Both the position numbers and the translations under genes were made by a program. From the NCBI GenBank assembly GCA_049967655.1, contig JBMFSH010000014.1, positions 1-64,000 on the forward strand: 64,000 nucleotides of DNA. The letters are read 5' to 3'. The stretch is from Acidobacteriota bacterium (GTDB taxonomy: Bacteria > Acidobacteriota > UBA4820 > DSQY01). Positions 1-64,000 of the stretch are shown piece after piece. Numbering within the stretch: position 1 is the stretch's first letter; each line of letters begins with the position of its first letter. The notes under the pieces were generated by a model that saw only the letters and a program-made list of their open reading frames with translations, did not search any database and was not told the origin of the DNA.

Positions 1-646
1 CGCCGATGATTTTGTCATCGCCTTCGAGAAGCAGGAAGACGCGGTGCGCGTAATGGAAGTATTACCCAAGCGGCTGGAGAAATACGGGCTGTTGCTCAAC
101 GAGGAAAAGACCCGGCTGATTCGGTTCGAGAGGCCGCCGAGGGAGCAGCGGAACGGGAAGGGACCGGGGACATTCGACTTTCTGGGGTTCACCTGGTACT
201 GGCGCCGAGCCCGGAAAGGGGGATGGACCCTCGCATGCAAGACGAGGCGTGCGCGCTTGAGGCGGGCCATCATGGCCGTCTACTCCTGGTGCCGGAGCCA
301 CCGGCACGAGAAGGTACCCGCGCAGCACGCCGCGCTCGTGAGGCGCATTCAAGGGCACATGAACTACTTCGGGGTCAGCGGCAATACGCGGGCACTCTCG
401 GTGCTGGCCCATCACGCACAGCGTGCCTGGTTCAAGTGGCTTCGCCGCCGGAGCAACAAGACGCGCCTCACATGGGAGAGGTTCAACGACTTGCTCGCAT
501 CCTACCCTCTCCCACGCCCCAGGGTCTACGTGAACCTATGGGGCACTGTTCCGTAAGCCGTGCCAACGGAGGAGCCGGATGGTGGAAATCTCCAAGTCCG
601 GATCTGGCGAGGGCCTCGGCGGGGCAACCCGCCGAGGCTACTCAAC
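1..646 (+). mobile_element. Group II intron, 3' portion (5' end outside window)
   Basis: RT/maturase ORF followed by domain V (GAGCCGGATGGTGGAAATCTCCAAGTCCGGATCTGG, from 572) and a domain VI hairpin CCTCGGCGGG-GCAA-CCCGCCGAGG ending CTACTCAAC at 646. Confidence 0.93.
2..556 (+). CDS. ltrA: Group II intron reverse transcriptase/maturase, C-terminal part; no endonuclease domain
   Basis: Frame opens with ADDFVI (end of the YADD motif); contains KTRLI, FDFLGF and the domain X segment IQGHMNYF. Confidence 0.93.
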   Translation, partial: ADDFVIAFEKQEDAVRVMEVLPKRLEKYGLLLNEEKTRLIRFERPPREQRNGKGPGTFDFLGFTWYWRRARKGGWTLACKTRRARLRRAIMAVYSWCRSHRHEKVPAQHAALVRRIQGHMNYFGVSGNTRALSVLAHHAQRAWFKWLRRRSNKTRLTWERFNDLLASYPLPRPRVYVNLWGTVP

Positions 647-737
647 AATGACACATTCTGCACGGGTATGCTCTCTCTTGTTGAGCAGTGCACATGGCTG
701 ATGGTGGAACGTGGCCTGGGAAGAAGGGGGGTAGGCG

Positions 738-1601
738 ATGGCGCGGCCGCTGAGGGTGGAATTTCCGGGTGCCGTGTACCACGTGACGGCGCGGGGGGAC
801 GGCCGGACGGCCATCTTCCGGGACGACGAGGACCGAGCGAGGTTTCTGGACATTCTCGGCCGGACGGTGGAGCTTCGCGGATGGATCTGCCACGCCTACT
901 GTCTCATGGGCAACCACTATCACCTGGTGATCGAGACGCCGGAGGCGAATCTCTCTCGCGGCATGCGGTCGGTGAACGGCGAATATACGCAAGCCTTCAA
1001 CCGGAGGCACGGGCGGCCCGGCCACCTCTTCCAGGGGCGCTTCAAGGCGGTGCTGGTGGAGAAGGAGGCGCACCTGCTGGAGCTCTGCCGGTACGTGGTG
1101 CTGAATCCGGTGCGGGCGCGGGCCATGCGGGTGACGGGGCCGGGTGAGTGGCGCTGGAGCAGCTACCGGGCCACGGCCGGGACAGAGGCGGCGCCTGCCT
1201 TTCTCACGGTGGGGTGGATCCTGTCGCGCTTCGGAGGGACGGGAAAAGAGGCGCGGCGGAGGTACGCGCGGTTCGTCGCGCAGGGCAAGGGTATGAAGGC
1301 CGCCCTGCCGGATGCGGCGGGAGGGTTCATCGTCGGCGGTGAGGCGTTTCTGCAATCGGTCCAGTCTCACCTGGAGCGGAAGCGGAAGGTCCGCGAGCAC
1401 CCTCGCCGAGAGCGGCACGCGGGGCGGCCGTCTCTCTCGGCGCTCTTGGGGCAGAAAGGGCTGAAGAGGGATAAGGCCGCCCGCGACGGGGCCATCCGAG
1501 AGGCCTACGTGCGGCACGGCTACACTTTGTCCGAGATCGGCGATTTCCTGGGCCTCCACTACTCCACCATCAGCCGGATCGCGCGGGCGGGTGAACCGTG
1601 A
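738..1601 (+). CDS. REP-associated tyrosine transposase (RAYT, IS200-like HUH) with C-terminal HTH
   Basis: MARPLR...YHVTARG, YCLMGNHYHL (HUH motif), GHLFQGRFK, YVVLNPVRA, WRWSSY; C-terminal YTLSEIGDFLGLHYSTISR. Confidence 0.9.
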   Translation: MARPLRVEFPGAVYHVTARGDGRTAIFRDDEDRARFLDILGRTVELRGWICHAYCLMGNHYHLVIETPEANLSRGMRSVNGEYTQAFNRRHGRPGHLFQGRFKAVLVEKEAHLLELCRYVVLNPVRARAMRVTGPGEWRWSSYRATAGTEAAPAFLTVGWILSRFGGTGKEARRRYARFVAQGKGMKAALPDAAGGFIVGGEAFLQSVQSHLERKRKVREHPRRERHAGRPSLSALLGQKGLKRDKAARDGAIREAYVRHGYTLSEIGDFLGLHYSTISRIARAGEP

Positions 1602-1607
1602 GGACAA

Positions 1608-1632
1608 AATATGGTATTTCAAGACCTGACCC
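1608..1632. repeat. Putative RAYT-associated end/REP motif AATATGGTATTTCAAGACCTGACCC
   Basis: Lies directly after the RAYT stop; the CAAGACCTGACCC motif is recalled as flanking this RAYT subgroup (not verified). Confidence 0.55.
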
Positions 1633-1650
1633 TATAAGGAGGGCCCAGGC

Positions 1651-2421
1651 ATGGCTGAGACGATCTACATGATTCACGGGATGTGGGGCGGAGCCTATCA
1701 GTGGGAGAACTACCGCTCCGTCTTCGAGGCCCGCGGCTACCGCTGCGTGGCGACGACCCTCCGGCACCACGGCGCGGACCCTTCCGCGCCTCCGCCGCCC
1801 GAGCTGGGCACCACCAGCCTGCTGGACTACGCGGAGGACCTGGAGAGGGAGGTGAGGGCCCTCGGCGAGCCGCCCGTCCTCATGGGCCACTCGATGGGGG
1901 GCCTCCTGGCCCAGATGCTGGCGGCGCGTGGGTTGGGACGCAGGCTCGTGTGCCTCACCCCCGCATCGCCCTACGGCATCATAGCCTTGAGGCTTTCGGT
2001 GATCCGCAGCTTCTGGAGCGGCATGACGCGCTTGGGCTTCTGGCGGAAGCCCTTCCGGCAGACCTACGGCGAGGCGGTGTACTCCATGATGCACCTCCTT
2101 CCTGAAGAGGAGCGCCGCCGCGCCTACGAGCGATTCGTCTACGAGTCGGGCCGCGCCACCTTCGAGATCGGCTTCTGGCCGCTGGACCTCCGCCGCGCTT
2201 CGAGGGTCCGGGCCGGGGAGGTCTCCGTTCCGGTGCTGGTGGTGGCCGGCGGCCAGGACCGCATCACGCCGGCCCCGGTGGTGAGGCGGGTGGCGCGCAG
2301 GTACGGCGCCAGGGCCGCCTTCAAGCTCTTCCCCGGCCACGCGCACTGGGTCCTCGCCGAGCCCGGCTGGGAGGAGGTCGCCGGCTTCGTCGCCGACTGG
2401 CTCCAGGAGAAGGCGCCGTAG
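1651..2421 (+). CDS. Alpha/beta hydrolase
   Basis: IHGMWGG, GHSMGG nucleophile elbow, D and H of the triad; SD AGGAGG. Confidence 0.9.
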   Translation: MAETIYMIHGMWGGAYQWENYRSVFEARGYRCVATTLRHHGADPSAPPPPELGTTSLLDYAEDLEREVRALGEPPVLMGHSMGGLLAQMLAARGLGRRLVCLTPASPYGIIALRLSVIRSFWSGMTRLGFWRKPFRQTYGEAVYSMMHLLPEEERRRAYERFVYESGRATFEIGFWPLDLRRASRVRAGEVSVPVLVVAGGQDRITPAPVVRRVARRYGARAAFKLFPGHAHWVLAEPGWEEVAGFVADWLQEKAP

Positions 2422-2506
2422 CCGGGCCGGTGCGGAGCGGCCTGCGCGGCGGGAGGAGGCCCGGTCTGAAAGGGTGCGCGGCACCGGGACGATGGAGATG
2501 AAAGCG

Positions 2507-3316
2507 ATGGCGAAATGGGGGTTCCGCGAGCGGGTGGTTCTCATCACCGGCGCATCGAGCGGTATCGGGAGGGAGCTGGCGCTCCAGCTGGCGGAGCGGG
2601 GAGCGTGGCTCGCGCTGGCGGCGCGCGACGCCGGGCGGCTGGAGGCGGTGGCCGCCGAGTGCATCGCGCTGGGAGGCAAAGCCGTTGCGGTGCCCGCGGA
2701 TGTGAGGGAGAAGGCTCAGTGCGAGGCGTTTGTGGCGCGGACCGTGGAGGCCTACGGTCGCCTCGACGCGCTGGTGAACAACGCGGGCATCACCATGTGG
2801 GCGAAGTTCGACGAGCTGAGCGACCCCTCCCTGCTCGAGCCCATCATGCGGGTCAACTTCTTCGGAAGCGTCTACTGCACCTACTACGCCCTGCCCCACC
2901 TGAAGCGGACGCGAGGGCTGATCGTCGGTATTTCAAGCCTCACGGGCAAGACGGGCGTGCCCACGCGCAGCGGCTACGCCGCGAGCAAGCACGCCATGGC
3001 CGGCTTCTTCGACTCCCTGCGGATCGAGCTGGCCCCTTCGGGCGTGGGCGTCACCATGATCTATCCCGGCTTCGTGACGACGGAGGTGCGCGAGCGCGCC
3101 CTCGGGCCCGACGGCCGGCCGCTGGGCGCGAGCCCCGTGCAGGAGGAGAAGGTCATGTCCGTGGAGCGGTGCGCGCGGATCATCCTCAAGGCCATGGAGC
3201 GGCGTCGGAGGGAAGTCGTCATGACGGCGCGGGGCAAGGCGGGGATGTGGGTCAAGCTGGTGGCGCCGGGCCTCGTGGACCGCATGGCCCTGCGGGCCAT
3301 CCAGAGGGGCCGGTGA
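2507..3316 (+). CDS. Short-chain dehydrogenase/reductase
   Basis: TGASSGIG, NNAG, YAASK; start could also be 2492. Confidence 0.92.
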   Translation: MAKWGFRERVVLITGASSGIGRELALQLAERGAWLALAARDAGRLEAVAAECIALGGKAVAVPADVREKAQCEAFVARTVEAYGRLDALVNNAGITMWAKFDELSDPSLLEPIMRVNFFGSVYCTYYALPHLKRTRGLIVGISSLTGKTGVPTRSGYAASKHAMAGFFDSLRIELAPSGVGVTMIYPGFVTTEVRERALGPDGRPLGASPVQEEKVMSVERCARIILKAMERRRREVVMTARGKAGMWVKLVAPGLVDRMALRAIQRGR

Positions 3317-3467
3317 GCGGTCCCTGAGCGGCCATGGCCCAGAACGGCCATGCGGGGCTTCCCCCCGCTCGGTGCGGGCGGAGTTGGTTCTCCCGCTGTA
3401 TAGTGGTCGGGTTGGGAGGTAGGCAGGGGGCAGGCTGCTGAGGGGAGAGACCCGGAGGTGGAGGCTC

Positions 3468-3833
3468 ATGGACGCGCTTTCGGTGATCCTCGCTTTGGTC
3501 CTGGTTGTGGGCCTGGGGCTGACGCTCTACACGGCGGGGACGCCGTACAGCCGGACGCAGAAGGCGCTCCTCTACGGCGGAGGGGCCCTCTTCTTCCTCG
3601 TGGCCCTCTGGCACATGGGCGTGCGCCTCACCTGGGCTGTCCTCCAGCCGTTCATCGCCCCGGCCCTCGCCCAGCAGGCCCGGGCCGCGGTCCTGCGCCT
3701 TCAGGTCAAACCCGCCCTGGAGCTGGGAGCGGCCCTCGTCTACGGCGGCTACTGGTTTGCCCTCCACGGACGCAGGGCGTGGATCAAGGCGCGCCGGAGA
3801 GGAGTGGATTCGGGCGGAGGAGGGGCGAGGTGA
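3468..3833 (+). CDS. Hypothetical membrane protein
   Basis: About three hydrophobic segments, SD GGAGG. Confidence 0.65.
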   Translation: MDALSVILALVLVVGLGLTLYTAGTPYSRTQKALLYGGGALFFLVALWHMGVRLTWAVLQPFIAPALAQQARAAVLRLQVKPALELGAALVYGGYWFALHGRRAWIKARRRGVDSGGGGAR

Positions 3834-3947
3834 GCCGGTCCTCCGAACGCCGGCGGAGGGTCCTCCGCCCGCCCGCCGTTGGCTCCCCGCTGGCTTAGGC
3901 CCTATCTTTGGGACGGAACACCGGCTGTGGTGGGGAAGGAGGACGCG

Positions 3948-4580
3948 ATGAAGATCGGAATCCTCGGCGCGGGCCGCGTCGGCGCCATCCTTGGGAGGCG
4001 GTGGGCCGAGCAGGGGCACGCCGTCATTCTGGGGGTGCGGGACCCGACGTCGGAGCAGGCGCAAACGTTGCTGGTCTCGGTGGGCCACGGGGTGCGGACG
4101 GGAACCCTGGAGCAGGCCGCGGGAGCATCGGAGATCGTGGTCCTCGCGGTGCCGTGGAGCTCGGCCCACGACGCCATCCGCTCCGCGGGGAGCTTGGCCG
4201 GCAAGATCCTCATCGACTGCACCAATCCCATCGCCGAAGACCTGCGCGGTCTCGCCCTCGGCCACGTCACCTCGGCCGGGGAGCAGGTGGCGGCCTGGGC
4301 GGAGGGGGCCCGCGTGGTGAAAGCCTTCAACACGACGGGCAGCAAGACCATGGCCGATCCCCTCTTCGGCGGCCGGCGAGCCGCCCTCTTCCTCTGCGGC
4401 AACGACGCCGCGGCCAAGCGCGTGGTGACGGCCCTGGGCCAGGAGCTCGGCTTCGACCCGTGCGACACGGGCCCCCTCTACCACGCCCGCTACCTCGAAC
4501 CCATGGCCATGCTCTGGGTGGACATGGCCTACATCCAGGGCCGCGGATCGGACTTCGCGCTGGCGGTCCTTCAGCGCTAG
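3948..4580 (+). CDS. NADPH-dependent F420 reductase-like dinucleotide-binding oxidoreductase
   Basis: KIGILGAGRVG, LAVPW, IDCTNP, VVKAFNT. Confidence 0.88.
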   Translation: MKIGILGAGRVGAILGRRWAEQGHAVILGVRDPTSEQAQTLLVSVGHGVRTGTLEQAAGASEIVVLAVPWSSAHDAIRSAGSLAGKILIDCTNPIAEDLRGLALGHVTSAGEQVAAWAEGARVVKAFNTTGSKTMADPLFGGRRAALFLCGNDAAAKRVVTALGQELGFDPCDTGPLYHARYLEPMAMLWVDMAYIQGRGSDFALAVLQR

Positions 4581-4663
4581 AGGGGAGCAACGCCCATGCA
4601 TCCTTACGTGGCCAACCTCGCCGAAGCTCTCTCCCCTGCGGTGGCTTGCCCGGAGCGCCCGTG

Positions 4664-5128
4664 ATGGGCGCGCGGGTCGTGGGCGGGCTCCTCCTCTTTC
4701 TCCTGCTCGTGGCGGGGGCCGCCCTCTTCGGTGTGCGCTTCCAGCCGGGGAGCTGGTACGCGGGGCTCGTGAAGCCCGCCTGGACGCCGCCGAATGCGCT
4801 CTTCGGGCCGGTCTGGAGCGTGCTCTACCTCGGCATCGCCGTGGCCGGGTGGCTGGTCTGGCGGAGGAGCGGGTGGCGCGGTCCAGCCCTCGCCTTTTGG
4901 ACCTTCCAGCTCGTTCTGAACGCCCTCTGGTCGTGGCTCTTCTTCGGCCTCCACCGGCCCCTCTGGGCGCTCTGCGACATCGCCCTTCTGTGGGCGGCTG
5001 CCCTGGCCTTCGCCATTCTCTCCTGGGGGGTCAGCCGTCCCGCCGCCGTCCTCTTCATCCCGTACCTGATCTGGGTGGCCTACGCCGCGGCCCTCAACGC
5101 CGCTCTATGGAGGCTCAACCGAGGCTGA
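4664..5128 (+). CDS. tspO: TspO/MBR family tryptophan-rich sensory protein
   Basis: WYAGLVKPAWTPPNALFGPVW, LNALWSWLFFG, PYLIWVAYAAALN. Confidence 0.92.
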   Translation: MGARVVGGLLLFLLLVAGAALFGVRFQPGSWYAGLVKPAWTPPNALFGPVWSVLYLGIAVAGWLVWRRSGWRGPALAFWTFQLVLNALWSWLFFGLHRPLWALCDIALLWAAALAFAILSWGVSRPAAVLFIPYLIWVAYAAALNAALWRLNRG

Positions 5129-5226
5129 TCGCGGCCGTTCTCAGCGGGCCGAGGTGGCCCCCGGGACGCAAAAGCGACCCATTCCTAGGAGGGAGCCATG
5201 CCTAGATCCTTCCTGAAGGAGAGACA

Positions 5227-6669
5227 ATGGAGGAGCGCAAGAGCTACCACATGACCCCCGAGGAGTTCCGGCGGCACGGGCGGGCCGTCGTGGACTGGGT
5301 GGCGGACTACATGGAGCGCGTGGAGTCGCTGCCGGTCCTCTCGCGCGTCCGGCCGGGCGAGGTGCGCTCTCTGCTGCCGCCTGATCCGCCGGGGCACGGC
5401 GAACCCTTCGAGGCGGTCCTCGCCGACGTGGAGCGCGTCATCCTGCCCGGCATCACCCACTGGCAGTCGCCGAACTTCTTCGCCTTCTTCCCGGCCAACG
5501 CCTCGGGGCCCTCCATCCTGGGCGAGCTGCTCTCGGCCGGTCTGGGCGTGCAGGGGATGCTCTGGGCCACGAGCCCAGCCTGCACCGAGCTGGAGACCCA
5601 CGTTCTGGACTGGATGGCCCAGATGACCGACCTCCCCGCCGCGTTCCGCTCCACAGGGTCGGGCGGCGGCGTCATCCAGGACTCGGCCTCCGGGGCCGCC
5701 CTCTGCGCCGTCGTGGCGGCGCGCGAGCGGGCCACCGGCTCCTCCTCCAACGAGCGAGGCTGCGACGGGCGCCTCACGGCCTACGCCTCGACGCAGGCCC
5801 ACTCCTCCATCGAGAAGGCCGTGAAGCTGGCGGGGCTGGGCCGGGCCAACCTCCGCCTCGTGGAGGTGGACGAACATTTCGCCATGCGGCCCGAGGCTCT
5901 GGAGGCGGCCATCGCCCAGGACGCGGCGGCTGGTCTGACCCCCTGCTTCGCGGCGGCCACCGTGGGCACCACCTCCTCCAACGGCATGGACCCCCTGCCG
6001 GCCATCGGCGAAATCTGCAAGCGGCATGGTCTCTGGCTCCACGTGGACGGTGCCATGGCGGGTACCGCGGCCCTCTGCCCCGAGTTCCGACCCCTCTTCC
6101 GGGGGCTGGAACTGGCGGACAGCTACTGCTTCAACCCGCACAAGTGGATGTTCACCAACTTCGACTGCGACTGCTTCTACGTGGCCGACCGGCGGGCGCT
6201 CATCACGGCCCTCTCCATCCTCCCCGAGTACCTGCGCAACGCGGCCACGGAGTCGGGGGCCGTCATCGACTACCGCGACTGGCAGGTCTCCCTGGGGCGC
6301 CGCTTTCGGGCGCTCAAGCTCTGGTTTGTCATCCGCCACTACGGCGTGGAGGGGCTGCGCTTCCATGTACGGCGGCACGTGGACCTCGCGCAGGAGTTCG
6401 CGGGTTGGGTGCGCGAGGATCGGCGCTTCGAGCTGGCCGTGGAGCCTCCGCTCAACCTGGTCTGCTTCCGCCACCGAGGGGGCGACGCCCTCAACCAGGC
6501 GCTGCTCGACGAGGTGAACGGCAGCGGCGCGCTCTACCTCACCCACACGAAGCTGGAGGGGAAGCTCACGCTCCGCATGAGCATCGGACAGACCCACACG
6601 GAGCGACGCCACGTGGAGGCGGCCTGGGCGAAGATAGGAGAGGCCGCCGAAAAGGTGGCCAGGAGTTAA
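5227..6669 (+). CDS. PLP-dependent aromatic L-amino acid decarboxylase family protein
   Basis: THWQSPNFFAFFP, SPACTELE, HVDGA, FNPHKW (PLP lysine), GRRFRALKLW. Confidence 0.92.
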   Translation: MEERKSYHMTPEEFRRHGRAVVDWVADYMERVESLPVLSRVRPGEVRSLLPPDPPGHGEPFEAVLADVERVILPGITHWQSPNFFAFFPANASGPSILGELLSAGLGVQGMLWATSPACTELETHVLDWMAQMTDLPAAFRSTGSGGGVIQDSASGAALCAVVAARERATGSSSNERGCDGRLTAYASTQAHSSIEKAVKLAGLGRANLRLVEVDEHFAMRPEALEAAIAQDAAAGLTPCFAAATVGTTSSNGMDPLPAIGEICKRHGLWLHVDGAMAGTAALCPEFRPLFRGLELADSYCFNPHKWMFTNFDCDCFYVADRRALITALSILPEYLRNAATESGAVIDYRDWQVSLGRRFRALKLWFVIRHYGVEGLRFHVRRHVDLAQEFAGWVREDRRFELAVEPPLNLVCFRHRGGDALNQALLDEVNGSGALYLTHTKLEGKLTLRMSIGQTHTERRHVEAAWAKIGEAAEKVARS

Positions 6670-6736
6670 TCGCTGGAACCAAGGTGCACAGGAGGTGTGG
6701 CCGACCTCCTTGACTCGGTGCTGGAGGAGGTAGCGG

Positions 6737-7045
6737 GTGGAGCCGGAGGAGCCCATTCCGATCCCCATCGACGGAACCCTGGACCTGCACACCTTCCGTC
6801 CGCAGGACGTGAAGGAGCTGGTATCGGAGTATCTGCTGGAATGCAGGAGCCGGGGCATTCTCAGGGTGCGGATCGTCCACGGCAAGGGGCAGGGCGTGCT
6901 CCTCCGCACGGTCCACGCGCTGCTCAGCAGGCTGAAGGAGGTCGACTCCTTCGCCCTCGCCGACGAAGCGGAGGGCGGGTGGGGAGCCACCATCGTGTGG
7001 CTGGTCCCCATCCGGGAAAGCCGGACGGAAACGGTGGAGAGTTGA
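6737..7045 (+). CDS. Standalone Smr/MutS2 C-terminal domain protein
   Basis: LDLH...IVHGKGQGVL...GGWGATIV. Confidence 0.88.
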   Translation: MEPEEPIPIPIDGTLDLHTFRPQDVKELVSEYLLECRSRGILRVRIVHGKGQGVLLRTVHALLSRLKEVDSFALADEAEGGWGATIVWLVPIRESRTETVES

Positions 7046-7154
7046 GGGTGGAGGGTGGAACGCCGGTCCAACCCTCGCGCCGCGTGGTTTTTGTCCCTTC
7101 CCTCCGGCCGAAGGAGGCCGGCAAGAGGACCGGCACGAACAGGAGGCGGACCCC

Positions 7155-7601
7155 ATGAACCCCATGATGCCCGGAGAAGAACACTGGCGCAAGCTGGAGC
7201 GGATGTACGATTCCTCGCCTCTCAATGCCTTCATTCGCCCCAAGCTCACGGTGGGGGAGGGGACGGCCGAGGTGGTGATCCCCGTGCGCCCCGAGCTTTT
7301 TCACGCCGCCGGGGCCCTCCACGGCTCGATCTACTTCAAGGCGCTGGACGACTCCGCCTTCTTTGCCGTGAACTCGCTGGTGGAGGAGGTCTTCGTGCTC
7401 ACGGCCTCCTTCACGGTCTACCTGCTCAGGCCCGTCTCCGAGGGGGAGCTGCGCGCCCGGGGACGGGTGGTCCACCGGTCGAGCCGGCTCTACGTGGCCG
7501 AATCTGAGGTCGCCGACTCCGCCGGCCGCCTCGTGGCGCGCGGCAGCGGAACCTTCATGCGCAGCCGGATGGCGCTCACCTCCGACATCGGTTATGCCTG
7601 A
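7155..7601 (+). CDS. PaaI family thioesterase
   Basis: HAAGALHGSIYFKALDD hot-dog motif. Confidence 0.88.
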   Translation: MNPMMPGEEHWRKLERMYDSSPLNAFIRPKLTVGEGTAEVVIPVRPELFHAAGALHGSIYFKALDDSAFFAVNSLVEEVFVLTASFTVYLLRPVSEGELRARGRVVHRSSRLYVAESEVADSAGRLVARGSGTFMRSRMALTSDIGYA

Positions 7602-7671
7602 GGGCTGGAAGAAAGGGCGCTCTCCAGGGTTATAGTACTCCTTCGGCGGATTCGACAGAGGAGATTGAGCC

Positions 7672-7932
7672 ATGAAGACCCCCGTGACCGTCTACACCAT
7701 GACCACCTGCCCCTACTGCGTGGCCGCCAAAAAACTGCTCAAGAAAAAGGGCGTGGAGTTCGAGGAGGTGAACCTGGACGAACAGCCCGACCGGTGGAAC
7801 GAGTGCGAGAGCCGCTCGGGCCGCCAGACGGTTCCGCAGATCTTCTTCGGAGACCGCCACATCGGGGGTTGCGACGATCTCGAGGCGCTCCAACGCAGCG
7901 GCGAACTCGACAAACTCATCGCGGCGCTTTAA
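7672..7932 (+). CDS. grxC: Glutaredoxin 3
   Basis: CPYC, TVPQIF, IGGCDDL. Confidence 0.92.
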   Translation: MKTPVTVYTMTTCPYCVAAKKLLKKKGVEFEEVNLDEQPDRWNECESRSGRQTVPQIFFGDRHIGGCDDLEALQRSGELDKLIAAL

Positions 7933-7974
7933 TCTGTCTGCGCTGATCCAGAGCGTACCAGGGAGGGGAGAGAC

Positions 7975-8373
7975 ATGGCGGGATACACCAAGACGCACGC
8001 GCAGAAGGGGTTGGATGCCAAACTGCCGGCCATCGAGACGTGGCCCAACCAGTTCCCCTCCTACGAGATCACCATCGAGGCCCCCGAATTCACCTCCGTC
8101 TGCCCGAAGACGGGCCTGCCGGACTTCGGCCTCCTGGTTCTGCGGTACGTCCCGGACAAGGCCTGCATCGAGCTCAAATCGTACAAGGAATACCTGCTCG
8201 CCTACCGGGAGCTGGGGATCTTCTACGAGAACGTGGTGAACCGCGTTCTTCGGGATGTGGTGACCGCCTGCAAGCCGGTGAAGGCCAGTCTGACGGGCGT
8301 CTTCAACGCGAGGGGGGGGATGAACGCCACGGTGGTGGCGGCTTTTACGAGGGAGGACGGCTTCGGGTCATGA
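7975..8373 (+). CDS. queF: preQ1 synthase (7-cyano-7-deazaguanine reductase, short type)
   Basis: EFTSVCPKTGLPDFG, ELKS, ARGG. Confidence 0.93.
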   Translation: MAGYTKTHAQKGLDAKLPAIETWPNQFPSYEITIEAPEFTSVCPKTGLPDFGLLVLRYVPDKACIELKSYKEYLLAYRELGIFYENVVNRVLRDVVTACKPVKASLTGVFNARGGMNATVVAAFTREDGFGS

Positions 8374-8852
8374 GCGGCATGGTGACGCTGTGCCTGGACA
8401 GCCCCATGGGGCCGCTGGACGTGACCCTCTCGACGGAGGCGGTGCACCGCATCGACTTCAAGGGGCTGGCGCCGGAAGGTCCCGTTCCCAAGCCCGTGGA
8501 GCCGCTCTTCCGGTGCGTGGAGGCCCAGCTGAAGGAGTACTTCTCCGGTCGGCGCAGCCAGTTTGACCTCCCCCTGGAGCCGCTCCCGGAGGGCACCGAC
8601 TTCCAGCGGAACGTGTGGGCCGCCCTCGCGGAGATTCCCTACGGCGAGGTCATCTCCTACGCCGACCTCGCCTCTTGGGCCGGTAGGCCCAAGGCCGCCC
8701 GGGCCGCGGGCGCGGCCTGCGGGGCCAACCGGATCCCCATCCTGATCCCCTGCCACCGAGTCGTGGCCAAGACCGGCCTGGGGGGATATGGCGGCGGGCT
8801 CAAGGCCAAGCGCGCCCTCCTGCGGCTCGAACGGGGAAGGCCCCAGGCCTGA
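8370..8852 (+). CDS. ogt: Methylated-DNA--protein-cysteine methyltransferase
   Basis: GTDFQRNVW, IPYG, IPCHRVV; ATGA overlap with queF. Confidence 0.92.
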   Translation: MSGMVTLCLDSPMGPLDVTLSTEAVHRIDFKGLAPEGPVPKPVEPLFRCVEAQLKEYFSGRRSQFDLPLEPLPEGTDFQRNVWAALAEIPYGEVISYADLASWAGRPKAARAAGAACGANRIPILIPCHRVVAKTGLGGYGGGLKAKRALLRLERGRPQA

Positions 8853-8909
8853 AGCCCCGCCCCTTTCTCGCTTGTCGCTCCTCCCACCGACTGCTATTCT
8901 TAGCCCCTG

Positions 8910-9284
8910 ATGAGCGAACCCGCGCGGCTTCCGCACGCCTTTCCCTTCCGCTTCATCCCCCGCGACGGCGGGGGGGGAGTCCTCCAGTTCGCCTCCTCGG
9001 CGGACGACGCCGTGAGCCGGGGCGGCCCCGTGCCGTCCTGGGTGGTCCTCGAAGCCATGACGCAGGCCGGGGGGCTCCTCGCGGCCTCCGGCCAGGGGAG
9101 CGGGGGTGTGCTGGTCCAGGTGGCCCGGTTCCGGAGCCCCCGGCCGATCTGGCCGGGCGACAGCCTGGAGCTGGCCGGCAGCCTGGTCAAGCGCATGGGC
9201 TCCCTCTTTCAGGTCCGCGTCACGGCTCGCCTGGGCGGGCGGCTGGCGGCGCGGGGGCTCTTTACGCTCCGGGAAACGCCATGA
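8910..9284 (+). CDS. FabZ-like hot-dog dehydratase, divergent
   Basis: LPHAFPFRFI, VLEAMTQAGG, RFRSPRPIWPGD. Confidence 0.7.
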   Translation: MSEPARLPHAFPFRFIPRDGGGGVLQFASSADDAVSRGGPVPSWVVLEAMTQAGGLLAASGQGSGGVLVQVARFRSPRPIWPGDSLELAGSLVKRMGSLFQVRVTARLGGRLAARGLFTLRETP

Positions 9285-10459
9285 GGAGGGCCATCTGGGT
9301 GACGGGCCTCGGCGTCACCTGCGCCGTGGGCCGGGATGTGCCTTCCTTTTGGGCGGCGCTGCTCTCGGGCGCCTCCGGCGCCACGAGGCTCACCCGCTTC
9401 GACCCTGGCAACCTGCGCAGCTCGCTGGTGGCCGAGGCCGGGGAGTTCGCGGACGGTCCGCCGAACCGCGTGGACGGGCTGGCCCTCGCGGCCGCCGCGG
9501 AGGCCCTGGACATGGCCGGCCTGACGGCGCTCCCCGAAGAGGGCGGCATCGCCATGGGCGGTGGGGTGGGCGGGCTGCCCGAATCCGAGGAGGCCCTGGA
9601 CCGCTACCGGCGCTCCGGCCGTCTGGCTCCCAACCTGAGAGGCTTTCTGGGCCACATCCCCGCCCACACCGCGGACGTGCTCGCGGCAGCCTTCGGTGGT
9701 CACGGTCCCCGCGTCACCATCTCCAACGCCTGCTCCTCCTCCACCGCCGCGCTGGCCCAGGCGGCCCTGTGGATCGAAGAGGGAGAGGCCGACTGCGTCC
9801 TGGCCGGGGCCTCCGACGTGCTGAGCCGGCTTACGGTGGGAGGCTTCAACTGCCTCCGGCTCGTCTCCGAGACGGCCGTCCGCCCCTTCGATCGCGGCCG
9901 GAACGGTATGATGGTGGGAGAGGGGGCCGCCTTCCTGCTGTTGGAGTCCGAGGAGAGGGCCGTAGCCCGGGCGGCCCGTCCGCTGGCGGTGCTCAGGGGA
10001 TTCGGCCTCTCCGTGGACGCCCACCATCCCACGGCCCCGGAGCCGCGGGGCCGGGGAGCCTTGCAGGCCATGGCGCGGGCCCTGGAGCGAGCTGGCCTTA
10101 CGCCGGCGGAGGTGGATCACGTCAGCGCCCACGGCACGGGAACGCCCTCCAACGACAGGGCCGAAGCCAGGGCCATCGCCGACCTGCTCGGCGAACGCAG
10201 GCTCGCGGTGCCGGTCGTCTCCATCAAGGGGGCGGTGGGCCACTGCCTGGGCGCCGCCGGGGCCATCGAGGCGGTGGCTTCGGTGCTCGCCCTGGTTTAC
10301 CAGACCGTCCCGCCCTGCGCGGGCCTTATGGATCAGGACCCCGAGGCGGAGCTGTACATCCCCCGAGAGGCCCTGCCGATGGAGCTCCGGAACGTGCTCT
10401 CGGTGAACCTGGCATTCGGCGGAAACAACGCCGCGGTCCTCTTCGGGAGGGCGACGTGA
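9281..10459 (+). CDS. Beta-ketoacyl-ACP synthase (FabF-like ketosynthase)
   Basis: Cys-His-His triad: NACSSS, AHGTGT, GHCLGAAG; RPFD, AFGGNN. Confidence 0.92.
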   Translation: MRRAIWVTGLGVTCAVGRDVPSFWAALLSGASGATRLTRFDPGNLRSSLVAEAGEFADGPPNRVDGLALAAAAEALDMAGLTALPEEGGIAMGGGVGGLPESEEALDRYRRSGRLAPNLRGFLGHIPAHTADVLAAAFGGHGPRVTISNACSSSTAALAQAALWIEEGEADCVLAGASDVLSRLTVGGFNCLRLVSETAVRPFDRGRNGMMVGEGAAFLLLESEERAVARAARPLAVLRGFGLSVDAHHPTAPEPRGRGALQAMARALERAGLTPAEVDHVSAHGTGTPSNDRAEARAIADLLGERRLAVPVVSIKGAVGHCLGAAGAIEAVASVLALVYQTVPPCAGLMDQDPEAELYIPREALPMELRNVLSVNLAFGGNNAAVLFGRAT

Positions 10460-11460
10460 AAGGGATCTGGGTCCTGGCCGAAGGGGCCGCCGGGCCGCTG
10501 GGGCTTGCCAGCCTGGAGGGTGCGCCTGAGACGGCTGGGTCCCGGTGCGTGCCGCCGGAGCTCAACCTGAAGGAGGGCTTTCCGCCCCAGGCCCTCCGCT
10601 GGGCCGACCCCTCCACCCTTTTCTGGCTGAACGCCGCGCGGCAGGCGCAAAGTGGGGCCGGGTTCCTACCCGATCAGGGAACGGGGCAGGTGGTGGGGCT
10701 TGGCTGGGGCCCCACGGCGCCCGTGCTCGCGCTCCTGGAGCCGGCGCGCCGGGGCGACTTCGCCTCCATGAATCCCTCGCTGTTTCCCTACTCCGTCGGG
10801 AACGCCCCCGCCGGCATGGCGGGGCTCCTCCTGAGGTTGAACGGCCCGGCCCAGACGCTGCACGGGAAAGAGGCGGCGGGGCTGGCGGCCCTCGTGGAGG
10901 CTGCCAGGATCCTCTCGGGCGGGGTCCTGGAACGCTGCGTGGCGGGAGGATCCGATCACCTCGATCCGGTCATCCGGGAGGTGGTGGAGCCCTACCGGGG
11001 TCCGGGCGCCACGCCCTTGGGCGAGGGGGCCTACGCTCTCGCGTTGGCCTCTCTGGAGGAGGCCCCGGAGCGTGGTGTCCGCGTCGCGGCGTGGTCGGCC
11101 CGCTCCGCCATCTGCCCCCCCCACCGCTTCCCCGCGCCGGCCGCTCTCTACGATCACCTGTTGGATTCCTTGCTGGAGCGCGCGGGATGGGGCGGCGATG
11201 TGGAGGGGCTGGCCTTTCTCCAGGAGGACACGCCGCAGGTGCGGCGGGAGGGCGCCCAATGGCTGGCGCGGCGGCTGCCGAAGGCCCATCGGGAGGTCTT
11301 TCAGGAGCGGCTGGGCGCCTGCGGGGCGGCCTGGGCCGGCGCGGCGGCGATAGCGGCGCGGGCCCTCCGGGAGGGCCGGGCCCAGCGCGCTCTCCTCCTG
11401 GCCGTGGCTACGGGAGGGGCGGGATGGGGGCTCGCCCTGGAGCGCGGCGATGCTGAGTGA
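10456..11460 (+). CDS. Catalytically inactive ketosynthase/chain-length-factor-like protein
   Basis: NPSLFPYSVGNAPAG and GEGA motifs; Glu (GKEAAGL) in place of the catalytic Cys. Confidence 0.75.
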   Translation: MKGIWVLAEGAAGPLGLASLEGAPETAGSRCVPPELNLKEGFPPQALRWADPSTLFWLNAARQAQSGAGFLPDQGTGQVVGLGWGPTAPVLALLEPARRGDFASMNPSLFPYSVGNAPAGMAGLLLRLNGPAQTLHGKEAAGLAALVEAARILSGGVLERCVAGGSDHLDPVIREVVEPYRGPGATPLGEGAYALALASLEEAPERGVRVAAWSARSAICPPHRFPAPAALYDHLLDSLLERAGWGGDVEGLAFLQEDTPQVRREGAQWLARRLPKAHREVFQERLGACGAAWAGAAAIAARALREGRAQRALLLAVATGGAGWGLALERGDAE

Positions 11461-12148
11461 GATCCGCACCTCGGCCATGGGGCCCTACCTGGACGCCAGT
11501 CCGCTCTTTCCCCCCGGCGTGGGGGCTTTCGTCACCCTCAGGGGATTCGAAGACGTGAGCCCGGAGGGGCTCGCCCGGTTTCTGAGCCTCGCCGGACTGC
11601 CTTGCCGACGGGTCCACCGGGTGAACCAGGTGCACTCCGCCCGTGCCGTGGGCGTCGAAGAGGCCCCGTGCGACGCGGACGCCTTGGTGAGCACGGAGAT
11701 CGGGGAGTGGGTCCGCGTGGTGACCGCTGACTGCGTGCCTATCCTCATGGCGAGCGAGGAGGGCGGGGCGGTGGCGGCGGTCCACGCGGGGTGGAAGGGA
11801 ACCCTGGCCCGCATCGTGGAGGAGGCCGGCCGGAGGCTCCTGGAGGGGCGGAAGCCCGGGGCGGCCTACGTGGGTCCGGCGGTGCACCCCTGCTGCTACG
11901 GCGTGCCCGAGGAGCGCGTCGAACGCTTCCGGCGCGCCTTCCCCGGCTGGGTCACCGGGGCTTCCGGTCCGCCCCGGTTGGATCTGGTGGACTTGAACGT
12001 GCGCATGCTCGGCGGGCTGGGCTTTACCGATCCCTTCATTCGAATCGAGAATCGTTGTACGGCCTGCGGGGATGGGGTATGCTGTTCCTATAGACGGGAC
12101 GGCGAGCGGGCCGGCCGGATGGCGGCCCTGATCGGGAGAACGGCTTGA
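11450..12148 (+). CDS. pgeF: YfiH/PgeF family (purine nucleoside phosphorylase/peptidoglycan editing factor)
   Basis: QVHS, ADALV, TADCVPI, HAGWKG, SYRR. Confidence 0.9.
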   Translation: MLSEIRTSAMGPYLDASPLFPPGVGAFVTLRGFEDVSPEGLARFLSLAGLPCRRVHRVNQVHSARAVGVEEAPCDADALVSTEIGEWVRVVTADCVPILMASEEGGAVAAVHAGWKGTLARIVEEAGRRLLEGRKPGAAYVGPAVHPCCYGVPEERVERFRRAFPGWVTGASGPPRLDLVDLNVRMLGGLGFTDPFIRIENRCTACGDGVCCSYRRDGERAGRMAALIGRTA

Positions 12149-12396
12149 GCGGGAGGCTGACGCACCTGGACGAGCGGGGGCAGTCGGTGACGGGGGACGT
12201 GGTCTGCCGTCTTCACGTGGAGACGCGGGCCTCGGCCCGGGACGCTACCGGCGAGGAGACGAAGGCGCCCAGGGCCTGTGCCGGGACGAACCTGACCCTC
12301 TCCGACATGGTCAAGGGCGTGGACAGGTCCGCCCTTATCGGCCCCATCCAGCTCACTGAAAAGACGGATGGCAAGTCACGCCACTTCAGGAGGTAA
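12145..12396 (+). pseudogene. moaC: Degenerate, internally deleted moaC
   Basis: N-terminal LTHLDERG joined to a decayed C-terminus (TGEETKA...LTLSDMVKGVDR...LTEKTDGKS); only 83 aa. Confidence 0.75.
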
Positions 12397-12399
12397 GCC

Positions 12400-13932
12400 G
12401 TGTCCACCCTCCAGCACGAACAGAGCCTGCTCTTCGACCGCGACCTCGACCGGAAGATGGGGGCCGTCGGCCCCGACTCCCCAGCCTCGGCGTGGCTGGA
12501 GGCGGCCGTGGCCCTGAGCCTCCGCTCCCTTCCGCACCTGGCTGCGGATCTCACGGAGAGGGGGCTGAAACACTACCCCGGTGAGACTGGCCTGTGGATG
12601 ATTCACATCCAGTCCGTGGCCATTTATCCCGAGAAGCTGCAGGCGGTGTGGAAGACGCTGAACGCGGGAAGCGACCCCCAGAGGGGGCGACAGACCCTGC
12701 TCGCTCTGGCGGAGTATTACCTGGAGCGGGACAAGGGGGGGCTGGCGCGCCTGGAGCAGGTGGCGGCGAAGGACCAAGACGCCCTGTTCTTCGAGGTCTG
12801 CGGGTACTACGCCATGGCTCGCCACGAGTACAAGCAGGCCGTGAAAGCCTACACCCAGGCGCACCGCCTGGCTCCGCGGGACCTGCGGCTCATGGTCCGC
12901 CTCGGGGAGAGCTGCCGGGCGTTGGGGCAGACGGAGAAGGCGCTGAAGTGGCTCTATCGGGTCGTGCAGAAGGAGCGCCATTACGTGCAGGCGTGGAACG
13001 CCCTCTGCAGGATCCACCTGGAGCTCGGCCACCTCGACAGGGCAAGGCAGGCCTTCGGCATGGCCCTGGCCGTGAACCCCAGGGACTGGGGCGTCTACTT
13101 CACCTACGCGGACCACTACCTGGAGACCAATCGCTACGGCCGCTCGCGCGGGGTTCTCTTTGATGTGCTGGATCTGAATCCCAGCACCGTCATCGCGGCC
13201 GAGGCCTACAACTACATGGGCTATCTTTTCTACCTGGAGGCGCGGTACTCGGAGGCCCTCACCAGCTTCCAGGTGGCCTTGAAGCTCAATCCTTCCCTGG
13301 CCGTGGCCTGGTTCAACCTGGGCAACCTCCACTTCCACCTCAAGCGCATGGACGAGGCCTTGCGATGCTACCGGGAGGCTCTGCGGGCCGATCCCCATAT
13401 GGCCTCGGCCTCCTGCCAGCTGGGGCTGACCCACCTTGAACTGGGCCAGTTGGAGCTGGCTCGGTCGCCCCTCGAGAAGGCGCTCGCGGCCGATCCCAAC
13501 GAATACTGGGCCCACCTGGGGCTCTCGGAGTACCACAGGCGCTCCAAGAACCCCCTCGCTTCGCTGGAGGAGGCCCGGCAGGCCATCCGCATCGCTCCGA
13601 AGGACCCGGACGCCCACAACTACCTGGGCATCGCGCTGGAGACCAACCGGCGGTACTTCGATGCGGAGAAGGCCTACCGGCGGGCGCTCGAGCTGGACCC
13701 TGGCCAGCGCTGGGCCGCCAACAACCTGGGCTACCTCTACGAGAAGCTCATGCGCGTGGATCCGGGCTACAAGCCTTCGGCCATCGACGCCTGGCGGATC
13801 CGGCTGCGCATCTGCAACGAAACGGGTGCCTCCGTTCGCGGCGCCATCAACCACCTCCGCAAGCTGGGCGTCCCCGCCGCCACCATCCGAAAGTGGCTCG
13901 GCGAGAAGGCGGAACGCCGAGCCGGCCGATGA
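12400..13932 (+). CDS. Tetratricopeptide repeat protein
   Basis: Many TPR units (AYNYMGYLFY, AWFNLGN, AHNYLGIAL). Confidence 0.9.
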   Translation: MSTLQHEQSLLFDRDLDRKMGAVGPDSPASAWLEAAVALSLRSLPHLAADLTERGLKHYPGETGLWMIHIQSVAIYPEKLQAVWKTLNAGSDPQRGRQTLLALAEYYLERDKGGLARLEQVAAKDQDALFFEVCGYYAMARHEYKQAVKAYTQAHRLAPRDLRLMVRLGESCRALGQTEKALKWLYRVVQKERHYVQAWNALCRIHLELGHLDRARQAFGMALAVNPRDWGVYFTYADHYLETNRYGRSRGVLFDVLDLNPSTVIAAEAYNYMGYLFYLEARYSEALTSFQVALKLNPSLAVAWFNLGNLHFHLKRMDEALRCYREALRADPHMASASCQLGLTHLELGQLELARSPLEKALAADPNEYWAHLGLSEYHRRSKNPLASLEEARQAIRIAPKDPDAHNYLGIALETNRRYFDAEKAYRRALELDPGQRWAANNLGYLYEKLMRVDPGYKPSAIDAWRIRLRICNETGASVRGAINHLRKLGVPAATIRKWLGEKAERRAGR

Positions 13933-13939
13933 GGAATCC

Positions 13940-14323
13940 GTGATCATCGGGATCGGCCTCGACGTCCTCCAGGTGTCGCGCCTGCGGCGGGCGATCGAGA
14001 GGCATCCCCGCCTCCTCCGACGCGTCTTCACCGAGCGGGAGCGGGCCGCCTGCGCACGGAAGGCCGATCCCGCTATATCGCTGGCGGCGCGGTTCTGTGC
14101 CAAGGAGGCCGCCATGAAGGCGCTCGGCACGGGCTGGGGAGGCGGCGTCGGGTGGCAGGACCTGGAGGTGGCGGGCGGAGCGGGCCGGCCGCCGAGGCTG
14201 GAGTTCCATGGTCTTGCGGCCAGGCGGTTCGCCATGATGGGAGGACGCGCGGCCCTGGTGAGCCTCACCCACGAGCGGGATCTGGCGGCGGCGGTGGTCC
14301 TCTTCGAGGGGGACCCATCGTAG
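13940..14323 (+). CDS. acpS: Holo-[acyl-carrier-protein] synthase
   Basis: IIGIGLD, FTERE, AARFCAKEAAMKALGTG, SLTH. Confidence 0.93.
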   Translation: MIIGIGLDVLQVSRLRRAIERHPRLLRRVFTERERAACARKADPAISLAARFCAKEAAMKALGTGWGGGVGWQDLEVAGGAGRPPRLEFHGLAARRFAMMGGRAALVSLTHERDLAAAVVLFEGDPS

Positions 14324-14377
14324 GAGGCCTCTCCGAAGGCCCATGCGTGAGCCCCACGAGGAAGCCGACAGCCAAAC

Positions 14378-14409
14378 GAAGAGGCGGGCCGAACGCCGGC
14401 CCGCCTTCG
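14378..14409. terminator. Hairpin between convergent genes
   Basis: AGGCGGGCCG-AACGC-CGGCCCGCCT stem-loop. Confidence 0.5.
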
Positions 14410-14429
14410 TGTTCAGAGACAGAGGCGGA

Positions 14430-15602
14430 TCACTTCTTGGCGGGTTCCGGCGCGGGCGCGGGAGCGGCCGCGGGAGTCGAAGCCGCCATGGGCACCTCCA
14501 CGAACTTGCCGTTCTCCACCTGCCACATGACGTAGGGGGACTGCTGGGGATCTCCCTTGTCGTCGAACTTCAGCGTTCCCATGGGAGTGGAGAATTCCAT
14601 CTTGTGCAGCGTCTGGGAGACCGTCACCGGATCCGTGCTGCCCGACTGCTTCATGGCCTGGAGGACCACGTCGGCGGCGGTGTACCCGTAGAGGGAATAG
14701 GGCTGGAGCGGACCGAACTGCTGCTTGTACGCCGCCACCACGGCCTTGGCCGAGGGGAGTAGCTCCTGGTTCGGGATGAAGGTGACGAGCGCCCCCTCGG
14801 CGTCCTTGCCGGCCCGCTTGATGAACTGGGGGTCGAAGCAGCCGTCGCCGCTGACGAAGGTGACGTTCATCCCGGCCTGACGCATCTCCTTCAGCAGCTC
14901 GGCGCCCTGGGGCCAGAGCCCGCCGAAGTAGACCACCGTGGAATTCACGGCCTTCACCTTGTTCACCTCGTCGGTGTAGACGGGCTGGGCGCGGTCAATC
15001 CCGCCGTAAAAAGCGGCCTGTGTCTTGGTCAGGAATTCGTAGTTCTTGAGGAACTCGTTGGCCAGGTCCTGCCCGTAGGACGACTTGTCGTGGATCACCG
15101 CCACCTTGGCGCCGGGGAAATGGTCCGCCACGTACTTGGCGGCGCTCTTGCCCTGCTGGTCGTCCCGGCCGCAGACCCGGAAGATCGTGAAGTACCCCCG
15201 GTCCGTCACGTCGGGGTTGGTGGAGGAGGGGGTGACCATCAGGATCTTGTCCTTCCCGTAGATCTCCTCCGCCGCCAGGGTGCAGGAGGAGTTGTAGTCG
15301 CCGATCACGGCGTCCACCTTGCTCTCCCACTCCTTGGCGAGCTTCACGGCCGTGTTGGGATCGCCCTGGTCATCCCCCTGGATGATCACGATCTTCCGGC
15401 CGTTGATGCCCCCCTTGGCGTTCCACTGGTCCACGGCGAGCTGGACGCCGTTGAGGACGCCCTTCCCGCTCTGCTCCTGTTCGCCCGACAGCGGGGCGGC
15501 CACCAGCAGTTTGATGGACCCCCCCGAGCAGCTTAGGCCGGTCAGGACCAGCGCCAGGGCGCCGAGTCCCAGCCCGGTTTTCATCCACGTCTTGAGCCGC
15601 AT
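14430..15602 (-). CDS. Branched-chain amino acid ABC substrate-binding lipoprotein (LivK-like)
   Basis: Lipobox-like GLSC, GGINGRKI, DDQGDP, FRVCGRDDQQG. Confidence 0.9.
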   Translation of the reverse strand: MRLKTWMKTGLGLGALALVLTGLSCSGGSIKLLVAAPLSGEQEQSGKGVLNGVQLAVDQWNAKGGINGRKIVIIQGDDQGDPNTAVKLAKEWESKVDAVIGDYNSSCTLAAEEIYGKDKILMVTPSSTNPDVTDRGYFTIFRVCGRDDQQGKSAAKYVADHFPGAKVAVIHDKSSYGQDLANEFLKNYEFLTKTQAAFYGGIDRAQPVYTDEVNKVKAVNSTVVYFGGLWPQGAELLKEMRQAGMNVTFVSGDGCFDPQFIKRAGKDAEGALVTFIPNQELLPSAKAVVAAYKQQFGPLQPYSLYGYTAADVVLQAMKQSGSTDPVTVSQTLHKMEFSTPMGTLKFDDKGDPQQSPYVMWQVENGKFVEVPMAASTPAAAPAPAPEPAKK

Positions 15603-15674
15603 GGCAGCCCTCCTCTCGATCTGGGCCCGGGGGCCTGGCCGGACGAGGCGGCCCCCATGCGGGCGTCTGCTAGG

Positions 15675-16352
15675 CTACTTGCCCTTCTCGGCCGCGGCGG
15701 CGGCCTCCACCTTCTCCACGGGCCAGTGCTCCACCAGCACTTTCTCGATGGCGACGGGGTTTTTCGGCCGGTCATTGCTGGGATCGCGCGGCGCGTTCAC
15801 GATCTCGTCCACCACGTGCATACCCTCAATGACCTGTCCGAAGGCCGTGTACTGGTGATCAAGGTAGCCCGCATCGGCCACGCAGATGAAAAACTGCGAG
15901 GAGGCCGAGTTGGGGTCCTGGGCCCTGGCCATGGAGACGATGCCGCGCGCGTGGTGGATGTCGTTGAACTCGGCCTTCACGGTTACTTCATGGCCGTTGA
16001 CCGTATACCCGCCCGTGCCCCAGGTGGAGGGATCGCCCTTCTTGGTGTTCGGGTCGCCGCCCTGGATCATGAACCCGGGAATCACGCGATGGAACTTCGT
16101 GCCGTTGTAGAAGCCGATTTGGCAGAGGTGCAGGAAATTCTTAACCGTCAGGGGGGCCTTATCGGGGAAGAAGCGGATCGCCACATCCCCGAGTTTGGTC
16201 TTCAGGATAGCGACGGGCTCCGTCTTCGGCTTCTGGGCCTCCGCGGCGGGCTTGACCGATGGCTTCTTCTCCACCTTGGTCTTGCCCTGGGCGAAGAGGG
16301 AGACGCCCGAAAGAAGTCCGACCAGTCCGAGCAGCACGAGCGTTTTTTTCAT
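15675..16352 (-). CDS. Secreted cyclophilin-type peptidyl-prolyl isomerase
   Basis: Signal peptide; FHRVIPGFMIQGGD, SMAR, SQFFI. Confidence 0.93.
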   Translation of the reverse strand: MKKTLVLLGLVGLLSGVSLFAQGKTKVEKKPSVKPAAEAQKPKTEPVAILKTKLGDVAIRFFPDKAPLTVKNFLHLCQIGFYNGTKFHRVIPGFMIQGGDPNTKKGDPSTWGTGGYTVNGHEVTVKAEFNDIHHARGIVSMARAQDPNSASSQFFICVADAGYLDHQYTAFGQVIEGMHVVDEIVNAPRDPSNDRPKNPVAIEKVLVEHWPVEKVEAAAAAEKGK

Positions 16353-16773
16353 CGAGGAACCTCCTGAAAAGCGCATTCTACGCCCTTCGGGCTCCTGAGG
16401 GGAACCCCGGGCGATCCCCGCGGCAACGGCCCCGCCCCGTCAAGCCCTCACCCTGAGGAACCCCGACCGGCTCCTCCGCCATGGCGAGCTTTCGAAGCAC
16501 GCGTCGAAAAACCTCGGCTATTCCCCTCCTCCAACACGGGATTGGGGCTCCAGCGTCTCTTTGAGGAGCCGCCGCTCCTCCAAGTCCAGTTCGAGCGTCA
16601 TGGGAGACCTCCATGGGGCCGGGTCGTAACCCCCCGGCGGTGGAACTTCCCTCGCTGCTCCCATGGCCCCGTTATTCATAATGTAAAGGCTCCGGGCGCC
16701 CGATGCCAATGGGCTGCCGGAATTTCGCCGGCGCGCTCGGGTGTGCTAGGCTGAAAACACGGTAGGGGGATCC

Positions 16774-18063
16774 ATGGGCGGCGAGACGAAGGCGCTTCTC
16801 AACGAATGCGGGCGGCCGTCGGCCCGACACTACGTCATCCTGGGCATGGCGTGGGCGGGTTGGCTCTTCGACTTCTACGACCTCATGCTTCTCTCCTTCC
16901 TGCTGATCCCCATCAAGAGGGACCTGCACTTGGGAGACTATGAGCTCTCCGTGCTCCTGGGCGTCACGCTGGCGGCCACCGCCCTGGGCGGCATCCTCTT
17001 CGGGGGCCTGGCCGACCGCTTCGGCCGCAAGCGCGTGCTCACCTGGACGCTTCTGACCTACTCCATCGGCACCTTTTTCTGCGGCATGTCCCACGCGTTC
17101 TGGCTCTTCTTGGTCTTTCGCGTCGTGACCGGCCTTGGCGTAGGCGGTGAGTGGGCCACGGGACAGACGCTCATCGGCGAAACCTTCCCCGCCCGCATGC
17201 GCGCCCGCTTCGCCGCAGTGATGCAGACGGGGGCGCCCCTGGGCATCCTGCTGGCTTCGGTGGTGGGCTCCTTCGTCGAGCCCGTCTTTGCCGCCAACTT
17301 TGGCCCGAGCTGGGGCTGGCGGGCCTGCTTCTTCATCTCCGTGCTCCCCGCACTCCTGGTTTTGGGAATCCGGCGCTACATGCCCGAGTCGGATGTCTGG
17401 GAGGGCCGGCAAGGCACCGGGGAACTCTCCACGGGGAGGCTCGTGGTCGAGCTGAAGAAGGACCGTACCTTGCGGCGGCTCTTCGTGCTCGGCCTCGTGC
17501 TCGCCCTGGCGGACATGTCGGCCTACTGGTTCACCTACACCTGGATGCCCAAGTACCTCTACGACCAGCTCGGTCTCTCGCTGGTGCGGTCGGGTCTCTG
17601 GATGATCGTCACGCAGATCGCCGGCATGATGGGGTACCTCTCTTACGGAATCGTGGCCGACTGGAAGGGGCGGCGCTGGGCCTACTGCCTCTTCTCCCTC
17701 GTGTGGGCCTTCGGCCTGCTCGGCATCACGTGGTTCTGGGGAGCGATCCACCTCCTGCCCTGGCTTCCGCTGTTCTTCATGGTTCTGGTGGGCTTCGGGA
17801 CGGGCAACTTCTCCGGGTACGGCCCCATCTTTTCCGAGCTCTTCCCCACCCGCATACGGTCCAGCGCCATGGGCACGGCCTTCAACCTCTCGCGGGGGGC
17901 CCAGTTCTTCACCCCCATCATCATCACGTGGGTGACCACGCTTCCGCTGGCGGCGGGCCACGGCCTCGGCGCCGGAATCTCCATCGGTGCCTTCTTCGCC
18001 CTCTTCACGGGCCTCTGGGTCTGGACCCTACCCGAGACCAGGGGAACGGAGATCAAGGAGTAA
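16774..18063 (+). CDS. MFS transporter
   Basis: LFDFYD, GGLADRFGRK, GLGVGGEW, SELFPTRIRS. Confidence 0.93.
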   Translation: MGGETKALLNECGRPSARHYVILGMAWAGWLFDFYDLMLLSFLLIPIKRDLHLGDYELSVLLGVTLAATALGGILFGGLADRFGRKRVLTWTLLTYSIGTFFCGMSHAFWLFLVFRVVTGLGVGGEWATGQTLIGETFPARMRARFAAVMQTGAPLGILLASVVGSFVEPVFAANFGPSWGWRACFFISVLPALLVLGIRRYMPESDVWEGRQGTGELSTGRLVVELKKDRTLRRLFVLGLVLALADMSAYWFTYTWMPKYLYDQLGLSLVRSGLWMIVTQIAGMMGYLSYGIVADWKGRRWAYCLFSLVWAFGLLGITWFWGAIHLLPWLPLFFMVLVGFGTGNFSGYGPIFSELFPTRIRSSAMGTAFNLSRGAQFFTPIIITWVTTLPLAAGHGLGAGISIGAFFALFTGLWVWTLPETRGTEIKE

Positions 18064-18211
18064 AGAGAAAAAAGCTGATTCGCCACCAAGACGCGGGAAC
18101 ACGAAGGGTTCGAGGGAAAAGTGCTGAAGGTGAGAAGGGGAGAACCGTTGGCCTCCCAGCTGGTGTCTCCCGTCTCACTCGCCCCTCCCTTCCCACTTTA
18201 AGGAGATACCC

Positions 18212-19468
18212 ATGACGACCTTCCCCGATGCGCTGCTGTCACCCGAGGAGACGGCGCTCAGAAACGAAGTGGCCGACTTCGTCCGGTGGGTGCCCCGCCA
18301 GCTGATCCTGGACATGGACGCCGACCGCGTCCGCTACCCGAAGGAGTACTTGAAGGAGGGAGGGCGAAGGGGCCTCCTGGGGCTCCGCTTCCCGAAGGAG
18401 TACGGCGGGCGAGGCCTGCCCTGGACGAGCGAAATGGTGGCCCTGGAGGAGGTGGGAATTCTCGGCACCTCCCTCGCCTGCCTCTACTCCCTCGTCTCCA
18501 TCGTGGGCGAGGCCATCGCCCACTTCGGCACGCCGGAGCAGAAGCGGAGCTACCTCGCCCCGCTCATCGCCGGCACCCTCACCCCCGCCGAGGCCCTCAC
18601 CGAGCCCCGGGGAGGCTCGGACTTCTTCGGCGCCGCGACGCGCGCCGAGCGGAGGGGCGACCGCTTCATCCTGAACGGCCAGAAGCGCTTCGTGGTGGGG
18701 GCCGAGGGGGCGGATCTCCTGCTGGTCTACGCCAACACCGATCCCACCGCCAAGCCGCGCGACTCCATGACGGCCTTCCTCGTGGAGCGCGGCCCCGGCG
18801 TTACGGTGGAGCACGTCTACGGCCTCATGGGCACCCGCGGCGGCGGGACGGGGCGCATCGTCCTCCGCAACGCCGAGGTGCCCGTGACGAACGTCCTGGG
18901 CGGCGAGGCCGGCATCGGCAAGGGGGCCGAAGTCTTCGACCAGATGATGATCCCCGAGCGTATGACCAGCGCCTGCGGCGCCATCGGCATGGGCCGGGCG
19001 GCCATCGAGATCGCCGCGCGCTACGCCGCGAGGCGCAAGGCCTTCGGCCAGGAGATCCGGCGCTTCGAGGGGGTGAGCTTCAAGATCGCGGAAAGCCTGA
19101 CCCTCCTGGACGCTTCCCGGGGCCTCTGCCGCGAAACCTGCAGGGCCGTCGACTGCGGCCAGGTGGCCCCGGGCCGGGTCCGCCGCATGGTCTCCGAGTC
19201 CAAGAAGTTCGCCACGGAGGCCGCCTGGACCGTGGTAAACAACGCCATGCAGGTGCTCGGCGGCATCGGCTACACGGACGTTTTTCCCGTGGAGCGACTC
19301 CTCCGCGACACGCGCCTCATCATGATCTGGACCGGCACCAACGAGATCATGGACCTCGTCATCCAGCACGAGTTCTACAAGGAATTCCTAAAGACACCTC
19401 CACGGGCCCGGGACATCGAAGCCGACGCCCAGAACGCAGAAGCCCCCGACGAGAAGGTGTACGAGTAA
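18212..19468 (+). CDS. Acyl-CoA dehydrogenase
   Basis: [33 protein letters not shown]. Confidence 0.93.
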
Positions 19469-19597
19469 CAAAGCGGGAAGCGGGGAGCCGAAAGCAGGGA
19501 GCGGGTAGTGGTTAGCGGGGCGTAGGGAGGTGGCACCGCTTGCAGGCACGGCGGTTACGGCGTTGCTCCGCACTACTCACTTTACTTCCTAGTTTGC

Positions 19598-20049
19598 GCT
19601 CCCTTCGGGAATTTGTGCGTCTCTAAAGGGTGGGGCAGGCCGTCCAAGCGCCTGCGGCGCTTGGCTCCGGGCGAGGGGCGGCGGTCCGAAAGGTGCCCGC
19701 TTTTGCAGTCATCCTGAGCGGTGCATCAACGGGCTCACCAGGAGGGATCGCAGCCGTGCTTCCCCGCACCTTTCTGCCCGTCGCCCCTTCGCCCAGCCGC
19801 CCTTCGGGCTGGCCGGCCTGCCCGTGCAGGGTCGCGCCCTCCTCCCCCCTCCGTGCGTGCGCCGGCGGCGACGGACCATCTGCTGCGTCACTGCTCGCCG
19901 GTTCGCATCCTCAACGTACGTAAGTACGCCTCCGGTGCGACCGGCTCGCGTTCCTTGCATCTGGCCCATCGGCGCCGGGACGCGCCTTCCTCCGCTTCGC
20001 TCCGGAAGGCGGCCATTCTTTCGTGGTTGCACAAATTCTTGGGAGGAGC
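19598..20049. mobile_element. Putative MITE-like/structured non-coding element
   Basis: Imperfect 21-bp terminal inverted repeats (19598-19618 and 20029-20049, 16/21), several internal hairpins, no credible ORF. Confidence 0.55.
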
Positions 20050-20071
20050 CCTAACTTGCTACCGGTTCCTC

Positions 20072-20100
20072 AAAAGAAAGGGCGGCCCGAAGGCCGCCCT
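20072..20100 (-). terminator. Rho-independent terminator of groESL
   Basis: 9-bp GC stem with TTCG loop followed by TTCTTTT on the minus strand. Confidence 0.85.
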
Positions 20101-20136
20101 CGTAAGTTCAGATGGTGCCGAGGCTGCGAGGAGTCT

Positions 20137-20190
20137 TTTACTTTTTACTTTTCACTTTTTACTTCTCACTCCTCACTCCTCACTTTTCAC

Positions 20191-20192
<2 letters not shown>
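20137..20192. repeat. Tandem heptamer array, 8 units (TTTACTT/CTCACTC-like)
   Basis: Read directly; abuts the groEL stop. Confidence 0.85.
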
Positions 20193-21813
<1,621 letters not shown>

Positions 21814-21834
21814 GGGTAGCCTCTCCTTGCCTTC

Positions 21835-22122
21835 TTATTCAACGATGCCGAGGATTTCGTCCTCGCGCACGATGATGTGTTCCACGTCGTCGATCTTGAT
21901 TTCCGTTCCCGCGTACTTGCCCACCAGGACCTTCTGACCCGGCTTCACGGACATGGCCACCCGCTTGCCGTCATCGTCCAGCTTGCCCGGCCCCACGGCG
22001 ATGACCTCGCCCTCCATGGGCTTTTCCTTGGCCGTGTCGGGGATGATGATCCCGCCCCGGACCTGCTCTTTGGCCTCAAGCCGCTTGATCAGCACACGGT
22101 CGTTGAGTGGTTTTACCTGCAT
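21835..22122 (-). CDS. groS: Co-chaperonin GroES
   Basis: [20 protein letters not shown]. Confidence 0.99.
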
Positions 22123-22156
22123 CAGACACCTCCTCGAGGTTGACCCTCTGTCACGT

Positions 22157-22183
22157 TTAGCAAACGTACCATCAGATTGCTAA
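22157..22183 (-). promoter_or_regulatory. CIRCE (HrcA operator), degenerate
   Basis: TTAGCAATC-N9-GTTTGCTAA on the minus strand versus consensus TTAGCACTC-N9-GAGTGCTAA, upstream of groES. Confidence 0.85.
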
Positions 22184-22211
22184 TTATAAAATCTGCTTGC
22201 GGCCTTGTCAA
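22183..22211 (-). promoter_or_regulatory. Sigma70-type promoter of groESL
   Basis: Perfect TTGACA-17 bp-TATAAT on the minus strand. Confidence 0.9.
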
Positions 22212-22323
22212 GTATCCTGAGTACAATTGTTGTGGGACGAGCTCTTCTTTGAATAAGAAGCCCCTCTCTCCTCTTGCGGCCACCGAGGGGGGCGGTTATA
22301 GTCGGGAGGGAGGCCGGTCGCCG

Positions 22324-23172
22324 ATGGAGACGCTGAAGCTCGCCCTAGTCCAAATGGCCCCCGCCCTGGGTCTGTTGGAGCGAAACCTGGAGGCCCACCT
22401 CGCATGGCTGGCCACCCCGGAGGCACGCTCCGCCGATCTGGTGGTCTTTCCCGAGCTCTCCCTCACCGGGTATCTGCTTCAGGACCTGGTGGCGGAGGTG
22501 GCCAGGCCCGTCCAGGAGGAGGGGCTCCTGGCTCCCCTGCTGGCCGCGAGCCGCGAGCGCGACATCGTGGTGGGGATGGTCGAACAGAGCCCGGAATTCC
22601 TCTTCCATAACGCCGCGCTCTACCTCTCGGGGGGGCGCATCCACCACGTCCACCGCAAGGTCTACCTGCCCACCTACGGCATGTTCGACGAGGGGCGCTA
22701 CTTCGCGGCCGGAGGGCGCTTCGCGGCCGTCGAGACGCGGCTGGGCAGGCTGGGCCTGCTCATCTGCGAGGACGCCTGGCACCTCTCCTCCTCCTACCTG
22801 CTGGCCCTCCAGGGAGCTCACACCCTTCTGATCCTGTCGGGCAGCCCCGGCCGCGGCCTGACGGGCGGAGGGCCGGCGGCCTCGGTGCAGACCTGGGAGC
22901 GCGTTGGGCAGGTGCTCAGCCAGTTCCTCACGGTCCACTGGGCCTACGTGAACCGGGTGGGGTACGAGGACGGGCTGGCCTTCGCGGGCGGTTCCTACGT
23001 CTCCGACCCCTTTGGCAACCTCCTCCTGGACGGCGGCGAGAATGTGGAGGCTATCTACCGGGCCGACCTGCCTCTCTCGGCCCTGAGGCGCGCCCGAACG
23101 CTCACGCCCCTTCTGCGCGACGAGAGGCCTGAGCTTGTGCTGCGCCACCTGGAGGGGATCGTGAGGCGATGA
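22324..23172 (+). CDS. Nitrilase-fold carbon-nitrogen hydrolase (probable glutaminase partner of NadE)
   Basis: FPEL, HRKVYLPTYGMFDEGRYF, ICED; overlaps the nadE start. Confidence 0.88.
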   Translation: METLKLALVQMAPALGLLERNLEAHLAWLATPEARSADLVVFPELSLTGYLLQDLVAEVARPVQEEGLLAPLLAASRERDIVVGMVEQSPEFLFHNAALYLSGGRIHHVHRKVYLPTYGMFDEGRYFAAGGRFAAVETRLGRLGLLICEDAWHLSSSYLLALQGAHTLLILSGSPGRGLTGGGPAASVQTWERVGQVLSQFLTVHWAYVNRVGYEDGLAFAGGSYVSDPFGNLLLDGGENVEAIYRADLPLSALRRARTLTPLLRDERPELVLRHLEGIVRR

Positions 23173-23999
23173 CTCAGCCCATTCCGCCCCCCGTAAACCC
23201 GGAGCTCGCCCTCGCCATGATCGACCGCTTCCTCCAGGAGGAGCTGGGCAAGACGGGCCTTGAGGGCTTCGTGATCGGTCTGTCGGGCGGCGTGGATTCG
23301 GCCCTGGCCTGCGCCCTCGCGGTGCACGCCGTGGGGCCGGACCGGGTCCTCGCCGTGAAGATGCCCTACCGGACCAGTGCGCCCCAGTCGGAGGCCGACG
23401 CCGATCTCGTCATCGGGCAGCTCGGCATCCGCTCCGAGCGCGTGGATATCTCCCCTATGGTGGACGCTTATTTCGAGGCGGATCGGCAGGCCTCCACGCT
23501 TCGACGGGGCAACTACATGGTGCGGACCCGCATGGCCGTCCTCTTCGACCGCTCCTCCCGGGACCGCTCCCTCGTCCTGGGCACGAGCAACAAGACCGAG
23601 CTGCTCCTGGGGTACGGCACCTGGTACGGCGACATGGCCTCCTCCCTGAACCCCATCGGCGACCTGTACAAGAGCCAGGTGTGGCAACTCGCCCGCCACC
23701 TGGCTCTTCCCGAGTCGGTGGTGGCCAAGCCTCCCTCGGCCGACCTCTGGCCTGGCCAGACCGATGAAGGCGAGATGGGGCTCACCTACGCCGAGGCCGA
23801 CGCCATCCTCTATCTCCTCGTGGATGAACGGTGCACCGCCCAGGAGGTGGCTGAGCGAGGGCATCCCCAGGCCCTGGTGGCCAAGATCCTGAGCATGGTG
23901 CAACGGAGCCAGTTCAAGCGCCGCCTGCCCATCATCGCCAAGCTCTCGCAGCGGACGGTCGGCATCGACTTCCGCTACCCGAGGGACTGGGGAAGGTAA
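23169..23999 (+). CDS. nadE: NAD+ synthetase
   Basis: GLSGGVDS, GTSNKTE, DLYKSQV, KPPSADL. Confidence 0.95.
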   Translation: MTQPIPPPVNPELALAMIDRFLQEELGKTGLEGFVIGLSGGVDSALACALAVHAVGPDRVLAVKMPYRTSAPQSEADADLVIGQLGIRSERVDISPMVDAYFEADRQASTLRRGNYMVRTRMAVLFDRSSRDRSLVLGTSNKTELLLGYGTWYGDMASSLNPIGDLYKSQVWQLARHLALPESVVAKPPSADLWPGQTDEGEMGLTYAEADAILYLLVDERCTAQEVAERGHPQALVAKILSMVQRSQFKRRLPIIAKLSQRTVGIDFRYPRDWGR

Positions 24000-24005
24000 G
24001 GGCTC

Positions 24006-24155
24006 ACCACAGAGGCACAGAATAAGGATAGGACATCCTTTGTTCCCAGGGCTTGCCGGCGCGAATCATCGCAGCAGAGAAACAAAGTCCGAATCCCCGC
24101 GCCGAGCGGGCTTGCTTTGAACCAGCGCTTCTCGGTGTCTCTGTGCCTCTGTGGT
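24006..24155. repeat. ACCACAGAGGCACAGA...TCTGTGCCTCTGTGGT inverted-repeat element, copy 1
   Basis: Terminal inverted repeats; fills the gap between convergent stop codons. Confidence 0.85.
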
Positions 24156-25279
24156 CAACAAAGCTCGTCGATCATGCGGGCGACGTGAGGGCCGATGGCG
24201 GGGGAGGCGGTAAGGCCGGGCGATTCGATCCCGATCAGGTCGATGAGACCGGGCAGGCCGCGGTCCGACTCCTCGCGGATGACGAAATCCCGCGCCGGTT
24301 CACCGGGTCCGTACCGCTTGGCCTGGATGCCGGCCATGTCGGGCTGGAGATCCTCGGCCTCCAGGAAGGGGAGCCAGGGGCGGCAGGACTCCAGAAAAAC
24401 GTCCAGCAGGGAGGCGTCCACCCCGTACTCGATGGTCGGCGACCAGACGTCGTAGGGGCCCAGCCGCATGCCCCCCGCCAGGTCCGGGACGGTATGGATG
24501 CCGACGGTGGAGCGGTCTGGAGGGAAAGGGTATACGAGCATCCGGGGGTACATGGCGAGCTTCCGGTGGGCGCGGAAGTACATCCCTTTGCGGTAATGGA
24601 TGCGGTAGAGGGCCTCGTCCTGGTCGATGCCGCACAGGGCGGCCACGCGGCCCGACTCCAGGCCCGCGCAGTTAACGAGGAGGCGGGTCCAGAATTCGTA
24701 AGGTTCTCCCGAGGCCTCCACCACCCGGACCACGAAGCCCCCGTCGCGGCGATCGATGGCTTCGGCCTCCACTCCGTAGGCAAACACGGCCCCTTTCGAA
24801 CGGGCCGCCGTCTCGAAGTGCTTCATGAGGGCGTGCGAATCCACCACGCCCGAGCTGGGGCAGTGGAGGGCGGCGAGCGCCTCCACGCGGGGCTCCAGGC
24901 GGCGGATCTCCTCCCTCTCGACGAGGCGAACCCCCCGTGCTCCGTTTTCCTTGGCCGTGGCGAGCAGGTCCGGCAGCCCGGCCGCCTGCTCCTCGGTCCA
25001 GGCCACCACGAGCTTGCCCGTGTTGGCGTGAGGGATGCCGTGCTCGGCGCAGAGGCGGTACATCCGCTCGTTCCCCTCGAGGCAGAGGCGCCCCTTCAGG
25101 GAGTCCGGGGGGTAGTAGATGCTGGCGTGGATGACCTCGCTGTTGCGGCTCGAGCTCTCCCGGCCGAAGGACTCGTGGCGTTCGACGACCAGGAGGGATC
25201 GCCCCTCCCCGGCCGCGCTCGCTGCCACGGAGAGGCCCACCACACCGGCGCCGATGACCACCACGTCGACCCTGTCCAT
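24155..25279 (-). CDS. FAD-dependent oxidoreductase, L-2-hydroxyglutarate oxidase-like
   Basis: VIGAGVVG, SSRNSEVIH, GIESPGLTASPAI. Confidence 0.88.
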   Translation of the reverse strand: MDRVDVVVIGAGVVGLSVAASAAGEGRSLLVVERHESFGRESSSRNSEVIHASIYYPPDSLKGRLCLEGNERMYRLCAEHGIPHANTGKLVVAWTEEQAAGLPDLLATAKENGARGVRLVEREEIRRLEPRVEALAALHCPSSGVVDSHALMKHFETAARSKGAVFAYGVEAEAIDRRDGGFVVRVVEASGEPYEFWTRLLVNCAGLESGRVAALCGIDQDEALYRIHYRKGMYFRAHRKLAMYPRMLVYPFPPDRSTVGIHTVPDLAGGMRLGPYDVWSPTIEYGVDASLLDVFLESCRPWLPFLEAEDLQPDMAGIQAKRYGPGEPARDFVIREESDRGLPGLIDLIGIESPGLTASPAIGPHVARMIDELC

Positions 25280-25327
25280 CTCCTCCGGTCTCCTGCCCTG
25301 AACGCGGGCCGTCAGGCGGGGGCGGCG

Positions 25328-26200
25328 TCAGCGCCTGCGCTTCGCGGGAGCGGGCGTGTGCCGAGAGTTCCACCAGCCCGTGATCATCACGATCAAGCCG
25401 GCACCCGCCATGAGGAAGCAGAGGATCTGGCCCATGGAGAAGGGCCCCAGCACGAAGCCGAGCTGCGGGTCCGGTTCGCGGGTGAATTCCACGAGAAAGC
25501 GAACGACGCCGTAGCCCACGAGGTAGAGCCCCAGGAGGAACCCCCGGTAGGGTTTGAAGTTGCGCATGGGCCAGAGGATGGCGAAGAGCAGAAGCCCCTC
25601 CCCCGCCGCCTCAAAGAGCTCAGAGGGGAATCGGAGCCCCGGCCCCGGCGCGGTCGGATAATACATGCCGATGGCCGAGGTCGTGACCCGGCCGTAGAGT
25701 TCGCCGTTGAAGAAGTTTCCCAGCCGGCCGAAGGTGTAGCCGAGGGGCACGGCCGGTACCAGGTTGTCGCCCAGTTCCGAGAGGGACCATCCCCGCTTCC
25801 GGCACATCACCAGGAAGACGAGCACGACGCCGATGAGCGCGCCGTGGTAGGACATCCCCGTGAAGCCCGTGTAGTGAAAACCGCCCTGCCAGCTGAAGGG
25901 GAGGATCGCCTCGGCGGGATGGTGCACGTAGTACATGGGGTCGTAGACGAAGACGTAGCCCAGTCTCCCCCCCAGGATGATCCCTACGATGGAGGAGAGG
26001 ATCAGGTCGAAGAGGCTCGTGGGATCAGGGGGAATCCTGACCTCTCCGCGACGGATCCTCCAGGCCGTCAGGAGGTAGACCACCGCGAGCGCCACCATGT
26101 ACATGAGGCTGTACCAGCGGATGGGGATGGGACCGATGGAGAAGATGTCGGGATGAACGTGGGAGGGAAGGTGCTGCCACAGGTCGAGGATGGGGTGCAT
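25328..26200 (-). CDS. lgt: Prolipoprotein diacylglyceryl transferase
   Basis: GGRLGYV, GMSYHG, GRLGNFFNGELYGR, RFLVEFTREPD. Confidence 0.96.
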   Translation of the reverse strand: MHPILDLWQHLPSHVHPDIFSIGPIPIRWYSLMYMVALAVVYLLTAWRIRRGEVRIPPDPTSLFDLILSSIVGIILGGRLGYVFVYDPMYYVHHPAEAILPFSWQGGFHYTGFTGMSYHGALIGVVLVFLVMCRKRGWSLSELGDNLVPAVPLGYTFGRLGNFFNGELYGRVTTSAIGMYYPTAPGPGLRFPSELFEAAGEGLLLFAILWPMRNFKPYRGFLLGLYLVGYGVVRFLVEFTREPDPQLGFVLGPFSMGQILCFLMAGAGLIVMITGWWNSRHTPAPAKRRR

Positions 26201-26280
26201 GACTCCTCCGTGGGGCCGGACGCCGGCTACCCCATTCAACCACCGCATGCCCCCGGACTCAAGCGGCCGTCCGGGATGGG

Positions 26281-26309
26281 TTGCAAATGAGTAAATACAT
26301 ACTTACAAT
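26281..26309 (+). promoter_or_regulatory. Putative sigma70 promoter of fadN-fadA
   Basis: TTGCAA-17 bp-TACAAT. Confidence 0.6.
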
Positions 26310-26486
26310 GGGGGGCAGTGGGTGTCATAGTGGCGTGAATGCTATCGGATCGAGGGCTTGCATTCGCAAAAACATCGTGGGAGACTGCCTGTGTGAATGG
26401 ACACCTACTGATTTGGAGTCGTTTAACCGCGCCCCTCCCGATCGGGAGAAGGGTGCCGCCACGAGGGTCTTTGTAGGAGGGCAATC

Positions 26487-28904
26487 ATGCGAAGCAGGAT
26501 CGAAAAAGTCGCGGTCCTGGGAGCGGGGATCATGGGTTCCGGGATCGCCGCGCACCTGGCCAACGCGGGGATACCGTCCATCATGCTGGACATCGTCCCC
26601 CCAGAACTGACCCCCGAGGACCAGAAGGCTGGCCTCACGAAGGAGGACAAACGGTTCCGCAACAAGTTCGCCCTCAAGGGACTGGAGGCCATCCAGAAGA
26701 GCAAGCCGGCCCTCATCTACGACAAGAAGTTCATGAAGCTCATCGAGGTCGGTAACTTCGAGGACGACCTGGCGCGCTTGGCCGAGTGCAACTGGGTCAT
26801 CGAAGTGGTGGTGGAGCGCCTCGACATCAAGCAGAAGCTCTTCGAGAAGGTGGAGAAGGCCGTCAAGCCCGGCACCATCGTCTCGTCCAACACCTCGGGC
26901 CTTCCCATCAAGGGGATGGTCGAGGGGCGCTCGGCGGCCTTCAAGAAGAACTTCCTGGTGACCCACTTCTTCAACCCCGTGCGCTACATGCACCTGTTGG
27001 AGATCGTGGCGGGCGAAGAGACGGATCCCCAGATCGTGAAGGAGATCGCCAACTTCGGGATCTTCCGCCTGGGCAAGGGGATCGTCTACGGCAAGGACAC
27101 CCCGAACTTCGTGGCCAACCGCGTCGGCGTCTTCGGCATGATGGCCACGCTCCACGCCATGCTGGACATGGGCTACCGCATCGACGAGGTGGATGCCATC
27201 ACCGGCCCGGCCTTGGGGCGGCCCAAGAGCGCCTCCTTCGGTACGGCCGATCTGGTGGGCCTGGACACCTTCATCCACGTGGTCAACACCCTCAAGGAGG
27301 GTTGTCCGGCGGATGAGGCCAAGTGGGCCTTCGAGATCCCCGAGCTGCTCTCCTCCATGGTGGCCAAGGGCGCCTTGGGCCGGAAGAGCGGCGCGGGCTT
27401 CTTCAAGGCCGTGAAAAAGGACATGGGCAAGAGGGACATCCTGGTCTTGGACTACAAGACCGGCCAGTACGTTCCCCAGGAGAAGCCCGACATCCCCTCT
27501 CTCAAGGCGGCCAAAAAGATCCACGATCCCGGCCAGCGCATCAAGGCCGTGGTCAACGCCGAGGACCGCGCGGGCCTCTTCGCCTGGCGCGTGCTCAAGG
27601 ACGTGCTGGCTTACTCGGCCAACCGCCTGGGCGAGATTGCCGACACGATAGTGGACATCGACACGGGCATGAAGTGGGGTTTCAACTGGGAGCTCGGCCC
27701 CTTCGAGACCTGGGATGCCCTGGGCGTGAAGGAGACCGTCCAGAGGATGGAGAAGGACGGAGTGGCCGTGCCCGAGTGGGTGAAGGCCATGCTCAAGGCC
27801 GGCTGCCCCTCCTTCTACCGCGACGGCGCCGATGGGCAGGAGTACTACAGCCCCTCGGCCAAGGGTTACAAGCCGGTTCCCAAGCCCGAGACCTTCCTGA
27901 TCCTGAGGGACATCAAGCGCAAGGTGGCTCCGGTTCTCGAGAACCCGGGCGCCTCCCTGGTGGATCTCGGCGACGGCGTGGCCTGCATCGAGTTCCACTC
28001 GGCCACCCAGCCCACCATGAACCCCATCGACGATCAGATCATCGAGATCATGCTCAAGGGCATCGCGAAGGCCGAGCAGGATTTCCGCGGGCTGGTGATC
28101 CATCACCAGGCGCCGCAGTTCTGCGCCGGCGCCAACATCGCCATGATCCTGGAGGCCTCCAAGGCCCAGAAGTGGGACGACATCTCCAATATGGTCCGCC
28201 AGTTCCAGGCCATGACCACGGGCCTCAGGCGCTGCAAAATCCCCACCGTGACGGCTCCCTTTGGCTTCACCTTCGGCGGCGGGGCCGAGATCACCATGGG
28301 CGGCGACCGGATCTGCGCCCACGCGGAGACCTACATGGGCCTCATCGAGGTGGGCGTGGGGCTGCTACCCGCCGGCGGAGGCCACCTCTTCCTGCTCGAA
28401 AGGATGCTGGAGGGTGTGGACACCCCCATCCTCTCCAACCTGCCCTTCATCCAGAAGGCCTTCGAGAACATCGCCATGGCTAAGGTCTCCACGGGGGCCG
28501 AGGATGCCCGCAACCTCAAGTACCTGCGGCCCTGGGACAAGGTCGAGATCTCGAGGGAGCAGCAGCTCCACACCGCCAAGCAGATGGCCATCGCCATGGA
28601 CGAGGAGGGCTACAGACCCCCGCTGCCCAAGAGCTACAACCTGCCCGGCAAGGACGGCATCGCCACCGTCAAGATGCTCCTGCACAACATGAAGAACACC
28701 CACTGGGTGACGCCGCACGACGTGAAGATCGCCACCCACATCGCCACCATCCTCTGCGGCGGCGACACGACCATCAACAATCCCGTCTCCGAGGAGACCA
28801 TCCTCGACTTGGAGCGCGAGGCCTTCGTGAGCCTGTGCGGCGAGGAGAAGACCCAGGCCCGCATCCAGCACATGCTCGAAAAGGGCAAGCCCCTGCGGAA
28901 CTAG
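26487..28904 (+). CDS. fadN: 3-hydroxyacyl-CoA dehydrogenase/enoyl-CoA hydratase (FadN-type)
   Basis: GAGIMG, SSNTSG, HFFNP, crotonase FCAGAN, C-terminal GKPLRN. Confidence 0.93.
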   Translation: MRSRIEKVAVLGAGIMGSGIAAHLANAGIPSIMLDIVPPELTPEDQKAGLTKEDKRFRNKFALKGLEAIQKSKPALIYDKKFMKLIEVGNFEDDLARLAECNWVIEVVVERLDIKQKLFEKVEKAVKPGTIVSSNTSGLPIKGMVEGRSAAFKKNFLVTHFFNPVRYMHLLEIVAGEETDPQIVKEIANFGIFRLGKGIVYGKDTPNFVANRVGVFGMMATLHAMLDMGYRIDEVDAITGPALGRPKSASFGTADLVGLDTFIHVVNTLKEGCPADEAKWAFEIPELLSSMVAKGALGRKSGAGFFKAVKKDMGKRDILVLDYKTGQYVPQEKPDIPSLKAAKKIHDPGQRIKAVVNAEDRAGLFAWRVLKDVLAYSANRLGEIADTIVDIDTGMKWGFNWELGPFETWDALGVKETVQRMEKDGVAVPEWVKAMLKAGCPSFYRDGADGQEYYSPSAKGYKPVPKPETFLILRDIKRKVAPVLENPGASLVDLGDGVACIEFHSATQPTMNPIDDQIIEIMLKGIAKAEQDFRGLVIHHQAPQFCAGANIAMILEASKAQKWDDISNMVRQFQAMTTGLRRCKIPTVTAPFGFTFGGGAEITMGGDRICAHAETYMGLIEVGVGLLPAGGGHLFLLERMLEGVDTPILSNLPFIQKAFENIAMAKVSTGAEDARNLKYLRPWDKVEISREQQLHTAKQMAIAMDEEGYRPPLPKSYNLPGKDGIATVKMLLHNMKNTHWVTPHDVKIATHIATILCGGDTTINNPVSEETILDLEREAFVSLCGEEKTQARIQHMLEKGKPLRN

Positions 28905-28985
28905 CGGAGCCGGGGAGCTGGAGATCTGGAGAAAGAAGCGCGAAGACAGGCTCTTTCGCCTGTCCAGGCAGTTAGGAGAAATACC

Positions 28986-30158
28986 ATGCGAAATGCCGTG
29001 ATAGTTTCCCTGGCGAGGACGGCCGTCGGGAAGGCCAAGAAGGGAAGCCTCAAGGACACGCGCCCGGAGGAGTTCACCACGTCCGTTCTCAAGGCCCTCG
29101 TGGAGCGGACCAAGGGGCTGGATCCCGAGACCATCGATGACGTAATCCTCGGCTGCGCCATGCCCGAGGGTGAGCAGGGCATGAACATAGCCCGCGTCGT
29201 CTCTCTCATGGCGGGGTTCCCCGACAGCGTACCCGCCATGACCATCAACCGCTTCTGCTCCTCGGGGAGCATGTCCATAGCCATGGCCGCCGACATGATC
29301 AAGGCGGGCAGCCACGAGATCGTCGTCGCCGGTGGCGTGGAGTCCATGAGCATGGTGGCCATGGGTGGCAACAAGATGATCGCCGATCCCCAGGCCATCG
29401 CTTTGAACCCCGACATCTATTCCGCCATGGGCACCACCGCCGAGATCGTGGCCCGGAAATTCGAGATCTCGCGCGAGGAACAGGACCATTTCGCTGTTCA
29501 ATCCCACAAGAAGGCCGCCGCGGCCATTGCGGCCGGAAAGTTCAAGGACGAGATCGTGCCCCTCAAGGTCCGCACCATGGATAATGGAAAATGGAAGGAG
29601 TTCACCTTCGACACGGACGAGGGCCCCCGGGCCGACACCACCGTGGAGGCCCTGGCCAAGCTCAAGCCCGTCTTCGACCCCATCGGCAGCGTGACCGCCG
29701 GGAACTCCTCCCAGATGAACGACGCCGCGGCCGCCGTGGTGGTCATGTCGGAAGAGAAGGCCAAGGAGATGAAGCTCGAGCCCGTCGCCTACGTGCGCGA
29801 GTGGGCCGTGGCCGGCGTGCCTCCCGAGATCATGGGCATCGGCCCCGCGAAGGCCGTTCCCAAGCTCCTGAAGAAGGCCAAGCTCTCTTTCGACGACATC
29901 GACCTCTTCGAGCTGAATGAGGCCTTCGCCAGCCAGTCCGTCTACTGCCTCAAGGTCCTGGGCGCTCTCGGACTGGACCCGGCCAAGGTCAACGTGAACG
30001 GCGGCGCCATCGCTACGGGCCACCCGCTGGGTGCCACCGGTGCCGTTCTCACCTGCAAGATCCTGGGCGAGCTCAAGCGCCGGAACGCCAAGCGCGGCGT
30101 CGTCACCATGTGCATCGGCGGCGGCATGGGCTTTGCGTATTTACTGGAGCGTCCGTAG
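28986..30158 (+). CDS. fadA: Acetyl-CoA C-acyltransferase (thiolase)
   Basis: [27 protein letters not shown]. Confidence 0.95.
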
Positions 30159-30348
30159 AGAGCCGCCGCCGGGGGAGGGGTGCGGGGAACCGGGAGGTTC
30201 CCCGCCCGAAGGGCTTCCCCCGTGAGGGCAAGGGGTTACAGCCTGCCGAAGGCAGGCGTCCCAGGGGGGCGGCTGAGCCCCCCTGGGAGGAGCGCTGAGC
30301 GCGACGCGGCGGCATGGGCTTTGCCTATATTTTGGCGAGGCCGTAGAG
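30118..30348 (+). repeat. 43-bp direct repeat of the fadA 3' end flanking a palindrome-rich spacer
   Basis: 30118-30160 versus 30306-30348, 36/43 identical. Confidence 0.85.
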
Positions 30349-30436
30349 CCGAGGCTCAGGCTCAAGTCCAAGAGGCATGAGGGGGGAGGGGATTCCTCCT
30401 CGGCCAACATTTAGAGAGAGCCGAGTATCATCCTTC

Positions 30437-30462
30437 GGGGTGGGCGCGAGCCCGCCCCTTTT
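30437..30462 (+). terminator. Putative terminator
   Basis: GGGGTGGGC-GCGA-GCCCGCCCC followed by TTTT. Confidence 0.6.
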
Positions 30463-30515
30463 CCTCTCGTGGGCGTGCCCGTCTGCGGAAGCCTTTCTTT
30501 CACGACGCTCGAGGT

Positions 30516-30770
30516 TCAGGTCTGGTGGCCCAGGAGGACCATGCGCTCTCGGCGGGCCTGGTGCCTCGCAACCTTTAGCGCTTCGAGCCGGGCGGCCAGG
30601 GCGGGGCGCTCGGACTCGGCGACGGTCTGAAGCCTCGCCTTGACCTCGCGCATCTCCCGAAGGAGGGCAACCTCGCGTTCGGTGAGGCCGCCCCTCACGG
30701 CGGTGCAGGCGCTCCAGCCCGCACCCTCGGCGGTCTCCAGGATGGGGAGGCGCCTCTTATCCTCGTTCAT
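30516..30770 (-). CDS. Small hypothetical protein
   Basis: Downstream of nadA on the same strand; amphipathic helical pattern. Confidence 0.55.
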   Translation of the reverse strand: MNEDKRRLPILETAEGAGWSACTAVRGGLTEREVALLREMREVKARLQTVAESERPALAARLEALKVARHQARRERMVLLGHQT

Positions 30771-30814
30771 CCTTCGGACTCCTCAGCGCCAAGCAGCCCC
30801 GGCCGTCGCCGGGG

Positions 30815-31807
30815 TCAGTCCTTGCCCCCGCCCCTGCCTATGGCGATCATGCGCTCGATGGGGAGGCGGGCCCTGTCGGCGATCTCGGGGGGCACCTTGA
30901 CCTCGTGGACGCCTGCCTCCAGGGAGTGCAAGAGCTTCTCGAGGGTGATCATCTTCATGAAGCGGCACTCCATCTCGTTGCTCACGGGAAAGTACTCCTT
31001 GCCCGGGCTTTCCTTGCGCATGCGGTGGAGGATGCCCGTTTCGGTGGCCACGACGAACTCCCGCTTGGGGGAGCACGCCACGTGGTTCACCATGCCCTCC
31101 GTGGAGGTGATGTAGGCATCCTCTTGCTTGAGGTCCTTGTCCTTCAAGTAGACCATGCACGAGGTGACGCAGCCGCACTCGGGGTGGATCAGGAAGTCGG
31201 CTCCGGGGTGGGCCTCCCTCGCCCGCTCCACGTCTTCGGGGCGCACCGCCGCGTGCACGTGGCACTCCCCCGCCCAGATGTGCAGGTTTTTGCGACCCGT
31301 GACGCGGGAGGCGTAGGCGCCGAGGAACATGTCGGGGCCGAAGAGGATGGGCTTCTCCTCGGGGATGGCGCGGATCACCTCCACGGCGTTTGAGGAGGTG
31401 CAGCAGTAGTCCGAAAGGGCCTTAACGGCGGCCGAGGTGTTCACGTAGGTCACCACCACGGCGTCGGGGTACTGGGCCTTCCAGGCGGCGAGCTGCTGGG
31501 CGCTGAGGGTGTCGGAGAGGGAGCACCCGGCCTCCAGATCGGGGATCAGGACCCTCTTGCCGGGGCACAGAATGCTCGCCGTCTCGGCCATGAAGTGGAC
31601 GCCGCAGAAGACGATGAGATGGGCCTTCGTCCGGGCGGCCTGGCGCGAAAGTCCGAGGGAGTCGCCCACGAAGTCGGCCACGTCCTGGACGGGTCCGATC
31701 TGGTAGTTGTGCGCCAGGATGACGGCGTTCTTCTCCCGGGCCAGCGCGCGGATGCGTCGGGCGAGGGCGGTGGTATCGGCCGCGGCCATGCTCATGAACA
31801 CCTCCAT
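30815..31807 (-). CDS. nadA: Quinolinate synthase
   Basis: ILAHNYQ, FCGVHFMAETA, AGCSL, YVNTSA, HPEC. Confidence 0.96.
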   Translation of the reverse strand: MEVFMSMAAADTTALARRIRALAREKNAVILAHNYQIGPVQDVADFVGDSLGLSRQAARTKAHLIVFCGVHFMAETASILCPGKRVLIPDLEAGCSLSDTLSAQQLAAWKAQYPDAVVVTYVNTSAAVKALSDYCCTSSNAVEVIRAIPEEKPILFGPDMFLGAYASRVTGRKNLHIWAGECHVHAAVRPEDVERAREAHPGADFLIHPECGCVTSCMVYLKDKDLKQEDAYITSTEGMVNHVACSPKREFVVATETGILHRMRKESPGKEYFPVSNEMECRFMKMITLEKLLHSLEAGVHEVKVPPEIADRARLPIERMIAIGRGGGKD

Positions 31808-31906
31808 CCCCTCCTGAGGTCTTGAGGTCCGCGCGGCTAATGGGTGCGACTTGCGCCGCCGGAGGGAGGCAGGATACCATAGGCGGCGTATTTCAGGGAG
31901 GCAGGC

Positions 31907-32488
31907 ATGATGACGTGGGCCAAGGTGGGATTGGGCTGCCTAGTGGTGCTGGTGGCGGCGTGCATCGTGTCCATCGCCCTCTTTTTCTTCGCGGGGAGGT
32001 GGGTCAAGAACCAGGTCAACCGGTTCACGGGCGGCGCAGCCCAGATGGCCGCAAACGTGAAAGCCCTCTCCGAGCTGGACCAGAAGTATCCCTTCACCCC
32101 TCCAGCGAACGGGGAGGTGAGCGAGGCGCGGCTTCAGGCCTACATCGCCGTGTGTGCCCAGGTGAAACCGGTCATGGAGCCCTATGCGGCTTGGCTCAAG
32201 GAGCACGAAGCCGCCAAGGGGAAGGAGAAGGGCGGCTGGCAGGACGTGAAGAAGGCCATGGCCCTGAGCGCCGAGATCACCGCGGCCATGCGCAAGGCCC
32301 TGGAGGCCGAGCACATGGGGCCGGCCGAGTTCCACTGGATCCAAGACGCCATGAAGCAGGCGGTATCGGAGGGCGGCGGGACCGCGGGCGGGCAGGTCTC
32401 GCCCAACCGGGCGCTCTACGAGAAGTACTCCGACCAGCTCAAGGCCAACGACCTCCAGCAGTTCGGCGCCCTGCCCGAGGTGAAGTGA
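31907..32488 (+). CDS. Hypothetical membrane-anchored protein
   Basis: N-terminal TM helix, typical codon usage, SD. Confidence 0.75.
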   Translation: MMTWAKVGLGCLVVLVAACIVSIALFFFAGRWVKNQVNRFTGGAAQMAANVKALSELDQKYPFTPPANGEVSEARLQAYIAVCAQVKPVMEPYAAWLKEHEAAKGKEKGGWQDVKKAMALSAEITAAMRKALEAEHMGPAEFHWIQDAMKQAVSEGGGTAGGQVSPNRALYEKYSDQLKANDLQQFGALPEVK

Positions 32489-32512
32489 GGCCCGGCTGGA
32501 ATCGCGAACGGG

Positions 32513-32555
32513 AAAAACAGGCGGAGGGGCCGATGGGCCCCTCCGTCCGGTTTTT
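32513..32555. terminator. Bidirectional terminator
   Basis: AAAAA...GGAGGGGCC/GGCCCCTCC...TTTTT between convergent genes. Confidence 0.75.
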
Positions 32556-32571
32556 GCTGGCTTGAGGCCGC

Positions 32572-32841
32572 CTAGTTCTGCGAGAGAATGCCCAGGGCGC
32601 GGGCCAGGCGGGACTTGTACCGGGCGGCCGCGTTGGGGTGGATGACGCCCTTCTTCCTGGTCCTGTCGATGAGCGCGTAGACCTGGGGCAGGGCCTTGCG
32701 CGCGTCCTCGCCCTTCTTCTCGGCCACCAGGGCGCGGAACTTCTTGATGGCCGTCCGCATTTCGCCCATGGCCATGCGATTGCGAAGGCGCCGCTTTTCG
32801 TTCTGCTTCACTCGCTTCAGTGCTGATGCATGGTTCGCCAC
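32572..32841 (-). CDS. rpsT: 30S ribosomal protein S20
   Basis: MANHASALKR...KGVIHPNAAARYKSRL. Confidence 0.97.
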   Translation of the reverse strand: MANHASALKRVKQNEKRRLRNRMAMGEMRTAIKKFRALVAEKKGEDARKALPQVYALIDRTRKKGVIHPNAAARYKSRLARALGILSQN

Positions 32842-32877
32842 AACGATCCTCCAATCACACGTGCCACAAGAATTCGA

Positions 32878-32906
32878 ATCATACCCGTCTTCCGGTGGGC
32901 TGTCAA
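32878..32906 (-). promoter_or_regulatory. Sigma70 promoter of rpsT
   Basis: TTGACA-17 bp-TATGAT on the minus strand. Confidence 0.8.
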
Positions 32907-33027
32907 GTCGCAGGGAGTCGCAGGGAGCGAAGGCCCGTCAAAACGGGGCAAAACGGGGCCCGAGGGTCGCGCTCGCCGCGCCTGGGCGCTAAAATAACTG
33001 TGCGGCGCAAGCCGACAGGAGGCCGTC

Positions 33028-34611
33028 ATGGACGAGGCCCAGTGGCGCACGGCGCAGGGCATCCTCTTCGTGGACCAGTACGAGCTCACCATGGCCCAGC
33101 TCTACTTCCGCATGGGCCTGCAGGGGACCAAGGTCCGCTTCGACCACTTCTTCCGGCGTTACCCCGACTACGGCTCCCACCAGGCCGGCTACTGCATCAG
33201 CGCCGGGCTCGAGTGGCTGGTGGAGTGGATGGAGGGGGCCCGGTTCCGGCGGGAGGACCTGGAGCTCTTGAGGACCCAGCGCGGTTCCGAGGGCGGGCCC
33301 CTCTTCGGGGAGGATTTCCTGGACTGGCTCGGCCGGGAGGGATCCTTCGGGAGCCTCTCCCTCTGGGCCGTGCCGGAGGGGCGGGTGGTTCATCCCCGCA
33401 CGCCCCTGACCGTGGTGGAAGGCCCCCTGGCCCTGGCCCAGCTCCTCGAGACGAGCCTGCTCAACCACCTGAACTTCCAGACCCTCATTGCTACCAAAGC
33501 CTCGCGGGTGAAGGAGAGCGCGCGGGGAGGACTGCTGCTGGAGTTCGGCCTGAGGCGGGCGCACCACCGCGGCGCCAACGCCGCCACGCGGGCCGCGCTC
33601 ATCGGCGGGGCCGACTTCACCTCCAACGTGGGCATGTCCCACCTCCTGGGCCGCCCCCCCAAGGGAACCCACGCCCACAGCATGGTGCAGGCCTTCCTCG
33701 CCCTCGGCATGGGCGAGCTGGAGGCCTTCCGGGCTTTCGCCGAAGTCTATCCGGACGACTGCCTGCTGCTGGTGGATACCATCGACAGCCTGGAGAGCGG
33801 GGTGCCCAACGCCATCCGCGTGTTCGAGGAACTCCGGCGAAAGGGGCACCGGCCGGTGGGCATCCGGCTCGACTCGGGGGACCTGGCCTATCTGGCCATC
33901 CAGGCCTCGCTCATGCTGGACGCGGCGGGTTTCGGAGAGGCCCGCATCGTCCTCTCCAACGACCTGGACGAGCTGCTGATCTGGCAGGTGCTCACGCAGA
34001 TCGAGCAGGAGGCGTCCCGCTACGGAGTGGACGCCGACCGGCTCGTGGCGCGGCTCGTCTACGGCGTGGGGACGCGCCTCGTCACCTCCGAGGGACAGGC
34101 CGCCCTGGGCGGGGTCTACAAACTCGCCGCCGTGGAGCGAGAGGGCAAGCTCGTGCCCGTGCTCAAGATCTCCGATTCGCCCGAGAAGACCGCGGACCCA
34201 GGCTGCAAGAGGCTCTGGCGCCTCTACGACCGGCGAGGCTTTGCCACCGCCGACCTCGTGGCCCTGGAGCAGGAGCGGCCCGATCAGGCCGAGGCGATCG
34301 TGCTCCGCCATCCCTCCGACGGCAGCCGCGCGAGGAACGCCCGGAGGGAGGAGGTGAGTCAGGTGGAGCCGCTTCTGGTCCCCGTGCGAGGGGGCGGTCG
34401 CCGCCTCTGCGATTTCCCGCCATTGGACGAGCTGAGGGCGCGGCGCGGCGCGGATCTGGAGCGCCTCGATCCAGGGGTGCGCCGCCTCGTGAACCCCCAC
34501 GTCTACCACGTGTCGCTCAGCCAGCGGCTCTGGGAGTTGAAACAGGAACTGATCGAGCGGGAGGGCCGCGGGGCGGCCCGCCGGACAAGCCCGCCCGACG
34601 TTCCGTCGTAA
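33028..34611 (+). CDS. pncB: Nicotinate phosphoribosyltransferase
   Basis: [39 protein letters not shown]. Confidence 0.95.
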
Positions 34612-34724
34612 GCGCGGAGCGTGGAGGACAAGGCATGATCCAGCCAGCAATTCAGCCCCGATTTTCTCCACCCTCCACCCTCCACTTCCCACTCACTCAT
34701 CGTTCTATAGATAGGAGGTGCCTC

Positions 34725-35120
34725 ATGGAACCCTTCCGGTATCACGTCTACGTCTGCACCCAGCAGAAGCCACCGGGGCTGCCCGGCTGCGTGGCCAGCG
34801 GGAGCGAGTCCACGCTGGAAGCGCTTCGTCGGGAGGTGGCGGCGGCGGGTCTGGACGACGAGGTCCAGGTGACCACGTGCGGCTCCGTTGGCCTCTGTGA
34901 GCGCGGCCCCAACATGGTGGTCTATCCCGAGGGAGTTTGGTACTCCGGCGTGAGCGCCGCCGACGTCCCGGAGATCGTCCGGGAGCACTTCCGGAACGGG
35001 CGCCCCGTGGCGCGCCTCATGAACACGGACGCCGCCAAACTCAAGGCCGAAATCATCGAGAACCGGAACAAGGCGCGGGCCTTCATGAAGGCGCAAGCGG
35101 AGGCTAAGGCCAAGGGTTAG
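34725..35120 (+). CDS. Thioredoxin-like [2Fe-2S] ferredoxin
   Basis: HVYVC...GC...CGSVGLCERGPNMVVYPEGVWY. Confidence 0.9.
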   Translation: MEPFRYHVYVCTQQKPPGLPGCVASGSESTLEALRREVAAAGLDDEVQVTTCGSVGLCERGPNMVVYPEGVWYSGVSAADVPEIVREHFRNGRPVARLMNTDAAKLKAEIIENRNKARAFMKAQAEAKAKG

Positions 35121-35161
35121 GACCGGCACCGTTCCGGCGGGCGCGGAGCCTCCTGTGCGGA

Positions 35162-35512
35162 CTACGGAAGGGCCGGCATGACCAGGCGGAGCAGGAGGGC
35201 GAAGCCCAGTGTGAAGGCGTGGGCGGCCCCGGCCGCGCCGCGAGGGCCGAGTATCCGCCGATCCAGGAGGAAGAGCCGGGCGTAGCTCGCGGGCATGACG
35301 GCCATGCCCGCGAGGGCCAGCTCCATGAAGTTGCCCCGGTGGTGGGTTCCCACGCGGGCGGCGTACAGCCCCAGCCAAAACAGGACGGGATAGAGAGAGG
35401 CCCCCCAGTCCCACCAAAAAAAGGCCCCGCGCCTTCTGAGGCCGGCCCAGGCGGGAAGCGAAAAGAAGGTGGCGAAGGCCACCAGCGTCGCGATGGCGGT
35501 GAACACTCGCAT
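35162..35512 (-). CDS. Hypothetical membrane protein
   Basis: Four hydrophobic segments. Confidence 0.6.
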   Translation of the reverse strand: MRVFTAIATLVAFATFFSLPAWAGLRRRGAFFWWDWGASLYPVLFWLGLYAARVGTHHRGNFMELALAGMAVMPASYARLFLLDRRILGPRGAAGAAHAFTLGFALLLRLVMPALP

Positions 35513-35575
35513 CGGCAGCCATCATGCCACACGGGCGCCGGGCGCGCGAGGGATTAGCCCGGTGACATGTGCGGG

Positions 35576-36184
35576 CTAGCCGTCGTTCATCTGCCAGAGG
35601 TACCAGCAGGCGTAGCTCCGCCAGGGCCGCCAGGGCTCGCCGAGAGGTTCCGCCTCGCGGGCGGTGGGGACTGCCGAAAGTTCGAGGACGGAGGCCAGGG
35701 ACTTGCGCAGGGCCAGGTCCCCCACGGGCCAGACGTCCGGGCGCCGCATGGCGAATATGAGGACCATATGGGCGGTCCAGGGGCCGATGCCCCGGACCTG
35801 CGACAGGGTCTCGACCACCTCCTCGTCCTCCATCCCATCGAGGGCATCGAGCCGCAGCCTCCCGTCCGCCAAGCGTCCGCACAGGTCGCGCACGCAGGCG
35901 ATCTTGGCCCTCGAAAGGCCCGCGCCCGAGAGGGCGGCGTCGGAGAGCTTCAGGAGGCGGGTGGGATCGGGAAACCGCCGGGGGGCCAGGGCCCGGAAGC
36001 GCTCGAAGATGACCCGCGCCACGCGCCCCGAGAGCTGCTGGGCGATGACGGCCTCCAGCAGGTTGTGGAGGAGGTCCTCGCAGGAGTACTCGTGGAAGCG
36101 GGGCGGGCCTATCCGCCCGATGAGGACCCCCATCCTCCGATCCCGCCTCAGGTGCGCGAGGGCCTTTCGGTCTTGTGCGTCCAT
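35576..36184 (-). CDS. DNA-3-methyladenine glycosylase II (AlkA-like, HhH-GPD)
   Basis: IAQQLS, GLSRAK, RGIGPWTA, PVGD, WRPWRSYA. Confidence 0.92.
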   Translation of the reverse strand: MDAQDRKALAHLRRDRRMGVLIGRIGPPRFHEYSCEDLLHNLLEAVIAQQLSGRVARVIFERFRALAPRRFPDPTRLLKLSDAALSGAGLSRAKIACVRDLCGRLADGRLRLDALDGMEDEEVVETLSQVRGIGPWTAHMVLIFAMRRPDVWPVGDLALRKSLASVLELSAVPTAREAEPLGEPWRPWRSYACWYLWQMNDG

Positions 36185-36248
36185 GGAGCCTCCCGGAGGG
36201 AGAAGGTAACACGGCCGGGCCGGTGCGGCCATGGCATCGCGCCGATCC

Positions 36249-36304
36249 TTGCCCTTCGCCCGAAATCGGCATACAATGTCCATAGATGCGACTGACTGCG
36301 CATC
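36249..36304 (+). promoter_or_regulatory. Putative promoter plus palindromic operator of the Ehr operon
   Basis: TTGCCC-17 bp-TACAAT, then GATGCG-N8-CGCATC (36285-36304). Confidence 0.5.
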
Positions 36305-36315
36305 AATGAGACCTT

Positions 36316-36990
36316 ATGAACCTTAGTGTCAAGGACGTCGGCAAGCTCTTGGGCATTTCGGAAAAGACCGTCTACCGCTGGATCAAGCAGGGGACGATTC
36401 CCGCCTACCGAATCCAGGACCAGTACCGCTTCAATCGGGCCGAGATCCTGGAGTGGGCCACGGCGCGGCGGTTGGCCCTTTCCCCGAAGATCTTCGACGA
36501 GCCGGAAGCGGAAGGAGGGGCCGCGGCAGGACTGGCCGAAGCCCTGAAGTCGGGCGGCATCCACTATCGGCTGCGCGGTGCCGAGAAGGCTGCCCTGTTG
36601 CGGGCGGTGGTGGACCTCCTCCCGCTGCCCGAGGGGACGGATCGGGCCCTCGTGGCGGAAATGCTCCTGGCCAGGGAGAATCTGGGCTCCACCGCGGTGG
36701 GCCAGGGGGTCGCCATCCCCCACCCGCGCTTCCCCGTGATCCTGCCTCCCTCGCCGGATACTCTCTCGCTCTGCTTCCTCGACCAGGCCGTGGACTTCGG
36801 TGCCCTGGACGGGCAGCCGGTCCGCACCCTCTTCGTCCTCATCAGCTCCACCGTCAGGAGCCACCTCAGGCTCCTCTCGCGCCTCGCCTTCGCACTCCAG
36901 GACGAGGCGCTGAAGGAGCTTCTCGCCGCGCAGGCGGACCGGGAGGCCCTCTTCGCGGCATTCGCGGCCGTGGACGCGCGGGCCGCTTAG
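36316..36990 (+). CDS. Excisionase-like HTH fused to a PTS EIIA (Ntr/Fru-type) domain
   Basis: LSVKDVGKLLGISEKTVYRW...YRF; RENLGSTAVGQGVAIPHPR (phospho-His). Confidence 0.9.
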   Translation: MNLSVKDVGKLLGISEKTVYRWIKQGTIPAYRIQDQYRFNRAEILEWATARRLALSPKIFDEPEAEGGAAAGLAEALKSGGIHYRLRGAEKAALLRAVVDLLPLPEGTDRALVAEMLLARENLGSTAVGQGVAIPHPRFPVILPPSPDTLSLCFLDQAVDFGALDGQPVRTLFVLISSTVRSHLRLLSRLAFALQDEALKELLAAQADREALFAAFAAVDARAA

Positions 36991-37013
36991 CGGAACGGGG
37001 CGGACGAGTGACC

Positions 37014-38993
37014 ATGAGCGGGCCGCTGATCTCACTGGGTATCCTCGTGGTGGGAGCCGTCCTGTCGGCCCTCTGCGGGCGGCGCCCGCTCGCGGCGGCG
37101 CGGGTCGCGCTCGTGTCGGTCAGCTTGGCGGCGGCCGCCGGCACGCCGGCGGCCCTGAGGGTTCTCGTCACGGGACGGGCCGTGGGGTGGCGGGCCCCGT
37201 GGTCCCTGCCCTGGGGTTCGCTGAGCCTGGCCCTGGATCCCCTGTCGGCCTTCTTCATCGCCTTCATCCTGCTGCTGGCCGTGCCGTTTGCCTTCTACGG
37301 CCGGGGCTATCTGGCCCGCCACCGAGGCTCTTCATGGCAGAGCCTGTCTTGGTCGCTGTTTCAGATTCTCGTGGCCAGCATGGTCCTGGTGGTCACGGCG
37401 GCGGACGGCCTGCTGCTGCTCATGGCCTGGGAGGCCATGTCGGTGGCCTCGCTCCTTCTGGTCATCCACGATCATGAGGAGGAGGGGGTTCTCAAGGACG
37501 GCCTCGTCTACGCCGTGGCCGCGCACCTCGGCGTGGCGGCCCTGCTGGGCCTCTTTGCCCTCTGGGGGAGTTGGGCGGGTTCTCTGAGGTTCGCCGACCT
37601 GTCCGCGGTACCCCTGGGCCGCGGAGCGTCCTGGACCCTCTTCCTGCTGGCCGTGGCCGGCTTCGGCAGCAAGGCCGGCCTGGCGCCCTTTCACGTCTGG
37701 CTCCCGAAAGCGCACCCGGCGGCGCCCAGCCACGTCTCGGCCCTCATGTCCGGCGTCATGATCAAGATGGGGATTTACGGCATCCTCCGGATCCTGCTCC
37801 TTCTGGGGGGCTGGCGGCCGGGGTGGGGGTACCTCCTGCTCGCCATGGGCGGCTCCTCGGCCCTGCTGGGCGTCCTCTACGCCCTGGGGCAGCACGACCT
37901 CAAGCGCCTCCTCGCGTACCACAGCGTGGAGAACGTGGGCATCATCACCATCGGGATCGGGGCGGGGGTACTGGCCCGGACGGCGGGTATGGAGCTCGCC
38001 TCCCTCCTCGCTTTCATGGGCGCCCTGCTGCATGTGCTGAACCACGGGCTCTTCAAGGGCCTGCTCTTCTGCGGCGGCGGTGCCGCGGCGCAGGCCTCGG
38101 GGACGCGGGAGATGGACGCGCTGGGCGGCCTGCTGAAGCGCATGCCCTGGACCGGGACCGGCTTCCTGGTCGGATCCATGGCCATCTGCGCCCTTCCGCC
38201 GCTCAACGGCTTCGCCAGCGAATTCCTGATCTACAGCGGGTTGCTCTCGGGAGCGCTCTCCGGCCGTGCGGCGCCGTCGCTGGTCCTCTTCTTCTCGGTG
38301 CCCGTTCTCGCCCTCGCGGGGGGCCTCGCCCTGGCCTGTTTCACCAAGGCCTTCGGGGTGGTCTTTCTGGGCGAACCCCGCAGCGCGCCCGCGCGGGACG
38401 CCAGAGAGGCGAATCCCTGGATGATCGCGCCCATGATGGTCCTCGCCCTGGCCTGCATCGCCATTGGGCTCCTGGCGCCATTCGTGGTCTCCCTGATCTC
38501 AGAACCCGCCTCGGCCCTGGCCGGTGGTGCGGCCGCGGCCGGCGGGGAGGGTGCGGCCACGATCCTGGCCAAGGTGGCCCTGGCGGGCTGGGCCCTGCTC
38601 CTGCTCGCTGTGATTCTGTTGGCGTTCCGGTGGCTTCTCCTGAGAGGGCGGACGGTCTGCAAGGCGCCCACGTGGGGCTGCGGCTTCTCGGCTCCCACGG
38701 CGCGAATGCAGTACACCGCCTCCTCCTTCGCCGAGCCGCTCCTGGGGCCCCTGCGGGGAGTGCTTCGCCCGCGGGTCCACCTCATCGAGCCGAGGGGACT
38801 TTTCCCGGAGGGCGGCTCCTTTTCGAGCCACCTGGAAGACTGGGCGGACAAGATCCTCTACGAGCCGTTGTTCGGAGGCGCTGCGGCTCTGGCCGGCCGG
38901 GTCCGGCCCCTCCAGCAGGGGCGGCTGCAGCTGTACCTCCTCTACACGCTCCTCACCCTGATCGCGCTGCTCCTCTGGCGGGTGCTGGCGTGA
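37014..38993 (+). CDS. hyfB: HyfB-like proton-translocating antiporter subunit
   Basis: AWEAMS, KAGLAPFHVWLPKAHPAAPS, LKRLLAYHSVEN, NHGLFK. Confidence 0.88.
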   Translation: MSGPLISLGILVVGAVLSALCGRRPLAAARVALVSVSLAAAAGTPAALRVLVTGRAVGWRAPWSLPWGSLSLALDPLSAFFIAFILLLAVPFAFYGRGYLARHRGSSWQSLSWSLFQILVASMVLVVTAADGLLLLMAWEAMSVASLLLVIHDHEEEGVLKDGLVYAVAAHLGVAALLGLFALWGSWAGSLRFADLSAVPLGRGASWTLFLLAVAGFGSKAGLAPFHVWLPKAHPAAPSHVSALMSGVMIKMGIYGILRILLLLGGWRPGWGYLLLAMGGSSALLGVLYALGQHDLKRLLAYHSVENVGIITIGIGAGVLARTAGMELASLLAFMGALLHVLNHGLFKGLLFCGGGAAAQASGTREMDALGGLLKRMPWTGTGFLVGSMAICALPPLNGFASEFLIYSGLLSGALSGRAAPSLVLFFSVPVLALAGGLALACFTKAFGVVFLGEPRSAPARDAREANPWMIAPMMVLALACIAIGLLAPFVVSLISEPASALAGGAAAAGGEGAATILAKVALAGWALLLLAVILLAFRWLLLRGRTVCKAPTWGCGFSAPTARMQYTASSFAEPLLGPLRGVLRPRVHLIEPRGLFPEGGSFSSHLEDWADKILYEPLFGGAAALAGRVRPLQQGRLQLYLLYTLLTLIALLLWRVLA

Positions 38994-39919
38994 GCCCCCC
39001 CGTCGTCGTGCGCCTGCTGGCGCCCCTTTCGGCCCTCGCGCTGGCCCCCCTCCTGCTCGGGCTCATCGGAAGGGTCAAGGCCCTCATGGGGGCGCGCTGC
39101 GGCGCGCCGCTCCTCCAGCCCTACCGCGACCTGGCGCGACTCCTGGGAAAGGGGGAGGTCCTCGGCGCCACCGCGACCCTCCTCTTCCGCTTGGGGCCGG
39201 TCGCGACGCTGGCCTCCACGGCCGCGGCTCTCTTCCTCCTGCCGGCGGGTCCTCTTCCGCCCGTGCTCTCCTTCCCCGGGGACCTCCTGCTCCTCGCCTA
39301 CCTCCTGGCGCTGGGGCGCTTCGGCATCATGGCCGCGGCCATGGATACGGGGTCGGCCTTCGAAGGGATGGGTGCCAGCCGCGAGGCGGCCTTCTCCGCC
39401 CTTTCGGAACCCGCCCTCTTCCTAGCTCTAGGCGGCCTGGCGTGGGCGCGGCACGACCTTTCCCTGGGAGCGCTCCTGGGAGGCGGGACGGCGGCCAGCC
39501 TGGCGCGGCAGGCGCCGGCGCTCGGCCTCTTTACGGCGGCCCTTTTCCTTCTCCTGCTCGCGGAGAACAGCCGGATTCCCGTGGACGATCCGGCCACCCA
39601 CCTGGAACTCACCATGATCCACGAGGTGATGGTGCTGGACCATTCGGGTCCCACCTTCGCGGCCGTCCTCTACGGCGCCTCCCTCAAGCTCTGGGTCTTC
39701 GCCTCCCTTCTGGTGTCGGTCTGGATCCCCGTGGGCCTTCCCGCGTGGGCCTCCGCGGGTCTGTACGCCGCCGGCATGGCGCTCGTGGCGGTGAGCGTGG
39801 GGCTCGTCGAGAGCCTTACGGCGCGCCTCAAGCTGGCCAAGGTGCCCCGCTTCCTGGCCCTCGCCGGCGTCCTGGCCGGCCTCGGCTGCCTGGTCCTCTT
39901 CGCGGGAGGGCGCCCGTGA
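38990..39919 (+). CDS. hyfC: HyfC/NuoH-like membrane subunit
   Basis: LQPYRDL, GMGASRE, RIPVDDPATHLELTMIHE. Confidence 0.88.
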   Translation: MSPPVVVRLLAPLSALALAPLLLGLIGRVKALMGARCGAPLLQPYRDLARLLGKGEVLGATATLLFRLGPVATLASTAAALFLLPAGPLPPVLSFPGDLLLLAYLLALGRFGIMAAAMDTGSAFEGMGASREAAFSALSEPALFLALGGLAWARHDLSLGALLGGGTAASLARQAPALGLFTAALFLLLLAENSRIPVDDPATHLELTMIHEVMVLDHSGPTFAAVLYGASLKLWVFASLLVSVWIPVGLPAWASAGLYAAGMALVAVSVGLVESLTARLKLAKVPRFLALAGVLAGLGCLVLFAGGRP

Positions 39920-40593
39920 GCGGATTCGCCCAGCTCCTCCTCGTGACGGTGCTCCTGCTGGACGTGAGCCTTGCCGCATCGAGCCGCCTGGCCGTCCTGA
40001 TCCGCGCCTTCGCGCTCCAGGCGGCGGCCGTCGCGGCCCTCGCCCTGGTCCTGGACGGCCCCGGCAACCCTCACGCGTGGGCCGTCGCCTCGGGCACGCT
40101 CCTGCTCAAGGGGCTCCTCATCCCCTACTTCCTCGGGCGTGCCTCGGAGCGGACCCACGCGGTGAAGGAGCTGGACCCGCTCGTTCCCTACGGAGTCAGC
40201 CTCCTCCTCGCCGCCGCGGGGGTGGCCCTCTCTTTCGCCCTGGCCTCGCGCCTTCCCGAAGCGGCTCAGCGGTCCGGGATCCTGCTCGGCGCGGCGGCCT
40301 TCGCCACCATGTTCACGGGCCTCCTGATCCTGGTCTCCAGGGGCACGGCGCTGGCCCAGGTGGCGGGCTACCTGGTTCTGGAAAACGGCATCTTCCTCTT
40401 CGGCCTGAGCATCCTGAGGCACATGCCGGTGTTGGTGGAGATGGGCATCCTCCTGGACGTCTTCGCGGGCACCTTCGTCATGGGGATCGTCGTCTACAAC
40501 ATCCACAGGACCTTCGACCACATCGACGTGAGGGTCCTCACGGCGCTCAAGGAGGGGGCGGAGCGGGAGGATGGGATGGAGGAGGGGGCATGA
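39916..40593 (+). CDS. hyfE: HyfE-like membrane subunit
   Basis: LKGLLIP, GYLVLENGI, VEMGILLD. Confidence 0.85.
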   Translation: MSGFAQLLLVTVLLLDVSLAASSRLAVLIRAFALQAAAVAALALVLDGPGNPHAWAVASGTLLLKGLLIPYFLGRASERTHAVKELDPLVPYGVSLLLAAAGVALSFALASRLPEAAQRSGILLGAAAFATMFTGLLILVSRGTALAQVAGYLVLENGIFLFGLSILRHMPVLVEMGILLDVFAGTFVMGIVVYNIHRTFDHIDVRVLTALKEGAEREDGMEEGA

Positions 40594-42032
40594 TCCTGAC
40601 GGCCCTCGTGCTCTGCCCGTTTCTCCTGGGCGCACTGGCCTGGAGCCTGCCCAGGCGCACCTCCCGCCGGGCGGTGCTCGTGGGGGCGAGCCTGCTGCAA
40701 GTTCTGCTGGCCGGGGCGGCCATGTGGAGCGGCCCCGCCCCAGAATGGGGGGGCGCCCTGGCGCTCGATCCGCTGGGGAAGCTCTTCCTGGGCGTGACGA
40801 CGCTTCTCTTCGCCGCGGCCTCCCTCTACACCTTCGGGTACATGGCCCTGCACCGCCACCCCCGCAAGCGGCACTACGTCCCGGTCCTCCTGTTTTTCCT
40901 GGGCTCCATGACCCTGGCGACGCTGAGCCAGCACCTGGGGCTCTTCTGGGTGGCCCTGGAGGCCACGACCCTCTCCAGCGCCCCGCTGGTCTACTTCGAT
41001 CGGTCCGAAAAGAGCCTCGAGGCGGCGTGGAAGTACCTGATCCTCTGCTCGGTGGGCATCGCCCTGGCCCTGGCCGGGACCTTCTTCCTGGCCCTGGCCC
41101 TGCCCGCCGCGGGTCCCGGGTCGCTGCTGGTGGCCGACCTCGTGGCCCAGGCGCCTCTGATGTCCGCGCCCTGGCTGAAGGTCGGCTTCCTCTTCCTCCT
41201 GGTGGGGTACGGGACCAAGATGGGGCTCGCCCCCATGCACACCTGGCTGCCGGATGCCCACGCCGAGGCGCCGCCGCCCGTGTCGGCCCTCCTCTCCGGA
41301 GCCCTCTTGAACTGCGCCTTCCTGGGCGTCCTGCGCGCCCTCGAGGTGATGAACGCCGCGGGCCTGGCCTCCTTCGTCCAGAAGCCGCTCCTCGCCTTCG
41401 GCTTCCTGTCCATGGCGACGGGGACCGCCTTCCTCATCCGCCAGCCCGACTACAAGCGCCTGCTGGCCTATTCGAGCGTGGAGCACATGGGAATCCTGGC
41501 CGTCGGCGTGGGGCTCGGCTCGGTCCAGGGGACCTTCGGCGCCCTCCTCCACGCGCTGAACCACTCGCTCGCCAAGGGGCTGCTGTTCTTTGCGGCGGGC
41601 CTCATCTTCCTCGTCACGGGCACCAAGTCCGCGGCGGAGGTGCGAGGCCTGATCGGCCGCTCACCACTGGCCGCAGCCCTCTTCGTGGCGGGTTTCTTCG
41701 CGATCACGGGAACCCCGCCCTTCGGCCTCTTCGTGAGCGAATTCACGATCCTGTCGGCGGCCTTTTCGGCCGGCCACGCCGTGCTCGCCGTCTTGGTCCT
41801 GGCGCTCCTGGTGGCGGCCTTCACGGCCATGGGGGCCGTGATCCTGCCCATGGTCTTCGGAAGGCCCGGCGGCGCGCGGGGGCAATCCCTCTCGGCGAGG
41901 AATTCCTGGCTTCTGGGAGCGCCGGCCGTGCTGCTGGGGCTGGCCTCCCTGGGACTGGGCCTCTGGATTCCTCGGGGCCTCATGGCCCTTCTGAAGGCGG
42001 GAGCGATGCTCGTGTCGGGAGGGCATCCGTGA
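40590..42032 (+). CDS. hyfF: HyfF-like antiporter subunit
   Basis: WVALEATTL, EAAWKY, GTKMGLAPMHTWLPDAH. Confidence 0.88.
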   Translation: MILTALVLCPFLLGALAWSLPRRTSRRAVLVGASLLQVLLAGAAMWSGPAPEWGGALALDPLGKLFLGVTTLLFAAASLYTFGYMALHRHPRKRHYVPVLLFFLGSMTLATLSQHLGLFWVALEATTLSSAPLVYFDRSEKSLEAAWKYLILCSVGIALALAGTFFLALALPAAGPGSLLVADLVAQAPLMSAPWLKVGFLFLLVGYGTKMGLAPMHTWLPDAHAEAPPPVSALLSGALLNCAFLGVLRALEVMNAAGLASFVQKPLLAFGFLSMATGTAFLIRQPDYKRLLAYSSVEHMGILAVGVGLGSVQGTFGALLHALNHSLAKGLLFFAAGLIFLVTGTKSAAEVRGLIGRSPLAAALFVAGFFAITGTPPFGLFVSEFTILSAAFSAGHAVLAVLVLALLVAAFTAMGAVILPMVFGRPGGARGQSLSARNSWLLGAPAVLLGLASLGLGLWIPRGLMALLKAGAMLVSGGHP

Positions 42033-43525
42033 GCCGCGCCCTCATGCCGCTGGCCAACGGGACGGCCGCCCGCCTGGAGGAGGTGCCCGTGTGGCCCATC
42101 AAGCTCTTCCGTGACCGCGTCCTCGAGGCGGCCTTCGAGGGCGCCAGGCTCGTGGCGCTCCTGCCCCTCGCGCGGACTGGGGGGAGAGGGACGGAGCTGA
42201 TGGCGGTTCTCGCCCAGGACCACCGGGGAACCCTCCTCCTGGGGGCGGGCGACCTGGAGGGTGCCTCCGCCTACCCCGCCCTCACGCCGGAGTGGCCCCA
42301 GGCCCAGGCCTTCGAGCGCGATCTGTGGGAATCCTGCGGCCTACTGCCCGAAGGCCACCCCTGGCTCAAGCCGCTGCGCTTCCCTAGCCTTCCCGATGGG
42401 CAGACGATCCCGGGCTCTTATCCCTACTTCGCCATGGAGGGCGCCGAGCTCCACGAGGTGGCCGTGGGGCCCGTCCACGCGGGGATCATCGAGCCGGGCC
42501 ACTTCCGCTTCCAATGCCACGGCGAGAAGGTTTTCCACCTGGCGATCCAGCTCGGCTTCCAGCACCGGGGCTGGCGCCGCCTCATGGCGGGCGCTCCGCC
42601 GATGCGGCGAGCCGTGCTGGCGGAGTCCCTGGCGGGCGATACGGCGGTGGGCCACGCGGTGGCCTGGGCCATGATCGAAGAGGCCCTGGGAGCGATCCTG
42701 GTGCCTCCGCGGTCGCAGGCTCTCCGGGCGGTGGCCCTCGAGCTCGAACGCCTGGCTAACCATACGGGCGACCTGGGAGCCCTGGCGGGGGACGTGGGCT
42801 TTCTGCCTTCGGCCTCCTATTTGGGGGGGCTGCGGGGCGACCTCCTGAACCTCACCCAGCGCCTGTGCGGCAGCCGTATGGGCCGGGGCTTCGTGGTTCC
42901 GGGCGGTGTGCGCTTCGATGCCCCGGCCGCCTTGGCCGAGGAGGTGGCCGGGAGCCTGTCCCGGACCTGGGGAAGCATCGAGGAGGCCGCGGCGCTTCTC
43001 TTTGACGCCTCGCCGGTTCAGGAGCGCTTTCAGGGGACCGGCGCCGTCGGCCGCGAGGTGGCCGAGGCCCTCGGGCTCGTGGGCGTGGCAGGCAGGGCGA
43101 GCGGGTGCGACCGCGATGCTCGGCGGGATCACCCGGCGGGATTCTACCGCTTCGCGCAGATCCCCCCCCAGACGCTTGCTTCCGGCGACGTCTACGCCCG
43201 CGCCGTGGTCAGGTTCCTGGAGATGAGGCAGTCCTTCGAGTTCCTGGAGGGGCACCTTGGGGCCCTCCCCCAGGGGGCGGTCGGCGTCCCCGCCCAGAAG
43301 GCGCGGTCCGGCTGCGTAGCCGCGGCCCTGGTGGAGGGCTGGCGCGGCGAGATCGCCCACCTCGCCGTGACGGGCGCCTCGGGCGAAATGTCGGCCTACG
43401 AGGCCGTGGATCCCTCCGTTCACAACTGGATGGGCCTCGCGATGGCCCTTCGGGGCCAGGCCATTTCCGATTTTCCGCTCTGCAACAAGAGCTTCAATCT
43501 CTCCTACGCGGGGCACGATCAATGA
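42029..43525 (+). CDS. Hydrogenase-4 large-subunit homolog lacking Ni-binding cysteines (Ehr type)
   Basis: GPVHAGIIEPGHFRF and EGWRGE are present; the L1/L2 CxxC motifs are replaced by ESLAGD and DFPLCNKSFNLSY. Confidence 0.88.
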   Translation: MSRALMPLANGTAARLEEVPVWPIKLFRDRVLEAAFEGARLVALLPLARTGGRGTELMAVLAQDHRGTLLLGAGDLEGASAYPALTPEWPQAQAFERDLWESCGLLPEGHPWLKPLRFPSLPDGQTIPGSYPYFAMEGAELHEVAVGPVHAGIIEPGHFRFQCHGEKVFHLAIQLGFQHRGWRRLMAGAPPMRRAVLAESLAGDTAVGHAVAWAMIEEALGAILVPPRSQALRAVALELERLANHTGDLGALAGDVGFLPSASYLGGLRGDLLNLTQRLCGSRMGRGFVVPGGVRFDAPAALAEEVAGSLSRTWGSIEEAAALLFDASPVQERFQGTGAVGREVAEALGLVGVAGRASGCDRDARRDHPAGFYRFAQIPPQTLASGDVYARAVVRFLEMRQSFEFLEGHLGALPQGAVGVPAQKARSGCVAAALVEGWRGEIAHLAVTGASGEMSAYEAVDPSVHNWMGLAMALRGQAISDFPLCNKSFNLSYAGHDQ

Positions 43526-44277
43526 TCAGGACGGTGAAGGCACGTTGGCGCCTGGGCCGTCGGACTCGGCCCTTTCCGCCTGAGGAGAACCCTCTGCCGG
43601 ATCGCTTTCGCGGTCTGCCCGCGCTGGACCCCTCTCGCTGCGAGCCGGGGTGCTCGTCCTGCGCCGAGGCTTGTCCCACCGGAGCGCTGACCCTGGAAGG
43701 TTTGCCGCGGGTCGATCTCGGCCGGTGCCTCTTCTGCCCGCAGTGCGCCCAGGCATGTCCTTCGGGAGCCGTTCGGTTTACCCGGGACTATGCCCTGGCC
43801 GCCTCGACGCGGGACAGCCTCGTGGTCTGCGGGGGGGCGCCCCCAGCGGTCGAAGTCCTGGGCCTCCGGCTGCGCCGTCTCCTCGGCCGCTCGCTCAAGT
43901 TGAGGCAGGTCAGCGCCGGAGGGTGCGGCGGATGCGAGGCCGAGCTGAACGCCACCTCCAACGTGGATTACGATCTCGGGCGCTTCGGCGTCCAGTTCGT
44001 GGCCTCCCCGCGACACGCCGACGGGATGGTCGTCACCGGCCCCGTCACCAGGAACATGGAGGCGGCGCTCCGGCAGACCTACGCCGCCATCCCCGAGCCG
44101 AAGCTCGTGATCCTCGTGGGGGCCTGTGCCATATCCGGCGGGGCCTTCGAGGGGAGCCCCGCGGTGGCCGGCATGCCCGAGGAGATCCCCGTGGATCTCT
44201 TCATCCCGGGCTGCCCGCCGCACCCCTTCACCATCCTGGACGGCCTCCTGCGCCTGCTCGGATCCCGGAAGGCCTGA
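43522..44277 (+). CDS. 2x[4Fe-4S] ferredoxin fused to a HyfI/NuoB-like small subunit
   Basis: CxxxCxxCxxxCP and CxxCxxCxxxCP; GGCGGCE, SPRHAD, GACA, PGCPP. Confidence 0.88.
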   Translation: MIRTVKARWRLGRRTRPFPPEENPLPDRFRGLPALDPSRCEPGCSSCAEACPTGALTLEGLPRVDLGRCLFCPQCAQACPSGAVRFTRDYALAASTRDSLVVCGGAPPAVEVLGLRLRRLLGRSLKLRQVSAGGCGGCEAELNATSNVDYDLGRFGVQFVASPRHADGMVVTGPVTRNMEAALRQTYAAIPEPKLVILVGACAISGGAFEGSPAVAGMPEEIPVDLFIPGCPPHPFTILDGLLRLLGSRKA

Positions 44278-44361
44278 GCCGGCGGGCGCCGAGCGGTGCC
44301 CCCCGCCCGCCCCTTCCCTTCGGGCGAGGGCGTGGTAGCCTTGAGCGAGAAAGGAGGCCCC

Positions 44362-44832
44362 ATGGCCACCGTCACGCTCCACACGAACCACGGCGACATC
44401 GCGTTGAAACTCTACGAAGACAAGGCCCCCAAGGCCTGCGAGAACTTCGCGGGCCTGGCCAAGAGCGGCCGATACGACGGCGTCATCTTTCACCGCGTCA
44501 TCGACGGCTTCATGATCCAGGGGGGCGACCCCACCGGCACGGGCCGCGGCGGCAAATCCATCTGGGGGAAGAACTTCGAGGACGAGGTCCGCAACGGCCT
44601 GGCCTTCACCAAGAAGGGCATCCTCGCCATGGCCAACGCGGGGCCGAACACCAACGGCAGCCAGTTCTTCATCACGCTGGCCCCCACCACCTGGCTCAAC
44701 GACAAGCACACCATCTTCGGCGAAGTGGGAGCCGGGATGGAGGTGGTGGACGCCATCGCCAAGTGCGCCAAGGGCCCCGGCGACCGCCCCCTGAAGGACG
44801 TGGTCATCGAGCGCTGCAGCGTCTCACCCTGA
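44362..44832 (+). CDS. Cytoplasmic cyclophilin-type peptidyl-prolyl isomerase
   Basis: FHRVIDGFMIQGGDP, MANAGPNTNGSQFFI. Confidence 0.95.
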   Translation: MATVTLHTNHGDIALKLYEDKAPKACENFAGLAKSGRYDGVIFHRVIDGFMIQGGDPTGTGRGGKSIWGKNFEDEVRNGLAFTKKGILAMANAGPNTNGSQFFITLAPTTWLNDKHTIFGEVGAGMEVVDAIAKCAKGPGDRPLKDVVIERCSVSP

Positions 44833-44973
44833 TGACAGAGGAGACGGGAGGATGCCGGGCGGTCAAAGCCGGGATCGAGGGGCGGCGGTCCGGTCCACGG
44901 CCTTGACCGAACAGGCTGGAAAATCATAAAATTAGCCTTGTTGAACCCCCATCCAGGGGGATGGGAGGCCGCC

Positions 44974-45180
44974 ATGGCGGAGGAGAAAAAGCCGAAGATC
45001 TCCCTCCGCATCGCCCGCTCCTGGGAGGAGGCGGAGCGCCTCGACGACGAGTGGTGGGAGAAGTTCTCTCCCTCGGAGCGCGCCGCCATGGTCTGGAGCT
45101 TGACAAGGGAAGTCTATGCCGCCGCAGGAAGAAGAATTCAACCGCGACTTTCGCGATCTGTTTGCCGCCTTCAAGGCTGA
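44974..45180 (+). CDS. Small protein of the type preceding nucleotidyltransferase genes
   Basis: SD GGAGG; EAERLDDEWW...SPSERA...PRLSRSV; overlaps the next ORF. Confidence 0.55.
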   Translation: MAEEKKPKISLRIARSWEEAERLDDEWWEKFSPSERAAMVWSLTREVYAAAGRRIQPRLSRSVCRLQG

Positions 45181-45379
45181 GGGGGCTCGCCGCCTCACCA
45201 TCGGCGGGTACGCCTTCGGGTTTCACGCCAAGCCGAGAACATCCAGGAACATTGATGCGTGGGTGGACCCCACGGAGGAAAACGCCCGCCGAGTCTCGAC
45301 CGCCCTCCGCGCGGTGTTGGGGAGAAGGCAAGCGCGGGCTGCGAAGCGATTCAACCCAAGAAAGAAAGGAAAGCCATGA
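45116..45379 (+). pseudogene. Truncated nucleotidyltransferase-family gene
   Basis: NRDFRDL...IGGYAFGFHAKPRTSRNIDAWV (the DxD motif reads NID); ends after about 87 aa. Confidence 0.6.
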
Positions 45380-46557
45380 GCCACTACACCATCGTATCCA
45401 TGCCCGGGGACGGCATCGGAAAGGTCGTCCTCCCCGAGGCGATCCAGATCCTGAAGAAGGTGGGATTTTCGGCCGACTACGTCCACGCCGACATAGGCTG
45501 GGACTTCTGGTGCCGCGAGGGCAACGCTCTGCCGGACCGCACCGTGAAGCTCCTGGAGCAGCACAAGCTCGGCCTCTTCGGGGCTATCACGAGCAAGCCC
45601 AACAAGGCGGCCCTCGCCGAGCTCGATCCCCAGCTCCAAGGCAAGGGCTTGGTCTACTTCAGCCCCATCGTGGCCATGCGCCAGAGGTTCGATCTCGACC
45701 TCTGCGTGCGGCCCTGCCGCTCCTTCCCGGGCAATCCCCTGAACTTCATCCGCAAGAGGGACGGGGGCTTCGAGGAGCCGAAGGTGGACGTGGTCATCTT
45801 CCGCCAGGGAACCGAGGGCTCCTACGCCGGAGTCGAGTGGACCAATCCTCCCAAGCAGGTCCACGACGCCTTCTCGACCCACGCCAAGTTCAAGGGCTTC
45901 ACCGGCGTCAGGGGCGAGGACCTGGCCATCTCCACCCGCATCGTGACCAGGGAGGCCACAAGGCGCGTTATCCGGGAGGCCTTCGAGTACGCCCGAAAGT
46001 TCGGCTACAAGAGCGTGACCGTGGCGGAGAAGCCCAACGTGCTGCGCGAGACCTCGGGCATGTTCGAGGAGGAGGCCAAGACCATCGCGAAGGAGTACCC
46101 GGGCATCGCCCTCTGGTCGGTGAACATCGACGCCATCATGATGTGGCTCACCAAAAACCCCGAGGAGTACGGCGTCTTCGTCTGCGAGAACCTCTTCGGC
46201 GACATCCTGTCGGACGGCTTCGCGGGCCTCGTGGGCGGCCTGGGCTTCGCCTGCTCCGGCAACATCGGACGGGAGTACGCCGTCTTCGAGCCCACCCACG
46301 GGAGCGCTCCCAAGTACGAGAAGCTCAACCCCTCCATCGTGAACCCCATCGCCATGATCCTCTCGGCCGCCATGCTCTGCGACCACGTGGGGGAGAAGGA
46401 GAAGGGCGAGCGCATCCGCAACGCCGTGGCCGAGGTGGTGAGGGAGGGCAAGGTCCGCACCTACGACATGCTGCGCATACCCGGCGGCCCCGAGGTCTTC
46501 GGGCAGGGCGCCTGCAGCACCCAGCAGATGACCGAGGCCATCCTGGCGAAGATGTAA
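45376..46557 (+). CDS. Isocitrate/isopropylmalate dehydrogenase family protein, NADP-type signature
   Basis: PGDGIG, KPNV, NLFGDILSD, FEPTHGSAPKY, RTYD. Confidence 0.92.
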   Translation: MSHYTIVSMPGDGIGKVVLPEAIQILKKVGFSADYVHADIGWDFWCREGNALPDRTVKLLEQHKLGLFGAITSKPNKAALAELDPQLQGKGLVYFSPIVAMRQRFDLDLCVRPCRSFPGNPLNFIRKRDGGFEEPKVDVVIFRQGTEGSYAGVEWTNPPKQVHDAFSTHAKFKGFTGVRGEDLAISTRIVTREATRRVIREAFEYARKFGYKSVTVAEKPNVLRETSGMFEEEAKTIAKEYPGIALWSVNIDAIMMWLTKNPEEYGVFVCENLFGDILSDGFAGLVGGLGFACSGNIGREYAVFEPTHGSAPKYEKLNPSIVNPIAMILSAAMLCDHVGEKEKGERIRNAVAEVVREGKVRTYDMLRIPGGPEVFGQGACSTQQMTEAILAKM

Positions 46558-46699
46558 CCGCCTAACGCCTCAAACCGGCGGCCACGCGGGAGGCCGTCTC
46601 CACGGCTCGGGCCAGGACCGATCGCATCTTGCCGTCCGAGACGGCGGCCCACATTTCTCCAAGCCCCGCACCAGCGAGACGATCTAAAACATGGCCCAC

Positions 46700-48994
46700 T
46701 TACCTCGTCCAGTTTACCGTAACAGTACCTCCATCAGGGTTCACCAGCTCGATGGGCACGGAGACACTAACCGGGAAGAGCGCCTTGAGGGATGCGCCGC
46801 CCTTGATGACCAAGTGCGCGCTGCTCTTGGGGGCCAGGTTCGTCCATCTGGTCCCCGCAATGAAGACCTGGATTCCGGGTTGGAGATTGGATCCCCTGAT
46901 ATTGAGGCGGAAGGGCGCCGTGAGTTTGGTCACGGAAATTACGACGGGCGGCTGCACCACCACGGCGACGGTATAATTCGCGCTGCCCGTACAGCCGTTC
47001 GCGTCGGTGGCCGTGACCGTGAAGGCGGAAGTGCCCGCTGCCGAGGGCGTGCCCGAGAGGTAGCCACCCGAAGAGAGGGCCAGCCCCTCGGGCAGGTTGC
47101 CCGAGGTGACCGCGAAGGCATACGGCCCGGCCCCGCCGCTGGCGGAGATCGTCTGGCTGTAAGCCGTACCCACCGTGCCGTTGGACAGGCTGGATGGAGA
47201 CAGCGCAATGGCGGGGCAGAGGGTCACGGTGGCGACGGCGGGGTACTCCGGGCAGAGCCCGACATCGTCCACGTACATGGAGACCGAGGCGTTAGGCGTC
47301 CCGTCGTGGTAGACCCAGAACCAGGCGGCGATGGTCCGGCCCGCATAGGAAGAGAGATCACAATAGACGGGTGTCCACGCTTGTCCGTTGCTGTCCTCAA
47401 ACATGGCCCACGCCAAAACATTACCTTGGTTGTTCGCGAGAACTGCGGCTTGGCTGTCATCAGGGCTAGTTCCTTGAAGGAGCGGATAGCACCAGAAAAG
47501 GAGGGAAGTGGGTGTCGTGGGTACGGCGAAGGACTGCCCAAGCTCCGCCCACCCTTGGGCGCCTCCGCCTTCGCCGGCGAACAGGTAGGCTGAATAGGCG
47601 CCGCTATGGGCTTGACTGGAAGAGGCCACGGGGGGCGCCCCGCCACCGGACTGCGAGGGAGTCCAATCGGTCAGCCCGCTTTCAAAGCCTCCATTGGGAA
47701 GAAGCACCGGCGGGCCCGGGGGCAGGATGGAAACAGGCGGGGCGAGACTGGCGGTGGATTGGCCGGTCCACAGGTTTACCACGGCAAAGCTCGTGATCTG
47801 GCCGACTTGGGTGCCGTTGTACCCGTTGGTAACCGAGAGGGAAAAGCTGCCCTGCCCAGAGGGCGCGGCCAGGTCCGAAATATCCACCCAAACGGGATTG
47901 GGCGGAGCGGAAAGACCGAGGTTGCGGCTGGAGGGATCGGCCCAGGAGAAGAGATGCCACAAGGGGATCGTCGCGCTTCCATTGTTAAGGGTCAGGGCCA
48001 GATCCCGAAACTGCGGGTAGTTGATCTGGAAGACCGCCGCATACGAAGGGCTGCCACTCTTCACTTGGAAATAGGTGACGTAGCCCTGGAAAATCGTGTT
48101 ATTTGAATCCGTCACCGCCTGGTACGAGAGCCAGTAGTAGCCTTGGTCTCCCCAGCCCGTTCCCCAGGAATTCACGCACCGAAAAGCCCCCACGCCATCG
48201 TCCGTCACGTGGTTGTCGTCGTAACCGATGATCGTTGTTCCGTGACCACCTACGTTATTCCCGGTTACATCTGCCAAGCAGTAGTTGTCATTGTAGCTGG
48301 AGATATACATAAAGTTGTTGTAGACGTTGATCGCAGCAAAGCCGATGTTGCCTTGAGCGAGCCACTGCTTGACCGCATCGAGCCCGCCGGGCTGCGTGGT
48401 GGACACCCACGTCACGCTGTTGGGGAGGACCCTGTAGCTCATCGCTTCCTTGTAGGCACTTTCGGAGGGCCAGGCCGTGTCGCTCTGGTCCGTGTAGGGC
48501 ATTTGGTCCAGGGTTGCGCAGCCCAGGGTCGAGAGCAGTTGCGTCGCATCGCTTGGATAGCTCCCGCTATCTGGGACGAAGTGGTCCTGGTCGTAAATGT
48601 AGGCGGGGCTCATGATCTGGCTCGCGCTCGTGGGCGTCCAGTTATGGGCCTTGGCCTCCATATAAGTCATGGTGTAGTAGCCCGCGGCCCATGCCACACA
48701 CGAACCCTGCACGCCCTGGTCCCCCACCGGGGGCAGGTAGGCGGTGTTGATGACGGAGGAGGGCTGCGCGGGCGCCGCCTCCGCCAGGGCCTTTGTGCTA
48801 AGTTCGTGCCAGCCCGGGATCGTTCGCGGGTCCTGGTAGATGAGCCCCATGCCGTGGAGCTTGCCATCCTCAGCTCGCACTACGGCGTGCCGCGGCGCCT
48901 GCGGCCGCCGGGCCTGCGCCAAAACCCCCAGCGAAGCAATTACCGTCAGCACCAGCCAGAAACTCATCCGCACAACCGGGCTTCTTGCCTTCAT
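46700..48994 (-). CDS. Secreted papain-family (C1A) cysteine peptidase with CBM-like and Ig-like domains
   Basis: Signal peptide; DQGVQGSCVAW, GGH..IIGYDD, NSWGTGWG; NGGFESG; He_PIG-like GGAGPY..GNLPEGL..SGTP. Confidence 0.9.
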   Translation of the reverse strand: MKARSPVVRMSFWLVLTVIASLGVLAQARRPQAPRHAVVRAEDGKLHGMGLIYQDPRTIPGWHELSTKALAEAAPAQPSSVINTAYLPPVGDQGVQGSCVAWAAGYYTMTYMEAKAHNWTPTSASQIMSPAYIYDQDHFVPDSGSYPSDATQLLSTLGCATLDQMPYTDQSDTAWPSESAYKEAMSYRVLPNSVTWVSTTQPGGLDAVKQWLAQGNIGFAAINVYNNFMYISSYNDNYCLADVTGNNVGGHGTTIIGYDDNHVTDDGVGAFRCVNSWGTGWGDQGYYWLSYQAVTDSNNTIFQGYVTYFQVKSGSPSYAAVFQINYPQFRDLALTLNNGSATIPLWHLFSWADPSSRNLGLSAPPNPVWVDISDLAAPSGQGSFSLSVTNGYNGTQVGQITSFAVVNLWTGQSTASLAPPVSILPPGPPVLLPNGGFESGLTDWTPSQSGGGAPPVASSSQAHSGAYSAYLFAGEGGGAQGWAELGQSFAVPTTPTSLLFWCYPLLQGTSPDDSQAAVLANNQGNVLAWAMFEDSNGQAWTPVYCDLSSYAGRTIAAWFWVYHDGTPNASVSMYVDDVGLCPEYPAVATVTLCPAIALSPSSLSNGTVGTAYSQTISASGGAGPYAFAVTSGNLPEGLALSSGGYLSGTPSAAGTSAFTVTATDANGCTGSANYTVAVVVQPPVVISVTKLTAPFRLNIRGSNLQPGIQVFIAGTRWTNLAPKSSAHLVIKGGASLKALFPVSVSVPIELVNPDGGTVTVNWTR

Positions 48995-49230
48995 GGCGAT
49001 ACCCCCTGTCTCAACAGGAGTGACGTTCCCGTTCTCACCCCCGCCCGCTTGGTTTGGTCCATTTCACTGCTACGTGGCACGACTATCGGCCGAATGGCAG
49101 CACGCCGCCATTCCGCGGCTTGCTTTCGCGATTCCCGAATTTGAAAGAAGGCCACCGCAGCCAATGCAAACGTTCCAATAGCTACAAGAAGGTTTATGAC
49201 TACATCAAGGGTCATGAGACAGGCCTCCAT
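48991..49230 (-). CDS. Short TM-helix ORF, possibly a fragment
   Basis: One TM helix followed by QIRESRKQ; overlaps the peptidase start. Confidence 0.35.
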   Translation of the reverse strand: MEACLMTLDVVINLLVAIGTFALAAVAFFQIRESRKQAAEWRRAAIRPIVVPRSSEMDQTKRAGVRTGTSLLLRQGVSP

Positions 49231-49432
49231 GGCTGCCGTATGAAAGTATCGGGCATCCTTCTTGGTCCACTCTTTCCGCTACGCTCGAAAAGCATCCGCG
49301 GCGATCCCCAGTGACCGGAATACGGACCGGTAATCGGCAGCGCTAGTACTGTTCTTAAAACAGTAGGCCCTTTTTTCACCCCGTCCAGCTTCGGCGGCTC
49401 AGTGACACCCCCGGTGGGGAGCGGGGGATGGT

Positions 49433-50185
49433 TCACCGAGCATAGGCCGACACGGTAAGCTGCTGGGGCAGAGGAAGGGCGGCGTCGAAAGACTGCACAT
49501 CTGTAACCCTGAGGGGAACCTCCCGTTGCACCCAGACACTCGCGTGTTCGCTCTCTGCTAGCCGGATGCCGTCTTGGTCGTAATATCGAAAGATCACCCT
49601 TGGTATGTCTACTTGCGGCCATCTTGTTGCAATCCGCGCCGTTCCAACGAAGCGCCTCTCGCCGATTCCACCGCCGGCTGGCACCAGAGACACGTCGTAA
49701 ATTTGCACGGCTCGTCTAAGTTTCGGAGGCATGGAGGTCACAGAAAAGGTGAAGCGGCAGACGACCTTAATGGCTGAGATATTTGTCGCAAGTGGCCAGG
49801 ACGGAGAGCCGGAAGCCGTGAAGTAAGCCTTCTCATGAGGAGCAAGGTCAAAAACAGTATTGCTGGAGATGAAAGGGTAGCCTTCCAATCGTGTACCGTC
49901 CGGGGCATAGGCCGCGAAATGAGCTTCGGCATCCAGGTATACGTGTGTCTTGTTTTCGGCCACCACACCATATTCCAGCGTTCCCAAAGAGGCTACTTAG
50001 GGTTTGAGCCAACACTTGGGTTGAGTCAACTGTTGGAGGATTAGGGGAGAAGGGACGACTGGGCGAGTCTCCAGGGGCGGCAACGGTCCGTTTGCAGCGC
50101 ACCCTGCGGCGAACCCAGCGCAAAGAGCGAGGGCGCCCGGTAACTCAGCGATGAGAGCTAGGCGGATCAAGACTTTTTTTGGCAT
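49433..50185 (-). pseudogene. Lipoprotein gene interrupted by one in-frame TAA
   Basis: ORFs 49997-50185 (lipobox AAGC) and 49433-49987 share a frame and are separated by the stop at 49997-49999. Confidence 0.65.
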
Positions 50186-50461
50186 GATTGCCGCTCCTTC
50201 TTGACGCGTGCTGCGAAGCGCAACCGGGGGACGATCCTGCGTCTCTGGCTGCGGGACCTTCTAAGTATAGTACTCCGTGCCCTGAGACGGGAAAGAAGCG
50301 AGAGAGGGCCCGGTCGAGGGTGGGTGGCTCATCCCGTCCTCCTCTCGGCAGGCTTTCGTAACGCAGCGCCACCTTGGAAGAGCCAGGGCTTATCGTTTGA
50401 GCGCGCGAGGCTTTCGTGCCAGAATGGATCGCTGCGGGGGCTTCACCCGGGAGGAGGAGAC

Positions 50462-51034
50462 ATGACTCGGAATGAGATCGCGGACCTCTTGCAGCCCTGG
50501 ATCGGGCGCATCGGAGATGAGGATTTGCGGGAGAAGGTGCTGGAGGCCTGGGAGCTGGCCCTCTCGCGGAGCGGCTACAAGAGCGCCGCCGATCTGCGGA
50601 GGATGCCCTTCACGCTGCTCACCGACTGCAAGGGGATCAGCTTCGTCGAGCACACGCTGGCGGTCACGGCCGGCGCGGTGGGGCTGGCGCAGGCCCAGAT
50701 GAGCCACTATGGCCGCCTGCCCTATGAAATCGACATGGACCGGCTCGTTGCGGGAGGACTCCTGCACGACGTGGGCAAGCTCCTGGAGATCGAGCCCGAC
50801 GGGAAGGGCGGCCACCGCAAGAGCCGCAGCGGCACCTGCATGCGCCACCCCATCTCGGGGGCCGCGCTGGCCGCCGAGGTGGGCCTTCCCGAGGAGGTGA
50901 TCAACTGCATCGCCTGCCACGCCAAGGAGGGCGAGGGGCGCCCACAAACCGTGGAGACAGTTCTCATCCACCAAGCCGACTACGCCACCTTCGACCCCCT
51001 CGTCATGCTCCAGAAGGGAACCTTGATTCTTTGA
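50462..51034 (+). CDS. HD-domain (HDIG-type) phosphohydrolase
   Basis: EHT...LLHDVGK...RH..SG...CH...AD; SD GGAGGAG. Confidence 0.9.
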   Translation: MTRNEIADLLQPWIGRIGDEDLREKVLEAWELALSRSGYKSAADLRRMPFTLLTDCKGISFVEHTLAVTAGAVGLAQAQMSHYGRLPYEIDMDRLVAGGLLHDVGKLLEIEPDGKGGHRKSRSGTCMRHPISGAALAAEVGLPEEVINCIACHAKEGEGRPQTVETVLIHQADYATFDPLVMLQKGTLIL

Positions 51035-51045
51035 ATCACATTTGA

Positions 51046-51199
51046 ACCACAGAGGCGCAGAGATACAGAGGAAGACGGTTGAGATGTGGCGGCAATGTCG
51101 CGCGGGAAGGTTCGAGATAGAGACGAAGGCTTTACGGCGCAGCGCTTCTTGTCTTGGCCATTGAGGCCTCTTTTCTCCGAGTCTCTGTGTCTCTGTGGT
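51046..51199. repeat. Inverted-repeat element, copy 2
   Basis: ACCACAGAGGCGCAGAGATACAGAG...CTCTGTGTCTCTGTGGT. Confidence 0.9.
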
Positions 51200-51223
51200 T
51201 GAGACCTCCTTGGGGGACGATGC

Positions 51224-53062
51224 ATGCCGATGACGATGATCGAGAAGATCCTGGCCGCGCACTCGGGGAGCGAGTGTGTGGCGCCGGGGGAGATCGTGGA
51301 TGTGGCCATCGATGCCCGGGTGGCCCGGGACTTCGGGGGGGCCAACGTGGTGAAGAACCTCTTGGACCACGGGCTGTCGGTGGCCGACCCGTCGCGCACC
51401 TTCTTCACCTTCGACTGCAACCCCACCGGCTCCGACCAGAAGTACGCCGAAAACCAGCAGCGGTGCCGCCTCTTCGCCCGGGAGCGGGGGATCCGGGTCT
51501 TCGACATCGACGCGGGCATCGGCACCCACCTGGCCATCGACGAAGGGCTCGCCTGGCCCGGCTCCACCTTCGTCTCCACCGACTCCCACGCCAACATCCT
51601 CGGCGCCATCGGCGCCTTCGGGCAGGGGATGGGGGACCAGGACATCGCCGCCGCCTGGGCCTTCGGCAAGGTCTGGTTCAAGGTGCCGGCCACGGTGAGG
51701 ATCGAGCTGTCGGGCCACCCGGCTCCCGGGGCCTCGCCGAAGGACGTGGGGCTGGCGCTCCTGCGACACTTCGGCGCCAACGGCCTGCTGGGCTGCGCGG
51801 CCGAACTCTACGGCGGCTACACCGAATCCCTCGACCTGGCGGGCCGGATCACCATCGCCTCCCTCGCCACCGAAATGGGGGCGATCATCCTTCTCTTCCC
51901 GCCCAGCGAGGCGGTCATCGCCCACTGCCGAAAGGCCACGGGGCGTGAGGACTGGCGGCCCGTCACGGCGGAGTCCGGCGCTGCCTACGTCCGATCGGAG
52001 GTGGTGGACCTCGCGGGGCTCGGCCCCATGATGGCGCGGCCCGGCCACCCGGAGGACGTGGTGGAGCTGGAGAGCGTGCGCGGCCGGAAAATCGATTCGG
52101 TCTTCATCGGCTCCTGCACCAACGGCCGCTACGAGGACCTGGAGGAGGCGGCTCGGGTCCTCAGGGGCCGGAAGGTGGCTCCGGGCGTGGTTCTCAAGAT
52201 CGTTCCCACGACCGACGCCATGTGGCGCCGCGCCATGGCGGAGGGCCTCTTCGACCTGTTCAAGAGGGCCGGCGCCCTTATCTCTAACGCCGGCTGCGGA
52301 GGCTGCGCCGCGGGCCAGGTGGGCCAGAACGGACCGGGCGAGGTGACCGTCTCCACGGGCAACCGGAACTTCGCCGGCAAGCAGGGCAAGGGCGAGGTCT
52401 ACCTGGCGAGCCCGGCCGTGGCGGCCGCCTCCGCCGTGGCGGGATTTCTCACCGACCCCGAACACATCCCGGAGAAACCGGCCCTCTTCTCCCGTGGCGC
52501 GGTCTCCGGCAGCCGCGAGGCGGCGGGCGAGGGCGCCCGCCCCGCACCCCCTTCCGGCACCGCCGCCCCCGGCCGCGAGCGGCCGCTGGTGGTCACGGGG
52601 CGGGTCTGGGTCATCCGGAAGGACAACATCGACACCGACATGATCTTCCACAACCGGCACCTGGCCATCACGAAGCTGGAGGAGATGGCCCCGTACGCCT
52701 TCGGCAACCTCGCGGGCTGGGAGGATTTTGCACAAAAAGCGCGGCCCGGCGACATCGTGGTGACGGGGGCCAACTTCGGGGCGGGTTCCTCGCGCCAGCA
52801 AGCCGTGGACTGCTTCAAGGCCCTCGGCATCGCCGCCATCGTCGCGAAGAGCTTCGGGGCCATCTACGAGCGCAACGCCATCAACGCGGCGCTCCCGATC
52901 GTGGTCAGCGACCTGGTGGAAACGGATATCCTGGACGGCGAAGAGATCACCGTGGACTTCGCGGCGGGGCGCATCCTCCGCCGAGGCGGGCGCGAAGTGA
53001 AGGCCCAGCCCTGGCCGGAGGTGCAGCTCCAGACCTACCTCCGCGGCGGCCTGCTGGGGTGA
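51224..53062 (+). CDS. Fused LeuC-LeuD-type aconitase-family hydratase
   Basis: DSH, GSCTNGR, GCGGC, NRNF, then a linker and swivel domain (DNIDTD, NFGAGSSR). Confidence 0.92.
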   Translation: MPMTMIEKILAAHSGSECVAPGEIVDVAIDARVARDFGGANVVKNLLDHGLSVADPSRTFFTFDCNPTGSDQKYAENQQRCRLFARERGIRVFDIDAGIGTHLAIDEGLAWPGSTFVSTDSHANILGAIGAFGQGMGDQDIAAAWAFGKVWFKVPATVRIELSGHPAPGASPKDVGLALLRHFGANGLLGCAAELYGGYTESLDLAGRITIASLATEMGAIILLFPPSEAVIAHCRKATGREDWRPVTAESGAAYVRSEVVDLAGLGPMMARPGHPEDVVELESVRGRKIDSVFIGSCTNGRYEDLEEAARVLRGRKVAPGVVLKIVPTTDAMWRRAMAEGLFDLFKRAGALISNAGCGGCAAGQVGQNGPGEVTVSTGNRNFAGKQGKGEVYLASPAVAAASAVAGFLTDPEHIPEKPALFSRGAVSGSREAAGEGARPAPPSGTAAPGRERPLVVTGRVWVIRKDNIDTDMIFHNRHLAITKLEEMAPYAFGNLAGWEDFAQKARPGDIVVTGANFGAGSSRQQAVDCFKALGIAAIVAKSFGAIYERNAINAALPIVVSDLVETDILDGEEITVDFAAGRILRRGGREVKAQPWPEVQLQTYLRGGLLG

Positions 53063-53072
53063 GCAAAGGCCA

Positions 53073-53224
53073 ACCACAGAGGCACAGAGGCCCAGAGGAA
53101 GACTTTTAAGATGTGGCGGCGACGTCGCGCGGGAAGGTTCGAGATAGACGAAGGCTTTACGGTGCAGCGCTTCTTGTCCTGACCATTGAGGCCTCTTGTC
53201 TCCGTGCCTCTGTGTCTCTGTGGT
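53073..53224. repeat. Inverted-repeat element, copy 3 (interior nearly identical to copy 2)
   Basis: Same termini; shared interior AGATGTGGCGGC...GGGAAGGTTCGAGATAG...CATTGAGGCCTCTT. Confidence 0.9.
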
Positions 53225-53246
53225 GAGATTCTCTTTGGAGTTCTGT

Positions 53247-54506
53247 ATGGGCAAGACGTTTGCTGAGAAGGTGCTGGCGAAGCGGGCAGGGCTTCCGGGG
53301 GTGGTGCCCGGACAGATCGTGACGGTGCGGCCCGATCACCTGCTGACGCACGACAACACGAGCGCCATCGTGGCGAAGGTGGCCGAGGAGCTCAAGGCCT
53401 ACGGCCTCGTGAGAGCGGACCTGCCCGTCATCGCCATCGACCACGTGGTGCCGGCTGTGGACGAGAAGACGGCCCTCGGCCACGCCAAGATCCGCCAGTT
53501 CGTGAAGGACTACGGGGTCAAGCACTTCTTCGACGTGGGCGAAGGGGTTTGCCACCAGCTCATGGTGGAGAAGGGCTTCGCCCAGCCGGGCCGGCTCATC
53601 CTGGGCTCCGACAGCCACACCTGCACGTACGGCGCGCTGAACGCCTTCGCGGCCGGCATCGACCGCACGGAGGCGGCGGTCCTGCTCCTCACGGGCGAGA
53701 CCTGGCTCAAGGTACCGGAGACCATCCGGGTCTCGCTGAAGGGAACCTTTCCCCTGGGGGTCATGGGAAAGGACCTCGTGCTGCGGATCATCGGGGCCAT
53801 CGGCGCCGACGGCGCCAACTACCAGGCCGTGGAGTTCCACGGCGACTTGGCCGGTCTCACTATGGACGACCGCCTCACCATGGCCAACATGGGCGTCGAG
53901 ATGGGCGCCAAGCTGGCGGTCTTCCCCGTGGACGGCATCACGCGGGCCTACCTCTCGGTCCACGCCCCCAGCGCCCAATACGAGCCGGTCTGGGCCGATG
54001 CCGACGCGGACTATGGCCGCCGGTTGAGCTACGACCTGTCGGAGCTGGAGCCCATGGTGGCCAAGCCGCACACCGTGGACAACGTGGCGCCCGTCTCCGA
54101 GGTGGCGGGGCTGCCCGTCCAGCAGGCCTACCTGGGCACCTGCACCAACGGACGCCTGTCGGACCTCCAGGCGGCGGCCGCCATCCTGAAGGGAAAGCAC
54201 ATCGCCCCCGGCGTGCGCCTGCTCGTCATCCCGGCCAGCCGGAGCATCTTCCAGGGGGCCATCACGGACGGCACCCTGGCGACCCTGGTGGAGGCCGGCG
54301 CCATGGTGGGTCCGCCGGGATGCGGCCCCTGCCTGGGCGCGCACCAGGGGCTCCTCGCTCCGGGCGAGCGCTGCATCTCATCGAGCAACCGCAACTTCCG
54401 GGGGCGCATGGGATCGAAGGAGGCCGAGGTCTTCCTCGGCAGCCCACTCACCGTTGCCGCCAGCGCTCTCACCGGCGTGCTCACCGACCCGAGGGATGTG
54501 ATCTAA
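53247..54506 (+). CDS. LeuC/HacA-type dehydratase large subunit
   Basis: THD, IDH, GVCHQ, DSHTCTYG, GTCTNGR, GCGPC, NRNFRGRMG. Confidence 0.93.
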   Translation: MGKTFAEKVLAKRAGLPGVVPGQIVTVRPDHLLTHDNTSAIVAKVAEELKAYGLVRADLPVIAIDHVVPAVDEKTALGHAKIRQFVKDYGVKHFFDVGEGVCHQLMVEKGFAQPGRLILGSDSHTCTYGALNAFAAGIDRTEAAVLLLTGETWLKVPETIRVSLKGTFPLGVMGKDLVLRIIGAIGADGANYQAVEFHGDLAGLTMDDRLTMANMGVEMGAKLAVFPVDGITRAYLSVHAPSAQYEPVWADADADYGRRLSYDLSELEPMVAKPHTVDNVAPVSEVAGLPVQQAYLGTCTNGRLSDLQAAAAILKGKHIAPGVRLLVIPASRSIFQGAITDGTLATLVEAGAMVGPPGCGPCLGAHQGLLAPGERCISSSNRNFRGRMGSKEAEVFLGSPLTVAASALTGVLTDPRDVI

Positions 54507-54659
54507 CCACAGAGGCACAGGGACACAGAGGAGGGCGTTTTGGGTGAAGCGAAAAGGTCATGCGGGAAAGACAGGACCTGGGACACGGGACCTGGGGCGG
54601 CACGGTTTTTCTTTTGGCAAGGAAAGTTTCTTTCCTCTGTGCCTCTGTGTCTCTGTGGT
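54506..54659. repeat. Inverted-repeat element, copy 4
   Basis: Starts on the last base of the TAA stop. Confidence 0.9.
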
Positions 54660-54677
54660 GAAAAAAGAGGTCGTTCG

Positions 54678-55169
54678 ATGACGGTATTCCAGTACGGCGA
54701 CGATGTGAACACGGACCTGCTGTTCCCGGGGCGGTACACCTACACCTGCGCGAAGGCGGAGGAGATCCTGCCGCACCTCCTCGAAGACTTGGACCCGGCC
54801 TTCGCGAAGAGCGTAAAGCCTGGGGACGTGGTCCTCGCAGGCAAGAACTTCGGCTGCGGCTCCAGCCGCGAGCAGCCCGCGCTCGGCCTCAAGGCGGCGG
54901 GAATCCAGGCGGTGGTGGCCAAGTCCTTCGCGCGCATCTTCTTCCGGTCGGCCATCAACCAGGGGCTCCTGCTCGTGGAGTGCCCGGAGGCGGTGGAGGC
55001 CTACCGGGAGGGCGAAGCGGTCTCGGTGGACGCGGCCTCCGGCAGAATCGCCGTGGGCGGGCGGAGCTTCTCCTTCCCGGCGCTCCCCCCCGAGATCCTC
55101 GCCATCCGCGATGCGGGCGGCCTGCTGCCCTATGCCCGCAAGAAGCTGAAGGAACAAAGAAGGAGCTGA
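54678..55169 (+). CDS. LeuD/HacB-type dehydratase small subunit
   Basis: GDDVNTD, NFGCGSSRE, SFARIFFR. Confidence 0.93.
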   Translation: MTVFQYGDDVNTDLLFPGRYTYTCAKAEEILPHLLEDLDPAFAKSVKPGDVVLAGKNFGCGSSREQPALGLKAAGIQAVVAKSFARIFFRSAINQGLLLVECPEAVEAYREGEAVSVDAASGRIAVGGRSFSFPALPPEILAIRDAGGLLPYARKKLKEQRRS

Positions 55170-55305
55170 ACCACAGAGGCACCGACACAGAGGAACAGGG
55201 CCGAATGGCGGCGAAAGATTGCCTTCGAAGCGGAAAATCAGGACTATCCTCTGGTTTTGTCGTCTTCGGGGAATCGCTTTCTCTGTGCCTCTGTGTCTCT
55301 GTGGT
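55170..55305. repeat. Inverted-repeat element, copy 5
   Basis: Starts immediately after the TGA stop. Confidence 0.9.
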
Positions 55306-55324
55306 GAATCCTTAGGGGGATCCG

Positions 55325-56536
55325 ATGGGAACGGTGGCTGAGGCGGGACGGAGGGGGGAGAAGATCCGGTCGGACTGCTGGGTGCGGGTGGAGCCGAAGG
55401 CGCGCGGCGGCCTGAAGCTGTCGGTGACGACGAAGGTCGAGGCCATGTACGGCGACGCGGTGCGCGCCACGTGCGCGAAGGCGCTGGAGTCCCTTGGCGT
55501 GAAGCACGCCGCGGTGACCGTGGAGGACTTCGGCGCTCTCGACTTCGTTCTCATGGCCCGGGTGGAGACCGCCGTGAAGCGGGCCGGCCTCGCCGAAGGC
55601 CACGCCTGTCTACCCGAGCCTGGGCCGGGCTTGGGCGCCAAGGCCCTCCGGGAGCGCTTCCGCCGCTCGCGCCTCTACCTTCCGGGCAACGAGCCCAAGT
55701 TCTTCCTCAACGCGGCGCTCCACGAACCCGACGGGGTGATCCTGGACCTCGAGGATTCGGTGGCGCCGGCCGAGAAGGACGCGGCCCGGATCCTTGTGCG
55801 CAACGCCCTGCGGGCCGTGGACTTCGGCTCGTGCGAGCGGACGGTGCGCATCAACCAGGGCGAGCGGGGCCTTCTGGACGTGGAGGCGGTGGTGCCGCAG
55901 AACGTGCACCTGCTCCTCATCCCCAAGGTCGAATCGGCCGAGCAGGTGCGGGTCGTAGACGAGCGGGCGGAGGAGGTCCGCAGGGCCTCGGGGTTCAAGG
56001 CGCCGGTTCTCCTCATGCCCATCATCGAGAGCGCCCTCGGCTGCTTCCGGGCGCTGGAGATCGCCACGGCCAGCCCCAACGTAGTGGCTCTCACCATCGG
56101 CCTGGAGGACTACACGGCGGACATCGGCGCTCCGCGCACGCCCGAGGGCCGCGAGTCCTTTTGGGCGCGCTCCGTGGTGGTGAACGCCGCCCGCGCCGCC
56201 GGCGTCACGCCCATCGACACGGTCTTCTCCGACGTGTCGGACATGGAAGGGCTGCGCGCCGCGTGCCTCGAAGCCAAGTCCCTCGGCTTCGAGGGCAAGG
56301 GCTGCATCCACCCGCGCCAGGTGCCCGTGGTTCACGAGGCCTTCGCGCCGAGCGCCGACGAGATCGAGCGGGCCCGCCGCATCGTCCTGGCCTTCGAGGA
56401 GGCCGAGCGCCAGGGGCTCGGCGTGGTGGCCCTCGGCTCCAAGATGATCGACCCCCCCGTCGTCAAACGCGCCCTGCGCACCGTGCGCATGGCCGAAGCC
56501 CTGGGGTTGCTACCCAAGGACTGGAGAAAAAGCTAA
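55325..56536 (+). CDS. citE: CitD (acyl carrier)-CitE (citryl-CoA lyase-like) fusion
   Basis: N-terminal CitD-like ...SDC...YG...VEDFGALDFVLMARVETAVKRA; CitE motifs RRSRLYLPGN, LDLEDSV, IPKVE, GKGCIHPRQ, MIDPP. Confidence 0.9.
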   Translation: MGTVAEAGRRGEKIRSDCWVRVEPKARGGLKLSVTTKVEAMYGDAVRATCAKALESLGVKHAAVTVEDFGALDFVLMARVETAVKRAGLAEGHACLPEPGPGLGAKALRERFRRSRLYLPGNEPKFFLNAALHEPDGVILDLEDSVAPAEKDAARILVRNALRAVDFGSCERTVRINQGERGLLDVEAVVPQNVHLLLIPKVESAEQVRVVDERAEEVRRASGFKAPVLLMPIIESALGCFRALEIATASPNVVALTIGLEDYTADIGAPRTPEGRESFWARSVVVNAARAAGVTPIDTVFSDVSDMEGLRAACLEAKSLGFEGKGCIHPRQVPVVHEAFAPSADEIERARRIVLAFEEAERQGLGVVALGSKMIDPPVVKRALRTVRMAEALGLLPKDWRKS

Positions 56537-56690
56537 CCACAGAGGCACAGAGACAGGGAGGAGGAGCATCGGGTTGTGGCAAGAGAGACCTTTGGGAGAG
56601 AGACGAACAGAAGAGAAGCGCACGTGGATCAGGAGTGTCTTTCTCTTCCACGAGAGAGATCTTTTCTCTGTGCCTCTGTGTCTCTGTGGT
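56536..56690. repeat. Inverted-repeat element, copy 6
   Basis: Starts on the last base of the TAA stop. Confidence 0.9.
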
Positions 56691-56708
56691 TCAGTCAGGG
56701 GTTGAGCG

Positions 56709-56804
56709 ATGGCTAAGGCGGAATTGAAGAAGAACGCGCTGGGGCGGCTTGTGCCGGGGATGAACCGAAGCCGGAGCGCCGGGGAAGGAGGGGCGGTTTG
56801 CTGA
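56709..56804 (+). pseudogene. Duplicated 5' fragment of citF (31-codon mini-ORF)
   Basis: MAKAELKKNALGRLVP matches MAKVELKKNALGRLVP at 61100. Confidence 0.88.
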
Positions 56805-59800
56805 TCCTCCACGCGGCCTTCGAGGCTCCCCACCTCCTGGTATGGGGCGAAGGGGAGGCGGAGGAATCTTCGCCGGCGAAGCGGCGCGGGCGGCCGCCCA
56901 AGGTATGGCGGCCCTTGCCCCATCCCTTTTCGGCTCCCGCGGCTCTCCTGGCGGAGGCGGCCTCGCCCGCGGGCGAGTCTCTCGCCCTTACAAAGACCCG
57001 CGTTGTTTTGGCCACCGTCTGGCTGCCCACGTCATCGGGCAAACCCCTGCCTTCCTCCCCTCTGCTGGGTGAGATCCGCGGTGAGGCCGTCCCGGTGGTG
57101 CTTACGGCGTGGTCCGTTCCCGCGCTTCCGCTGGATGGGCGGGCCATGGTGGAATGGCTGGCGGCTTGCATGGACAAGGCTTCGCTGGCCCCGGGCGTTC
57201 TTCTCGGAACCGATGTGGCCTTCTGGTGTGAAGCGCTGAGGCTGGCAGGGGCCATCGTGGCGCGGGGGCAAGTTCTGCCCGCCGTGGAGAGGAACGGCGA
57301 GGCCCTTCGGGCCGCCTGGAAGTCTCTCCTCCTGGGTTCGTGGCCGTCGCGAGCGGCCACCCTCGCGGCGCGCATGCCGCCGTCTGCCCGCGCCCTCTCG
57401 CGCGAGGCGGCTCCCTCTCCGCCGGAGGCCCGCCCCGCCTCCGTGCTGGAGGCCTTTCTCGATGGCGCCGTGGACGCGCTCTTTCGCCCGGATGCGCCCC
57501 AAGAATCCCAGCCGCGAAGCCGTCTATCCGGGCGGCTAGCCTTCTCCGGGAACCACCACGAGGCATGGCTGAACTCTTTGAAGGGTCACGACCCCTTCCT
57601 GGCCCTCGGGCTCACCGAAGGCGAAACCCTGCGCGAGGAGGTCGCGCGCTGGCGCGAGCCCCTGGCGGCCATGCAATCCTCGCCGGTGCGTCTTTGCTTC
57701 CGCCTCCAAGAGCCGCCCAAGGGGGTCCATCGGGATGCCCAGCCCGGGGATCAAGAGTGGCGCGTGGACTATCTCCTCCATCCCCACGAGGATCCCAGCC
57801 TGCTGGTGCCCGTGGAGGACGTCTTTCGCCCCAGGACTCGCGCGAGCCGGGCCATGGCGCGTCTCGGGGCCGACCCGAAGGCCTCAGCCCTGGCTTTCCT
57901 CGGGCAGGCCTCGGCGCTCTGCCCGTCAATCGCTGCGAGCCTCAAGGTGCCCAGGCCGAGCGGCCTGTCGCTGGATGCGGCGGGAGCCTACGAGTTCCTG
58001 GCCCGCACGGCGCCGCTGCTGGAACAGGCCGATTTCGGCCTGTTTCTTCCCGCCTGGTGGACCGGGGCGGGTGCCCGCGAGCGCCTGGCCCTCACGGCGC
58101 ACGCCAAGGTCCCGGTCCTCCGCGCGTCGCAGGGGCTCTCGCTGGAGAGCCTGGTCCAGGTGGAGTGGTCCGCGGCGCTGGGGGGCGAGCCCCTCTCGTA
58201 CCGGGAGCTTTCGGACTTGGCGGCCCTCAAGGCGCCGCTGGTGCGGCTGCGGGGCCAATGGGTCACGGTGGATTCAGAGCAGATCCAGAAGGCTCTGGCC
58301 TTGATGAAGGACGGCAAGGCGGCGAAGACCACGGTGCGCGACCTCATGGCCATGTCGCTGGGCGCCGCCTCTCCGGCGGGGCTCCCCGTGGCCTCGGTGG
58401 CGGCGAAGGGCGAGCTGGCGGCCATGCTGGATACATTGGCGGGGGGCGAGACCGCGGTGAAGGAGCTGCCTCCGCCCGGCGGCTTCTCCGGCACCCTCCG
58501 GCCCTACCAGCTCCGCGGCTACGCGTGGCTGGCCTCCCTGGCGAAGTGGGGGCTGGGCGCCTGCCTGGCCGACGACATGGGCCTGGGCAAGACGATTCAA
58601 GCCCTGGCCATGATTCAGCGGGATTGGGAGGGGGGCGAGCGGGACCCGGTCCTCCTCGTCTGCCCCACCTCGGTCGTGGGAAACTGGCAGCGGGAGGCCG
58701 CGAGGTTCACTCCCGGCCTGCCGGTTCTCGTGCACCACGGCGCGGGGAGGCGCTCCAAGGCGGCCTTCGAGAAAGAGGCGCGCCGCACGGCCCTCGTCAT
58801 CACGAGCTACGGGCTCCTCCACCGGGAGGCCGAAACCCTGGCAGCCGTTCCGTGGCGCGGCGTCATCCTCGACGAGGCGCAAAACATCAAGAACCCGCAG
58901 GCCAAGCAGGCCCAGGCCGCCCGCGCGCTCAAGGCCGGTTACCGCCTCGCCCTCACGGGCACTCCCGTGGAGAACCACGTGGGCGACCTCTGGGCGCTCA
59001 TGGCCTTCCTGAATCCGGGGCTCCTCGGAACCCAGGCCGCCTTCCGGCGCACCTTCTTTCTCCCCGTCCAAACGGGATCGGACCCGGAGGCCGCAGCGCG
59101 CCTCAAGCGCGTCACGGGACCCTTCATCCTCAGGCGCCTCAAGACCGACAAGGCCGTCATCAGGGACCTACCCGAGAAGCAAGAGATGAAGGTCTTCTGC
59201 ACCCTCACGAAGGAGCAGGCCAGCCTCTACCAGGCCGTCCTGGACGACGTGGGCCGTGAGCTGTCCAAGGCCCGCGGCATCCAGCGCAAGGGCCTCGTCC
59301 TCTCCACGCTCCTGAGGCTCAAGCAGGCGTGCAACCACCCCGCGCATCTGCTGGGGGACGGCTCGTCGCTGCGCGGGCGGTCGGGCAAGCTGGCACGCCT
59401 GGAGGAGATGCTCGAGGAGGTGCTCGCCGCGAACGACAAGGCCCTGGTCTTCACGCAGTTCACCGAAATGGGGACCTTGCTGCAGCGGTACCTGCAAGAG
59501 ACCTTCGGCCGGGAGGTGCTCTTCCTGCACGGCGGGACGCCTCGTGGGCGGCGCGACACGATGGTGGAGCGGTTCCAGCAAAGGGATGGGCCGCCCCTCT
59601 TCCTCCTGTCGCTCAAGGCCGGCGGCACGGGCCTCAATCTGACGGCCGCGAGCCACGTCTTCCACTTCGACCGCTGGTGGAACCCCGCGGTGGAAAACCA
59701 GGCCACCGACCGCTCCTTCCGCATCGGGCAGAAGAAAAACGTCCAGGTACACAAATTCGTCTGCGCGGGGACGCTGGAGGAGAAGATCGACGCCATGATC

Positions 59801-59920
59801 GAGCGGAAAAAGGCCGTGGCCCAGAGGGTTGTGGGCGCCGGCGAAACCTGGCTAACGGAACTGAACAACGACGAGCTCCGGGCTCTCTTCGCCCTGGAGC
59901 CCGGCGCCGTGGCGGAGTGA
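56798..59920 (+). CDS. SNF2-family helicase/ATPase
   Basis: LRPYQ, LADDMGLGKT, DEAQ, LTGTPVEN, GGTGLNLT, DRWWNPAVENQATDR. Confidence 0.95.
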   Translation: MLILHAAFEAPHLLVWGEGEAEESSPAKRRGRPPKVWRPLPHPFSAPAALLAEAASPAGESLALTKTRVVLATVWLPTSSGKPLPSSPLLGEIRGEAVPVVLTAWSVPALPLDGRAMVEWLAACMDKASLAPGVLLGTDVAFWCEALRLAGAIVARGQVLPAVERNGEALRAAWKSLLLGSWPSRAATLAARMPPSARALSREAAPSPPEARPASVLEAFLDGAVDALFRPDAPQESQPRSRLSGRLAFSGNHHEAWLNSLKGHDPFLALGLTEGETLREEVARWREPLAAMQSSPVRLCFRLQEPPKGVHRDAQPGDQEWRVDYLLHPHEDPSLLVPVEDVFRPRTRASRAMARLGADPKASALAFLGQASALCPSIAASLKVPRPSGLSLDAAGAYEFLARTAPLLEQADFGLFLPAWWTGAGARERLALTAHAKVPVLRASQGLSLESLVQVEWSAALGGEPLSYRELSDLAALKAPLVRLRGQWVTVDSEQIQKALALMKDGKAAKTTVRDLMAMSLGAASPAGLPVASVAAKGELAAMLDTLAGGETAVKELPPPGGFSGTLRPYQLRGYAWLASLAKWGLGACLADDMGLGKTIQALAMIQRDWEGGERDPVLLVCPTSVVGNWQREAARFTPGLPVLVHHGAGRRSKAAFEKEARRTALVITSYGLLHREAETLAAVPWRGVILDEAQNIKNPQAKQAQAARALKAGYRLALTGTPVENHVGDLWALMAFLNPGLLGTQAAFRRTFFLPVQTGSDPEAAARLKRVTGPFILRRLKTDKAVIRDLPEKQEMKVFCTLTKEQASLYQAVLDDVGRELSKARGIQRKGLVLSTLLRLKQACNHPAHLLGDGSSLRGRSGKLARLEEMLEEVLAANDKALVFTQFTEMGTLLQRYLQETFGREVLFLHGGTPRGRRDTMVERFQQRDGPPLFLLSLKAGGTGLNLTAASHVFHFDRWWNPAVENQATDRSFRIGQKKNVQVHKFVCAGTLEEKIDAMIERKKAVAQRVVGAGETWLTELNNDELRALFALEPGAVAE

Positions 59921-59927
59921 TGCGGCC

Positions 59928-60956
59928 ATGAGCACGTGGGACTACTGGGGCTACAAGCCCTCTCGCCCGAGGGAGGCCAAGCACGGCATCAAGGCGAAAA
60001 CCTCGCGGGGCGCCTTCGGCACCACCTGGTGGGCCAAGCGGTGGATTGCCGTCCTGGAGAGCTTCGACATCGGCGCCCGCCTGGGCCGGGGGCGCTCCTA
60101 CGCCCGGCGCGGCCAGGTGACCCAGGTCGGGATCGAGCAGGGGGAGGTGAAGGCCAAGGTGCAGGGCTCGCGGCCGAGGCCCTACGACGTCGTCATCCGC
60201 CTCAAGCCCTTTTCGGACAAGGAGCGCCAGGCCCTCGGCCAGGCCCTGGGAAGAGAGGCCCTCTTCGCGGCCAAGCTGCTCGCGGGCGAGATGCCCGAGG
60301 GGATCGAGGAGCTCTTCGCCGAAGCGGGCGCGCCCCTCTTCCCCGGTAGGAGCCAGGACCTCAAGACCGAGTGCTCCTGCCCCGACTGGTCCAACCCCTG
60401 CAAACACATCGCCGCCGTCTACTACCTGATGGCCGAGGAGTTCGACCGGGACCCGTTTCTCCTGCTCAAGCTGAGGGGGCTGACCCGCGAAGAGCTCCCG
60501 GCCCTCGTGGGCTCCCCAGCGCCTAAGGCCAAAGCCTCGACCCGCCAACGCCGCGCGCCCGCGCCCGAGAGCCCCGCGCCCGAGCCTTCCGTCCCGCTCC
60601 CTTCTGACCACGGCGCCTTCTGGGGAACGCAAGGCCCTGCGGTCCCGCTGGCGCTGCCCGTCTCCAGTGCCGCCGAGGTGCCCGAAGCCCTTCTCAAGCG
60701 GCTCGGAGGCTTTCCCTTCTGGCGCGGAGAGCGTCCCCTCGAGGAGGCCCTCGCCCCAACCTACCGCGCCGCCGCCCAGCGCGGCCTCGCCCTCCTCGCA
60801 GGAGAGAATCCCTTCACCGAGGGTACCGAAGGGAGCAACGGGCCCTGTGCCATGACGGGGCATGGTAATCTGAAGGGGAACGAAGGGAACGACGCGGAGG
60901 TCCGAGCCTTCGCAAGGTCCATCCAGCGCCGGGGACCCAGAGGAGGCCGCCGGTGA
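59928..60956 (+). CDS. SWIM zinc-finger protein
   Basis: RLGRGRSYAR, VQGSR, CSCPDWSNPCKHIAA. Confidence 0.93.
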   Translation: MSTWDYWGYKPSRPREAKHGIKAKTSRGAFGTTWWAKRWIAVLESFDIGARLGRGRSYARRGQVTQVGIEQGEVKAKVQGSRPRPYDVVIRLKPFSDKERQALGQALGREALFAAKLLAGEMPEGIEELFAEAGAPLFPGRSQDLKTECSCPDWSNPCKHIAAVYYLMAEEFDRDPFLLLKLRGLTREELPALVGSPAPKAKASTRQRRAPAPESPAPEPSVPLPSDHGAFWGTQGPAVPLALPVSSAAEVPEALLKRLGGFPFWRGERPLEEALAPTYRAAAQRGLALLAGENPFTEGTEGSNGPCAMTGHGNLKGNEGNDAEVRAFARSIQRRGPRGGRR

Positions 60957-61099
60957 ACGGGAGCGCTGGTTTTTTTCGACCGCCTCCAACGTTTGCCTGC
61001 CCACGCTTTCAGCTCAACCTAGCCGATCTGGACTTCCGTATGTGCCGCTTGGCAAAGAGTTTTTCTCCGCGTCTCTATGGTTCAATTAGGGGTTGAACG

Positions 61100-62662
61100 A
61101 TGGCTAAGGTGGAATTGAAGAAGAACGCGCTGGGGCGGCTGGTGCCGGCGGCGGTGAACGGAAGGAAGCAGGTGCCCTACCGGGGGGTGGACGGCTACGT
61201 GGCCAAGGGGCGCAAGGCCGCGCCGCCCATCGCGAGCGCGGCCAACTTCCCCGGCGACGGGGACAAGCGGGTCGGCTCGCTGGCCGAGGCGCTGGAGCTG
61301 TGCGGCCTTTCGGACGGCATGACCCTCTCCACGCACCACCACTTCCGCAACGGCGACCGGGTGGCGAACCTCCTCTTCGACACGGCGGCGAAGATGGGCA
61401 AGGAGGACCTCATGTGGTTCCCCTCCGCCTCCTTCCCCTGCCACGAACCCATCATCCAGCACATGGAGAAGGGCGTGGTCCACCACATCGAGGGCTCCAT
61501 GAACGGCCCCCTGGGGGACTACTGCACCGACGGAAAAATGCGGGGGCTCGGCGTCCTGCGCTCCCACGGCGGACGCTGGCAGGCCATCCAGGACGGCGAG
61601 GTGCACGTGGACATCGCCGTCATCGCGGCCCCCTGCGCCGATCCCTTCGGCAACGCCAACGGCGTCAACGGCCCCGCGGCCTGCGGGTCCTTGAACTTCG
61701 CGCTGGCCGACTCGCTCTACGCCGACAAAGTCATCGTGGTCACCGACCACCTGGTCCCCTTCCCGGCCATCCCCTGGCAGATCCAGGGCAACCACGTGGA
61801 CGCCGTAGTGGTGGTGGACAAGGTGGGCGACCCCTCCCAGATCGTCTCGGGCACCACGCAGATCACCAAGAGCCCCGACCGGCTTCTCCTCGCGGAGCTG
61901 GTGGCGCGCTTCGTGCGCGACGCCGGGATCCTGCGCGACGGCTTCTCCTTCCAGGCGGGGGCGGGGGGGACGGCGCTGGCCTTCGCCATCTACCTCAAAG
62001 AGATGATGAAGCGGGCGGGGGTGAAGGCGCGCTTCGTCCGCGGCGGCTCCACCAAGTACCTGGTGGAGATGCTCAACGAGGGGCTGTGCGACTACATCCT
62101 GGACGGCCAGACCTTCGACCTGGACGCCGTTCAAAGCATGCGCGACAACCCTCGCCACGTGGCCACCAGCCCCTTCACGAGCTACAACTACCACGGCAAG
62201 GGTTTCTTCGGCACCTTCGTGGACGCCGTGGTCCTCGGAGCCACGGAGGTGGACGTCCACTTCAACGCCAACGTGGTCACCCACTCCGACGGGCGCCTGC
62301 TCCACGGCATCGGCGGCTGGCAGAACTGCCTCTTCGCGGGCTGCACCATCCTCGCCGTGCCCGCCGTCCGCGACCGCATCCCCGTCATCGTGGACGAGGT
62401 CACCACACTCACCGGCCCCGGCGAGCTCATCGACGTGGTCGTCACCGAGCGCGGCATCGCCATCAACCCGCGCCGCCTCGACCTGTTGGAGGCCGTGAAG
62501 GGCAAAGGCTTGCCCATCCGCGATATCCGCGACATCCAGCGGGAGGTGGACCGGATGTGCGGGGGCAAACCCAGGCCGCCGCGGCGAGGCCGGGAGGCGG
62601 TGGCCGTGGTAAAGTGGGTGGACGGAACGGTCATGGACAGCGTCTGGAAGGTGGTTCGATAG
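61100..62662 (+). CDS. citF: Citrate lyase alpha subunit-like CoA/ACP transferase
   Basis: GLSDGMTLSTHHHFRNGD, RSHGGR, FQAGAGG, LGATEVD, GIGG, DVVVTERGIAINP. Confidence 0.93.
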   Translation: MAKVELKKNALGRLVPAAVNGRKQVPYRGVDGYVAKGRKAAPPIASAANFPGDGDKRVGSLAEALELCGLSDGMTLSTHHHFRNGDRVANLLFDTAAKMGKEDLMWFPSASFPCHEPIIQHMEKGVVHHIEGSMNGPLGDYCTDGKMRGLGVLRSHGGRWQAIQDGEVHVDIAVIAAPCADPFGNANGVNGPAACGSLNFALADSLYADKVIVVTDHLVPFPAIPWQIQGNHVDAVVVVDKVGDPSQIVSGTTQITKSPDRLLLAELVARFVRDAGILRDGFSFQAGAGGTALAFAIYLKEMMKRAGVKARFVRGGSTKYLVEMLNEGLCDYILDGQTFDLDAVQSMRDNPRHVATSPFTSYNYHGKGFFGTFVDAVVLGATEVDVHFNANVVTHSDGRLLHGIGGWQNCLFAGCTILAVPAVRDRIPVIVDEVTTLTGPGELIDVVVTERGIAINPRRLDLLEAVKGKGLPIRDIRDIQREVDRMCGGKPRPPRRGREAVAVVKWVDGTVMDSVWKVVR

Positions 62663-62684
62663 CGCCCCATCCAAGGAGGCGGCC

Positions 62685-63068
62685 ATGCCCAGCAAGAAGA
62701 AATCCGACCGGCCCCGGCCCCCCCGCCAGGAGGATGCCCCGGCGCGCCGATTCCCGCGGGTCCCCTCCAGGAATTCCGTCGTTGTCCGCAAGCTGGGCGC
62801 CGGCGAGGAGGGCGGGCTCACGACGACGGAGGTCGTGGGTCTGGGGGGCTGCAGCTTCCTTCACGCCGAGCCGCTGGAGGCGGGCGAAACCCTCTACCTG
62901 TCCATCCTCATCGGCGTCGAATTGGCCGAGGCCCGGGTGAGGGTGGTCTACAGCAAACCCCGCGAGGAGGGCGGCTTCGAGATCGGCGTGGAATTCACCG
63001 AGGTGCCCCAGAGGGACCTGGCCCTCATTCGGGGCGTGGTCGGCTCCGGCGGGGAGGGATTCCGCTGA
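62685..63068 (+). CDS. PilZ-domain protein
   Basis: RRFPR motif; RVVY...IGVEF. Confidence 0.75.
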   Translation: MPSKKKSDRPRPPRQEDAPARRFPRVPSRNSVVVRKLGAGEEGGLTTTEVVGLGGCSFLHAEPLEAGETLYLSILIGVELAEARVRVVYSKPREEGGFEIGVEFTEVPQRDLALIRGVVGSGGEGFR

Positions 63069-64000
63069 TGGGGGCCCCCGGAGACCCCCCTGTGGGAGGA
63101 ACAACGGCCGAACCGGCCAAGGGATCGCCGGGAGGCTCTTCGCCGGCGCCGCCCTCCGGATTGAGCGGCGAGGAGGCCGCCAGGCGCCTCGCTCAATACG
63201 GCCCCAACTCGGTGGTGGAGGAGAAGCCCCATCCCCTCCTGGCCTTCCTGAGCAAGTTCTGGGCTCCCGTGCCGTGGATGCTGGAAGCCACGGTGGTGCT
63301 GGAGCTCGTGTTGGGCAAGGTCCCCGAGGCGGTCGTCATCGGGGCCCTGCTCCTCTTCAACGCCCTCCTCAGCCTGGTTCAGGAGAGTCGAGCCCAAAGC
63401 GCCCTCGCGGTGCTGCGCCAGCACCTCACCGTGCAGACCCGGGTGCTGAGGGACGGGGCGTGGAAGCCCGTCGCGGCGGCCGATCTGGTGCCGGGCGACG
63501 TGATCCACCTGCGAATGGGCGACCTGGTGCCCGCCGACGTGCTTTTGGGGGAGGGCCAGATCGAAATGGACCAGTCGGCGCTCACGGGGGAGTCCGCCCC
63601 CGTGGACGGAGGCCCCGGGGCCACGGCCTTCGCGGGAGCCGTGGTCAAGCGGGGTGAGGCCACGGGAGAGGTGACGGCCACCGGGACGCGGTCGAAATTC
63701 GGGAAGACCGCCGAGCTGGTCCGCACGGCCAAGACCGTCAGCCACCTGGAGTCCACCATTCTCTCCATCGTCAAGGTCCTGATCATCGCCGATGCCGCGC
63801 TGGTGGTGCTCGTCTCGCTCTACGCGCTCTACGCGGGGCTGCCGTGGCACGTGCTTCTGCCCTTCGCGCTCATCCTTCTCGTGGCCTCGGTGCCGGTTGC
63901 CCTCCCGGCCACCTTCACCCTGGGAACGGCCCTGGGCGCGGCCGACTTGGCCCGCCACGGCGTCCTCTCCACGCGCCTCTCGGCGATCGAGGAGGCCGCG
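63068..64000 (+). CDS. Proton-efflux (P3A-type) P-type ATPase, truncated by the window end
   Basis: GLSGEEAARRLAQYGPN, KFWAPVPWMLE, LVPGD, DQSALTGES, ASVPVALPA, TRLSAIEEAA. Confidence 0.9.
   Translation, partial: MGAPGDPPVGGTTAEPAKGSPGGSSPAPPSGLSGEEAARRLAQYGPNSVVEEKPHPLLAFLSKFWAPVPWMLEATVVLELVLGKVPEAVVIGALLLFNALLSLVQESRAQSALAVLRQHLTVQTRVLRDGAWKPVAAADLVPGDVIHLRMGDLVPADVLLGEGQIEMDQSALTGESAPVDGGPGATAFAGAVVKRGEATGEVTATGTRSKFGKTAELVRTAKTVSHLESTILSIVKVLIIADAALVVLVSLYALYAGLPWHVLLPFALILLVASVPVALPATFTLGTALGAADLARHGVLSTRLSAIEEAA

Follow-up and report, generated by a model that had tools for sequence, protein, structure and literature searches.

Pfam and NCBIfam profile searches of the window, the 64,000-nt stretch of acidobacterial DNA analysed here, confirmed that the seven genes proposed in the initial annotation are real, lie at the positions it gave, and are all on the plus strand. 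The first (45376..46557) specifies an NADP-type β-decarboxylating dehydrogenase resembling isocitrate and homoisocitrate dehydrogenases (IDHl; Pfam Iso_dh, 257.5 bits). It is followed by genes for a small stand-alone HD-fold protein (50462..51034; PF01966, 47.5 bits), a fused LeuC-LeuD-type Fe-S hydratase named AcnFus (51224..53062; Pfam Aconitase plus Aconitase_C), a LeuC/HacA-type large subunit (53247..54506; hacA_fam, 525.6 against a cut-off of 385.7), a LeuD/HacB-type small subunit (54678..55169; LEUD_arch, 163.4 bits), a fusion of the carrier CitD(ACP) to a CitE domain predicted to be a citryl-/homocitryl-thioester lyase (CitDE; 55325..56536; PF06857, 70.9 bits; PF03328, 176.1 bits) and a CitF-type acyl/CoA-transferase subunit (61100..62662; PF04223, 441.8 bits). 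As had been noted, leuA, citC, citG and citX were not found anywhere in the window.

Two apparent insertions splitting the operon proved genuine, since in the closest loci (L002 and L003, ∼90% identical to the window) the corresponding gaps are short: 82–650 bp between the dehydrogenase and HD genes, versus 3.9 kb in the window, and 139–166 bp between CitDE and CitF, versus 4.6 kb. Both insertions are lineage-specific. Insertion 1 (46558..50413, from blastn breakpoints) has a GC content of 56–61%, against 64–72% in its surroundings; it bears on the minus strand a gene for a papain-like C1 protease with He_PIG Ig domains (46700–48994; Pfam), and includes ∼1.4 kb of lower-GC DNA for which no family match was found, the ORFs at 49212–49622 and 49433–49987 having no Pfam match. 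Insertion 2 (56798..60956, plus strand) encodes, according to Pfam, a SNF2-family helicase (56798–59920; 713.8 bits on the SCO1167/SCO6262-family model, under its cut-off of 1200) and a SWIM zinc-finger protein (59928–60956). It is bordered by an 84-nt direct repeat on the plus strand, detected in a repeat search (90% identity, spacing 4391), of which copy 1 (56674..56757) carries a duplicate of the citF start codon together with 16 codons, and copy 2 (61065..61148) overlaps the real citF start. Five operon spacers each hold one element bounded by inverted repeats (51045–51200, 53072–53225, 54505–54660, 55169–55306 and 56535–56691). The inverted-repeat pattern occurs 18 times in the window, where 0.01 would be expected, and the spacer folds into a long hairpin (z = −3.3). 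The whole genome contains 64 arm matches and 14 paired elements, five of the latter in this operon.

Reference genomes from many phyla contain at least 507 relatives of the CitDE fusion, and tblastn showed the order dehydrogenase, HD protein, hydratases, CitDE, CitF to recur. CitF lies 3′ of CitDE in 63 of the 73 loci with sufficient downstream flank; among 50 loci with ≥6 kb of upstream sequence, a hydratase gene was present in 32, the dehydrogenase in 25 and the HD gene in 21. A dehydrogenase orthologue (54–86% identity) was found in 26/30 carrier genomes, and a partial one in a further genome. In 11 loci the operon is flanked by unrelated housekeeping genes, and all-against-all clustering revealed no further recurrent partner gene; neither analysis linked a transporter, a regulator or an aminoadipate aminotransferase to the cluster.

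IDHl reaches no NCBIfam equivalog cut-off; its best score is for the AksF2 homoisocitrate dehydrogenase (262.5 versus 540), and on the leuB equivalog it scores 160 against a cut-off of 353. The NADP-type reading of the initial annotation holds: the catalytic residues and a K344/Y345/V351/Y391 pocket of NADP type are kept in 28/28 orthologues, as are the HGSAPKY and TYD motifs, while the pocket of the LeuB-like enzyme encoded on contig C44 of the same genome is not of this type. The best solved relative is the homoisocitrate dehydrogenase (HICDH) of Thermus (191 bits), the Arg85 of which is replaced by Val in IDHl. Of the residues of Escherichia coli Icd, Ser113 is retained, but N115 is an invariant Ile in the IDHl family, preceded by a 14-residue family-specific insert. 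Hydrophobic residues (I, V) occupy positions −4 and −3 before R119, as they do in isopropylmalate dehydrogenases. The likeness of the SPIVAMR segment to fungal HICDH suggested earlier could not be confirmed: almost all of its matches among solved structures were isocitrate dehydrogenases, the majority NADP-type (SLNVAMRQ), with a single tartrate dehydrogenase besides, and the 22 hits did not include 3ty3, the homoisocitrate dehydrogenase of Schizosaccharomyces pombe. The substrate loop of IDHl is most like that of NADP-isocitrate dehydrogenases.

The hydratases occupy two interchangeable slots: A, filled by LeuCD or by a fused homoaconitase of the fungal Lys4 type, and B, filled by AcnFus or a PrpD-type dehydratase. 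AcnFus was found with LeuC in 16 loci, the Lys4-type enzyme with PrpD in 13, AcnFus alone in 8, PrpD alone in 5, LeuC alone in 3, and the Lys4-type enzyme with AcnFus in 1; the same survey found no locus with both PrpD and AcnFus, nor any with both the Lys4-type enzyme and LeuC. The PrpD-family protein thus stands in for AcnFus in 13 + 5 loci, and the window represents the acidobacterial AcnFus plus LeuCD variant. The Lys4-type enzyme of the variant clusters scores 844.3 bits on the homoaconitase equivalog TIGR00139 (cut-off 529.9), and its nearest Atlas cluster, in which bacteria and Mucoromycota are mixed, is named mitochondrial homoaconitase. The window's LeuD carries the recognition loop PGRYTYTC, and the form PG(K/R)YTY is common to LeuD and the Lys4-type enzyme; it was not found in five LeuD controls (four from true leu operons and the C44 LeuD of the same genome). 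Compared with Methanocaldococcus jannaschii proteins, however, this LeuD is overall nearer to the small subunit of isopropylmalate isomerase (146 bits) than to that of homoaconitase (118 bits), and lacks the Arg of the YLRT loop of the latter. AcnFus falls in the PRK00402 subfamily (395.8 versus a cut-off of 385), has a recognition loop of its own, DTDMI(F/Y)HN(R/K)HLA(I/V)T, and is predicted to be a homocitrate ↔ cis-homoaconitate dehydratase. The two-slot pattern matches the known two-enzyme isomerisation of homocitrate: according to published fungal and Thermus biochemistry (PMC3556520), homoaconitases catalyse homoaconitate ↔ homoisocitrate alone, and the homocitrate step needs a second enzyme. 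The earlier proposal that each hydratase performs one half-reaction is backed by this biochemistry and by the clean slot pattern.

CitDE and CitF would together make up a citrate-lyase-like enzyme; the carrier genomes lack the helper genes that normally accompany such an enzyme. CitDE, which shares 39% identity with E. coli CitE and 35% with CitD, is under the citE equivalog cut-off (276.2 versus 443.4), and its R-S-D-C motif is invariant (S 80/80, D 80/80, C 79/80). CitF (40% identity to its E. coli counterpart) falls slightly below the citF equivalog cut-off (478.8 versus 501.45). CitG and CitC were each found in 0/30 carrier genomes searched, and neither CitG nor CitX in the window's whole genome (99.3% complete), where the sole CitC-like match, a weak one, turned out to be CoaD.

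A LeuA/homocitrate-synthase-type (HMGL-type) enzyme was not found in 21 of 31 carrier genomes, HMGL-family matches being absent from 16 and limited to weak carboxylase-type matches in 5. The window's genome does have a separate synthase-based set: a homocitrate-synthase-like gene adjoining lysW, with lysX/Y/Z/J, on contig C8, and LeuB/LeuCD-like genes on C44; ilvC, lysA and dapB were not found in it. It also has citrate synthase, AcnA, a PRK07229 aconitase and NADP-Icd. Citrate synthase is present in 25/30 carriers, and a separate large aconitase in 23/30 by our reading of the tabulated results. Another IDH occurs in all carriers but G006, G009, G010 and G017, where IDHl is the sole IDH-family enzyme found, and G007, which has no IDH at all; in G007, G009, G010, G017 and G027, neither citrate synthase nor an evident other aconitase was found. 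L-lysine 6-transaminase (LAT) exceeds its cut-off in 11/31 carriers versus 0/14 control genomes, a comparison set that does not consist of cluster-free relatives; it is below the cut-off in the other 20, the window's genome included. In L047, a LAT gene lies ∼0.9 kb upstream of the cluster, and in L091 and L096 LAT forms a pair with a piperideine-6-carboxylate dehydrogenase of equivalog level, for which the window's genome has no match of that level (392 versus 730 bits).

The explanation preferred, to which we give somewhat less than an even chance, is a homocitrate-type module without a synthase, linking 2-oxoadipate, CO2 and NADPH with 2-oxoglutarate and acetate. IDHl would reductively carboxylate 2-oxoadipate to homoisocitrate, the slot A enzyme (LeuCD-type here, equivalent to the Lys4 homoaconitase) would dehydrate this to cis-homoaconitate, and the slot B enzyme (AcnFus, or its PrpD-type equivalent elsewhere) would hydrate the latter to homocitrate. 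CitF would convert homocitrate to a thioester on either free CoA or the carrier domain. Cleavage by the CitE domain would then yield 2-oxoglutarate and restore the acetyl thioester, with release of acetate. From sequence, we infer a homocitrate-type substrate on the basis of the TIGR00139 score, the shared PG(K/R)YTY loop, the replacement of N115 by Ile, and the separate aconitase and IDH of most carriers. The missing HMGL-type enzymes and helper genes argue against both a synthase pathway and a classical citrate lyase. Chain shortening, following on from lysine breakdown, is the most probable direction for the module, as suggested by the NADP-type pocket, the separate synthase-based set in the window's genome, the LAT distribution, and the fact that citrate lyase favours cleavage at cellular concentrations. 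Against this reading count Ser113 and the NADP-IDH-like loop, the loss of Arg85, the 39–40% identity to citrate lyase, the carriers with LAT under its cut-off, the lack of a linked transporter, regulator or aminotransferase, the affinities of LeuD, and reductive carboxylation being uphill under standard conditions. If correct, the seven-gene set would be an undescribed 2-oxoadipate ↔ 2-oxoglutarate + acetate route shared by many bacterial phyla; no published description was found.

The main rival, which we consider unlikely yet the strongest of the alternatives, is a dedicated citrate/isocitrate branch composed of an NADP-isocitrate dehydrogenase, citrate ↔ isocitrate hydratases and an ATP-independent citrate lyase, running reductively (2-oxoglutarate to oxaloacetate and acetate, a direction proposed for Ignavibacterium album), or oxidatively where the organism has no citrate synthase. 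The substrate loop and cofactor pocket of IDHl are nearest to NADP-IDH, with Ser113 retained, and CitE and CitF remain close to citrate lyase. In the five carriers lacking citrate synthase and an evident other aconitase, the module could be the cell's own citrate/isocitrate machinery, and in four genomes IDHl is the only enzyme of its family. The I. album genome paper (PMC3362086) reads CitF and CitE-CitD as citrate lyase, perhaps of a reverse TCA cycle. This branch would nevertheless employ two enzymes in two conserved slots, although a single aconitase is enough for citrate ↔ isocitrate. The slot A alternative is moreover an equivalog-level homoaconitase, N115 is an invariant Ile, CitC and CitG are lacking, and most carriers, as well as the window's genome, already have citrate synthase, aconitase and another IDH.

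Less probable still is that the homocitrate chemistry runs forwards to make 2-oxoadipate, as a thioester-sparing substitute for homocitrate synthase of the kind first suggested for this locus: CitE would join the acetyl thioester to 2-oxoglutarate, and CitF would free homocitrate and re-acetylate the carrier from acetate. CitE-family lyases can run in the condensing direction (malyl-CoA lyase), and the missing HMGL-type enzymes and the housekeeping surroundings, with no transporter or regulator, fit such a role, as do several carriers without lysA over cut-off (dapB is also present in G015, G021, G022, G028 and G030). Yet 2-oxoadipate has no evident use, LysW being over cut-off in 1/30 carriers and near it in one more, and LysX in 0/5 tested; a homocitrate-synthase-like gene and its lysW cluster are already present in the window's genome; at cellular concentrations, condensation that starts from free acetate is unfavourable; and the LeuB and HICDH enzymes of biosynthetic pathways are known to be NAD-type, unlike IDHl.

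An improbable variant has the module shortening or lengthening a different 2-oxoacid via 2-methylcitrate/2-methylisocitrate or citramalate/3-methylmalate, 2-oxobutyrate ↔ pyruvate + acetate being one example. Enzymes of the PrpD family have been described as 2-methylcitrate dehydratases, and the one in slot B scores 97 bits on PRK09425 (cut-off 575); LeuD is overall nearest to the small subunit of isopropylmalate/citramalate isomerase, and the −4/−3 hydrophobics of IDHl point the same way. The homoaconitase-level enzyme in slot A and a PG(K/R)YTY loop unlike that of true leu operons argue against it, as does the absence of PrpB, PrpC or CimA-type genes linked to the cluster. Chance proximity of ordinary LeuB and LeuCD to a classical citrate lyase with its helpers elsewhere, conceivable in that every gene comes from a well-known family, is contradicted by the synteny across phyla, the absence of helper genes, the leuB score of IDHl, and the lack of leuA in most carriers and of ilvC in the window's genome. 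The initial annotation of a candidate tricarboxylate pathway is therefore supported: its genes stay together elsewhere, and do not behave as LeuB/LeuCD plus a citCGX-dependent lyase.

In the HD protein, H64, D103, K106, H129, H153, H170 and D173 are invariant among 24 aligned orthologues, and the variant clusters have I/A in place of His in the 'HD' pair. Its structure model (pLDDT 89.8) matches generic HD folds alone, the best being YhaM (TM 0.65).

Since the DNA of the window is ∼68% G+C, genes were picked by their third-position GC bias and then submitted to family scans. Seven genes were assigned in this way, all on the + strand: those for an Iso_dh-family dehydrogenase (IDHl; 45376-46557), a small HD protein (50462-51034), a fused LeuC-LeuD-type hydratase (AcnFus; 51224-53062), a LeuC-type large subunit (53247-54506), a LeuD-type small subunit (54678-55169), a CitD(ACP)-CitE fusion (CitDE; 55325-56536) and CitF (61100-62662). 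The series is interrupted by two blocks, one (46558-50413) with a papain-like protease with Ig-like domains encoded on the minus strand in lower-GC DNA, and the other (56798-60956) with an SNF2 helicase and a SWIM protein. The initial annotation had taken both for insertions that split the operon, and this proved correct: in the two closest reference-genome loci (L002 and L003, ∼90% identical) the module genes are contiguous and neither block is present, and both are therefore recent insertions. The reading that we favour, tentatively, is that the seven genes form a homocitrate-type, synthase-less chain-length module, most likely running towards 2-oxoglutarate. The reactions proposed would be 2-oxoadipate + CO2 + NADPH ↔ homoisocitrate ↔ cis-homoaconitate ↔ homocitrate ↔ 2-oxoglutarate + acetate.

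Reference genomes encode at least 507 relatives of the CitDE fusion, and the 80 best of these at least 507 loci come from Acidobacteriota, Methylomirabilis, Anaeromyxobacter, Aminicenantes, Phycisphaerae, other Planctomycetota, Bacteroidota, Ignavibacteria, Eisenbacteria, KSB1, Krumholzibacteria, Gemmatimonadota, Myxococcota, Fimbriimonadales, WOR-3 and others, the phyla that carry the module being those of soil, sediment and bioreactors. The module genes co-occur in these other genomes, as queries with the proteins of the window showed (tblastn; E ≤ 1e-10, query coverage of at least one half): CitF lies downstream of CitDE in 63 of the 73 loci with at least 1.8 kb of downstream sequence and, in the 50 loci whose upstream flank is 6 kb or longer, a hydratase gene was found in 32, a dehydrogenase gene in 25 and the HD gene in 21. 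Ten loci, although their flanks are long at either side, have no module gene other than CitDE and, in most of them, CitF. Among 30 other genomes with a CitDE-type module (carriers; 31 with the window's own genome), a full-length dehydrogenase orthologue is present in 21 (62-86% identity) and a more distant one in five (54-58%); one has a partial copy, and none was found in G007, G024 and G025. All-against-all clustering of the ORFs of the 80 loci revealed no further recurrent + strand gene family, and a Pfam scan of 37 flank ORFs from 11 loci no conserved partner, only unrelated housekeeping genes. For the HD protein, the alignment, the AlphaFold model (pLDDT 89.8), a Foldseek search of the PDB and the Atlas pointed to no function, the fold being only a generic, YhaM-like HD fold. 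In five carriers of WOR-3, Eisenbacteria, Aminicenantes and KSB1 types (G007, G009, G010, G017 and G027), whose genomes may be incomplete, the only aconitase-family genes found were module-linked, and in G007 no Iso_dh-family gene was found at all.

The hydratases of the module come in two operon variants. The window represents the acidobacterial one, AcnFus plus LeuCD, while loci of the Bacteroidota, Ignavibacteria and Phycisphaerae type encode a single fused aconitase-family protein (Lys4-type), with 844.3 bits on the homoaconitase equivalog TIGR00139 (cut-off 529.9), and an adjoining PrpD/MmgE-family protein that scores far below the prpD cut-offs (97 versus 575). AcnFus was found with LeuC at 16 loci and the Lys4-type protein with PrpD at 13; AcnFus occurs alone at eight, PrpD alone at five and LeuC alone at three. 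The combinations PrpD plus AcnFus and Lys4-type plus LeuC were found at no locus, and a single hybrid locus (L028; Lys4-type plus AcnFus) connects the two variants. This strict pattern therefore defines two slots, A being filled by LeuCD or a Lys4-type protein and B by AcnFus or a PrpD-type protein. The recognition loops of the small subunits support the predicted assignment: the loop is NTD(L/M)LFPG(K/R)YTYTC in the window's LeuD and its orthologues and NTDGIYPGKYTY(I/V)DD in the Lys4-type enzymes, PG(K/R)YTY being common to both, and that of AcnFus is unlike either. The module loops were absent from five LeuD controls, four of them from true leu operons (E. coli, G003, G018 and G025) and one being the other LeuD encoded in the window's genome. 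The window's LeuC, a candidate homoaconitase large subunit, also scores above the hacA_fam subfamily cut-off (525.6 versus 385.7 bits). Fazius et al. (2012; PMC3556520) showed that the homoaconitases of fungi and Thermus interconvert only homoaconitate and homoisocitrate, the dehydration of homocitrate being the job of a second enzyme, an aconitase, and they drew a parallel with PrpD and aconitase in the methylcitrate cycle. By analogy, the architecture of the module would be exactly that of a two-enzyme homocitrate isomerisation, with one dedicated enzyme for each half; the earlier proposal that each hydratase performs one half-reaction, a predicted function, fits both the slot pattern and this parallel.

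The closest solved relative of the dehydrogenase IDHl is the homoisocitrate dehydrogenase (HICDH) of Thermus (191 bits). IDHl scores below every NCBIfam equivalog cut-off, including those of homoisocitrate dehydrogenase (AksF2, 262.5 versus 540; AksF, 254.4 versus 500), leuB (TIGR00169, 160 versus 353) and Icd (TIGR00183, 170.7 versus 567.3). In an alignment of 28 orthologues that included the Icd and LeuB sequences annotated in the E. coli K-12 record, R119, R129, R153, Y160, K230, D283, D307 and D311 (E. coli Icd numbering) were found to be retained in all 28, and the NADP-pocket residues K344, Y345, V351 and Y391 to be invariant; we assume for these positions the catalytic and NADP-binding roles assigned to them in Icd. 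R395 is K or R, and R292 is replaced by Asn in 27 orthologues and by Ser in one. The invariant pocket residues indicate that IDHl is an NADP-type enzyme, as the initial annotation had it. Its substrate loop, SPIV(G/A/S/T)(L/M)R, is preceded by a 14-residue family-specific insert; Ser113 is retained, and the position of Asn115 is an invariant Ile, these two Icd residues being presumably the pair that binds the γ-carboxylate of isocitrate. A likeness of the SPIVAMR segment to fungal HICDH, noted earlier, was not borne out, the solved matches to the segment being nearly all isocitrate dehydrogenases, mostly NADP-type. As judged from its residues, the pocket appears to be neither the textbook isocitrate pocket nor the textbook Thermus HICDH pocket, the latter because Arg85 of the Thermus enzyme aligns with Val.

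The homocitrate series appears to be favoured by the equivalog-level homoaconitase of slot A and its loop in common with the window's LeuD, by the two-enzyme isomerisation and by the N115I change in IDHl. The carriers' own TCA enzymes were counted on the same side: citrate synthase is present in 25 of the 30 and a separate large aconitase in 23 (as read from the table), most have another dimeric or monomeric IDH, and citrate synthase, AcnA, a PRK07229 aconitase and NADP-Icd are all encoded in the genome of the window. The main rival is a dedicated citrate/isocitrate branch, which we consider unlikely, the slot A equivalog, the presence of two hydratases, N115I and the TCA enzymes found in most carriers all standing against it. 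It draws on the IDH-like loop and pocket of the dehydrogenase, on a CitF score close to the citF cut-off, and on the gene content of some carriers: IDHl is the sole IDH-family enzyme found in G006 (a complete chromosome), G009, G010 and G017, and in G007, G009, G010, G017 and G027 citrate synthase was not found, nor was any second aconitase that is evident as such. Moreover, in the genome paper of Ignavibacterium album (PMC3362086), its CitF and CitE-CitD are read as an ATP-independent citrate lyase, perhaps of an unconventional reverse TCA cycle.

A point bearing on the direction of the homocitrate-type module is that in the window's genome it coexists with a LysW/homocitrate-synthase lysine route. 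Contig C8 of this genome bears, at 62.1-68.1 kb, lysW, a homocitrate-synthase-like gene, lysX, lysY, lysZ and lysJ, and contig C44, at 0.5-3.5 kb, a second LeuB/LeuC/LeuD-like set (loci L083 and L085); the LeuB-like enzyme on C44 lacks the NADP-pocket residues of IDHl. The genome has no lysA, dapB or ilvC above cut-off; it is likely to make lysine via the LysW aminoadipate route, with this synthase-based set of non-NADP type, and its gene content points to an acidobacterium unable to make branched-chain amino acids. The module of the window is therefore a second set, lyase-based and NADP-type, which is the pattern expected of a pathway run in the opposite direction. The same direction is suggested by L-lysine 6-transaminase (LAT; TIGR03251), which is above cut-off in 11 of the 31 carriers, of several phyla, versus none of 14 control genomes; two further carriers have broken or split copies. 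At the Myxococcales locus L047 a LAT gene (2878-3723, minus strand), its frame apparently broken, lies ∼0.9 kb upstream of the dehydrogenase gene. In carriers from Bacteroidota and Ignavibacteria (L091:3008-7345 and L096:3663-7327), LAT forms a divergent pair with an L-piperideine-6-carboxylate (P6C) dehydrogenase of equivalog level (803.5 and 820.7 bits; cut-off 730), an Rrf2 regulator sitting between the two in L096. Carrier G006 also has an equivalog-level P6C dehydrogenase, and the window's genome has none. Of the 122 ORFs called in the 11 LAT loci, 41 were scanned with Pfam; an aldehyde dehydrogenase adjoins LAT in two of the seven loci scanned, and an ORF of the same size, a likeness of size only, in four others. 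LAT and P6C dehydrogenase would together take lysine to 2-aminoadipate in part of the carriers, with 2-oxoadipate one transamination further. This link to lysine is partial; LAT was compared with few controls (14), and it is missing from the window's own genome.

The same chemistry might instead run forwards, the module replacing homocitrate synthase, a reading that we regard as improbable. A homocitrate synthase of the HMGL/LeuA family is indeed missing from the cluster; HMGL-family proteins are absent from 16 of the 31 carriers, and five more show matches of 42-60 bits only, in 600-residue carboxylase-like frames, so that 21 of the 31 are without a LeuA-, CimA-, NifV- or homocitrate-synthase-type enzyme. 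Beside this stand the synthase-based set of the window's genome and the LAT genes of other carriers. As a general reading, a module forming the upper half of LysW-type lysine synthesis was rejected: LysW is above cut-off in one of the 30 carriers (with one more near it), LysX in none of five genomes that lack lysA (dapB being present in four of these), and lysA (15 of 30) and dapB (18 of 31) follow no pattern; the window's genome, with its LysW route, is the exception. In G015, G021, G022, G028 and G030 dapB is above cut-off and lysA is not, LysX also being below it in G015, G021, G022 and G030; these five appear to produce diaminopimelate for their cell walls and to have no recognisable final step to lysine. 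Ordinary leucine genes were dismissed given the 21 carriers without LeuA, the lack of ilvC in the window's genome and the leuB score of IDHl.

The lyase itself departs from the classical enzyme. Its CitE, CitF and CitD parts are 39%, 40% and 35% identical to those of E. coli. CitF scores 478.8 on TIGR01584 (cut-off 501.45) and 441.8 bits on the Pfam CitF domain, the CitE domain 276.2 on TIGR01588 (cut-off 443.4), and the CitD ACP domain is present with 70.9 bits. The column of E. coli CitD Ser14, which we take to be the prosthetic-group serine, is ungapped in 80 sequences and holds Arg in 77, Lys in two and Gln in one, followed by Ser (80/80), Asp (80/80) and Cys (79/80); whether the carrier counts as serine-less therefore turns on a shift of a single residue in the alignment. 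CitG (triphosphoribosyl-dephospho-CoA synthase) was found neither in the window's genome, which is 99.3% complete, nor in any of the 30 other carriers; CitX (holo-ACP synthase) had no match in the window's genome, and CitC (acetate:SH-citrate lyase ligase) was above the TIGR00124 cut-off in none of the 30. The lone weak CitC-like match in the window's genome is CoaD (203.6 bits, versus 27.9 for CitC). These counts led us to discard a classical citrate lyase with its helpers encoded elsewhere. The genes described in the initial annotation were confirmed, and its interpretation survived both checks that had been set for it beforehand: the genes do co-occur elsewhere, and the module is not an ordinary LeuB/LeuCD set plus a citCGX-dependent lyase.

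The upper α-aminoadipate pathway of fungi and Thermus consists of homocitrate synthase, aconitase plus homoaconitase (Lys4/HacAB) and homoisocitrate dehydrogenase. Like it, the module has a dehydratase and a homoaconitase-type hydratase followed by a β-decarboxylating dehydrogenase; unlike it, the module has the CitDE/CitF lyase-transferase pair where homocitrate synthase stands, an NADP-type dehydrogenase without an equivalent of Arg85, a dedicated fused LeuCD-type or PrpD-type first dehydratase rather than the TCA aconitase, no LysW or LysX in most carriers and, probably, the reversed direction. With E. coli citCDEFXG (ATP-independent citrate lyase, EC 4.1.3.6) it shares CitD, CitE and CitF homologues in the order D-E-F, but its CitD is fused to CitE, has Arg/Lys then Ser-Asp-Cys at the Ser14 site, and is linked to hydratases and a dehydrogenase instead of a citrate carrier. 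The variant clusters resemble the methylcitrate cycle (PrpD plus AcnB) in dividing dehydration and rehydration between PrpD-family and aconitase-family enzymes; the module nevertheless lacks PrpC synthase and PrpB lyase, and in the window the PrpD slot holds the fused LeuCD-type hydratase. The reductive TCA branch likewise combines NADPH-dependent carboxylation of a 2-oxoacid, isomerisation and cleavage to acetate (or acetyl-CoA) and a shorter 2-oxoacid, whereas the predicted substrate of the module is one methylene longer, cleavage would need no ATP and two enzymes share the isomerisation.

A broader proposal, possible though doubtful, is that a homocitrate lyase independent of CitC, CitG and CitX closes a reversed upper α-aminoadipate pathway, giving more than ten mostly uncultured phyla an anaerobic route from lysine carbon (2-oxoadipate) to 2-oxoglutarate and acetate that spares ATP, thiamine and free CoA, with a dedicated homocitrate dehydratase that Thermus and fungi lack. 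No description of such a pathway was found in the open-access literature searched. If true, this would be a new anoxic fate for 2-oxoadipate and lysine carbon, the first lyase to cleave homocitrate, and a complex of citrate-lyase type that carries its acyl group in another way. Both halves of the aconitase-type isomerisation offer natural cases of non-orthologous replacement. The module is commonly annotated as 'citrate lyase' plus 'isopropylmalate' enzymes, which leads to wrong reverse-TCA and leucine calls in metabolic reconstructions. With Ignavibacterium and Melioribacter there are relatives in culture, so that the hypothesis is open to direct test.

The insertions and spacers of the operon have features of their own. 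The protease of the first block has 764 residues, a papain-family (C1) domain and He_PIG/Big_9 Ig-like domains, and is encoded on the strand opposite to the operon; the block also holds ∼1.4 kb of DNA with 56-61% GC, the ORFs of which gave no Pfam match. The SNF2 and SWIM genes are bracketed by an 84-nt direct repeat (56674-56757 and 61065-61148; 90% identical, 4391 nt apart) that duplicates the end of a hairpin element, the ribosome-binding region and the start of citF with its first 16 codons; a two-gene cassette therefore entered citF within its 5′-end and generated a long target duplication, leaving citF intact. In the acidobacterial relative L009, the dehydrogenase and HD genes are separated by the insertion of a cystathionine-beta-synthase/cysteine-synthase-like PLP enzyme (4516-5496; 361.6 bits, a score below cut-off). 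Every spacer of the window's operon is a ∼150-bp element (51045-51200, 53072-53225, 54505-54660, 55169-55306 and 56535-56691), with another copy at 24005-24156, bounded by inverted repeats, ACCACAGAGGCACAGAG directly past the stop codon and CTCTGTGCCTCTGTGTCTCTGTGGT directly ahead of the next start. The arms have 18 matches in the window (0.01 expected) and 64 in the whole genome, where they form 14 paired elements, five of these within the operon; one operon spacer folds into a long hairpin (z = -3.3). The elements occupy the same spacers in L003 and are absent from L002, L004 and L009; they may be REP/MITE-like or mRNA-processing elements. At the start of the window (2-1601), an RVT_1 reverse-transcriptase fragment, cut by the window's edge, precedes a gene for an IS200-like Y1 transposase.
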